Assembly: GCF_964204645.1 (NCBI RefSeq)
Contig: NC_134028.1
Coordinates: forward strand, 23,494,345 to 23,558,344
Length of the DNA stretch: 64,000 nt
Source of the DNA: Tubulanus polymorphus
Lineage: Eukaryota; Animalia; Nemertea
Reading direction: 5' to 3'
The notes under the pieces are model-generated. The model did not search any database, was not told the DNA's origin, and saw only the letters and a list, made by a program, of their open reading frames with translations. This document shows positions 1 to 64,000 of the stretch, piece after piece (the first letter of the stretch is position 1; every line of letters starts with the position of its first letter). A program made the position numbers and the translations under genes.

Positions 1-354
1 AGCAGAGAGGATGGATCAAACTTGTTGGTACAAGTGACGCGTAAGCCGGAATCGTAGGTCGTCGACTATGGAGAGGTCGTGGAAATCCGGACACAAATCT
101 GGTCCATATCAAACATTTGAGCCGCTGTCTGAATCTGCTCGAATATGAATTACCGGATTGCCGATGACACGCGTATTACTAAGGCTTATATGGCTGATTC
201 TTAAACGCGTCAAGTCGAGTACAAGATGATTCTTTTTACTGAATATGGGCAGAACAGCCGAATTCCATTATCACAAAAAATATGAACTGCTGTCTGTAGC
301 AAATAGACTGAATAAATGAAAAATCTTAAAAATCAACTGAGGCAAGTTGCTCAT

Positions 355-447
355 AATAATGATAATTATAATAGTAATGATAATACAATAATATACTAAT
401 ATGTGTCTTATATAGTGCTAAATCCATCGAAGCTGCTCAGAGCGCTT
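355..447 (-). mobile_element. L2-clade LINE/SINE 3' tail remnant
   Basis: Minus strand reads AAGCGCTCTGAGCAGC...TTTAGCACTATATAAG followed by an (ATT)n-like tail, matching the known L2 3' stem-loop pattern AAGCGCT...GCGCTATATAA. Confidence 0.55.
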
Positions 448-1620
448 AAGTTGGTTGGAGTTAGCTGTGGACAAATGCTTCAACTTCAACTACTGTTACT
501 GGCATATTTGTTACCATTATTCGAGCAACCATGACCTCTGGCGCTACCAAGAATAAGTATTAACTACAGGAGTTTGATCGGAACTCAAACACCAAAATGA
601 CTTTATTCTTGGATCTTGTTGATCTTTTTGATATTGAAATAACGACAAACTTCCCTATTATTGATTTGATGATTGATTTTTAGATTCAACTATACTTATT
701 TGGTTTTTCCTATTTACAATACATTAAAGACGATTTGTTATGCACCTCAAGACCTTCCCCTACCCGGGAGTGCGCTCATGGATACAATTCACTTTGAGGA
801 CCTCTGTTATCAAGCTTGTGTACTCTGGCTACTTTGTCCTTGTTTCTAGATTATTGCGCAGCTTACGTTTCGTCTCGTTTGACGATGATTTCACCAGACA
901 CTGGACCCGTGTATATAATACTTGTGACATTTATACCCGGTTTTTCTGCTGCTTCGGAACCGACGCCGGCGCGAATCGAAACCTCTCACAGGCTAATGAC
1001 AGTTTATCTCTGCAACAAGTAGGATTTCGATACTATCATCATCTGCTGTCCACATCATTCGAAGAGACAAACCGAAACAAAGAGCTCGTGATAGGATAAA
1101 AAGTATTGATAACTCTCGAAAATCTACAAAGTACATGATGCTGAACTTAATCCGTTGACGGCAGAAGCTTAGTTTAGTTTAGTTTATTTGACGAACCCAT
1201 CAATTAGATACAAGCAAGTTGCAAAGAAACAATATGAGCACGTCAGGGGTACACAAAATACTAAGGATTGTCAAAGTTGAACCCCTGCTGCATAGATGAA
1301 TACAAATTCTAAAGTACAAAAAGCGGAAGAATGAGCGACAGTGACGAGGGTCTAGCAGTGACTATGATGATATCAAAAATAAAGAAGTATAAGTTGAGAC
1401 ATACATCTTGCTTACTTCAGGTGATAACAAGAAAGGAGGTTGAGTGTGGTTAATGCAGTTTTTGTGAGAAAGCTTCGCTGGAACCGAAAGCTATATCAAC
1501 AGTGATTGTTTTATTCTAGTATGTGAAAGGCTGATTAAGGAATCGAAAAAAAGGCTAGCCGGAAACCGCTGCTCGCGAAAACCAGCCTTTTTCTTATTCG
1601 TAAGTCCTGTGGTGGAAAGT

Positions 1621-1918
1621 TAAGCCCGTGACAGACTAGACGAATCGGTTTCTGATTGATGATTACTCCATCAGATGATTACTCCAAGCACGAACCAAGC
1701 ATGCTAGATAGTATGACCGCGAGTTTTTAATCAGGGATTATTAATTTAGCTCAGTCTATCACCTGCAACGAATAAATTCAGTTACAATATGCTATGATTG
1801 ATTTTAGTTCTAATAAATAGATTCGTTTGTCATCTGTTAAATTCTGTATAATAGTGGGTTTTAAACTTAAACCGTGAATGCTTCGTCGAAGAAATTCGCC
1901 TAGTCTGTCACGAGCTTT
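1621..1918. mobile_element. MITE with ~24-bp terminal inverted repeats (PIF/Harbinger-like ends)
   Basis: Left end AAGCCCGTGACAGACTAGACGAAT pairs with right end ATTCGCCTAGTCTGTCACGAGCTT; TAA/TTA context; no coding capacity. Confidence 0.65.
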
Positions 1919-2619
1919 ACTGTGACGTGGTTGTGTGTTTGTGTGTGTTGATGAAATTTAGCCGTTAGTAACGAGTGACATTTTTTGTGATTTCTTGTTT
2001 TAATTGACACGAATTACGAGTCGCGCGCGCGCTCGGATTTTAAGTCGTCCATGAAACTACAGCCGCGGTAAATATCGGTTGATGATGTTAATTATCCCCC
2101 GTGTACGCCTAGGCTGATTAATAACAATTTGTCGCCCGGAGAATATTTCTATTCGTGACCTAGTTTACCACTTCAGAAATACTCGCGTTCGATGCCGTCA
2201 GTCTAACAACATAAGATTTTTTAGATGGACATTGATTGCTCTTAAAGGATGACACACCTAAACAATTTGTGCCAATAGTACATTTTAACGCCGTAAAAAC
2301 CGTTACGATAATGATAATGTACACGCGTATACATTGATGGCCAGTATGCATAGGGGTTCTGTGTGAGTCGATGTGCACTACGTCATCGATATTGGGGTTT
2401 AAAAATAGCAATTATAATTGCGAATTTTGGCATTTATTTTGATGATCATGATTATCGATTATTTTGGAGAGGGTGTGTACTACGTCATCAATATACCGGG
2501 CTAGACTGGTTGCCGGTCAATTCAATTCAATCATCGGTATCCAAATCAAAAGCAACTCTATTGATCTTTAATGTTATTTTTTTCATCGTCGACAGTATTG
2601 AGTGATATATGTGTTTAAC

Positions 2620-2710
2620 GAATAAAACCCACAGTTACTTCTGTAAAAACAGTTTATTGCCTCACAGTTTCGAGGTTCAAACTAAACCTCATCTTCAGAG
2701 GAACAAAAAA
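2620..2710 (-). repeat. Dispersed Penelope-like terminal repeat with hammerhead-ribozyme-like core, copy 1
   Basis: Near-identical to 9063-9152. Minus strand: CCT-CTGAAGA-T-GAGGTTT-agttt-GAACCTC-GAAA-CTGTG-AGG. Confidence 0.55.
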
Positions 2711-3149
2711 TACAATAATGATGTTAAAAGTCAACTCTACGCTGAGATTTACATCAGTTCACTGCTGTCAATGTATGTGTTATTTTCAAGGCGTCGATAA
2801 ACTTTCAAATTAGTTTTTTTTTAATGTTAGAGCTCATTTCATCAAACCAACCAGCTAATACAGTCGCATTTCTATCGAGGGAAGGATAATTGTTTTTATA
2901 ACGATTTCGCAGGCATGTCACCGAGAAGAGTTCAGGTATTTTAAGCACTCAGTGTTTGTTTGCTAAGAAATGACAAAACCGTGCTTCATGAAAACTAAAT
3001 TGAAGTATCTTGTCGATACCATTCCTTCGTGTATACACTAACCAAAGTACGTTGTTTGCTAAAACGTTGTTCAAGATAAAGCTTTGAACATCAGCCGTTC
3101 TAATGATATCCTTGTTGGGCTGTGGCCTCTATTCCTGGAACCTCGGGCA

Positions 3150-3262
3150 ACTGGACCCAGTTCCACAGTTGTGAGTTAGAGTTAACTCTGAGTTGAAATC
3201 AGTTTATTTTCAATGAGTCAACGAGTAAATCTTAACTCAGAAAACTTTGGAACTGGGCCCTG
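3150..3262. mobile_element. Short MITE (GACCCAGTTCCA...TGGAACTGGGCC) flanked by CTG, copy 1
   Basis: Terminal inverted repeats; an inverted copy of the same element lies at 62825-62938. Confidence 0.75.
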
Positions 3263-4181
3263 TAGTCTTTGGGCAGAATTGAGGAGTTTAAAAAATAGCG
3301 CTTCGTTCGTCCGATGCTAAAACGAAGATTATGTTCCTCGCCGTTATTTTTTCCCATGCTCGTCTGCCATAAAGATACCGTTATGTTTACCGACACGGAT
3401 TCGTGGAGAATCGAAGCGGGGCAATTGTTTAAACACGTAAAACCGCTAAACAGATATTTACCACGGGAAAGAGCGCGTGATAGGATCGGTTTGAACACGG
3501 CAATTGATGACATTTGCTAGCACTAAATTTCTGCGGGTCGAGGATCTTAGTGCGAAGAAGTTTGGATATTACCACATATCAATCATCAGTCGGACGCTCC
3601 GAAGATTCATATTTCAGTACGACAGCGATCTATTTTGATTTACCCGAACTTCGCGTGTATCGGTACCATCGATTTCCCCTGAGGGAAAGTCGAGAATGAC
3701 GGCGTACATCATCTGCACTTAGCATTTTCTCCATTGTCAACTATCAATGCTATTACTCACTGAGTTTAATTCATTTCCGACGGCCCCGATACACTTTTAA
3801 TTAAATAAGACCCAGTAAAATGTCGTTCGTTAAATAGAGAAGAAAGGCGAGTTGACGAGCAGCGATCGGATTGTTGCTATACCTTTCACATTTTCGCGAT
3901 CGTTGCTCGATTTAATCAATGGATTTCTTTTTTCTTAACATCTTGCGATCCGACGTTCTGTGTGTTTAGTCGACGCGAGTTAATGCGCGATTACACGAAT
4001 TTATTTCCACTCCTGGAAAAAGTGAAAAGCTCTTTCAATGTCTAGAAGAATTGCCTTCTCAAATCGTTGTAATTGTAATGTATGTATTTGCATTTGAATT
4101 GTATACGCGGACTAGCTACGTTTTCTGATGTAAAACGTCATCGTGAATGTAGATTTTATTTCGTTGAGATAAACGACGATG

Positions 4182-4351
4182 TAAAGCCGAACGCACACGA
4201 CGCAGGGAAACACAGAAACTCGGAAACAAACATTTCGAAAACATAGAAGTTTCCCGAAACCACGTTTCTCGTTTCTCGTGAACGCACACGACACAGGGAA
4301 ACATGTTTCTGTCTTGCGTGTTTCCCTGTGTCGAGTCACTTCATCGGCTTA
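4182..4351. mobile_element. Palindromic MITE with internal CACACGAC.CAGGGAAAC repeats
   Basis: TAAAGCCGAACGCACACGACGCAGGGAAAC ... GTTTCCCTGTGTCG..TCGGCTTAA. The element explains the spurious ORFs at 4112-4339. Confidence 0.6.
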
Positions 4352-5163
4352 ATGAAAACCTTAAATGTAACGTAAAAAGGCTTTCTGATCACTGAAACAT
4401 TTATTCCATCCGACAATACTATCGAGTCGCCAGAACGTTGCATATATATCTTCGAAATACTTTTTTCTTTTTCTACGCAAGTAGGGGTAGATAACTCTTG
4501 TAAGCATCGATCAAGAACTATATCTTTATTGAGCTCATTACGGCCGCCGGTTTTCCATCGAACCGTGCATAAGTACTGACATAGCGGCCGAGGATTCACT
4601 CAGTAAGTTATGAGACGTTTTTATGAATTCAGACATGAAATCGGATTATCGCTGATGAGGGGTATGATTCTATTGCTACGGATTCGTCTATTTTCTCCGT
4701 GCACAGTTATTTGGCTTTAGTTGGAAAATGAATCCCGAATTCAGGATTCCGATGATTGTAGAGATAATTGAAGGTTATTGGGCAATATACTATTTACTGG
4801 CTAGGAAATTGATGACTGACATCCCGATATGTATTGGATTACAAGCGAATTTTGCACGATGCAGTCTCTCGAAGCAAAAGCGATTATACGAGAAAGGCTT
4901 GTCTACATGCCATCTAACGGACAATAATCCACAATTTTCATTATGAGATTCTATACATTTATTGGGAGTCGAGACATAGATGTATAACTTACATATAAAT
5001 AAATTCGAAAGTATCAAGTACAAAGTTTGTATATAAAAAGACCACATTATTAACGATCACCAAACAACCAAAACCCCGAGGTTTTCTAACAAATGTCTGA
5101 AGATGGATACATAGACCGACACTAGACTAATTGATAGCAATATCTAAAGTGAGCCGCATATAT

Positions 5164-8100
5164 TCAAAAATCCCCTTCGAAAATATCTAATAGCATGAGT
5201 TCAGCTGCATACGGGTTATCTGCTGGAACCTATAAAACAAATATGAGAAAAAAATGTTAAAATCATTCTATTCATTCCAGAGGTTTTTGGTTACTGGACG
5301 TATTTATCACTGACCTCGTGGCCTGAGTTCAGAATCCAGTACATAGACAGTTTATCATAGCGTCTGACGAAAGCTACAGGATTTGGAGTTTTCATCAACG
5401 GTTTTCTGGGTGTATTCAAGAAATTCGTAATGTTCGACCATTTCAAGGTACTCATCCATTTTTCTGTGCCTGTTCATCCATCAAGTTATCACATTTATAT
5501 AGAAAACCATAATATTAACGATGGACACCTTAAAAATCTGTTTCACTTAAGTTAAGTGATTTAGTCAATATAAGAAAGAAAGAAATCTCCGAAGCTGCAG
5601 AGAAGTAATCTATCAAAAACTTCGGCGAAACAGATTATTACTAGTTGTTGTTCGCTACTAGTGTGGCTAGTCAATATATGGCTCAAAATTTATTTCAAGC
5701 AATCATGTTGCAGTCGCCAAACATACATTCAAATAAAAAGTTTTACTAAATTCACTTACCGAGGCAGGTTATGACAAAATCGAGTTGTCCGTTGTAAACG
5801 GTGACATTTACGTTTGTGTTATTCAGTAGGTATTCCACTGAAAACAAAGCGTAGCATTAAAGTGAAAAACCAACAATAAGATTTAAAAAACTAGGAGAAT
5901 CTGACGATTCGACGCGAATCTATAAGCCATTTTGTAGTTTTTAGTTTAGCAAAAGAGGCAATTATAGTAAAGAATCGATCAAGTACACATCGTCACTTCG
6001 TGGGCTCTTCCCAAGCTTCATTAATGGGTCGTCAATTCAACCAACAGTCGTACGATTTTCAAGAATAGATACCTTCGCCATCTACCGGTATCATGGTATC
6101 GCTGATACTGAGTGCCAGATTTACAAACATTGTAGCTTCTGAAATATAAACAAGATGAATACCAATCTTTGGCCCAAAAATGACCTCACGAAACCATCCC
6201 CTTTTTACCTACCGTTCCAGATTCCTGCTTGGTCCGGAATCTTCAACAAATGCTTGATCTTGTCGTTCATGAGTCTTCGCAAGGTTGGATACGTTTCTAA
6301 AATAGATATTTCACAGTGAATTCTGATAGGCATTGAAGAATATTTATCGAAAATATTTTCATAAGCCACCTGTGAATAACATTTACTTTGTAAACATTAC
6401 AAGGTGGCGTAATAGGATCAGATCCATTACGTACTTGTCCGTGAATCCCATGTTAGAATGTTGTACGCATCCATACCCGGGGGGTAACTTCCGAAAATAG
6501 GTGCGGTCAAATTTGACGCTAATTCCATCTCCCCATTATCATAAGCGGTTTTCACTTTCTGAAAATCTTCGGCAATGAACTGCTTTTGTTTTGCATCAAT
6601 AATCGACTGCAAATGAACGGTTTAACGATTTTAAAGATAAAATGATGAAGCACGTCTTAATCCAGAGTTGATGCTTAACATTTCTGACTTACGGTTGCGT
6701 GAAGGAAATCGCCATACGTCGAAAACGTATCGATGAGTTTAGCCGCTGGTCCTCCGAGCACTATTTCAACTAGATTACAATTCAAAACCCCCTTCTCAAT
6801 CGCCTTCAATGATGAAAGAAGATGCTCGACATCATTAAAAGGCCGGTTTGATCGATATCTTTTTCACTTCGTTTCATTCTTCACTGATTCCAGAGATATG
6901 AACGAAATGAAAAAGTTAAATTGGAAAAAAATAGGGAATGTTAAGGAAACATGGCGTTTGGAAACTGTAAAAGGGCTTATTGATCATGAAACTATATGAA
7001 AACGTAAGCGTTGTGCGGAAAAACCTCGGCATATCAAAATATGCGATACTTGCCAGATGCATAGCTTTTGCTAGGAGAGGTACAACTTTACCACCATATG
7101 ATTCCCCGAAAAGATACACAGGGACTGTCTGAAAGTGTGTATTGTTCGCAAAAAACTGTTTCAGCAGGACGAGTAGATCATCCACCATGTCGCTTGTCGT
7201 TTGCGCCAGAAGGCCGTTGTGGTTGACGTAGCTGAAGCCCGTTCCAGCCGGTTGATCGGTGAACAAAATATTCGCGTAGTTCACCTAGAAAAAAAATATC
7301 ACGATTCTTCATACAAAACCATTTCAAACCTTATTCATTAATCAACTGTTGAACTGTTGCGATACTCAACCCAGGATGTTTTACGTTTACGCAAATGCAT
7401 GTCGTACGGCCCGATTTCCACAAAGTTGCCAATACCTATACCGGATTCCCCGGGGCCTCCCTGTAAAACAAATATAAAACATCATTCAAGGCCGAGTAAC
7501 CTTTAGGAAAACCGTTTTACCTAATTCTTAGTTAAGTTCACCATATTTGAATATAGAATATTGAGATATTCTTAAGCAATTGAACATTTTTAGGTTCTCT
7601 TCTTTTTGTGGTGGAAAATGATGCACCAAAACAGACGTCCCTGAATAGCGTTCATCTCACCTGGACCCATATTATCAAGGGTTGTTTATCGGCTGGACCG
7701 GACTTGGAAGTGCTATCATAGAGCCACCAAAATAGGAACGCACCCGGGCGAACTTCGGAGTAACCCCATTTAGAGTTCTTGATGGCCTCGCTCGCCGAAA
7801 CCGGTTCATTCGTTTGGAAACACAAATGAGGTTTCAATACTGAAATGAAGGCACGAGCTGAAAATCATTTATTTCTTAGTGTGATATCATAACAAAACCG
7901 TGGTGGAATCCTTGGTGTTCGCACTTCTAAACCAACAAGGCGATATAAATTTGATTTGTATCGTAGAACGATTTGATTTTTCTGAAGAATGGCTATATAT
8001 TCGTTTCTCGTTACCTAAAAAGTATAAACAAAGTGCAACAACGACAAATATCAATATGCTGAGGACAAGACCCGCAAAGAAACTGCAACAGCAACGCCAC

Positions 8101-8331
8101 GGGCTCGACTTTTTGTATCTTGTTCTAACGTCGATATCTTCACCTTGACCATCATTTTGAGACCCTCTTCCATCGCCCTGATATGCCAGATTATCAAATG
8201 CCCTGCCCTAAAAACGTACGTGTAGTTTACAACATTACAAACATCAATCGATCACTTAGAATATTTTGCTCAATCGAAAAAAAAGTTATTTTTTCAATAA
8301 TCTACTCTGAAACGAAAATCCGACTTACCAT
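5164..8331 (-). CDS. SCPEP1: Serine carboxypeptidase S10, retinoid-inducible (RISC/SCPEP1-like), multi-exon, with N-terminal signal-anchor
   Basis: Spliced exons give WGYSEVRPGAFLFWWLY, PLIIWVQ|GGPG, GIGNFVEIGPY, DQPAGTGFSY, nucleophile GESYGG, NGQLD and YWILNSGHE|VPADNP. Start is ATG|gtaagt at 8331; TGA at 5164. Confidence 0.88.
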
Positions 8332-8599
8332 GTTGCCTATATAGATTTATGTGTCTTGAGAATTGAATAGAAAATTACTAGTTTGTCTTTTATGAATTAT
8401 TTGCGACATTTATAGCCTACACGATCCCTCGAGGTATTTCATTACGTTCGCAAACTAAAAACCGGTTTCCTTTTATCTGCTTGATCCTGTAACATTACCA
8501 TGCATTACCAAATCGTTGGGCGAACGGTGAAATGCTATATTAATTGAACTTTCAATTCGGGGCCGATTATGACTTAGTCTTATTGTAAAACGTGGATGT

Positions 8600-9591
8600 A
8601 CTTATTGGCATATTCTCTCCCGAGGAACGATGACCCAGTTCTGTAAGGGGCGTTTCCGCTAGTATATCCGGCATGAACCATACCTAGGTGGTCCATAACA
8701 ACCCCGGCTCAGAAGCAACGTCCGACAAGTAAAACAAAAAAAAAACTAATTGGATGAGATAACTTTATTCATCCTGACGGTATAAATTATACATATATAT
8801 AATAAAGATATTTATTTTATTATCTATCTTTATTTTGTTTGCACTGAAACCCATAACAGGTGTTAGAGGGACAACACACAATTCACAGAGTTAATAACAT
8901 GAATCCGAATACGAATACGAATATTTATTACACTCCAACAATTTCCATGGTATATGGAGGAGAAACAATATTTACAATTATTTACAAAACGGGAAATAAA
9001 AGTGTTTTAAAACACAACAAACGTTATATACAACGTACTATTTACAAGTGCTAAATTCTAACAAATAAAACCCACAGTTACTTCTGTAAAAATAGTTTAT
9101 TGCCGCTTACAGTTTCGAGGGTCAAACTAAACCTCGTCATCAGAGGAACAAAAAAAACACAAAAAATGCCTCATGCAGTTATGCTGCTATTTTAATTCGT
9201 ATAAACGTTTAATAGATTTAATCAAGGCGATAAATGTATACATGCACGACCTTATCGATAGTTAATCAAATCATTAAGATTTATATCTATGAATGATATA
9301 TACCTGAAGAGAGTTCGTAACTTGGGCACTCTACTCACGGGGAGGCTATTACTGTTATTTTATTCCCGCATGTGATATCATTTGCCGATAAGCAGCAATA
9401 ACAGTAGATCGAATTGCAGTCTGAAAATTTAAAAAGAAACATATATTTAGGTCATGTATAAAAATATTTGGTCATCGATTACAAATAAAAGGTAAACATT
9501 ATTAAAGATGTTGCTGAATACTTACATTTTAGCAGATGAAGATTACGAAGCCAAGGATCAGATTTAAATTTCGACCAGTAAGATTCTGCAT
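8600..9591 (-). pseudogene. Decayed paralog of the adjacent Ly6/uPAR gene
   Basis: Exon 1 MQNLTGRNLNLILGFVIFIC*, exon 2 CNSIYCYCCLSANDITCGNKITVIASP*VECP and exon 3 LLLSRGCYG...*...NWV all align with the 10020-10718 gene, each with an in-frame stop. Left boundary approximate. Confidence 0.72.
9063..9152 (-). repeat. Penelope-like terminal repeat with hammerhead-like core, copy 2
   Basis: Minus strand CTGATGA-C-GAGG...CCTC-GAAA-CTGTA; paralogous to 2620-2710. Confidence 0.55.
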
Positions 9592-10019
9592 TCTGACAGT
9601 TGAACCTAGTCCGGGATTCACGACGCAATGATTGGGAAACGCGAAGGCCGTTCACGTTTTATAAAGTCCGAAAATCATAGAACCATGAACTGATAATGGT
9701 GTCAGCTCTTCCATATTCTACTCATTTATCTGCACAGACTGAGAACTTATCTAACTTGTCTAATCCAAAAAACATCGCAAAATACAATTTCGAAAACAAG
9801 ATTTGAAAATGGACGAAGACTATCAAAATTTTTATTTATCTATTAAGCAAACAAGAATTTGCGCAACACAAAACATAAAACATATAAATTATAATTTCTA
9901 TAAGAAAACATAAAACAGCAATAATGATTTATTTCTTAATAACTCTTAAAAGCTAGGATTAATTCATTCTTTATTATAATCATCTGCAACTACAGGTTTT
10001 TTTGTGGTACATATTTAGA

Positions 10020-10718
10020 TCAAAAGAAACGCAAATAAACAAATATGAATAGAATAAGAGACATGATGGTCGAGGCCGGTTTTAAGGATCTAGCATTGTT
10101 ACATCTGTCCGCGTAATCGCAACATGATCCGCTCACCCAGTTTGATGCCAATGATTTCGCAGCAACCTCCGCCTCACATATCATCTTGTTACCAGTGCCG
10201 CAGCCCCTTGAAATGACCTCCTTGCCGCCAACCTTGCGAATATTGATCTACAAATTTAGAAAAACATTCGATGCAGTCATTTTCACTGATTTCCAATAAA
10301 GAGAGTTTCAATTTCAATATCAATTTATTTCATAAGAAAGCATGTTGTAAGAATATTTGCAAACAGAACAAAAATAAACTTAAGAAGGTTTATTAAGAAT
10401 GATTTCGAGAGAGAGTGCGTTACGTTTCCGTATGTATGCATCTATTGGTCTCGTATTTACCTGACAGGAGAGTTGCAGGGCATTGCACGTCACTGTGTCA
10501 GACGCTAACACCGTTATCTGATTTCCACACGCGATATCTGTATCCGATGAACATTTGTAGCATACAGTTCCATTCGAATCTGAAAATTCGACAGTAAAAT
10601 TACGATTAAGATTTCCGATAGTCACAATTATGCTCAGTAATTAAACAAGGCTTTTTCTATTTTTACCTTGCACAAACGAACAGAAGATGAAAATTAACGC
10701 TAAGAAAATATTCTGCAT
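10020..10718 (-). CDS. Ly6/uPAR three-finger (quiver/sleepless-like) GPI-anchored protein, 3 coding exons
   Basis: Signal peptide MQNIFLALIFIFCSFVQ; CYKCSS..CGN..CN..SCQ | ISRGC..IC..SCCDYADRCN; hydrophobic GPI-type tail IMSLILFIFVYLRFF*; canonical splice sites. Confidence 0.85.
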
Positions 10719-11703
10719 GATTCTCGCCTTAACCAACTCGCAAATACGACTGATCACTGATACCTTTTACGCAACCACGATATCTATATATCTATGTTAA
10801 CAATGAGAATCTCGAACTATTTACTTGCGTTTTACTTTCATATCAAATATTCTCGTGGATAGCTTGACCTCATTTATCGTACTAAGTATTTGCGCTAATT
10901 CCAGGTATTGTAAAAACCTCGTACACGGTATGTTCAATAAGTTCATGTTTTAGTCTTTGAAAAATCCTTTATTCCCGTGTCTACGCAGTATCGGGGAGTT
11001 TTCTACTTGGCAAGCGAAAGTAGACACTCCTTTTGTTAAATTCCTAGACAAATCTAGACGTGGAATGATCAATCATTGAGAAATAAAAAATTTCAACTTG
11101 TTTCAAAAATGTTTTTTATTGAATGTTTTTCTTTTCTATTCTTGCACTATTCCAAAGAGCTGCCTTTATTCCAAGAGAAACCACCGCCCCACGATACAAA
11201 CGACACGTATATATGATAAATCCTCACGAAAGTTCTCACGATTTTGCAGACGATACGTAATTATCAATTCACATTAAAGGCCACGAAAATTCTAGCTTAC
11301 TTTTTCCTCTGCGTTATTATGGGCGGTAACTGGTACGAAAATATTTAACACGAAATAACAGCTAATAGCAATAAATAAGCGGACAATCTATGGGTTAGTG
11401 ACCAAAATTATTTGCTTTTGGTTATTCTATTTGGATTGAGGCTCAATCTTGAATGAAAATATCGTAATAGACATCATTACCATCTATCACCAAAGCAGCA
11501 GTTATGTAATTACAGTCAGATATAATAAGTGTAATATATGATCCGCTAATAGAATAAGCCACGAATTTTCCTACGTATCTGTCATCTGATATTTAGGAAT
11601 TGCAGGACAAAGTACCAGGCTCGTGTAAGCTTAATGATCGCCTTTATCTAAGAAAATGTATGATGTCTTTATTTCTCGAAACAAAAAATTGTTCGCTTTC
11701 AGG

Positions 11704-14246
11704 ATGATTCCTACATTGATAGCGTTCATTGCTGCGGCATTTGGAGTCTGTAATGCTTTCTATATAGAAAAGCGTGATGATGTTGGAGCCGAATGTGGCT
11801 GTCTTCCACGTCAATTTGGTGGCAACTATGAATTCCGCTTTTTGGACTTCGGTCGCGAGAATCATCCCAACAAGGATTTGACGACTTTCATCCTCGAAGG
11901 ACGGTATGTACTATCAAAGTATTGTTATTCAAGAGATCGAGAGGTTAAAAAAATCATTTATTATTTTCCTGCTATTATTCCTAATCTATTTTACTATCCG
12001 TTTTAACTAAATTGCTTTACGTTCCGATCATTTGGAATCTGTCAGTTCACCATGCTCAATCCAAAATAGATGGTTCTCCATGCCAGTTTACTCAATGGTC
12101 ATATCTATAGGTCTATCATAGATATTATATTTTCTGAGCGACCAGAGCATGGCCGCTCAGAAATGCGGCCATGCTCTGGTCGCAATAAACAATATGATGT
12201 AAATCACATAATACCAAGGATCTATGAAGTTATTTCAAGTTTGCAAATATTGATAATTTTGAATTGGCCGATAACCAGTCAGGCCCCGATGTATTGATGA
12301 CGTAGAGCACATCTCAAAAATAACTATTAGAATTTATCAGAAATGAAATAAGAGTTATGAAATATATTTACTTACAAAGTAAGCGCCTAAGTTTACAATT
12401 GTGATTTTTAATTTTCGAACGCCAATATGGGTACTATATACGAGGTATCAATGTATGTAAACATGTACCGGTTTGTACGGCATCTAACAACCGCACAAGA
12501 CACCGGTAAGTCACAAGGTCCAATTACCATACTCTTTATACGTATATCGTAAGACAATCAGTTATCGGATATGAATTATGTTTTATAGATTATGAACGTA
12601 TCTAAGCGTTTTCTCCAAAATTAATAAATTAATGTATCAATATTATGTAGATCAACTTAATCTTTTGACAAGGGATCAGGGGCAACGAATTCCCAATTTT
12701 TCGGATGTTCCAATACTAGGTTTATTTCAGATTTGATAAACGTATATTCCATTTTTTTTATACAAATTTCTGTTCGTTTAGAATCGTGATAAATATGGAC
12801 GAATTGAAATACTACGTGACGATAGCGAACAGGAAAAGAGCAGCTGGGTTTGAAGGCAAGGATGAATATGGTTGGTATGGACCATTGAACTATGCCTTGA
12901 TGGGTGACCTTACCAAAGTAAGTACAACGTTTCAGTGTTTCAAAATTTCAAAGTTTATTTTCCTCCTTATTTTACAGAAAAAAAAATTTGAGCACTGCCT
13001 AGTCTATCCTACAATGAATATTACATAACACATGGTGGCCAGAAGATGGCAAAAAAACAAAACAAAATTATTTCGCAGGAGTTTTTGCATAAGTACATTC
13101 ATTAATATTGATCTGATACAATCACGCTTTTAAAAAATATTTATGAATCGCTATCAAAAAAGAGGAATATAGTGCATTGGGAGTATATTTGGTGAGTATT
13201 TCAGGGGGTAGTGTTATAACAGTTTATTTGTTTATAAAGTATAACGGGCAAGCCGTTTCTCGTACTTTGCCGTGTTAAAAAGTGCCTGAAGTGCGTATTG
13301 CCTTGATCGCCTGTAGTAGAACGCTGGTAAGTATTTATGTCTTAAATTTTGAAAAAAGTAACATTCTAAATTAGAATGGAACTCGTCACCGACGAGGTTC
13401 ATAATGCACTTATTTCCACGTTCATCCCTAGGGATATTATGGAAACGACCGGTCTCAATAATAGGTAGTTAGTGGTTCGAGCATTAGAATTTACATAGCA
13501 TTATACAAATAAATACTAAGTAACAATGCGGCATAAGTAGAGGTTTGTAATTTATATAATATTCAATTGTCACATCTTTACGTACAGAATAAGCTATCGA
13601 TGAAAACAGGAAGTCATTGTATGAACGCACATTATGAAACGACCTTTCTTCGCGGGAAAAAAGTAGGGAAAAAACTTGATAGCATTCGCTGTTACGCAAG
13701 TGAGTAAAAATGATATAGCTCCATGCGCGATAAGGATGGGAACAGTAATTTGTAATGATTTTGATATTTTAGGAAATACAGACAGTTCTACCGTGTCGAA
13801 CGGAACGGACGATTCTGGAAAGGGAATGACATTCGTGATACGTGAAACGTTGAGTGAATTGAATTTGACCTACTCACTACCAGACTGCCATTTGAACGAA
13901 ATTTCTGGAATAAAACTTGTACCACGTAGAGGTAAAAAAAGAAAAAAAATATCGGCTCACGCGGATAAGTATATGCACTTTTTAACGTCCATGCTTTCTA
14001 CTATGAGGTGAGGCAGTGTATCCTAAGTTTGACATTAAGATTGACAAATTGGATGCAAAAGAACTTGACGGGGTAAAATTATGTGATAAACCGATGAAAG
14101 AAATAACCACACACGTAAGTTCAACAAACAATGAGAAAATGTGTTCGTCCTCGTCGAATCGCTGAATACTTTTGAGTTTCTCTGGTTTTCTCTTTCAGCA
14201 AATACCATCGCTCTTCCCCTATCCATTCAACACAGAGCTCGTCTGA
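11704..14246 (+). CDS. Secreted ependymin-related (EPDR-like) protein, copy A1, 6 coding exons
   Basis: Exons 11704-11903, 12782-12917, 13588-13699, 13773-13931, ~14008-14114 and 14199-14246 splice in frame. Signal peptide, CGCLPRQFGG, IVINMD, HC..RCYA, YSLPDCHL and KLCDK reproduce ependymin Cys spacing. Gene model strong; family call moderate. Confidence 0.7.
13215..13560 (-). mobile_element. Non-LTR retrotransposon (RTEX-like) 3' fragment in the A1 intron between coding exons 2 and 3
   Basis: Homologous to 26214-26560; encodes degenerate SNH.LPIIETGRF.NIPRDER...DEFH. Confidence 0.7.
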
Positions 14247-14798
14247 AGTAGACAGATATGAACTCAGAATAAAAAGCGATCAAACTTGTATTGATTATGC
14301 TTAACTGACTATGTATTACAATAAACTGAATTATAAGTATTTATTGCTATTCTGTATTTCGTGTATACCTTTATTACCAATGAAACACTCTGCCGAGCTG
14401 TGAGGATAAACCTCATTTTCTAACAGTAAATAATCAATTCTAAAAAATATTACTTAAGCTAATAGTTTATTCGACTTTTCAACTATAACCTAAAAATGAT
14501 CATCTTCAGGAATACTGAATTGAAGCACAATTTTGAATACGTATATTCAAAAGATTGCCTTTTTTAAAAACGGGTAAACATTCATGAATATAAATGAACT
14601 ATTTCTGATGAGATTATATCGGTAATTTTTGCAATTCATTCAATTCTAAATTCCATTAGTGCATTAGCTTTTGCGCTATCTTCATTCATCATTTAAGAAC
14701 CTAAATGTAGACGAGGCGTGGAATTCACGCTATTTGGAATATCATTACTTTAAGTATTTCATTTCAAATCCCGCCGTCGTCGACGCCAGTCAGAAAAC

Positions 14799-17470
14799 AT
14801 GTTCGCTATCGTCACAGTTCTCGGCATCTTATTTCGAATAGCGACGCTTTGTTCGTCGAAGAAGATTTATAGCGGTAAGTTCATATCGATTCATTGTTTC
14901 TTCGACTCATTAATATTGTAAAATCCTCATTCACTGTTGTTGTCTGTCATAATTTCAACGATATTTTGGATGCTGTTTTAGGTGCTTCGACGAATGTGTC
15001 CAGTTGTTATAACGATGGCAGCTGGTGTTCCGAAACCGAATCCTGTTATCTAATGGGAACATGTTGTCCGAGTTATGAAACTAGTGAAAATAAGTCAATC
15101 GTGATAAGCGGGGATGAGAAATTGGAAAACGGTCGGTTTTCCTACTACGTCAGTTGCGTCAATTTCGACGTGCCATATTTTGAAATGTATGCCAAAGGAC
15201 GTGACGATCTTTGGGCAGTATCGATGTGTCCGCTGCAGTACCGCGATAACTCAATCCGTCAACTTTGCCAAAATCCTTCTAATATAGATGACAATTCACA
15301 ACTCTCCGACCTAATCCAATATACACCAGTCATTTACAGAAAAATTCTTTTTCGTAACTATTATTGCTTCAGTTGTCATATAGACGCCGTTCCGAATGAT
15401 TTCGAATTGAAACAAGTCCAAATTGAGTTCGTCCATCCAGAATTTCCACGGCCAGAAGATAGTTCCGCCGTCAACATCAAACTGTTCCCACGATTGAAAA
15501 ATCTGTATGACGTAATCTTTAAATGGGACAGGTTACTGACGACGAAGTGTTTTAACGCGGATTTTCATCGACAGATTACGAGGTGTCCGAATCAGACGGA
15601 TTCGTTATGTCATCAATACGTGGAAACAGTGAGCCATACACGACTCAACATCATATTCAGGAACTACCACTGCGCTGTTTGCCACGGTTTCAACCTCGAA
15701 GAACTCGCCTGTCATCAGTCGTACGGCGCAACTTTCATGCGTGTATTCGCTAAATTATCGATCTTGTTTGATCTATCAAAACCAGATGTAACTGTAGCGC
15801 AACTGCGCCAATATGGGACATTAGTGGATTCATCGCTAGGGTGTAAAGTCCCGGGTATGATCTACAATACAATCACCAAAATGTGTCAAAATCGTTCTGA
15901 CTTCGAGGAAATGTTTCCAGAATCGCATCTATATCGACAGGTCTACGTAAATTTGCGATTGCAGCATATATCTAAAACCATATACGCTCATTTTTTCGAC
16001 AAGCTGAAAAATACGTTTAGCGTCTTCACGGGAGATTTTAATGCTAATATTTCCATCGTGACAAACTGGTGCAACCAATCGACGTGTTTACACGTGATCA
16101 GTTTCTCGCTGAAAGTTTTCACCGATTTGACCGAGAGTCAAATACACGACAAAATAACGATCTCCGCCGAAACACCGAATTCGGAACACGATATTTTCAA
16201 AATCGTACAACTAACAGTCGCAAATTTTGAAAACCACCAACCGCAAAAAGATTGCGTCAAAAAACGATTCCCAGAACAAAACATATCATGGACGATACAG
16301 CATGGAATTCAGTATATTCGACTAATTGATGAATCAAATAAGAATGCGACAGACATGCGATCTAGATGGTTACCAGTTCGACTTGATTCCGGGGTTCATA
16401 TCAAATACATTCAACGAAATGGAAGAAAACGAAAAGAAATCTTCGTTTGCAAACGAGAGTTTTGTAAAAACGAAAGGATTTTCAGTCGTTCATTTGTGAC
16501 CAATTCTATAAGTGGTTTGAGCTTAGTAATTCCAGACGAATTAGATCTAACTCTAAGTAGAGACCAGGTGAGATTGATGGGTAATATCTCGGTCGTCTGT
16601 CTGGACGAGTTTCTAGAACGTCATTTCGCTGAATCTACGAACATCGAAGGTATTATAACTGTAGTCACGTGTTCCTTGTCCCTAGCAGGACTAACGTCGC
16701 TTCTACTGACCTATTTTTTATTCTCAGCTTTGCGGACAGTTCCCGGTTTGACGCTGATGCATCTGTCCGCTTCGCTATTCCTCGTCGTACTTATTTTCAA
16801 CGCAATCATATCACGGGAATTTCTGACGCATTATTGGATGCTCTGTAATATCCTCGGTATTTCTACTCATTATCTTTGGTTCGTCGTTTTTTCTTGGACC
16901 ACGGTGATCAGTTACGATACGTTCCACGCGTTCAGCAATTCAACAGTCGCCGAGAACTCGCAGAAGCTCCTAAGATATCGCTATTATTGTTTATTCGCGT
17001 GGTTATTCCCGCTTTTCCCCATATTCGTATTCACCGCAATAACCTTCGCGTTACCCGACACTGGATTCAAATACGCCGACCAACGAAAGAGAATTTGTTG
17101 GATCTCGAATCATCAGCAACTTGTGTTTACATTTCTGTCTCCGATTTTAATTCTATGTTTAATTAATTTGATCTACTATGTGTTAACTCTGCGGGCTATA
17201 TTCAAGGCGAAGAAAGCCGCCAGTTCGGCTCGATCCAATCACGATAAAAGTTATCTATTCATCGTCAAACTTTCATTGATAATGGGTCTGACGTGGTGTC
17301 TCGGTTTATTGGTATCGATGTTCGATTCTGAAATACTTCGTATTTTTTATACGACGTTCAACGGGTCCCAGGGATTCCTCATTTTTATTTGCTTCGTGTT
17401 GAGACCGAAAGTTTTTCGCTTGTATCGGCGACTTTTTGAAAAGTGTTGCAAATACAACGGTGTCAAGTAA
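14799..17470 (+). CDS. Class B (7tm_2) Methuselah/adhesion-like GPCR with Cys-rich ectodomain, copy B1
   Basis: Signal exon MFAIVTVLGILFRIATLCSSKKIYS (14799-14874) spliced to a long exon from 14982. Somatomedin-B-like CYLMGTCCPSY, two FRNY.C..CH repeats, and 7TM motifs LRTVPG, THYLW, AWLFP, CWI, LIMGLTW, FNGSQGFLIF. Confidence 0.9.
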
Positions 17471-18563
17471 TATTGTAATAATAGTAAATAGACCAGATCG
17501 ATATTAAACAAAAAATTCAGTAAACAATATCCCAATAAATTGATTTAGATTTTGAAGTATCTTTCTCTTTTTCCGGGCGTGAAAATTTGGTATATTCAAA
17601 AGAGGTTCGTCTTCAACAAGGCTTTGGGTGGTTGTTAATAAAGGATCGATGGTTCAGTGTCTCGCCAAACAACGCGAAGTAAAATGTTACACTATATAAA
17701 CATTTAATTGATTGAAAATTGACTCGATTTTGTTCAGTGTCAACTTTTAATGAAACAGTCGTTTATAAGAACGACCTGATACCCCGAGCGTTATCTATTA
17801 CTGGTACATACACGCAGTGAACGTGGAGTATAAGGCGACATGTTGCCTACGCGACTGTTATCAATGTTTTCGACGCGCATCACTGTGTCATAGTTAAAAA
17901 ATAAACACAGATAATCGCGCTCCCGGAGGTGATATGGTGAGAAATAGATATTTTTTCAGTCTTTTTGTATCCACGAAAAATATTTCGTTCGTTTTTATAT
18001 TCAAATTTTTCAAAGATCTACCTTTATTTCAAGAGAAACCACCACATTATCACGATATAAACGATATACATGTATGATAAATGCTAACGAGAGGTTCTCA
18101 CGATTTTGCAGACGACACGTTATTATCAGTTCACATTTTAGGCCACGGAATGACTTACTTTTTCCTCTGCGTTATCATGGGCGACGAGTGGGACGAAACA
18201 TTACCAGGAAATAACTGATAATTACAATAGAGTGGGTAATCTTACGGGTTAGTGGTTAGAATTATTAGCTTTTGGTTATTTTATTTGGATTGGAGCTCAA
18301 TCTTGAACGAAAAGTTCGTTCAGTAATAGGCACCATTACCATCTATCACAAAACACCAGTTACATAATGACTGCCAAAATGTGATAACCTACAAATAGAA
18401 TTACGTAGGCGTGGATTTCTTTACGTTTCATTTCATAGCAGCGAGGAATTGCGAGAAAAGGTACCACGCTCATATAAGCTTATAATGAACGACTTTATCT
18501 ATACAATCTGTTAACCGTATATATGTCTTTTTAGCTCGAAACAAAAAATTGTTCACTTTCAGG

Positions 18564-20782
18564 ATGATTCCTACATTGATAGCGTTCATTGCTGTGGCAT
18601 TTGGAGTCAGTAATGCTTTCTATATAGAAAAGCGTGATGATGTTGGAGCCGAATGTGGCTGTCTTCCACGTCAATTCGGTGGCAACTATGAACTCCGATT
18701 TTTGGATTTGGGTGATGAATATAATCCCAACAAGGATTTGACGACTTTTATCCTCGAAGGACGGTATGTGCTATCAAGTATTGTTATTCAAGAGATTGAG
18801 AGGTTGATGAAATCCGTTTATTGTACCTGGTCTAATATATTTCACTATCCGCTTTAACTAAATTGCTACGTTCCGATCATGTTGAATCTGTCAGTTAACC
18901 ATGCTCAATCCAAGGCAAGAAAATTAACTCGATAGTTTAATGACGCTTTGGAAAATATTATCGCATATTGCTTGATATTGTCGACAATGAACGATACAAT
19001 ATACATCATATAATAATTAAGGATCTATGAAGTTGTTTCAGATTTGAAAATATCGATAATTGAATTTGAATTGGCCGGCAACCAGTCTAGCCCAGATATA
19101 TTGACGACGTAGTGCACATCTCCTCAAGAATAATTATCAAATTCTATCAAGAATGAAATAAGAGTTATGAAATATATCTAATTACAAAATTAACGCCAAA
19201 ATTTTCAATAGTTATCTTGAAACGCCAAGACGGGTGACGTAGGCGCGTCGACTCACACAGAACCCCCTAAAATAATACATAGTATCAATCTACATAAACA
19301 TTATCGTAACGGTTTGTACGGCACCAAACAACCGCGCTAAGAAACGTCACAAGAACCAATTACCATACTATTTATACGTTCATCGTAAGACTAGATATCG
19401 GACATGATCTATGTTTTAGAATGTATCTAAGCGTTTTCTCCAAAATACATGTATCAATATAATGTAGATCAACTTTTCTCTTCTTAACAAGGGATCTATA
19501 TACTTAACATGGGGCCATAATGTCCTAATTTTTCGGATGATACTAGGTTTATTTCATATTTTGATATACGCATATTCCAATTTTGATATACGCATATTCC
19601 ATTTTTATACAAATTTCTATTCGTTTAGAATTGTGATAAATATGGACGAATTGAAATTCTACGTGACGATATCGAACAGGAAAAGACTAGCTGGGCGTGG
19701 AGGCAACGATGATGCTGATTGGTACGGACCAATGAACTACGCCTTGATCGCTGACCTCACCAGAGTAAGTAAAAAGTTCCAAAGTTTCAAACCTTTTTTC
19801 ATTCAAGTTTATTTCACTCCATACTATACAAAAAATAATTATGAGTACAGATTAGTCTGTTCTACAATACATATTACATTATTACATATTACAAGGTGGC
19901 CAGAAGATGGGGCCAAAAAATCAAAAATGAAATAATTTTGCAGGAGTACATACATTGATACATAGAACTAATACAATCCAGCTTTTATAGAATACTTTTC
20001 AATCGCTATCAAAAAAGAGGATTGTAGTGCGCTGTAAGTCTAACTGGTGAGGAATTCAGGGGGTAGTGTTAACAGTTTATTTGCCTCTTACAGAATATAA
20101 TATCGAGGGAACAAGACAAATATTGTTTGAACGTACATTTTGAAGAGGCGTCTCGTCAGTGGAAAAAAGTAGGAAAAAGATTTGATAGCATTCGCTGTTA
20201 TGCAAGTGAGTAAAAATGAAATAGCTCCGTGTATACGATAAGGATGGGAACAGCGATTTGTAATGATTTTGATATTCAAGGAAATACAGAAAGTTCTACC
20301 GTGTCGAACAGAACGGACGATTCTGGCAAGAGAATGACATTCATGATACGTGAACTTTTCAGAGTATTCAATTTTACCTACTCGCTACCAGACTGCCATT
20401 TGAACGAAATTTCAGGAATATTAGTTATGCCACGTAGAGGTAAAAAATAAAATATTCGCTTACGCTGATAAGTATATGCACCTTCTTTTACGTCAATGCT
20501 TTTCACTCTGTAGGTCGGGAAGCGTTTCCTAAGTTTGACATTAAGATTGACAAATTGGATGCAAAAGAACTTGAAGGGGTAAAATTATGTGATAAACAGA
20601 CGAGAGAAATTTCCGCATCCGTAAGTTCAACAAACAATGTAATGAGAAAATGTGTTCGTCCTCGTCGAATCGCTGAATACTTTCTGAGTTTCTCTGGTTT
20701 TTTATTACAGTTTATACCATCACTCCTGCCCTATCCATTCAACAGCATCCTGGAGAGGATTGATATTTTTGATTATTTATAA
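18564..20782 (+). CDS. EPDR-like secreted protein, copy A2
   Basis: Same six-exon structure in frame: MIPTLIAF...ILEGR|IVINMDELKF...DLTR|NIISREQDKYC...RCYA|...PDCHL...|...KLCDK...|FIPSLLPYPF...DYL*. Confidence 0.7.
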
Positions 20783-23700
20783 ATGACTATGAATTACAAT
20801 AAAGAGAATAAACATTTATTGCTATTCAGTATTTCATGTATACCTTTATTACCAATGAAACCTCTGCCGAGCAGTGAGGATAGCATAGAACCTCCCGTTC
20901 CAACAGTGAATAATCAAGTCTGAAATCTTACTTAAGCTAATAGTTTATTCGACTATTCGACTATAACCTAAGAAAATCATCTCCAGGAATACTGAATTGA
21001 AGCAACACTTTTGAATACATATATTCAAAAGAAGTTTTCGACGCGCATCACTGCGCCATGGTTAAAAAAGATAAATACAGATAATCGGGCGATAGAGATA
21101 CGTAGTCCCGTAGGTGACATGGTGAGAAAAAGAATTTTTTTTTGTGGGAACAAAATAACCTTTTCGTAGCCACGAAACACGTTTCGTTCGTTTATTCTTC
21201 CAATATTTCAAAGATCTACCTTTATTTCAAGAGAAACCACCGAATCACGATATAAACGATACATATGATACTTTTATTTACGATACATATATTACTTTTT
21301 CCTTTGCTTTATTATGCGCGACGAGTGGGACGAAACATTAACAGAAATAAACGCTAATAGCAATACATAAATGGACGAGCTACGGGTAAGTGGTCAGTAT
21401 TATTAGCTATTGGTTATTTTATTTTGATTATAGCTCAATCTTGAATGAAAAGATCGTTCAATAATCGGCATCATTACCATCTATCACAAAACACCAATTA
21501 CGTAATGACTGCCAAAATGTAATAACCTACAAATAGAATTACGTAGGCGTGGATTTTTCTACGTATATGTCATTTCATAGCGAGGAAATGCGAGAAAATG
21601 TACTACGCTCATGTAAGCTTATAATGAATGACTATCTTTAAAATCTGCATATAAAACTGAATATATGGCTTTAAGGTTCAATACAAAACATTTTTCACTT
21701 TCAGGATGATTTCTACATTGATAGCGTTCATTGCTGTGGCGTTTGGAGTCATTAATGCTTTCTATATAGAAAAGCGTAATGATGTTGGAGCCAAATGTGG
21801 CTGTCTTCCACGTCAATTCGGTGGCAACTATGAACTCCGATTTTTGAATATGGGTGGTAAATATGATCCCTACAAGGATTTGACGACTTTTATCCTCGAA
21901 GGACGGTATGTGCTATCAAGTATTGTTATTCAAGAGATTGAGAGGTTGATGAAATCCGTTTATTGTACCTGGTCTAATATATTTCACTATCCGCTTTAAC
22001 TAAATTGCTACGTTCCGATCATGTTGAATCTGTCAGTTAACCATGCTCAATCCAAGGCAAGAAAATTAACTCGATAGTTTAATGACGCTTTGGAAAATAT
22101 TATCGCATATTGCTTGATATTGTCGACAATGAACGATACAATATACATCATATAATAATTAAGGATCTATGAAGTTGTTTCAGATTTGAAAATATCGATA
22201 ATTGAATTTGAATTGGCCGGCAACCAGTCTAGCCCAGATATATTGACGACGTAGTGCACATCTCCTCAAGAATAATTATCAAATTCTATCAAGAATGAAA
22301 TAAGAGTTATGAAATATATCTAATTACAAAATTAACGCCAAAATTTTCAATAGTTATCTTGAAACGCCAAGACGGGTGACGTAGGCGCGTCGACTCACAC
22401 AGAACCCCCTAAAATAATACATAGTATCAATCTACATAAACATTATCGTAACGGTTTGTACGGCACCAAACAACCGCGCTAAGAAACGTCACAAGAACCA
22501 ATTACCATACTATTTATACGTTCATCGTAAGACTAGATATCGGACATGATCTATGTTTTAGAATGTATCTAAGCGTTTTCTCCAAAATACATGTATCAAT
22601 ATAATGTAGATCAACTTTTCTCTTCTTAACAAGGGATCTATATACTTAACATGGGGCCATAATGTCCTAATTTTTCGGATGATACTAGGTTTATTTCATA
22701 TTTTGATATACGCATATTCCAATTTTGATATACGCATATTCCATTTTTATACAAATTTCTATTCGTTTAGAATTGTGATAAATATGGACGAATTGAAATT
22801 CTACGTGACGATATCGAACAGGAAAAGACTAGCTGGGCGTGGAGGCAACGATGATGCTGATTGGTACGGACCAATGAACTACGCCTTGATCGCTGACCTC
22901 ACCAGAGTAAGTAAAAAGTTCCAAAGTTTCAAACCTTTTTTCATTCAAGTTTATTTCACTCCATACTATACAAAAAATAATTATGAGTACAGATTAGTCT
23001 GTTCTACAATACATATTACATTATTACATATTACAAGGTGGCCAGAAGATGGGGCCAAAAAATCAAAAATGAAATAATTTTGCAGGAGTACATACATTGA
23101 TACATAGAACTAATACAATCCAGCTTTTATAGAATACTTTTCAATCGCTATCAAAAAAGAGGATTGTAGTGCGCTGTAAGTCTAACTGGTGAGGAATTCA
23201 GGGGGTAGTGTTAACAGTTTATTTGCCTCTTACAGAATATAATATCGAGGGAACAAGACAAATATTGTTTGAACGTACATTTTGAAGAGGCGTCTCGTCA
23301 GTGGAAAAAAGTAGGAAAAAGATTTGATAGCATTCGCTGTTATGCAAGTGAGTAAAAATGAAATAGCTCCGTGTATACGATAAGGATGGGAACAGCGATT
23401 TGTAATGATTTTGATATTCAAGGAAATACAGAAAGTTCTACCGTGTCGAACAGAACGGACGATTCTGGCAAGAGAATGACATTCATGATACGTGAACTTT
23501 TCAGAGTATTCAATTTTACCTACTCGCTACCAGACTGCCATTTGAACGAAATTTCAGGAATATTAGTTATGCCACGTAGAGGTAAAAAATAAAATATTCG
23601 CTTACGCTGATAAGTATATGCACCTTCTTTTACGTCAATGCTTTTCACTCTGTAGGTCGGGAAGCGTTTCCTAAGTTTGACATTAAGATTGACAAATTGG

Positions 23701-25105
23701 ATGCAAAAGAACTTGAAGGGGTAAAATTATGTGATAAACAGACGAGAGAAATTTCCGCATCCGTAAGTTCAACAAACAATGTAATGAGAAAATGTGTTCG
23801 TCCTCGTCGAATCGCTGAATACTTTCTGAGTTTCTCTGGTTTTTTATTACAGTTTATACCATCACTCCTGCCCTATCCATTCAACAGCATCCTGGAGAGG
23901 ATTGATATTTTTGATTATTTATAAATGACTATGAATTACAATAAAGAGAATAAACATTTATTGCTATTCAGTATTTCATGTATACCTTTATTACCAATGA
24001 AACCTCTGCCGAGCAGTGAGGATAGCATAGAACCTCCCGTTCCAACAGTGAATAATCAAGTCTGAAATCTTACTTAAGCTAATAGTTTATTCGACTATTC
24101 GACTATAACCTAAGAAAATCATCTCCAGGAATACTGAATTGAAGCAACACTTTTGAATACATATATTCAAAAGAAGTTTTCGACGCGCATCACTGCGCCA
24201 TGGTTAAAAAAGATAAATACAGATAATCGGGCGATAGAGATACGTAGTCCCGTAGGTGACATGGTGAGAAAAAGAATTTTTTTTTGTGGGAACAAAATAA
24301 CCTTTTCGTAGCCACGAAACACGTTTCGTTCGTTTATTCTTCCAATATTTCAAAGATCTACCTTTATTTCAAGAGAAACCACCGAATCACGATATAAACG
24401 ATACATATGATACTTTTATTTACGATACATATATTACTTTTTCCTTTGCTTTATTATGCGCGACGAGTGGGACGAAACATTAACAGAAATAAACGCTAAT
24501 AGCAATACATAAATGGACGAGCTACGGGTAAGTGGTCAGTATTATTAGCTATTGGTTATTTTATTTTGATTATAGCTCAATCTTGAATGAAAAGATCGTT
24601 CAATAATCGGCATCATTACCATCTATCACAAAACACCAATTACGTAATGACTGCCAAAATGTAATAACCTACAAATAGAATTACGTAGGCGTGGATTTTT
24701 CTACGTATATGTCATTTCATAGCGAGGAAATGCGAGAAAATGTACTACGCTCATGTAAGCTTATAATGAATGACTATCTTTAAAATCTGCATATAAAACT
24801 GAATATATGGCTTTAAGGTTCAATACAAAACATTTTTCACTTTCAGGATGATTTCTACATTGATAGCGTTCATTGCTGTGGCGTTTGGAGTCATTAATGC
24901 TTTCTATATAGAAAAGCGTAATGATGTTGGAGCCAAATGTGGCTGTCTTCCACGTCAATTCGGTGGCAACTATGAACTCCGATTTTTGAATATGGGTGGT
25001 AAATATGATCCCTACAAGGATTTGACGACTTTTATCCTCGAAGGACGGTATGTGCTATCAAGTATTGTTATTCAAGAGATTGAGAGGTTGATGAAATCCG
25101 TTTAT
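18730..25105 (+). repeat. Near-perfect 3142-bp tandem duplication (about 2.03 copies)
   Basis: ORF pairs offset by exactly 3142 with identical translations (19537/22679, 20229/23371, 20555/23697; 21706/24848 differ only beyond the breakpoint). Flanking mismatches at 18729/21871 and 21964/25106. Confidence 0.92.
21706..23924 (+). CDS. EPDR-like secreted protein, copy A3 (chimera of A4 exon 1 and A2 exons 2-6)
   Basis: Exon 1 matches A4 (MISTL...AKCGC...NMGGKYDPYKD); the remaining exons match A2. Confidence 0.68.
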
Positions 25106-27265
25106 CATACCTGGTCTAATCTATTTCACTATCCGCTTTAACTAAATTGCTACGTTCCGATCACGTGGAATCTGTCAGTTAACCATGCTCAATCCAAGGC
25201 AAGAAAATTAACTCGATAGTTTAATGAAGCTTTGGAAAATATTATCGCATATTGCTTGATATTGTCGACAATGAACGATACAATATACATCATTTGATAA
25301 TTAAGGATCTATGAAGTTGTTTCAGATTTGAAAATATCGATAATTGAATTTGAATTGGCCGGCAACCAGTCTAGCCCAGATATATTGACGACGTAGTGCA
25401 CATCTCCTCAAAAATAATTTTCAAATTTCATCAGAAATAAAATTAGAGTTATGAAATATATCTAATTACAAAATGAACGCCAAAATTCTCAATAGTCATT
25501 TTGAAACTCTCAAGATGGATGACATAAGCACTATCGTAAGACTAGATATCGGATATGAATTATGTTTTATAGATTATGAACGTATCTAAGCGTTTTCCAG
25601 AATAAATGTATCAATATAATGTAGATCAACTTATCTCTTCTTGACAAGGGATCTATATACTTAACAGGGTGCCATAATTTCCAAATTTTTCGGATGATAC
25701 TAGGTTTATTTCATATTTTATATGCGTACATTCCATTTCTTATACAAATTTCTATTTGTTTAGAATCGTGATAAATATGGACGAATTAAAATTCTATGTG
25801 ACGCTAACGAACAGGAAAAGACTAGCTGGGCGTGGAGGCAACGATGAAGCTGGTTGGTACGGACCAATGAACTACGCCTTGATGGCTGACCTCACCAAAG
25901 TAAGTACCAAGTTCCGAAGTTTCAAACCTCTTTTCATTCCAGTTCATTTTGATCCATATTTTACAAAAAAAAATTCTGAGCACATATAAGTCCGTCCTAC
26001 AATACATATTAAATATTACATATCACATGGTGGCCAGAAGATGACCAAAAAAATTAAATAAAACAATTTCGCAGGAGTTTTTGTAAGTACATACATTGAT
26101 ATAGATCTGATACAATAAATAACGCTTTTTAAAGAATACTTATGAATCGCTATCGCTAAAAGAGGAATATAGTGCACTGTAAGCCTAACTGGTGAGGAAT
26201 TCAGGGGGTAGTGTTATAACAGTTTATTTGCCTCTTTAATATAACGGGCAAGCCGTTTCTTGTACTTTGCCGTGTTAAAAAGTGCCTGAGGTGCGTATAG
26301 ATTTGATCGCCTGTTTTTAGTAATTGTGTAAATAAAGTTACATTCTAGAATGAAATGGAACTCGTTACCGACGAGGTTCATAATGCACTTATCGCATATG
26401 CGTTCATCCCTAGGGATATTATAGAAACGACCGGTCTCAATTGGTAGTTTGTGATTTGAGCATCTTAATCTACATATCATTATACAAATACATACTGAGT
26501 AACTTTGCGGCATTAGTGGAGTTTGCGAGGTTTGTAATCTAAATAATGATATTCAGATATCACATTTTTACAGAATATAATATCGAGTAAAACAGGCAAT
26601 CGTTGTGCGAACGCATATTTTAAATGGGCGAATCGTCAGTGGAAGAACATAGGAACAAATTTTGAAATCATTCGCTGTTACCCAAGTGAGTAAAAATGAC
26701 ATAGCTTCACATATGCGATAAGGATGAGAACAGCGATTTGTAATGATTTTGTTATTTTAGGATATACAGAAAGTTCTACCGTGTCGAACAGAACGGACGA
26801 TTCTGGAATGAGAATGACATTCATGTTACGTAGAATGTTCAGTGCATTCAATTTGACCTACTCACTAGCAGACTGTCAATTGATCGAAATTTCTGGATTT
26901 AAATTCATGCCACGTGGAGGTAAAAAAAAACAAAATATTCGCTAACGCTGATAAGTATATGCACCTTCTTTTACGTCAATGCTTTTCACTATGTAGGTAA
27001 AGTAGTGTATCCTAAGTTTGACATAAAGATTGACAAATTGGATGCAAAAGAACTTGACGGGGTAAAACCATGTGATGGACCGATGAGAGTAATTCCCGCA
27101 TACGTAAGTTCAAGAAACAGTGCAATGAGAAAATGGGTTCGGTCCCCGTCGAATCGCTGAATACTTTTGAGTTTCTGTGGTTTTTTCTTTCAGGAAATAC
27201 CATCACTCCTGCCCTATCCATTCGACGATCTGCCTGGAGAAGATATTGTCTTTGACTTTTTATAA
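24848..27265 (+). CDS. EPDR-like secreted protein, copy A4
   Basis: Six exons in frame; exon 3 NIISSKTGNRCANAYFKWANRQWKNIGTNFEIIRCYP has the ependymin-type CxP; ends EIPSLLPYPFDDLPGEDIVFDFL*. Confidence 0.7.
26214..26560 (-). mobile_element. Non-LTR retrotransposon (RTEX-like) C-terminal CCHC fragment in the A4 intron between coding exons 2 and 3
   Basis: ICRLRCSNHKLPIETGRFYNIPRDERICDKC...NEFHFILEC is the typical C-terminal motif of RTEX-type LINE ORF2. Confidence 0.8.
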
Positions 27266-27579
27266 CTGACTATGTATTACAATAAACAGAATCATCAGTA
27301 TTTATTGCTGTTCTGTATTTCATGTAACCAATGAAACACTATCGCCGAGCTGTGAGGATAATATGGAACCTCCCTTTCTAATAGTGAATAATCAAGTCTG
27401 AAATCTTACTTAAGCTAATAGTTTATTCGGATTTTCAACTATAACCTAAAAATAATCATCTTCAAGAATACTGAATTGAAGCAACACTTTTGAATACGTA
27501 TTTTCAAAAGATTGTTAAATCTATATATTATTATAATAAGATTATATCGGTAATTTTTTAAATTCATCTAATTCTAAAT

Positions 27580-28189
27580 TCCATTAGTGCATTAGCTTAT
27601 GCACTATCTTCAATCATCATTAAAGAACCTAAATATACACGAGGCGTGGAATTCACGCTATCTAAAATATCATTACTTTACGTTTTTCTTGATGAAATTC
27701 CATCGTCGTCGAAACCACCAACTGGCTAAAGATTTTGTCAAAAAAAAAGATTCCCAGAACACAACATAATCGTCGACGTTACAACAAGGAATTCAAAATG
27801 CGACGAACATCAGATATAAATGGTTACCAGTTCGACTTGATTATTATCTTGATTTGATCTACTATGTCTCAACTCTGCGGTCTATATTCAAGGCGAAGAA
27901 GGCCGCCAGTTCGGCTCGATCCAATCACGACAAAAGTTATCTATTCATCGTCAAACTTTCATTGATAATGGGTCTGACGTGGTGTCTCGGTTTATTCGTT
28001 TCGATGTTCGATTCTGATATACTTCGTATTTTTTATACGACGTTCAACGGGTCCCAGGGATTCCTCATTTTTGTTTGCTTCGTGTTGAGGCCAAAAGTTT
28101 TTCGCTTGTATCGGCGACTTTTTGAAACGTGTTGCAATAACAACGGTGTTGACATTGTTATAATAGTGTTTAGGCCAGATCGATACTAA
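27580..28189 (+). pseudogene. Internally deleted GPCR copy (B-psi1)
   Basis: Retains the B upstream sequence (CCATTAGTGCATTAGC...GAGGCGTGGAATTCACGC) and a frameshifted ectodomain scrap (GATTCCCAGAAC...TGGTTACCAGTTCGACTTGATT), then jumps to TM5-TM7; no signal exon. Confidence 0.85.
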
Positions 28190-28417
28190 ACGAAAAAACA
28201 GTAAACAATATCCAAATAAATTGATTTAGATTTTGAAGTATCTTCATCTCTTTCCGGGCGTGAAAATTTGGTATATTCAAAGACGTTCGTCGTCAACAAG
28301 GCTTTGAGTAGTTGTTAATAAAAGACTTATGGCTCCAGTGTTTTACCAAACAATGCGAAGTAAAACATTACACTCATGAAAAATTTATCAAAATTTACTT
28401 ATCTTTGTTCAGCGTCA

Positions 28418-28576
28418 TACGGATGCCTACGGAAGCCCCTTGGTGACATATGAGATAATCTTTTTCACAATTTCGACTTATTATGTCTAAATTCGACTTA
28501 ATACGAAATTCGACATCAAAAGTCGAAGTCGAAATTATGAGAACATTATCTCGTCCGTCACCTAGAGGCTTCCGTA
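28418..28576. mobile_element. MITE with TACGGAAGCC...GGCTTCCGTA ends and 6-bp target duplication
   Basis: Flanked by GCGTCA/GTGTCA; the paralogous empty site near 17730-17750 reads GTTCA-GTGTCA-ACTTTTAATG. Confidence 0.8.
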
Positions 28577-29407
28577 GTGTCAACTTTTAATGAAACAGTC
28601 TTTCTATATAACTACCTACTCTTAACGTTATCTATTACTGGTACATACACGCACCGAACGCGGAAGGCGACATATTTCCGACGCGACTATTCTTAATGTT
28701 TTTTGACGCGCATCACTATGCCAAAGTTTAAAGAAAAATCAATACAGATAATCGGGCGCCAGAAATACGGAGAGAAATAGATATTTTTTCGTGGGAACGA
28801 AATAATCTTTTCGTTGCCACGAAAAACATTTCGTTCGTTCATTCTTCAACTATTTCAAAGATTTACCTTTATTTCAAGAGAAACCACCATATTGTCACGA
28901 TATAAACGATATATATGATAAATGCCCACGAGAGGTTCTCACGATTTTGCAGACGTTACGTAATCATCAATTCACATTTCAGGCCACGAAATGCCAACTA
29001 ACTTTTTCCTCTGCGTTATTACGGGCGAAGACTGGGACAAAAATATTTAACAGGAAATAACAGCTAATACAATAAATAAGTGGACAATCTACGGGTTAGT
29101 GGTTAGAATTATTAGCTTATGGTTATTTTATTTGGATTGGAGCTCAATCTTGAATGCAAAGTTCGTTCAGTAATAGGCATCATTACCATCTATCACAAAA
29201 CACCAGTTACGTAGTGACTGCCAAAATGTAATAACCTATAAATAGAATTAAGCGTGGATTTTTCTACGTATATGTCATTTCATAGCGAGAAATTGCGAGA
29301 AAAGGTACCACGCTCATGTAAGCTTATAATGAACGACTTTATCTATACAATCTGTTAACCGTATATATGTCTTGAAGGCTCGAAACAAAACGTTGTTCAC
29401 TTTCAGG

Positions 29408-31077
29408 ATGATTCCTACATTGATAGCGTTCATTGCTGCGGCGTTTGGAGTCAGTAATGCTTTCTATATAGAAAAGCGTGATGATGTTGGAGCCGAATGT
29501 GGCTGTGTTCCACGTCAATTTGGTGGCAACTATGAATTCCGTATTGTGGATACTGGTCGCAAGAATGATCCTAATAAGGAATTGACAACTTTCATCCTCG
29601 AAGGACGGTATGTGCTATCGAGTATTATGATAAAAAATTGGGAAGTTAGAGAAATCCATTTATCATATCTGCTATTTTCCGATATCACACATCTGTTTCA
29701 CTATTTGCTTTAAGTACGTAGAATTTTACGTTCAGGTCATGCGGAATTTGTCAATTGACCATGCTTAACACGACGTATTTAGCTCTGCATGTCAGTCATC
29801 TCAGTGGTCCTATCTATAGGTCATTATAGATATTATATAAGTTGTTGATATATCCAGGGATGAAAAATTGACTCGGAAGGTAAAAGGTTAATCGCATTCT
29901 AGTCTAGCCCAACCCTTTACCCAACCATTCATCGTATTTAAGTCGTTTAGATAATTTTTCATCCCTGGCCTATTTTACCTTACCCTTGTAAATAGATTGT
30001 TAGACAATTCGATGTCGGGTACGAATTCTATTTCATATTATATATCTAAGCGTTTTTCCCAAGAATTAAGGTCAGATGAGTTTAAGAGTGTCTCGAAGGA
30101 AGAAGCAACGGATCTACGAACTTAACAACGGGCGATAAATTTCAATTTGTCTTTCGGAGGTTCTTTGAGATTCGAAAGATTTCATTTTTCATACGATATT
30201 GTTATTCGTTTAGAATCGTGATAGACATGGACGTAAAGAAATTATACGTGGCGATAACGAACAGGAAAAAACCAGCTGGAATTGAAGGCAACAATGAAGC
30301 TGGTTGGTATGGACCGTTGGACTATGCCTTCATGGGTGACTTCACCAAAGTAAGTACACATACTTGAACTAAATGAAACTTCGCAATTCTTAATTCAAAT
30401 TTGATCCAATTGTCACATTTTTACAGAATATACTATCAATGAAAACAGGAAGTTTTTGTATAAACGCACATTATGAATCGGCCTTTCTTCGAAGGAAAAA
30501 ATTGGGGGAAAAGCTTGATAGCATTCGCTGTTTCCTAAGTGAGTAAAAATGAAATAGCTCCATGTATACGAAAAGGATGTAAACAGCGATTTGTAATGAT
30601 TTTGATGTTTTAGGAAATACAGACAGTTCTACCGTGTCGAACAGAACGGACGATTCTGGAAAGGGAATGACATTCATGTTACGTGAAATGTTCAGTGAAT
30701 TCAATTTGACCTACTCGCTACCAGACTGCCATTTGAACGAAATTTCTGGATTATATTTGTTACCGCGTAGAGGTAAAAACAAATAAATATTCGCTTACGC
30801 TGATAAGTATATGCACCTTCTTATCCGTAAATGCTTTTCACTATGTAGGTGAGGCGGTCTTTCCTAAGTTTGACATAAGCATTGACAAATTTGATGCGAA
30901 GGAACTTGACGGGGTAACATTATGTGATAAACCGATCAAAGAAATATCTACACACGTAAGTTACACATGAGCAAATGTGGACCCCTTCGTCGAATCGATG
31001 AAATATTTTTAAGCTTCTCTGCTTTTATCTTTTAGCAAATACCATCACTCTTCTTACCCTATCCGTTCAACACATGA
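29408..31077 (+). CDS. EPDR-like secreted protein, copy A5
   Basis: Six exons in frame: CGCVPRQFGG, IVIDMDVKKLY, FCINAHY..RCFL, YSLPDCHL, TLCDK, QIPSLFLPYPFNT*. Confidence 0.7.
29854..29968. mobile_element. Small TIR element in the first coding intron of A5
   Basis: CCAGGGATGAAAAATT ... AATTTTTCATCCCTGG perfect 16-bp inverted ends; not seen in the other A copies. Confidence 0.7.
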
Positions 31078-31583
31078 TTGGCCTAAAGTAGTTCCGCGAA
31101 TGAACTGAGAATGAAAACAATTGAACTCGTATGGATTATGAATAACTGACTACGTATTACAATAAACAGAATCATCAGTATTTATTGCTATTCTGTATTT
31201 CATCTATACCTTTATAACCATTTAAACACTCTGTATGATATAGAGAATGCAGTCACGCTATCTTGTGAAAATAAAATCCGAAATGTTTCTTGAGCTCATG
31301 GTCTATGCGACCTTTCGACTTTAACCTAATAGTCACCTTTAGTCGTTTGAGACACGTATATTCTATCGATTGCCTGTTTTTCACAACAATCACATGTATA
31401 TTTTAAAAAGAATGTTTTAAAGGCGTTTTATTCGTAAGTCCATTAGTGCATTAGCTTCTGCGCGATCTTCAATCAACATTAAAGAACCTAAATGTATAAG
31501 GCGTGGAATTCACGCTATTTAGATATCCATTACTTCGAATATTTCTTTTGAAATTCCGCCGTCGTCGACACCAGTCAGAAAAC

Positions 31584-34247
31584 ATGTTCGCTATCGTCAC
31601 AGTTCTCGGCATCTTATCTCAAATAGCGACGCTTTGTTCGTCGAAGAAGATTTATAGCGGTAAGTTCATATCGATTCAGTGTTCGACTCGGCTTTAAAAT
31701 CATCATTCACGCTGTTGTTGTCTGTCATGATTCTACGATATTTTGGATGCTGTTTTAGGTGCTTCGACGAATGTGTCCAATTGTAATAACGGTGGCAACT
31801 GGTGTTCCGAAACCGAATTCTGTCATTCAATGGGAACATGTTGTCCGAGTTATGAAACTAGTGAAAATAAGTCAATCGTGATGGGCGGGGATGAGAAATT
31901 GGAAAGCGATCAGTTTTCCTACTACACCAGTTGCGTCAATTTCGACGTGCCATATTTTGAAATGCATGCCAAAGGACGTGACGATCTTTGGGCAGTATCG
32001 ATGTGTCCGCTGCAGTACCGCGATAACTCAATCCGTCAACTTTGCCAAAATCCTTCTGACATAGATGACAATTCGCAACTCTCCGACCTAATCCAATATA
32101 CACCAGTCATTTACAAAAAAGTGCTCTTTCGAAACTTTTATTGCTTTAGTTGTCATATAGACATCGTTCCAGATAATTTCGAATTGAAACAAATCCAAAT
32201 TGAGTTCGTCAAACCGGAAATTTCACGGCTAAAAGATAGTCCCACCGTTGACATCAAACTGTTCCCACGATTGAAAAATTCGTACGACGTAAAATTCAAA
32301 TGGGACACTTATCTGACGACGAGATGTTTTAACGCGGATGTTCATCGACAGATTACGAGGTGTCCGAATCATACGGATTCGTTATGTCATCATTACGTGG
32401 AAACAGTGAGCCATACACGACTCAACATCATGTTCAGGAACTACCACTGCGCTGTTTGCCACGGTTTTAACCTCGAAGAACTCGCCTGTCATCAATCGTA
32501 CCGGGCTGACTTCGCGCGTGCATTTGCCAGATTATCGATCTTGTTTGACCTATCAAAACCAGATGTAACTGTAGCGCAACTGCGCCAATTTGGGACATTA
32601 GTGGACTCGTCGCTAGGGTGTAAAGTCCCGGGTATGATCTACAATACAATCACCAAAATGTGTCAAAATCGTTCTGACTTCGAGGAAATGTTTCCAGAAT
32701 CACATCTATATCGACAGGTCTACGTAAATTTGCGATTGCAGCACATATCTAAAACAAAATACGCTCATTTTTTCGACAAGCTGAAAAATACATTTAGCGT
32801 CTTCACGGGCGATTTTAATGCTAATATTTCTATAGTGACAAACTGGTGCAACGAATCGACGTGTTTACATGTGATCAGTTTCACGCTGAAAGTTTTCACC
32901 GATTTGACCGAGAGTCAAATACACGACAAAATAACGATCTCCGCCGAAACACCGAATTCGGAACACGATATTTTCAAAATCGTACAACTAACAGTCGCAA
33001 ACTTTGAAAACCACCAACCGCAAAAAGATTGCGTCAAAAAACGATTCCCAGAACAAAACATATCGTCGGCGATACAACAAGGAATTCAGTATATTCGACT
33101 AGTCGATGAATCAAATAAGAATGCGACAGACATGCGATCTAGATGGTTACCAGTTCGACTTGATTCCGGGGTTCATATCAAATACATTCAACGAAATGGA
33201 AGAAAACGAAAAGAAATCTTCGTTTGCAAACGAAAGTTTTGTAAAACCGAAAGGATTTTCAGTCGTTCATTTTTTACCAATTCGACAAGTGGATTGAGCT
33301 TAGTAATTCCAGGCGATTTGGATCTAACTCTAAATAGAGATCAGGTGATATTGATGGGTAATATCTCGGTCGTCTGTCTGGACGAATTTCTAGCACGTCA
33401 TTTGACTGACTCTACGAACATCGAAGGTATTATAACTGTAGTCACGTGTTCCTTGTCCCTAGCAGGACTAATGTCGCTTCTACTGACCTATTCTTTATTC
33501 TCAGCTTTGCGGACAGTCCCCGGTTTGACGCTGATGCATCTGTCCGCTTCGCTATTCCTCGTCGTACTTATTTTCAACGCGATCATATCACGGGAATTCC
33601 TGACGCATTATTGGATGCTCTGTAATATCCTCGGTATTTCTACTCATTATCTCTGGTTCGTCGTTTTCTCTTGGACCACTGTGATCAGTTACGATACGTT
33701 CCACGCGTTCAGCAATTCAACAGTCGCCGAGAACTCGCAGAAGCTCCTAAGATATCGCTATTATTGTTTATTCGCGTGGTTATTCCCGCTTTTCCCCATA
33801 TTCATATTCACCGCAATAACCTTCGCGTTACCCGATACTGGATTCAAATACGCCGACCAACGAAAGAAAATTTGTTGGATCTCAAATCGGCTGCAACTTG
33901 TGTGTACATTTCTGTCTCCGATTTTAATTCTATGTTTAACTAATTTGATCTACTATGTCTTAACTCTGCGGGCTATATTCGAGGCGAAGAAGGCCGCCAG
34001 TTCGGCACGATCCAATCGCGACAAAAGTTATCTATTCATCGTCAAACTTTCATTGATAATGGGTCTGACGTGGTGTCTTGGTTTATTGGTTTCGATGTTC
34101 GATTCTGAAATACTTCGTATTTTCTACACGACGTTCAACGGGTCCCAGGGATTCCTCATTTTTATTTGCTTCGTGTTGAGACCGAAGGTTTTTCGTTTGT
34201 ATCGACGACTTTTTGAAACGTGTTGCAATAACAACGGTGTCAAGTAA
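31584..34247 (+). CDS. Class B Methuselah/adhesion-like GPCR, copy B2
   Basis: Signal exon from ATG 31584 plus an 834-aa ORF highly similar to B1; intact 7TM. Confidence 0.9.
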
Positions 34248-34577
34248 TATTGTAATAATAGTGTTTAGACCAGATCGATATTAAACAGAAAATATGTAAA
34301 CGATTCCAAAACTACGAAAAATCAGCGATGGAATAATATCTCAATAAAAATGATTTCATTTTTGAAAAATATCTTTGTCTTTTCCCGGGTGTGGAGAATT
34401 CTGTGTGTGGCATATTCTAACGAGGACTTTTAGTGGTCGTTAAAAATGTACTGTCCAAAGCGATAGACAACAAACGGGTGACATGCCAGTAATGAGACAG
34501 AATATTAGAAATTGGTTCGAACAAGAAATCATTTAATCATGAAGTAGACAATTAAAAGAATGTACAATATTGATAAA

Positions 34578-34860
34578 AAATATGCGCTTAACCGTTTCGT
34601 CGATGCTTGAAACGAACTTGATTTTTCAGCGAATCATTTTCAATATCCAGCTTCGCCATGTGACTAATGATTATGGGCGAGAACTAGAACGAAAATATCT
34701 TACAGGTAATAACAGCTGATAGTAATAAATAAGGGGACGATCTACGTGTATGAATTTAAATGTCGTCTTCAATATGCGTCATAACCATTTCAAAACAATG
34801 ACGGACAAAAGTTGATCACCTACAAGTAAGGCGTGGATTTTCCTGCGTATGTTCAATTTA
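34578..34860. pseudogene. Duplication junction: 3' fragment of the PKI-repeat gene fused to a remnant of the A-gene upstream region
   Basis: 34578-34666 matches ~38983-39071 (minus strand SHMAKLDIEN..VRFKHRRNG*). 34670-34860 matches the A upstream region at ~11318-11580. Confidence 0.75.
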
Positions 34861-35492
34861 ATTCAACGATCTCTTTATTGTACTGAATACACCACTTTCT
34901 GGCCGAGATGTACAGAGTGATATCTACAAAATAGTATTTTACAAACCATAGACGCGAAAATCTACGCGCTAAATGCAACAAACAATATGAAGAAGGGGTC
35001 GAGTCACAAGAATTCTTTGGAGTAAATCTAATTTTTTCTTTCAGAACATACCGTTACTCTTACCCTACGACTTTATACTCTGCAGCCCTTAAACCTAGAA
35101 TTCGCTAGTGATTCTAGAATCCCATGAATAATAACTGAAGATAAAAGAAATTAAACTCGTGTAGATTATGTATTACACGTGCTACTGACATGATCACAAG
35201 TATGCATCGTTATTCTGCCGTTATTTTTGCCATACGTGTATTCAGATGCCCACTTTTTACAACGGCGAAATTCACGGGTATACAAATTGCCTACTATTTT
35301 TAATAAGATTATATCAGCCACTTTTATACGCGTCTAACTCTAAACGCCATTAGTGCATTAGCTTTTGCGCTATCTTCAATCATCATTTAAAAAAAAAACT
35401 AAATGTAGACGAGGCGTGGAATTCGCGCTAATATCATTACTTTAAATATTCCTTATGAAATTCTTTATCGTCGTCGACGCCAGTCAGAAAAC

Positions 35493-38163
35493 ATGTTCGC
35501 TATCGTCACAGTTCTCGGCATCTTATCTCAAATAGCGACGCTTTGTTCGTCGAAGAAGATTTATAGCGGTAAGTTCATATCGATTCAGTGTTTCATCGAC
35601 TCAGCTTTAAAATCATCATTCACGCTGTTCTTGTCTGTCATAATTCTACGATATTTTGGATGCTGTTTTAGGTCCTTCGACGAATGTGTCCAAATGTAAT
35701 AACGGTGGCAACTGGTGTTCCGAAACCGAATTCTGTTATCTAATGGGAACATGTTGTCCGAGTTATGAAACTAGTGAAAATAAGTCAATCGTGATGGGCG
35801 GGGATGAGAAATTGGAAAGCGATCGGTTTTCCTACTACACCAGTTGCGTCAATTTCGACGTGCCATATTTTGAAATGTATGGCGACGTACGTGACGATCT
35901 TTGGGCAGTATCGATGTGTCCGCTGCAGTACCGCGATAACTCAATCCGTCAACTTTGCCAAAATCCTTCTGATATAGATGACAATTCCCAACTCTCCGAC
36001 CTCATCCAATATACACCAGTCATTTACAAAAAAGTGCTCTTTCGAAACTTTTATTGCTTTAGTTGTCATATAGACATCGTTCCAGATAATTTCGAATTGA
36101 AACAAGTCCAAATTAAGTTTGTCACTCCGATGATTCCACGGCTAGCAGATAGTCCCACCGTTGACATCAAACTGTTCCCACGATTAAGAAATTTGTATGA
36201 CGTAATATTTGAATGGGACAGTTATGTGACGACGAGATGTTTTAACGCGGATGTTCATCGACAGATTACGAGGTGTCCGAATCAGACGGATTCGTTATGT
36301 CATCATTACGTGGAAACAGTGAGCCATACACGACTCAATATCATGTTCAGGAACTACCACTGCGCTGTTTGCCACGGTTTCAACCTCGAAGAACTCGCCT
36401 GTCATCAATCGGACAACACATTTTTAATGAATGTATTCGCTAAATTATCGATCTTGTTTGACCTATCAAAACCAGATGTAACTGTAGCGCAACTGCGCCA
36501 ATATGGGAAATTAGTCGACTCGTCGCTAGGGTGTAAAGTCCCGGGTATGATCTACAATACAATCACCAAAATGTGTCAAAATCGTTCTGACTTCGAGGAA
36601 ATGTTTCCAGAATCACATCTATATCGTCCCCTGTACGTATATTTGCGAGTACAGCATATATTATCTAAAACCAAATACGCTCCTTTTTTCGACAAGCTGA
36701 AAAATACATTTAGCGTCTTCGCGGGGGATTTTAATGCTAATATTTCAATCGTGACAAACTGGTGCAACGAATCGACGTGTTTACACGTGATCAGTTTCAC
36801 GCTGAAAGTTTTCACCGATTTGACCGAGAGTCAAATACACGACAAAATAACGATCTCCGCCGAAACACCGAATTCGGAACACGATATTTTCAAAATCGTA
36901 CAACTTACAGTCGCAAACTTTGAAAACCACCAACCGCAAAAAGATTGCGTCAAAAAACGATTCCCAGAACAAAACATATCATGGACGATACAACAAGGAA
37001 TTCAGTATATTCGACTAGTCGATGAATCAAATGAAAATGCGACAGACATTCGATCTAGATGGTTACCAGTTCGACTTAATTCCGGGGTTCACATCAAATA
37101 CATTCAACGAAATGGAAGAAAACGAAAAGAAATCTTCGTTTGCAGACGAGAGTTTTGTAAAAACGAAAGGATTTTCAGTCGTTCATTTTTTACCAATTCG
37201 ACAAGTGGTTTGAGCTTAGTAATTCCAGGCGATTTGGATCTAACTCTAAATAGAGACCAGGTGAGATTGATGGGTAATATCTCGGTCGTCTGTCTGGATG
37301 AGTTTCTAGAGCGTCATTTCGCTGAATCTACGAACATCGAAGGTATTATAACTGTAGTCACGTGTTCCTTGTCCCTAGCAGGACTAACGTCGCTTCTACT
37401 GACCTATTCTTTATTCTCAGCTTTGCGGACAGTCCCCGGTTTGACGCTGATGCATCTGTCCGCTTCGCTATTCCTCGTCGTACTTATTTTCAACGCGATC
37501 ATATCACGGGAATTTCTGACGCATTATTGGATGCTCTGTAATATCCTCGGTATTTCTACTCATTATCTCTGGTTCGTCGTGTTCTCTTGGACCACTGTGA
37601 TCAGTTACGATACGTTCCACGCGTTCAGCAATTCAACAGTCGCCGAGAACTCGCAGAAGCTCCTAAGATATCGCTACTATTGTATATTTGCGTGGTTATT
37701 CCCGCTTTTCCCCATATTCATATTCTCCGCAATAACCTTCGCGTTACCCGATACTGGATTCAAATACGCCGACCAACGAAAGAGAATTTGTTGGATCTCA
37801 AATCGGCTGCAACTTGTGTGTACATTTCTGTCTCCGATTTTAATTCTATGTTTAATTAATTTGATCTACTATGTGTTAACTCTGCGGGCTATATTCAAGG
37901 CGAAGAAAGCCGCCAGTTCGGCTCGATCCAATCGCGATAAAAGTTATTTATTCATCGTCAAACTTTCATTGATAATGGGTCTGACGTGGTGTCTCGGTTT
38001 ATTGGTTTCGATGTTCGATTCTGAAATACTTCGTATTTTCTATACGACGTTCAACGGGTCCCAGGGATTCCTCATTTTTGCTTGCTTCGTGTTGAGACCG
38101 AAGGTTTTTCGCTTGTATCGACGACTTTTTGAAACGTGTTGCAATAACAACGGTGTCAAGTAA
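35493..38163 (+). CDS. Class B Methuselah/adhesion-like GPCR, copy B3
   Basis: Signal exon from ATG 35493 plus an 835-aa ORF; intact 7TM. Confidence 0.9.
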
Positions 38164-38444
38164 CATTGTTATAATAGTCCCAATAAATTGATTTAGATTT
38201 TGAAGCATCTTCATCTTTTTCCGGGCGTGAAAATTTGGTATATTTAAAGAGGTTCGTCTTCAACAAGGCTTTGAGTAGTTGTTTATAAAGGATCAATGGT
38301 TCAATGTCTCGCCAAACAACGCGAAGTAAAATGTTACACTATATAAACATTTAATTGATAGAAAATTGTCTCGATTTTATTCAGTGTAAACCTTTAATGT
38401 CTTTTATTAAAACGACCTCATACCTCGACTAAGTCTTAAGACGC

Positions 38445-38815
38445 CAAGGTTTTCGCTTGTATCGGCAACTTCTTGAAACGTGTTTGAACAACGGCGTTAA
38501 TTAATGTTTTTATAATAGTGTTTAGTTTGGAACGATATGAAAAAGAATAACGATAAACAATTTCAAAACTACGACTAATCAGCGATGTAATAAAATCTCG
38601 TTAAAACGATTTCATTTTCAAGTATATCCTTATCTTTTCCGGGCTTTAGATTGACATATTCTAACGAGGACTTTGAGTAGTTGTTAAAAAATGTACTGTT
38701 CAAAGTGATAGACAACAAACAGAATATGACATGCCAGTAATGAGACAGAACATTAGAAATTGGTTCGAACAAAAAGGCATTTATTTGTGAACAAGATAGT
38801 TAGAAAAATGTACAG
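38445..38815 (+). pseudogene. C-terminal relic of another GPCR copy plus its 3' flank (B-psi2)
   Basis: CAAGGTTTTCGCTTGTATCGGCAACTTCTTGAAACGTGT...AACAACGGCGTT matches the GPCR C-terminus; the downstream sequence matches the B2 3' flank at 34250-34565. Confidence 0.7.
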
Positions 38816-38899
38816 TATAAAATCTGTGTGGCAGTTACAATAAAAAATCTACAATGCATGAATATTATGTACACGGGGGAGGGGCGTGTAGGTCTTATT

Positions 38900-41566
<2,667 letters not shown>

Positions 41567-42190
41567 CGTGTTTCCCAGTTGTGTCTGATAAAGCGACTGC
41601 GCGCTGAGTGCTATGTGTTGTACACAGTGGACACCAGTTTGAATGGCTCTCTAAGTCGCTCAGTTGATTTGTTGATATCGTCCAGTCAGCGGTCGTTGAC
41701 ACGATACAAACTGTAAATCGACCTTGAAACTCACCTGAATTAGTTGACGAATGTGACCTCTGAGGCGGAATTAGTAGTTTGTCATGTGTTATGTAAATGA
41801 CGTAGACGGATTAGGCAACTGGCGCTCAAGCGTTTTCTTTCAATCCCATTTGAAATTAATTTTGACCATTGTATCTATTATTACTTATATCCCCGATTAG
41901 AAGTGATCATAGATTGAATCATGTACAACATTATGGAAACGGGTTTATTAGCCAACTAAACACAGTCAATTCACATCTAACAAACGCGTTGATGTAGTTT
42001 CTATTTGCTTCCCTCCATGGTCACGATTCATGAAAAAAAAAATAAACCATCGTTACTAATCAATGCAAATCGATGACACAGCCCTGATCGAATACGCACA
42101 ATTCTATCGCTTCAGTTCCGCGTAGATCATACGAACATCTTTTTCAAGTTAGCTTTAGTTTTTGCGAGCAGATCTAGAGAAAAAATCTAG

Positions 42191-45100
42191 ATGAGTTTGT
42201 TGGGAATTTCTGTCGTGGTTGTTTTAGTGGCTCATGTAACGACTTGCTGTGAATCAAATAGCTCCGTTAAAGGTAAGATTGGTCCATTCCTATGTACATG
42301 ATTTATAGTTGTCGAATTTAATATAGTGTGTCTAGTTTTATCTCAGGGCATAGTGAACTCGATAATTGCTGGGCTTGGGACTATGTTGCCGCGGTACCAT
42401 CAGGAAACGACACATTTCTATGGAAACGACCGTGTGGAAATATACTGTTATTGAAGGCAGGTGCGTAAATAGCCCATAAACCATTCAATTGTTATGAATG
42501 TATATAATAGTGATATGAAATGTCATTTCTTCATCTCCGTCGCATTAATAATTACATTCATATACTCATTAACCAGTCTGCGAAGCTGTTGCAAACCAGG
42601 ATATTAGTGTGATCGGACTGGCAACGAATCACTTGACGTTCAAGACTTTCAAGCCACCCCGAATATTATGTTTTCCGCTGTTTGGAGACACGTCAGGTGC
42701 CAACAAAGTTTGGATAAAACTGGAGCCGAATATGTATGACGTGGTTCGGCCCATTTCGGACGTTATTTCGGACATAAATGTCAAGAATGTCATGATAATA
42801 TACGAAACTGGATACGAAGGTCTCGATTCAACATTCGGTCGAAATTTGATTTTGAGAGACGGACAAATTTTGAAAATTAGATCTTCCGATCTCTTTCAGA
42901 AATAGTCAAACTACTCGCAAGAAACCTATCAAGAATTTTCATAAGCACCACAACGAGCCGTTTCTATCCAGGTGCAAACACTTCAAAGCTATTGGCGTCA
43001 GTGATGTTTAAAACATTCGTAGTTTTAGCGGACAGCCATCTTGAAAAACTGTTACACGTGGCTTCAAACCACGGTTTATTGAAAAATCATATTTACTGGA
43101 TCGTCGCTTCTGTTACTGGTGCGCCGAGAACAGAGCAAGCATCCCTGCCTACTGGTTGTAATATATTGCTTGTGTATTTGAAAATTCGGACTTCTACGGA
43201 GATTCCCGTCACTAGACAAATACTAGCCATGCCTCAGAGTTTCTCAGCAAACCAAACAGAATGCTTTCGCGAATTTCCAAAAAAGACCACTTTATTCTAT
43301 ATTTCTCAGGTATGCACCAGTGAATCCTTTTCCCAAGTATATGTAAACTGGAAGTTGTGGTTCAAAACTTACTTAGAAACCAAAGTGTTCAGTGCTTTTT
43401 TCAACATTTAATCCGGAGCAACGCATTTGAACTTTTGTTTCATCATAGTTTTACATAGAAATACAAATGACCATGATTATTCTCTTTCCAAAAGGCAAAC
43501 TTATCCTCAACAGATGTAAAATGGGAGATTCAACTGGAAAGCGCATATTCATCGGACAATCATACAAAATTCCAATCCGTCGCGACTGATTGGGCAAGAC
43601 ATGAAAAACTAACTGTATATCAAGCATTTCCTAACAAATTCAAAGGTTTTGATGGAAAGCAGTTAACTATTGTAACTTTACAGGTAAAATATATCGGCTA
43701 TAAACAATCGCTAAATTAAAGACATTGATACATTTCATCTCGTACATGTTCGATTGACTTTGCAGACGGCTGCGTTCATGGTAAAGAAGTACGACAATCT
43801 AACAGATACAGTTCGTTGGGACGGCCTTTCATTCGAGATCGTGAAAGAACTCGCGTCTCAGTTAAACTTTACGTAAGTCACCGCGAACCTCTGTATTTCA
43901 TCGCCGCGTGTCTTGCATTTGCTTTTACGGATGGTTCATCTATGTAGATATAGAGTATTCGAGGTTCCAGATGGTAAATGGGGCGATATTGGAGAAAACG
44001 GTGAATGGAATGGTATGGTTGGAGTTGTGAAGAGAGGGGTAAACGTATTTATACAACACCAGTTTTTTATCACAAATAACCTTTTTATATCATATGGATT
44101 TAAGGGCACTTCCTCAGCCTTCATTTGAAATACAAGGTCTCAGTGCGTACCTGGATGAATTGCATGTCTATGAACTCATATTTTGGGGCAGCAGATTTTG
44201 CCCTTGGTCCATTTATTATCAATTCAATGAGGTCAACAGTTATATACAGTCATAAATCTCTACAACAGTTGCTCGTCATAAATGGTCTTAATATCATAAT
44301 GGGTTTAAATACATCTTTCTTCAGCTTTGACTTGAAGTACCCAAACGTGCGCACCTGCTAAGTACGACAACTGCACGATATATTTCCTTCGGGATGCCTG
44401 GCCTATGGGAGCTTGTCTATATCTGATCGATGAGCTCCTATTTTGGGACAGATATTGGCGTAAATAACCGGAATTTGAATGCGTTAACTATTTTAGGAGG
44501 CAGATTTTGCTGTTGGCCCATTTACTGTCAATTCATTGAGGTCAACTGTTATAGACTATGTGCCATACGCTTCGGATGGTATTGGTATGCTACTTAAGAA
44601 ACCAACAGAACGAAACAAAGCTTTCAAAATATTTAAACCACTGAACATCTCCGTGTGGATGTCTATACCGGCAACGATGTTTTTGGCGTGTTTTGTCATC
44701 TACGTGGTGGCTTATTACAGTCCATTCGATCGTCGACAATTGGCTAAAAGATGGAAACGTAAATGCGCTCGAAAAGCTGCCAAAAAGAGTAGCGCAACGA
44801 ACACGATTTGGCTTGGATTTGGAACATTTCTAGAACAAGGTAAATGTTGACATATTTGACTTAACTTGAAAAATACTCAGGCCCAATACATTTTCCTTTA
44901 TACACAGGAGCTGATTTCTATCCGAAAGCGCAGTCGGGTCGAATAATTGTGATGTTTTGGTGGTTTTTCACAATCATCATTTTAGCCACGTACACGGCCG
45001 ACTTGGCCGCATATCTGACCGTACCGGATATACCAGCTCCACTGAGGACGCTTGAAGAGTTAGTTAATCAGGACACTATCCGACCTATCATAGCCGACGG

Positions 45101-45882
45101 AGGGAGCACTCTAACGTTAATGAGGGTAGTGTCACTATTCTTATCTGTACATACGTACATTTTGCATTTGTTTTAAGAATGAGTCTTTTTGTTCCATGCT
45201 ACAGACATCTAAAAAAGGAACGACCTATAGGAGAATCGGGGAGATGATTGAGAAGATGGGTATGCCGTACGTAGGCACTATCGATCAAGCGTTTTCAAAC
45301 GGGCTTATGGAACAAGGAACCTGGGCCGCATTGGCCGATTATAATTCTCTCAACTTCATCAAAAATGAAAACTGTGGCAAATACGTGTTCGCTGATGAAA
45401 GGTACAACGTAGCAGGCGTAGGGCTGGTCATTCCGAAAAATGCTTACTTTAAAGAAGCATTCATAAAAAGGTAACGAAGAAACATTTATTCATATTTCAA
45501 TTTCATCTTTAAGGCCATGTCTACTAAAGAGAATTTTAACAAATATATTGACAGTGTAAACAGAATGCTGGAAGCTGGCCTGGTGAAAAGATGGACCGAT
45601 AAATGGAACAGCATCAATTCGAAATGTTTCGAAGAGAAGGACTCGAACTTGGAACGGCCTATAGATACCGAGTCGATAGTTGCTCTTCTGGTCATACTAG
45701 CCGCATGTATGATTCTTGGTGGTCTCTCTTTATTAGTTGAAATAATCTTCATAAAATGTGGCTTTCAGTTACCGAGTATTTGCCGACATATACATCACAA
45801 ATACAAGACCGAACAGGAAGAAATATCCATTACCGAAACTAATGGAAGAGATGTATTTTGGACAAGCGCGAACCTTTATTGA
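42191..45882 (+). CDS. Ionotropic glutamate receptor / IR-like subunit, copy 1
   Basis: Signal peptide, ATD-like region, FPNKFKGFDG, S1 DGKWG..NGEWNGMVG..ADFAVGPFTVNSLRSTVIDY, M1 FKPLNISVW, pore FGTFLEQG, M3 WWFFTIIILATYTADLAAYLT, S2 DGGST and M4; exons splice in frame. Confidence 0.88.
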
Positions 45883-45898
45883 AAGATGATATGTATTA

Positions 45899-46715
45899 TT
45901 AACAATATCCGCATGATTTTTGTCAGTTTGTTTGCATGTATCCCTTATAGGAATCGTCTTCACAAAAGTGCAACGATGTTGCAAGTTTCAACATGCTTGA
46001 CTATCTTTTTATGAATTGTTTTCACAATGTCATTGTTACTCAATGCCATTCCATGTCGACCCTCCATTAGGTGAACCTTCAGTGTTTCCGCGGGAATTAT
46101 CACTTCTGTAAAAAGAAAATATCGTAAGTTATACCATCCAAGGTGTCTTGGTTAACTAATTCTGTCTAAGAATACTAGATTAGAATGATTTAGTTGTCCG
46201 CAGTATGCACATGCCTTAGGGCAGTTAACTTTCATGTAGCCGGTATAGGTTGGATCTTTGCAAAAATGTAGTGACGTTTTACAAGTCTCAAATTTGTTCA
46301 CACATTCATCTATAGGGAAAATATGTAAAACATATTCATACCCTCATACACTGGAATAAGTACTTACGTATGTGTCAAGTAAGTTGTCGAAACAAGTATC
46401 CTTTACTTCCATTCCAAGTGGGTTGTGTTACTTCATTTCCAGAACCACTTGTTCTCTGCCCACTAAAAACAAACATTATATACAGCTCAACTAACTCTAC
46501 AGCGGTTTATGGGAAACACCTTTTCTATTACCCGCAGAATCCACACGATTTTGCATAGTTGTTCTTCCATAATCTTTATAGGAATATTCCTTGCAAAAGT
46601 CCAACCAAATTTTACAGCTTGCAAAATAATCAACACATTCTAAAACTCTCAATAAATCACTGATTGCAAGATAAACACTCCTGAATTTGCTCTTCTTGTA
46701 TTTTTAACTAGAAAG
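45899..46715 (-). pseudogene. Duplicated 3' part (three ShKT exons) of the astacin gene, lacking the protease domain
   Basis: Colinear with 50723-51575; the last ShKT exon has lost its acceptor and 5' part through a deletion near 45980. Confidence 0.8.
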
Positions 46716-47269
46716 ACACGATTTGATTAATCAAACATGGCGGGTTCAAACTCGATACGGGAAATCACCTTGTCTGACGTATCAATATTGCCCCTCGTAT
46801 TTCAGGCGGATATAAGGCAATTGGCTTTCCGGCGTTTCCTATCAATCCGATTTGAAATTATCACTGTTATTCTATTTTTGAATCATGATTTAAATAAATT
46901 CACCGTGCATGCAATATTGATGTATATATTAACATGACTTATATCCCCGATTAGAATTGATCATGGATTGAATCATGTACAACATTTATATGGAAACGTA
47001 TTTGTGAGCCAACTAAACACAGTCAATTCACATTGTAACAAACGCGTTGATAGTTTCTATTTGCTCTCCCCCATGGTTACGATTCATGAAAATAAAAACC
47101 ACATCGTTACCAATCAATGCAAATGACGCAGCCCTGATCGAATCAGCATAATTCGTGGACATCGTTTTGTACGCAACACGGGCATCGCTTCTGTTCGAGT
47201 GGATCATATACAAGGTCATTTTTTCACGTTTGCTTCAGTTTTTGCAAGCAGATCTAGAAAAAAATTCAG

Positions 47270-50200
47270 ATGGGTTTGTTGGGGATTTCTATCGTGGTTG
47301 TATTACTGGTCCATGTAACGACCTGTTGTGAACAAAATGGCTCCGTTAAAGGTGAGATTGGTTAATTCCCATGTATATGATTCGTAGTTGTCGAATTTAA
47401 TATAATGTGTCTAGTTTTACATAAGGGTATAGTGAACTCGATTGCCGAGCTTTGGTCTATGTTACCTCATTTGGTACCACGAAAAAATCAGGAAATGACA
47501 CATTTCTGTGGAAACGACCGTGTGGAAATATACTGTTATTGAAGGCAGGTGCGTAAATAGCCCATAAACTATTCAATTGTTAAGAATGTATGTATAATGT
47601 CGCATTAATAATTACATTCATATCTCATTAACCAGTCTGCGAAGCTGTTTCAAACCGGGAAATTAGTGCGATCGGACTGGCAACGAATCACTTGACGTTC
47701 AAGACTTTCACGCCACCCCGTATATTATGTTTTCCGCTGTTTGGAGACATGTCGGGTGCCAACAAAGTTTGGGTTAAACTGGAGCCGAATATGTATGACG
47801 TGGTTGGGCCTATTTCGGACGTTATTTCAGACATGAATGTCAATAATGTTATGATAATATACGAAACTGGATACGAAGGTCTCGATTCAACATTCGGTCG
47901 TAATTTGATTTTGAGAGACGGACAAAATTTGAAAAATTAGACCTTCCGATCTCTTTCAGAAATAGTCAAACTACTCGCAAGAAACCTATCAAGAATTTTC
48001 ATAAGCACCACAACGAGCCGTTTCTATCCAGGTGCAAACGCTTCAAAGCTATTGGCGTCAGTGATGTTTAAAACATTCGTAGTTTTAGCGGACAGCCATC
48101 TTGACAAATTGTTTCACGTGGCTTCGAACTATGGTTTATCGAAAAATCATATTTACTGGATCGTCGCTTCTGTTACTGGTGCGCCGAGAATAGAGCAAGC
48201 ATCCCTGCCTACTGATTGTAATATATTGCTAGTGTATTTGAAAATTCGGACTTCTACGGAGATTCCCGTCACTAGACAAATACGAGCCATGCATCAGAGT
48301 TTCTCAACAAACCATACAGAAGATAAATGCTTTCGCGAATTCACAAAAAGGACCTTTATTTTCTATATTTCTCATGTATGCACCAGTGAATCATTTTCCC
48401 AAGTATATGTAAACTGGAAGTTGTAGCAAAAATCAATTCTCATTTCAAGACGTTCATAGAAACCAAAGTGTTCTGTACTCATTTCAACCTGTAATTTGAA
48501 CTTTTGTTTTATCATGGTTTTACATAGGAAACTCTATACTTATGACTATGATTATTCTCTTTTGAAAAGGCAAACGTATCCTCAGCCGATGTAAAATGGG
48601 AGATTCAACTGGAAAGCGCATATTCATTGGACAATCATACAAAATTCCAATCCGTCGCGACTGATTGGGCAAGACATGAAAAACTAACTGTAAATCAAGC
48701 ATTTCCTAACAAATTCAAAAGTTTCGACGGGAAGCAGTTAACTATTGTAACTAAACAGGTAAAATATATCGACTATAATTCATCACTGAACTAGAAAAAT
48801 CGATAGATTCCATACGGTACCTGTTCGGTTGACTTTGCAGACAGCTGCGTTCATGGTAAAGAAGTACGACAATCTAACAGATACAGTTCGTTGGGACGGC
48901 TTTTCATTCGAGATCGTGAAAGAACTTGCGTCTCAGTTAAACTTTACGTAAGTCACCGCGAGCCTCTAACGCGCCATCCCTTTCATTCGCTTTAACCGAT
49001 GGTTCATCTTTGCAGATATAGAGTTTTCGAGGTTCCAGATGGTAAATGGGGCGATATTGGAGAAAACGGAGAATGGAATGGTATGGTTGGACTTGTGAAA
49101 AGAGGGGTAAGCAAATTCATACAACAGTTGCTTACAATAAATGTCCGTTATGTTTCATAATGGGTTCAAAGGCATCACAATCATTGACTTTAACTTGAAG
49201 TGTACGTACCTTCCCTCGGGGTATCCGGCCTATGGGTGCTTGCCATGTTCCTGGCCGATGAGCTCCTAATTTGGGACGGATATTGGGGTATATAACTGAT
49301 ATTTGATTCCGTTAACTATTTTAGGAGGCAGATTTTGCTGTTGGTCCATTCATTGTCAATTCATTGAGGTCAACTGTTATAGACTATGTGCCATACGCTG
49401 AGGACGGTGTTGGTATGCTACTCAAGAAACCAACAGAACGAAACAAAGCTTTCAAAATATTCAAACCACTGAACATCTCCGTGTGGATGTCTATACCGGC
49501 AACGATGTTTTTGGCGTGTTTTGTCATCTACGTGGTGGCTTACTACAGTCCATTCGACCGTCGACAATTGGCTAAAAGATGGAAACGTAAATGCGCTAGA
49601 AAAGCTGCTAAAAAGAGTAGCGCAACGAACACGATTTGGCTTGGATTTGGAACATTTCTAGAACAAGGTAAATATTTGAAAAAGGAACGACGGTTATTTC
49701 TAAATTTGAAGGGCCCAAGACTTTTTCCTTTATACACAGGAGCTGATTTCTATCCGAAAGCGCAGTCGGGTCGAATAATTGTGATGTTTTGGTGGTTTTT
49801 CACAATCATCATTTTAGCCACGTACACGGCCGACTTGGCCGCATATCTGACCGTACCGGATATACCAGCTCCACTGCGGACGCTTGAAGAGTTAGTTAAT
49901 CAGGACACTATCCGACCTATCATACCTGATGGAGGAAGCACTTTAACGTTAATGAGGGTAGTTTCATTATTCTAATCTGTGTACATATGTTGTGTATTCT
50001 AATAATTAGTTTCAACTTCTTGTTCAATGCTCCAGACATCTAAAAAAGGAACGACCTATCGTAGAGTCTGGGAGATGATTGAGAAGATGGGTATGCCGTT
50101 TGTCAACACTATCGATGACGTATTTACCAACGGGCTTATGGAACAAGGAACCTGGGCCGCATTGGGCGATTATAGTATTCTTAACTATTTAAAAAATGAA

Positions 50201-50706
50201 AACTGTGGTAAATACGTGTTCGCTGATGAAAAATACAACGTAGGAGGCGTAGGGCTGGTCATTCTGAAAAATGCTTACTTTAAAGAAGCATTCATTAAAA
50301 GGTAACAAATTCATTTATATCCCAATTTAAATATTTTCAACCATTGTCTAAACAGAATTTTTAAAAATATGTTGACAGCGTACACAGAATGTTGGAAGCC
50401 GGACTGATAAAAAAATGGACCGATAAATGGAATAGCATCAATTCGAAATGTTTCGAAGAGAAGGACTCGAACTTGGAACGGCCTATAGATATCGAGTCGA
50501 TAGTTGCTCTTCTGGTCATACTAGCCGCATGTATGATTCTTGGTGGTCTCTCTTTATTAGTTGAAATAATCTTCATAAAATGTGGCTTTCAGTTACCGAG
50601 TATTTGCCGACATATACAGCACAAATACAAGACGGAACAGGAAGAAATATCCATCACCGAAACTAATGGAAGAGATGTATTTTGGACAAGCGCGAACCTT
50701 TATTGA
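47270..50706 (+). CDS. Ionotropic glutamate receptor / IR-like subunit, copy 2
   Basis: Tandem paralog of 42191-45882 with the same exon structure and motifs; ends FWTSANLY*. Confidence 0.88.
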
Positions 50707-50722
50707 ACGATGATATGTATTA

Positions 50723-53527
50723 TTAACAATATCCGCATGATTTTGGACAGTTTGTTTTCATGTATCCCTTATAGGAATCGTCTTCACAAAAGTGCAACGA
50801 TGTTTTACATGTGTCGAAGTTGTCCACACATTCTGAAACAAAATTTCAACATGCTTGACTATCTTTTTATTAATTGTTTTCACAATGTTATTGTTACTCA
50901 CTGCCATTCCATGTCGATCCTCCAGTAGTTGAACCTCCAGTGTTTACACCGGAATTATTACTTCTGTAAAAACAAAATATCGTATGACTTCCAAGGTGTC
51001 TTGGTCAATTAATGATGTCTAAAAATAGCTAGAATAATTTAATTACCCGCAATATCCACAGGCCTTCGGGCAGTTAACTTTCATGTAGCCGGAATAGGTT
51101 GGATCTTCACAAAAATGTAGTGATGTTTTACAAGTGTCAAAATTGTCCACACATTCTACGTATATGGTGAAAATATAAGTAAAATATGTATATACACCCT
51201 CGCACACTGGAATGAGTACTTAGGTATCAACTAAATTATCCTTACTTCCATTCCAAGTGGGCTGTGTTACTTCAGTTCCAGAACCACTTGTACTCTGCCC
51301 ACTAAGAAAAACAAATTTATAAAGCTCAACTTGTACAGCGGTTTATGGGAAACGCCTTTTCTATTTTCTATTACCTGCAGAATCCACACGATTTTGCACA
51401 GTTTTTCTTCATATAATCTTTATAGGAATCATCCTTGCAAAAGTCCAACGAAGTTTTACAGCTATCAAAATTATCAACACATTCTAAAAGGAAACTGTCT
51501 AAAATAAACTACTGACTGCAAGATAAACATTCCTGACTTCGTTCGTTTTTATATTTCTAACTACCGGTAGAAAGATACGATAAAAACTTGATTGTTTTCA
51601 TCATTACGTTGGACTTTGTTTTACGTACTTTCGTTGTAGCGGAGTTCCACAGTTGTAGGACATCCATAGTATTTTTGTACCATTAAAACATCGCGATCGT
51701 GCAGTTTACGGCTGCCGATTTTGGCTTTTCTGTCTTTTGGCTCCATAGTTGGACGGCCATTCGCACTGCAAAGTGAAGTAAGGCTTTTACTGAGAAATCA
51801 TTTTCTCTACGATTCGACTCTATAATAGTATATACGGTACCTGAATGCGTATTTACCATAATGCATTAGAGACCCGTAAGTGTATGGGAGATCTAGGTTG
51901 TTCGTATTATCTCGGTTGAAATTGTTGATCATCGCTAAAAAAAACGATAGCAATTTGATTAATTGAACAGTATGTATTGTAGAAGGATTTATCATGGTCG
52001 GCTCAAAATAGATAGAATCGCGTAGTTCGGACGACACATCCAATGGAGATTCGATCTAAGTCAAGTTAGTGCATTGATGAAACAACTTTCGGCCCCGGCC
52101 AAAGGTTTAAAAACTGAATGACGCACTTGGGTGGATATTTTCCCAATTGATGGTGATGTACTCGTCTCGATCTGAGCGTGATTGTTCGTGTATGAATCCT
52201 AGCGCGTGTAGAAACTCGTGTTGTATGATCCCCTCGTTCAGACACCCGGCTCGCTGGTCCAGAGACATATCTTGCATACCGCCGGTCATTCCTACTTTTG
52301 AGTAGCACCTGAAGAAAATACAGCATTTGACTTCTAGAGTATACTGCGAACTACCAGGCGTGGATCTAGGGGGTCTTACTGGTCTTCTGGAAGACCCTCG
52401 AAATTCTTAAGTGCCGTAAAAAAAACTTTTGCTCGCAAAACAATTTCATGACTCAAAATGCAGGAAACGGCTTCAAATCAGTGCTGGAATCTCAAAATTT
52501 TCTGGGGGGAATCAGACCCTCCGGCCCCGGAAGGGCTTCGCGCTGAAGCAGTGTTGGTCTCCGGGTGCGCTGCGCTCGGTGTTATCAGTGCCCTTTTCTT
52601 TTATGTATGCCCCTAAAATTCTGAGAAGACCCTCAGATTTACCCCTAGATCCGCCCCTGAATACCTTGCAATTCAATCGTTGAACCAGGGATTTTTTGGA
52701 AAAGAATCGCCATTATCTGCCTTTTAGATAAACAAATCATTTTTAGCCCACGCATGAGAATAAAATTGCAATGTTTTGATGATGATAACCAATCTAAACC
52801 TTTAAACTGCCCCTTACCCCCTGGCGTTGATGATTCTTATGTAATTTGCTTCGTTAGTCCTCTCTTTGAATTGTATGCAGTTTGATTGAAGACGAGCTTC
52901 CAGCGACTTCAGACTTGCACGAATTTTCTTTTGGGCAGTTTTCCCTATATATTAGAAAATATTTGAAAATAGAACATGTGGTACTACAGAAATAGAATAA
53001 TCATGATGATGGAACCGTTGTCTTACCTACAAGGCTCACATCGTAGTACACAATTCCATTGGGCCACTTAGTCAATCCGACCAACGCGTTTCGGAACTAG
53101 CAAAGGATAAATGATATAGAATTGTCTCGCAGGACTCGTTAATGACTGCAATATTTTTTCTGAAATTTTGAAACTTACAGATGCACGATCACTGATGACG
53201 ATATCACCTTCGAATTTACCAGAAAACTCTTCGGCATGTTCTCCTAGGAATAGAAGGGTAATCGCGATTTGAAAGCGTGAAGAAACTGATTTAGTATCAC
53301 GACCCAGTTAAACTGAATTGATGGAGCTATAATGCAAATCTACGAAATGTTTGTCATTGAAAGAACTTACTCTTGTATGCTTCGAATTCCGGGTTTATCT
53401 ACGAAAAAAAAATAATAGACTTAGATAGATTTTCGTAGGAATTAAACTTTGAATTTTGTTGAAATACACATACCTTCGAGTATACAACTGCCCAGGATAG
53501 AATGAATATAACTGAAGAATAATACAT
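50723..53527 (-). CDS. Astacin (M12A) metalloprotease with three C-terminal ShKT domains
   Basis: Signal [17 protein letters not shown], propeptide [31 protein letters not shown] and Met-turn SLMHY, then three CVDNFD.CKTSL.FC....Y..YMK.NC.K.CG.C exons separated by Gly/Ser/Thr linker exons. Confidence 0.9.
52355..52659. mobile_element. MITE with CAGGCGTGGATCTAGGGG...CCCCTAGATCCGCCCCTG ends (hAT-like) in an astacin intron
   Basis: Imperfect ~18-bp TIRs with a GC-richer interior; no clear TSD. Confidence 0.7.
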
Positions 53528-54364
53528 TTTGACTGTCGTTAAGTCAGTCGTAAATTCTCTGATGAGGGATTGATAGAGCTAAAATTTAATCAGATAATGA
53601 TCAAGTTATGTCATGTCAGAGGGAAGCGCGACATGACTTATCAAATTCAGACAGCACGTTTACAATGAACCAGTACGCTATGACCGACCTTCGTATCAGT
53701 ATTCCAGAATTAGCACATCCGCTGACACAGCTTGACCACTTTCCCAAATTTACTGGGTTTCCCATGTTTTAAAACATAGTTAACCATCAGGGTATATTTT
53801 TTCGTTTGAAATTTTACAGCTTATTGATCTTTCGTGAATCACCTATGGGTTAAGAAACGCGTGGTCAATTGCATATCTGGTTTTAGCCAGAATTTGTAAA
53901 ATTTCCAAATTGTTTCTTGATTCTTCTAATTCCCTAATATAAGTTTTCCGGGTCAGTGGCCACCCTGTGAAAGCAGTCATTCCCATCAGCGCCTCACAAG
54001 CATTCCACAGATAAAATACACACATTGCAATTAATGAGCATAACTTTAGGAACGATCGTTTATTTCAAATTTCACAAATATTTACATTCAATCATAGTTT
54101 CCTGTAAATATGACAGATCACAATTTATACATAACATATCATCAAACCTTCAATCATCGGTATCAAAACATTTGTCTTTTACCGGTATTTACAAGTTTAT
54201 AAGTTCAATTATCCGAGACAGACTTTGTCGTCATTGTATTCTAATTCGACAGCAGGTACATCGGTTATTGCATAATTATATATACATGTATCATAATCAA
54301 ACTACTGGTTTATAGAAACTAAGATTATTTTAAAACTATTTGTCGTGATTATCATTTCATACTA

Positions 54365-54547
54365 ACCACTGATGAAACACTATATCCGTGTTGTGATGAT
54401 AATCTATAATAGACTCCCAAAATAATCTTATCTAGAGCTAGCAGTAGATGGAATTATTTTCAGCCTTTTTATTTTCTTTCCATTATTGTGGGATGATTCT
54501 ATACACATTATCGTCACAACACGGATATAGTGTTCTAACATTGGTCA
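54365..54547. mobile_element. Foldback/MITE with ~28-bp inverted arms
   Basis: AACACTATATCCGTGTTGTGATGATAAT ... ATTATCGTCACAACACGGATATAGTGTT. Confidence 0.7.
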
Positions 54548-54864
54548 TTCTTAAGTCATCTCTCACTGAATGGATCTCCTTGATTACTTCTCGAAAATTC
54601 CTGTTTATTTAAGAAACTCTTTCTAGGACCTCAAATCTCCTCTCATTATTTGAGAAATTACGTTAAACTCAACTTTAAATGAATCGAATTAGTAATTGAT
54701 TTTAATTCATAGAAAATCCCAGAATAATCATGAAAAAATAATATCAAGTCCAGAAATGTTTCCTTGAGTTAGTATTCTAATACTCATCTTTATCTTCCGT
54801 TACGGCTGCGGGATTCTCTACAAATCGTATCATCAATTTCAGGAATTCTTCAATCATCGATAAT

Positions 54865-56819
54865 TTATTTGACGCGCGTATTTGTGTCGAGAATGGCGAG
54901 AAAATCTCTCAGTTGTTGCACATAAAAACCTTGTTCTTTCACGCGAGGCAGAACGAACGGTTGGATACTATTATTTATCAGATACATTTTCAGTTCATGC
55001 ACGGTTTCGCTAGCGTCCTCGAAACCGTCGTGCTGCAGAGTTGGAATCGGTGAACTCTGCCGCGTGAAATCAGTCGATGGATCTTCCGCGTCATCGATGT
55101 CGGAAATAGTAACGGTATCGTCGGAATCATCTGAACTCGACACATCGGAGATTTCCGGACTACTGTCTACGACCTTAGTCACCGACGGTCCAGACACGGA
55201 TGAGCGAGATAATACAGAGTTCCTCATTACAACCGGACTCGGTGGACTGTTCGCGGGTTCCGGTAATCGAAGACTCTTGTTATCATTTTCATTTGGTTTA
55301 TCTATAAAGCTTTCGTTGCTTTGGAAATTGAACTTTTTCATGATCACTTCGCTCGAAGCGTACCAAACAGGACTCTCCGGGGGAGGTGTCGGTTGCGCTG
55401 GTTTTCTAACGAGCGTACTGAGTTTCTCGGATTTTTTACTCATCTGCGTGTAAAACGTGCTTTGGCTTTCGCTCGAATCCCACGGTTCGGAATAAACTGT
55501 AACCAGTCTATCGTTGCTACTCGCTTCGTTGAATCGTGGCACGCCGTCGGTTAGCGTCGCCGTGACGTAGTTCGCGTTCTCTTGAGATTGTTCCTGATTT
55601 TGGAATCTGAAATATAGAAACCGTATGAAAACTAGATCTGAAAGCGGCGCTAGTGTACGGTATACGTTTCTTCAGGAATCTTACCTCATTGAAGCCTTCG
55701 ATTCATTAATCGCGATCTGTAGACAGGAAATCCATTTCGAACATTCTTCATGACTCGATGTATTCTGAAATCATTTCTAACAATTTAACCGATTACCGGT
55801 AAGTTGCAAAGCACTTGAAATATCAATTCAAAACTTTTTACAGTCAACATTATGTAATTTTCAAGTGACCTGAATTGATTTGATACGCTATATAGGACAG
55901 AGTACAAATTCCTAGCATATCAATGCAGTTCACCTGAAAATGACATTATGTAAACATGGAAGAATAACCACACATTGAGAACAGATGATAAGTGTGAAAC
56001 CAGCTATATACAGAATTTAAGATTAAAAATTAATTTCATTTATCAAGAATTGAAATGAAAATACACAACATTTCGAACTCTCACCAGAGATTTTATCACA
56101 AGGCGTGAGGGAATAACTAGAAAAGAGGGGCAACTGGTTTTCCCCTGTATATAAACTCCTCATTTCTAGTGATTTCCATTTGATAAATAAGAATTGTTTC
56201 TCATCGTTTAAATTCTGTATAAATTTGGTTTTAAACTTATTAAAATGTAAACATGTCAAAATGTCATGTCTTGATGTCTTTTCTATTTCTGACTAATCAT
56301 TCTTTACATCAGTTCATGGATAAAGCCAATAGAAAAATAGTTTTTGGCATAGTGTGGTCTACAGGATCAAACTTACAAATGACCGCCTCTCGCCCTTCAT
56401 TTGCAAAGTAAAAGCTGTTAATTTCTTAATGGATGAATCTCTATAAACAGCATCAACTTTACTCATATGAATAGGTTCCTTCACGCTGCCGCTATCCTGA
56501 TTAGAAATTAATATTAAAAAGTTTATATCGATTGACTAATTTTGGCATTTATTTTTGATAACTAATGATTGAATGTTGGACTACCTGACTATTAGAGAAA
56601 CATAACTGATTATCCTTCAATGTGCACCAGTACCTCTTCCACCTCCATGAAGACATCTATTGTAAACGATATCGAAGGGATCAAACATATTATCCCAATT
56701 GAGTATTTTTACAGGCTTTATCTCATTATTGCATTCTCTCATAGGCCTACCTGTGATCTCCCTTTCTTGTCCAGATAGCCAGACATTTGAATTGAAACAG
56801 ATTCTTTACTGCAATCCAT
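54865..56819 (-). CDS. N-terminal PH-domain protein with Ser/Pro-rich disordered tail (adaptor-like), 5 coding exons
   Basis: MDCSKESVSIQMSGYLDKKGRSQ|MSSWRWKRYWCTLKDNQLCF...|...AFTLQMKGERRSF|NTSSHEECSKWISCLQ is a PH-domain pattern; the last exon covers ORF 54865-55542. Confidence 0.85.
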
Positions 56820-57089
56820 CTTTATTAGTATGTAAGCTTTTTTGTGAATGGTGATGTCAGTGGCCTGGATTGACCTGGGGGTTTTCGAGACCTCTTGAGT
56901 CAACAACGTTTTACTTCCTGGTTGTTAAAACCTCATTATGAATACTCCTAGAAGACAAAATACAAATAAAATTGAACTCTAAATCTAGATGAAATTTTAC
57001 TGCTCCATAAGATGCAGTTTTCACTGATGCCATTGTAGATTAAACGCATTACAGAGGCTAGAAATCAGTTGAAAAACAAAAAATTACCA

Positions 57090-57360
57090 AGAACCCGGAA
57101 GTAAATTGCGATTTTCTCCTTGACCTTGAAGTTATTTGGCCGTGGGCACTTTTCCACCGAATTTTAATTGTATGGAGTCTGTTAATTCCTTTCACTGGAT
57201 TTATAATACAACAATGACGGCATGGAAAACATATATTCTTAAATCGGTGTCTGGTCCGAGTCTGGGTCTATCTAATGAAGAGAGGTGTAAAGGCTGACTA
57301 AAAAATAATTTGAATTTGCAGCAGGTGCGTGTTTAGGGCGCGTTGCCTAGGATATACTAA
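57090..57360. promoter_or_regulatory. Divergent promoter region with ETS site and X-box-like motif
   Basis: CCCGGAAGTA at 57094-57103 and GTTGCCTAGGATAT at 57342-57355, between head-to-head genes. Confidence 0.45.
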
Positions 57361-57731
57361 TTCTTGTAGCTCAGAGGTCGATTTTTGACAAGTATGAAGT
57401 GAAGTGTCACGAAACCTGAGAACAACATTGATCTAATTGCACGAAACACAGCGATTAGACTAATATACTAATGAGACCCGCGTAAAAAGAAGGTACTGCT
57501 CACCTTACCTTACACTGAAATGAAATTCTAACTCAAATTCGATTAAAATGTAGAATTTTTTGAACTGAAAAAATAAGAAGATATTTCAATGAAATGTTTA
57601 TGTTATGTTATTAAATAAAAGAATTCGCAGCCGGGGGTCTTGACAAAAATATTTTTCCCCGACTTGTGTGAGGCCCCAATGAGATTTCAGTTTCAATCAT
57701 GTATAATTTATTTTTTTTATTTTCAGGCATC

Positions 57732-60700
57732 ATGAAACATCCGGAGAACAACTGCGAACCGTTCGAGTTCAACATCGGACGCGCGTTTGACTTACGCTGC
57801 GTCGAGAACGCTGACGGTCCGACCGTCTGCGGCGCTTGTGAAGCATGTCAAATAATCGCTCATCTCGATAACGCTATAGCGTGGTTCGAACGTTTCGGTT
57901 CACAGGCCAAACAACGCTTCCTCCACGGACTAGTCCGCCGATTCCGAAGCGTGGACTTGTTAGAGTACGTGGTGAGTTTGTTACAGCCGTTATTGTGTAA
58001 GGACTACACGTACACGCGCACGCGGACTAAACCGAGTCAACAGGTCGACCAGCCGACGATGACCGGCGACCACGCTCTCGATATCGCGGACCTCGAAGAC
58101 GAATTGGTGGAAATATTTCATTGGTTCATGAAAGCAAATTATTGGACAAAAACTAACTTCGTACTCGGTATTTTAAAAATCTGTGATATGCCGTTACTGT
58201 TTAGTGTCGGCACGCTGGCGAGGACTCTACTGTCATCTGAAAGAAATGCACATTCTAGTATTCCAATCGGTAAGTTCAAGTGGGAATAGCCGAATAAAGA
58301 TGGACAAGGTCCTCAATTTTTGGGAAGTGAATATTTTTGTCAATACAGCAACTTTTTAAACGCTATTTCGACAACGTATAAGATTTCATAATTGGGTTAG
58401 ACTAGGTTTAAAAGTAAGATTTTTATGGCAGGATTAGATTTAGGTAGGCCTAGTTAGTTACCTATACGTTGGTGGTAAGCTTTTTATAATCGGATGAGCT
58501 TATACCTGTGGTTTGTGAAAATATCCGATCATGAAACTAAACCACAGTCAGGTTACTGACTAAGATTTAGGGATTATCGGAAGGTTTAAGTTTAAGGGTT
58601 AAGGTTAGCTTGATGGCTATAATGAGTTAGAACTTATGAACTCTGGCAAATCGAACGGGCAGTCTAGTGGTAGATCCACAGGGGCTCATATCCGAGTTGA
58701 CGATAATCTGTTAATCCAGTGTAATATATATATATGATTTTTGCAAATTTCGCCTCAGCTTTCTTGAATTTTCCAAGTCCAGCACCTCAGTGCACATACG
58801 CAACATCAGTAACCGATCAGAATGAGATATAGGCTAGTGTAGAATGTTGCCATAGTGTAGCAAAATATCAATTTTCAAATTTTTTATATCCTGTACAATT
58901 CCCGCCTCCTGTATGAACCTGTTACATTTCATATTTGATTTCTAGATGAATATACAGAAGCTGCTTCGATACCTTCCTCGCGGTTCACCTACGAATCTGA
59001 AGACCACCCGGAACACGAACTTCTGAGGCTCGCTAGTCCTCAGTACGGGCTTATAAACAATGTATCAAACCGATGTCCGTCGGTATCCGCTTCCGGATAC
59101 CCGGTATCGGAATACGGCGACGTCGAGCGTATCATCATCAACGACGAAAACGAGGACACTTTGACGATCGACTTGGACGATTTCATCCACGACCCGACGA
59201 ACATGGTCCTACCGAGTTCGGCTAAAGCGTTCGCGGGCGTTTCGAAACATAAAGACTTCATTCGCTGTTTGCCCGTTCACCTGTCGAAATATATATTGAG
59301 CTATTTGGATCAGGGAAGTTTGTTCAACGGTTTGTGCGTCAGTCGATACTGGAGAATGATCGTTGAAGAAGTTCACAGGGAACACTTCGTTAATCAACAG
59401 CTGTGGGAAGATGTTATGCTGATGCAGGTAAGAGTCGCGCGTTTAGAAAAAAAATTAAATTTCGTCGTCAGGAAAAAGAGGAATGATAGTTATTTTCGAT
59501 ATCATGAATAACACCGAGCCCAGTTAACGAACGAGTTGAAATTTCAAAGTTTTTTTTTAATGGATTTGCCTAAAATGAATATTTCGTCAATGTAGTCAAA
59601 CCCGCTTAAGTCTTCATCAGATATAAGTCTTCACATTACTTCGTCATTATTTTTTAGTCCTTACAAACAAAAGCTTAAGTCGTCATTTAAATAAGTCCTC
59701 AACATATAGTGTTCATTCCAACTACCACGATTTAGTGGATTTGACTAAATCGACTACCAGTTACAGTTCAACGCTTAAAGCGCAATTTGTTTGTGGCACA
59801 GGGTCGTGAATTTTGTTTTCGTTGTTCTCCAGGGGGCAGCAGCTGCCGGTGTCAATCCACTGTACGCGCAGGACACGGACGTTCCCGTGCCGAATTTGGT
59901 GCCCGGAACGCTCGAAGTCATCAAAACGACCGACAACATCATCGAAACGACTTTCAAAAGTGAAGCTAATTTTCAGACGGGTTACAGCGGAATCTGTACT
60001 CGTAACGTCATCATGGAAGAACGTAATGTTTATTGCGGCGCCTATAATATCATGGTCGTTAACAACGTGTAAGTTTTCCGGTCATATTTACTCATAGGCC
60101 TATGTTCTTCGCTATTTTCTTAGCTTACTGGAAACATTTTCTGGCTTGGTCTCTTGTCATGATTTTGGGAATTCTCTCTATATTACATATCGTCTTCAAT
60201 TCATTGTGATAAAGACCCATTCCTGTTCCGACTGTCCCAGAATTTGCTACCTTGGAGAGAATCGATTGGTTCTGCAAGATCTGAGGCAAGGGCTGTCTAG
60301 TGTTAAATTCCAGTTTAAGTAGGTCTTTGTTGAACTTTAATTAGTTATACAAATATGAAATTTCGTATTTGAGCATTTTCACTATTGAAGATTCTATTGT
60401 TAATGAATCGATTCTGTATCAACATGTAATGTGTAATGTGGTTGAATCAGAGGTGAATTCTTTTTCTGAATGAATTGTTTACCGTTTACTGACCAGGGGC
60501 CAGTTTAAAGGTTTTCTGTCTGGTGTAAAAGGGCAATGCTTTGATTGATCTGCATTTGAACCTAACAATTCAATCCTAACGTTATTTTTTTTCGAGTCAC
60601 ATTTCGGCAAATAAACGATTTATGTTTAGTATAGCCATTGTACCTCATTTTGCGCGGTCTGAAGTTTTTCGATACATAATATCACGAAGTGTCACCACCC

Positions 60701-63700
60701 CAATTTCGAACAATAAGTCATTATAGATTTCGAACGTGATTACTGGTTTCTGTGGCTACTCGAATAATTTCACGTAGATTGCTATTATAAACGAAGATTG
60801 AATTATCGCCGAGCCAATTACGGAAAGCTCATGCACCCCGCAGTTATGTCAATTATCGGCTCATAATCGAACTGCACGGTTCTTGAATAATTCTATTCAG
60901 AAAGATCAAAATGCATTAGTGTTTCTGTAAGCTTGTAAACATACTAGCGGGTAGCTGTCAGAAATAACAGGCTTTATAGTTAATCATTATGAATACTGCA
61001 TAAATGAAGACGGTTTATTAACGATAAAATAACAAAAACAGCTGCTATTATTTCCCTAAAACATTTCATTGCTACTTAAAAAGAGAAAAGAAAAAAATAT
61101 TATGACTCCTACATCTCGGGAAATTAGACATTTTAGTTTTAATATGATCTCAAGGCCTTTTTTTAAAATACTTGGAGTACAGGTTTTGTCAAGAAAAATG
61201 AAAGGTCTGAAAAATGGAAAAATTCAAGAAATTTTTTGTTGAAAGATTATGATGAAACTACATGTACATTTGAATCATTGTTTATGGAATTCGAAAAAAA
61301 AGACCCAATGTTTCGGTTACAGTTGCATATTCAATCTGATATCTTACAGGGAGGATCCGAACCGTGTTTTCCACACTGACGGTGGATCGTTGATTGCGAT
61401 CGGATCGAACGATCGAAAAGTACGATTCTTAGATAACGTGACAGGACGAACAGTCGGGCCGACCGTACACGGACACGCCGGGTCTATCAAGTGTTTACAC
61501 ATGTGTGAATCTAAAGGGTTCGTGCTCAGTGGCAGCTACGATACTAGTATCAGGTACGACCAGTTTCTCAGCGTTCTCAGCTAGAGGTTCTACGAGGGTA
61601 ATGGCCCCCATCTAAAAATCTCCAGCCCTCTGAAAAACTCTACTGCGTCTGTACATAAGTTGATATTAACATACAATTATGAGTAAATGTGATTTTATCA
61701 AATGAAATTTACTTGTAAGCTTAGCATTTGTCATCCTTTATGCACTTAAGAATGAATGCACCCTCTAAATCCCAGCACACAGGGAACATTAGATCTAGCT
61801 CTAAAAATTCTGGATTGGCTCTCGTAATACTGTAAACTAATGATTTACTCTCCGTTTAGATGTTGGGATATTAAGACCGGACAATGTCTGAAGATTTTAC
61901 GCGGTCATCAGGGGACGGTCTCTTGTTTGGCTATGTATAAAGACCTTGTAGTTTCGGGCTCGAAGGATTCAACTTGTAAAGGTTAGTCTTTTTTCCACTC
62001 GGTACACTGACCTGAAATCCTGGATCTCGAAATTAATTTCTCATATACAAGTCATCATACGTAGTTGTGACAGGACAATCATTATGTTGATGACAGGTAT
62101 CCAAATGACGACTTAATCTTGGTAAATTAATTGAAAATACAAATTTGGAGTCAAACTGACCTAAGCATGTGAGTTTGAATATTTGTGTTTTCTTTTGATT
62201 ACAGTGTGGGATTTATCCAGTGGTAAATGTCAGCGTACATTTCGTCACAAAGCAGCGATCAGTGCAGCGGCTATCGGTGGTAGCATGTGCGTAACAGGAT
62301 GTGAGGCAGGAAAAGTTAAAGTTTGGAATCTTAAAAATGGAAATCTAATCAAGGTATATCATTTGGCGGCTTTCGTACCGAGATTGAATTCTGGAGCCGG
62401 TTGCTCAAAAGTTACCCAGTGGATAGTTGACATAGCGACAATTAAAAGCTCATTGTTACCCACATTATTTATCCACCAGTTATCTTTAACCAACTTTTGA
62501 GCAAAAGTTGGTTTTAAGATAACTGGCTGATAAATCGAGATTAGATGAAGAATAGTTTCATGAATTATGTCTCTCTGTAGGTATTGCTTGGACACCACGG
62601 ACCGGTGACTTGTATCAAGTTTGATCGTTGGCACATCGTCACTGGAAGTAAAGACAACTATGTTTTAGTGTGGAGTGCTCAGGGTGAACACGCAAGATGT
62701 CTGAATGCGCTTAGGCACCAAAAGTAAATGATTTCACATAATAAATACTATTTTATATTCTATTGCAGCGATTAACTAAATTAGAGTCTATTTCAAGAGA
62801 AACCCACAATATCAATTTAGACAACTGGACCCAGTTCCACAGTTGTGAGTTAAGATTTGACCCGGAGTTAACTCATTGAAAATGAACTAATTTCAACTCA
62901 GAGTTAACTCTAACTCATGACTGTGGAACTGGATCCTGTTATTCTTAATTTTTCTTATGTCACGAGTTGAATCCTTCCACCCATCTTAATAATTCATTAA
63001 AAGAAGAAAAACCAGTTTATTCAATTCAAAAATTTAAACAGTTGTTCCAATTGATATTGTGGGTTTCTCTCAATGACATTCACCAAGACTGGAAAAAGTC
63101 TCAACTATACGCATACATAAATTGGATTCTATTTAATGTTTATACAGAGAAGTGTTGTGTTTGGAGTTTATGTATCTGAGGGTCGTATCAGGATCGGCCG
63201 ATGGTCGACTTCGTATATGGAACATCATTACGGGACAATGTTGTAGAATCATGAGGGGAAATAGTCGCAGCGATCCTATTCTTGGCCTGGTAGCTATCGG
63301 CAATCGGTAAGTAGTAGAGATGAATGTCCTTCATTGACTAATCAAATAGTTTTCGAATGTCTCAAGAGATTCCATGGTTTGCCATCATTTTACCTCCTGG
63401 TATAATAACTCATTAACTACTTGGGTTAAAGCTATAATTATATCAAACCCCTGAATCTGAATCAGTTAAATCCATAATTTTGATCTAATCAGCAGATAAA
63501 TTTCATCGTTGCTCAATGATCTGAATTTATTGGTTGGCCATTTATCTGGAAATCAGGGGAAAGTCAGGGCAATTCCTTTTCCGTAAAAAGTCAGGGAATT
63601 TTGTAAAGAAAAGCTAAAAATTAGGGAAATTTGTTGAGATTGCTAGATCGCGCGTAAAATCTAACAATTTCCCTCTATGTTTTACATATTTGACTGTGTC

Positions 63701-64000
63701 AATTGATTGGATTCTTAACAGATCAAGTCAGAGAAAACAACGTGCATTTCAGGGAATAGTCAGGGGAAAACCAAGTCAAAATTGGCCTCCTTGATTAACC
63801 TTATTCTAGTGTATCTAATTTTGGTCGTAGATCTGTAAATGATCGTCTAATATGAATTATTCTTGTTTGTTACAGAATAACGTTGAATACGCACATAAAT
63901 CTGCTTACGTTAAACTTCGAAGAGGTTGAATGGGATTATACGTTAGAAACCGATAAGATGCCTCCGCTCGTCACGTACGGCTCTTATTCCGACGCGCCTG
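57732..64000 (+). CDS. FBXW10: F-box/WD40 protein, FBXW10/CDRT1-like; 3' end outside the window
   Basis: N-terminal CGACEAC, F-box DFIRCLPVHLSKYILSYLD...VSRYW, MEERNVYCGAYN, and WD40 repeats (GHAGSIKCL..SGSYDTSIR|CWD, GHQGTVSCL..SGSKDSTCK). Confidence 0.82.
59593..59747. mobile_element. Tc1/mariner-type MITE remnant in an FBXW10 intron
   Basis: TAGTCAAACCCGCTTAA ... TTTAGTGGATTTGACTA imperfect TIRs with internal TAAGTC.TCA repeats. Confidence 0.55.
62825..62938. mobile_element. Short MITE, copy 2 (inverted relative to 3150-3262)
   Basis: CTGGACCCAGTTCCACAGTTGTGAGTTA...TAACTCATGACTGTGGAACTGGATCCTG; the interior is the reverse complement of copy 1. Confidence 0.75.

What the first reader, a model, noticed from the sequence alone, without database searches (positions are those of the whole stretch)
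11300..38815. Interleaved, co-duplicating array of secreted ependymin-like genes and Cys-rich class B GPCRs: candidate linked ligand-receptor system
Seen: the order is A1-B1-A2-A3-A4-Bpsi-A5-B2-(A upstream relic)-B3-Bpsi, all on the + strand. Each A that precedes a B stops ~0.5 kb before it. The A-to-B and B-to-A spacers are homologous between units, so the duplicated unit was A+B. Both families vary mostly in extracellular patches. Known: EPDRs are secreted LolA-fold proteins with a hydrophobic pocket, expanded in some marine invertebrates and proposed there as water-borne conspecific signals; I know of no established GPCR receptor for them. Inference: a physically linked, co-diversifying ligand (or ligand-carrier)/receptor locus, analogous to pheromone or self-recognition loci.
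Basis: partly seen in the sequence, partly recalled or inferred. Interest (0 to 1): 0.88.

Follow-up and report, generated by a model that had tools for sequence, protein, structure and literature searches.

The report
Ribbon-worm secreted-protein plus receptor repeats
A ribbon worm has repeatedly copied a two-gene block made of a fast-changing secreted protein (likely a distant ependymin relative) and a GPCR-type receptor; the two likely travel together only because they are neighbours, but if the protein binds the receptor (untested) it would be the first receptor I could find for this protein family.

Summary
The array is real. Five 6-exon genes for secreted 251-261-aa proteins (A) alternate with three intact and two broken 7tm_2 GPCR genes (B). 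Homologous spacers show that A+B was the duplicated unit. Source labels name Tubulanus polymorphus. A1 and A5 are spliced as modelled. A is under diversifying selection (2dL 17.4; 0 of 67 neutral simulations reach it). B is conserved in its 7TM part, and its selection signal rests on one 13-residue extracellular patch. A's ependymin identity is only a lead: language-model score 0.88 and a six-cysteine pattern, but no Pfam hit and two failed folds. B is adhesion/Methuselah-like, not secretin-type. Only 2 of 7 unit slots keep both genes intact, and A and B divergence do not track each other. A3 is an exact-repeat chimera that may be a copy-number variant or an assembly error. Binding, co-expression and cross-species synteny were not testable. 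Best reading: passive co-duplication of neighbours (0.55); A-to-B signalling 0.3. The scan's earlier notes held nothing similar.

The parts
11704..14246 (+). A1, secreted 253-aa protein; coding exons 11704-11903, 12782-12917, 13588-13699, 13773-13931, 14008-14114, 14199-14246
   Evidence: equals P0001; 5 of 5 introns joined in X8/X9 contigs
14247..14798 (+). A-to-B spacer: A 3'UTR (AATAAA at 14268, 14320) and inferred B promoter with AGGCGTGGAATT at 14714
   Evidence: promoter role inferred
14799..17470 (+). B1, 854-aa 7tm_2 GPCR; exons 14799-14874 and 14982-17470; signal peptide, about 560-aa ectodomain with 24 Cys, TM1 from residue 580
15716..15754 (+). B1 codons 271-283: hypervariable ectodomain patch that carries all of B's positive-selection signal
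18564..20782 (+). A2, 261 aa, intact; its B partner is deleted (junction at about 21032)
   Evidence: equals P0005
18730..25105 (+). Exact tandem repeat, 3234 nt at offset 3142 (18730-21963 = 21872-25105)
   Evidence: read depth in run X5 is 0.44x single copy
21706..23924 (+). A3, 261 aa, chimera of A4 exon 1 and A2 exons 2-6; very recent copy, copy-number variant or assembly error
24848..27265 (+). A4, 261 aa, intact
   Evidence: lies within P0003
27531..28417 (+). Bpsi: upstream region intact to about 27712, then three deletions (ATG, signal peptide, most of the ectodomain and the first TM helices lost); 3' end and 3' flank remain
29408..31077 (+). A5, 251 aa, intact
   Evidence: equals P0002; 4 of 5 introns joined in X8/X9 contigs
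31584..34247 (+). B2, 854-aa GPCR; exons 31584-31659 and 31759-34247
34670..35092 (+). Apsi relic: A upstream sequence (34670-34749, motif at 34829) and a last-exon remnant (35045-35092); no match to exons 1-5
35493..38163 (+). B3, 855-aa GPCR, intact although its A is a relic; exons 35493-35568 and 35672-38163
38433..38818 (+). Bpsi2: last about 24 codons and 3' flank of a B gene

Best explanation
This is a tandem array in which a block of about 6.7 kb holding one secreted-protein gene (A) and one GPCR gene (B) was copied several times and then lost single genes by deletion, and the two genes likely share the block only because they are close neighbours, each evolving under its own selection. 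Shown: the A+B unit, the independent deletions, spliced A1 and A5 transcripts, purifying selection on B's 7TM part, and diversifying selection on A and on one B patch. Inferred: copying by unequal crossing-over, with gene conversion homogenising B. Also inferred: A is a highly derived ependymin/LolA-type glycoprotein that is secreted, binds varied small hydrophobic molecules (lipids, pigments, chemical cues) and diversifies its binding loops to widen that range. Also inferred: B is an orphan adhesion/Methuselah-like receptor whose N-terminal Cys-rich region binds a separate extracellular ligand. On this reading A is not B's cognate ligand.
For: Only 2 of 7 unit slots keep both genes intact (A1-B1, A5-B2); 3 intact A lack an intact B, 1 intact B (B3) lacks an intact A, and 1 slot is a B remnant alone. 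Divergences do not track: the A relic of unit 6 is the most distant A (58-63% nt identity at exon 6) while B3 is the B closest to B2 (93.1% aa). A1-A5 dS is 0.18 against B1-B2 dS 0.10-0.12. The 3'UTR groups unit 1 with unit 4 (7 of 9 informative sites), whereas A1's protein is closest to A5. B's selection signal vanishes without codons 271-283 (2dL 15.3 falls to 2.1), whereas A's six high-posterior sites are spread over residues 49-239. Genes are tightly packed here (986 nt from the QVR-like ATG to A1's ATG). A and B upstream regions are not alike beyond shuffles in 15 of 15 pairs. EPDRs expand by tandem duplication and showed no synteny between the species compared (PMC6280359). Their shown activities are lipid and carotenoid binding (PMC6363788; PMC10470211). 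Methuselah-like GPCRs also expand in tandem on their own (PMC6408891; PMC4768249).
Against: The profile search found no A relative outside this array's own clusters (2 hits among 1.84 billion representatives, both own), so every A found sits in a B-linked unit. The 0.4-0.55 kb spacing is kept in 4 of 4 A-B junctions. The terminal branches of A2 and A4, which lost their B, have omega 1.75 vs 0.62 elsewhere (p=0.005; best of 4 branch models tried; A1's own branch is 1.27 in the free model). Proven tgrB/tgrC pairs show the same asymmetry: tgrB broken in 13 of 25 loci, tgrC intact in 24 of 25, identities 80-90% vs 65-70% (PMC12745789); here B is 91-93% and A 66-81% identical, leaving out the A2/A3 duplicate at 96%. 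A 12-mer, AGGCGTGGA(A/T)TT, precedes 3 of 3 intact B and 4 of 5 A start codons. The carrier role of A depends on an ependymin identity that was not established.
Confidence: 0.55

Rival explanations
1. A is a ligand or ligand-carrier for B in a loose, many-to-many way: secreted A, free or loaded with a lipid or pigment cue, docks on B's N-terminal Cys-rich region, and linkage keeps signal and sensor inherited and expressed together.
For: Every A slot was once followed by B. Both genes diversify outside the cell. A copies that lost B evolve faster. The asymmetry matches tgrB/tgrC. A shared upstream 12-mer. Starfish EPDRs are proposed water-borne signals (PMC6280359; PMC9759900).
Against: B3 stays intact without an A, and three A stay intact without a B. 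No paper naming a GPCR for an EPDR appeared in the listings. The branch result is post hoc and rests on four sequences. The 12-mer resembles a common Sp/KLF box (recalled), and the flanking regions are no more alike than shuffles.
Confidence: 0.22
2. Strict cognate lock-and-key cassettes (A1 to B1, A5 to B2) acting as a self-recognition or pheromone locus, with orphan copies as a recombination reservoir.
For: Two intact pairs differ in both A loops and B patches. Precedent in tgrB1/tgrC1 (PMC12745789).
Against: A and B divergences do not track. B ectodomains are 88-91% identical against 81% for A1-A5. Two intact pairs are too few to test tree congruence. A palaeonemertean is a solitary animal with no known allorecognition system (recalled).
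Confidence: 0.08
3. A is not an ependymin but an unrelated lineage-specific secreted beta-rich protein (mucus, defence or gamete-surface protein) under an arms race; B is a bystander.
For: No Pfam PF00811 hit at E<=10 for 4 of 4 A proteins scanned; no EPDR among PDB sequence hits; no EPDR in the 1.84-billion-protein profile search. The atlas top hit (0.89) is an unnamed flatworm-rich cluster, and the ependymin hits share 154 and 146 features, below the 170 typical of true members.
Against: Atlas ranks 2-3 are ependymin clusters (0.88), and 10 of the 10 best family-bearing hits share a family or clan. Signal peptide, six invariant Cys spaced like EPDR profile 2, and two N-glycosylation sequons.
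Confidence: 0.15

Closest known systems
Ependymin-related proteins (EPDR, PF00811), clade 2 / cysteine profile 2; tandem expansions in Acanthaster, Branchiostoma and Amphimedon (PMC6280359)
   Same: Signal peptide, six conserved Cys with similar spacing (A: 31, 33, 123, 147, 188, 228; profile 2: alignment columns 23, 24, 94, 107, 148, 186), N-glycosylation sequons, tandem expansion; atlas score 0.88.
   Different: No Pfam or HMM match; 251-261 aa vs a median of 213; CxC instead of CC; no Pro two residues after the fifth Cys; interleaved with GPCR genes, which the parts of that paper I read (parts 1-3 of 7 plus passages) do not report.
Somatomedin-B-bearing adhesion-like / Methuselah-like class B GPCRs of amphioxus, Nematostella, Saccoglossus, molluscs and annelids (PMC2246102, PMC4768249; atlas clusters with PF28443 DUF8401 + PF01033)
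   Same: 7tm_2 domain; nearest solved 7TMs are adhesion GPCRs (ADGRL2, E 8e-14); long Cys-rich ectodomain whose top three atlas clusters carry DUF8401, two of them with SMB (0.79-0.80, lead level); lineage-specific tandem expansion.
   Different: No Pfam SMB, HRM, GAIN/GPS or Methuselah_N hit; the SMB-like Cys cluster is degenerate (consensus recalled); placement by tree was not possible; coupled to a secreted-protein gene.
Dictyostelium tgrB1/tgrC1 linked ligand-receptor pairs (PMC12745789)
   Same: Two-gene unit duplicated as a block, frequent breakage of one member, unequal divergence rates, recombination.
   Different: tgrBC are divergent genes on one promoter, both on the cell surface, with proven binding. 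Here the genes are head-to-tail, A is soluble, B is a GPCR, and no interaction is shown.
Human RCCX module (RP-C4-CYP21-TNX) (recalled, no call)
   Same: Unrelated neighbours co-duplicated as a module, with pseudogenes, chimeras, conversion and copy-number variation.
   Different: Unrelated genes and clade; an analogy for passive co-duplication only.

Membership tests
EPDR (A genes) | N-terminal signal peptide, no TM segment | tested here: met
   One hydrophobic segment, within residues 1-16, in 5 of 5 (hydropathy scan only)
EPDR (A genes) | Conserved Cys profile (three universal Cys plus profile-specific ones) | tested here: inconclusive
   Six invariant Cys in 5 of 5, spaced like profile 2 as described in PMC6280359, but judged by spacing only; the paper's alignment files could not be read
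EPDR (A genes) | Match to the PF00811 HMM | tested here: not met
   0 families at E<=10 for P0001, P0002, P0003, P0005
EPDR (A genes) | LolA-type curved 11-stranded sheet with a hydrophobic groove | tested here: inconclusive
   AlphaFold2 on 4-sequence alignments gave pLDDT 28.0 and 32.7; models too poor to test the fold
EPDR (A genes) | N-glycosylation sequons | tested here: met
   N159 and N180 in 5 of 5; a weak criterion
EPDR (A genes) | Dimerisation and binding of lipid or carotenoid | not testable with these tools
   Needs purified protein
Class B (7tm_2) GPCR (B genes) | PF00002 above the gathering score | tested here: met
   68.8-74.6 bits vs cut-off 20.6 in 3 of 3
Secretin-type (B1) hormone receptors | Short hormone-binding (HRM) ectodomain; 7TM nearest to secretin receptors | tested here: not met
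   560-aa ectodomain with no HRM hit; the 18 best of 21 PDB hits are adhesion GPCRs and none is a secretin-family receptor
Adhesion GPCR | GAIN domain with GPS motif before TM1 | tested here: not met
   No Pfam GAIN/GPS hit; a GPS-like pattern (recalled consensus) is absent in 3 of 3; no structure was made, so a divergent GAIN is not excluded
Methuselah-like / SMB-DUF8401 GPCRs | 7TM groups with the Mth/Mthl clade in a tree | not testable with these tools
   No relatives were retrieved
Methuselah-like / SMB-DUF8401 GPCRs | SMB and DUF8401 in the ectodomain | tested here: inconclusive
   Atlas 0.79-0.80 with 149-187 shared features, lead level; no SMB or DUF8401 hit in the local Pfam scan, whose copy may predate PF28443
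Linked ligand-receptor loci (tgrBC-like) | Tight linkage and co-duplication | tested here: met
Linked ligand-receptor loci (tgrBC-like) | Matched divergence of the partners | tested here: inconclusive
   Only two intact pairs; divergences do not track; branch test p=0.005, post hoc
Linked ligand-receptor loci (tgrBC-like) | Direct, allele-specific binding or activation | not tested
Linked ligand-receptor loci (tgrBC-like) | Linkage conserved in related species | not testable with these tools
   No genome is held for this window, and no A homologue outside the array was found

The most novel reading that the evidence does not exclude
A linked signal-sensor cassette in a nemertean: a divergent ependymin-type secreted protein is the ligand, or the lipid/cue-presenting carrier, of an orphan SMB/Methuselah-like GPCR encoded 0.5 kb downstream, and the pair is duplicated and diversified as a unit. 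This would give the first receptor for an EPDR and a first ligand for this lophotrochozoan receptor group.
Probability: 0.25. Interest if true: 0.87.

Novelty: new variant of a known kind. Interest (0 to 1): 0.52.

Why it matters
How EPDRs are sensed is open: they are proposed water-borne signals in starfish (PMC6280359, PMC9759900), yet my searches listed no paper naming a receptor. The SMB/Methuselah-like GPCRs of lophotrochozoans are largely orphans (recalled). This locus offers a small test matrix of 4 distinct A proteins by 3 B receptors, with named variable sites. If the link is passive, what remains is a fast-evolving orphan family of secreted proteins in a ribbon worm and a clear case of two-gene birth-and-death evolution.

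Tried and rejected
Fold of A: two AlphaFold2 runs on 4-sequence alignments failed (pLDDT 28.0 and 32.7). Three fold searches gave best Z 4.2 and 4.5 and no Foldseek hit at E<=0.001; no EPDR was listed. This shows nothing either way. The lipocalin-1 sequence hit (E 0.5-1.7) was rejected as chance. B was not folded. B relatives: the ectodomain word search found none, not even B itself (4887 candidates), and 0 of 10 single-exon B variants were in the collection; sensitivity or missing annotation may explain this. Metagenome scans for B and for A found nothing. NCBIfam gave nothing meaningful. Expression: no RNA holder was listed on record. X8/X9 contigs did not cover B1, A2, A3 or A4 exons, and X6/X7 gave only 18-nt matches; these blanks are no evidence. 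Promoter homology between A and B was rejected (15 of 15 pairs within shuffle range). An in-frame A-exon-4 to B-exon-2 fusion is possible by phase, but no such joint was listed. Gene-wide positive selection on the B ectodomain was rejected: it rests on one patch. A pigment-carrier role was considered because a sponge EPDR binds carotenoids (PMC10470211); pigment in this species is described as granules inside ciliated cells (PMC13565374), which gives no support for a secreted carrier. Earlier scan notes: none relevant.
Full report
Source and gene models. Homologue search labels the A proteins as uncharacterised Tubulanus polymorphus (Nemertea) proteins. No whole genome was held for the window, so all genome-level questions stay open. 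From splice signals I built five A models of six coding exons (200, 136, 112, 159, 107 and 42-72 nt) with identical phases. Four match RefSeq proteins. Contigs from runs X8 and X9 (one sample, library not on record) join all five A1 introns and four of five A5 introns at the modelled GT..AG sites, so these two are transcribed and spliced. B1-B3 have a 76-nt signal-peptide exon and one 2.5-kb exon.

Architecture. Self-alignment shows A1-B1 homologous to A5-B2 over 3987 nt continuously (13548-17516 vs 30391-34293, 88.6%). All four A-to-B spacers align (67-83%), and two full B-to-A spacers align at 86.8%. The duplicated unit was therefore A+B. Later deletions acted on single genes: B was removed whole behind A2, gutted behind A4 by three deletions, and left as a 3' stub at 38433-38818; A was gutted before B3, leaving upstream sequence and a last-exon remnant. 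Of seven slots, two hold both genes intact, three hold only A, one holds only B, and one holds neither.

A3. It lies in a 3234-nt exact repeat. In raw reads of run X5, eight bins inside the repeat average 2.7 against 6.2 in eleven single-copy bins (ratio 0.44), while B1, which collects reads of all B copies, averages 2.7 times single copy. That fits one copy in that animal. Against this, two of the eleven single-copy bins were also low (1.9 and 3.4), so divergent alleles could explain the dip, and one X1 contig runs across the A3-specific junction with one difference (21794-22277). Recent copy-number variant and assembly error both remain possible. I left A3 out of the codon-model selection tests.

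What A is. Each A has a signal-like hydrophobic N-terminus and no other hydrophobic segment, six invariant cysteines and two sequons. Pfam, NCBIfam and PDB sequence searches gave nothing meaningful. A four-sequence profile read against 1.84 billion representatives returned only the array's own two clusters. The ESM Atlas ranks an unnamed cluster first (0.89) and two ependymin clusters next (0.88; 154 and 146 shared features), which the tool rates as a lead only. The cysteine spacing resembles EPDR profile 2 as described by McDougall et al. (PMC6280359; I read parts 1-3 of 7 and passages; its alignment supplements were unreadable, and would bear on this comparison). Both folds failed. I put EPDR-type ancestry at about 0.7 and do not file A as a member.

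What B is. PF00002 is met in 3 of 3. The nearest solved 7TMs are adhesion GPCRs, but no GAIN/GPS, HRM or Methuselah_N domain was detected. The ectodomain's nearest atlas clusters carry DUF8401 and Somatomedin B in molluscs and annelids (0.79-0.80, lead level). SMB-bearing adhesion-like or Mth-like receptors are described in amphioxus, Nematostella and Saccoglossus (PMC2246102, passages; PMC4768249, passages), and tandem Mth-like expansions in octopus (PMC6408891, passages). B is likely one of these orphans, not a secretin-type hormone receptor.

Selection. A paralogues are 66-81% identical, A2/A3 aside, with pairwise dN/dS 0.59-1.23. Exon 3 (69-85% nt identity) is less conserved than introns 3 and 4 (80-96%). 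With my own codon models, M1a vs M2a gives 2dL 17.4 (omega 5.2 at 11% of sites; residues 49, 122, 124, 130, 197 and 239 at posterior above 0.9). It gives 10.4 when double-nucleotide changes are allowed and 14-15 on the two other trees; 0 of 67 neutral simulations reach 17.4 (maximum 8.6). Gene conversion was not modelled and four sequences are few. B has omega 0.32 in the 7TM part and 0.61 in the ectodomain, with most change in residues 20-300; its positive signal comes from codons 271-283 alone.

Do A and B co-evolve? With two intact pairs, tree congruence cannot be tested. What can be seen does not track: unit 6 has the most distant A remnant and the B closest to B2; synonymous distance is 0.18 for A1-A5 and 0.10-0.12 for B1-B2; the 3'UTR groups unit 1 with unit 4. 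In favour of a link, the tips leading to A2 and A4, which lost B, run at omega 1.75 vs 0.62 (p=0.005). This was the best of four branch models; the contrast of A1 and A5 against the rest gave p=0.052, and A1's own branch is 1.27 in the free model. A 12-mer precedes most A and all B start codons (10 matches in the window vs 0.45 expected, nine of them inherited copies of two ancestral sites), but the upstream regions as a whole are unrelated. The tgrB/tgrC study (PMC12745789, passages) shows that a true linked pair can lose one member often and diverge unequally, so orphan A copies weaken only the strict lock-and-key reading.

Mechanism and verdict. The most likely reading (0.55) is passive co-duplication in a compact region, as in the human RCCX module (recalled): A as a secreted binder of hydrophobic molecules that diversifies its loops, B as a conserved orphan receptor with one variable patch. 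EPDR1 has a lipid groove (PMC6363788, passages) and a sponge EPDR binds carotenoids (PMC10470211, passages), which is the basis for the carrier inference. Loose ligand or carrier signalling gets 0.22, strict cognate cassettes 0.08, and a non-EPDR defence or mucus protein with a bystander B 0.15. Searches for ependymin with GPCR, with receptor terms, with methuselah and with nemertea (listings only, open-licence library) showed no report of such a unit or of an EPDR receptor. The arrangement appears undescribed and is cheap to test, but the ligand-receptor claim is untested. Interest 0.52.

Noticed in passing
window 10020-10718 (-): Three-exon, 132-aa Ly6/uPAR (Quiver-like) gene with signal peptide and hydrophobic tail, head-to-head with A1 (986 nt between ATGs); Pfam QVR E 0.008, below cut-off. 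Not part of the repeated unit.
   Followed up: partly
window 41870-51581 (+): Tandem pair of ionotropic-receptor-like genes, 85% alike over two 2.3-2.4 kb blocks; Lig_chan E 1e-26. A second duplicated receptor family 3 kb from the array.
   Followed up: no
window 14714, 18407, 21545, 24687, 27642, 29250, 31499, 34829, 35412, 52356: 12-mer AGGCGTGGA(A/T)TT about 157 nt before A start codons and about 81-85 nt before B start codons; degenerate before A1; possibly a shared Sp/KLF-type promoter box (recalled).
   Followed up: partly
window 11625, 18474, 21613, 24755, 29318: Candidate donor of a short 5' untranslated intron before each A ATG; in A2 it reads AT instead of GT. A2 and A3 also have an AAG acceptor at exon 4 where the others have TAG.
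   Followed up: no
window 38900-39715 (-): 271-aa frame with repeated motifs weakly like TC1 (PF15063, E 0.003, below cut-off).
   Followed up: no
window 57672-59511 (+): F-box gene exons (F-box-like E 7.5e-6) with a DUF4508-like stretch.
   Followed up: no
window about 5300-8200 (-): Serine carboxypeptidase S10 gene; exon at 6916-7284, E 9e-21.
   Followed up: no
window 2290-2572, 19016-19322, 22158-22464, 25300-25418; 28420-28570; 40352-40535: A repeat element inside A intron 1, shared in inverted orientation with 2290-2572; a short insertion in the Bpsi-A5 spacer where many reads show opposite-strand joints and loose ends; a roughly 180-nt (TA)n tract.
   Followed up: no
window 13001-14334: Read depth of run X5 drops over A1 exons 3-5 (1.9 and 3.4 vs about 7), which could mean strongly divergent A1 alleles in that animal.
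   Followed up: no
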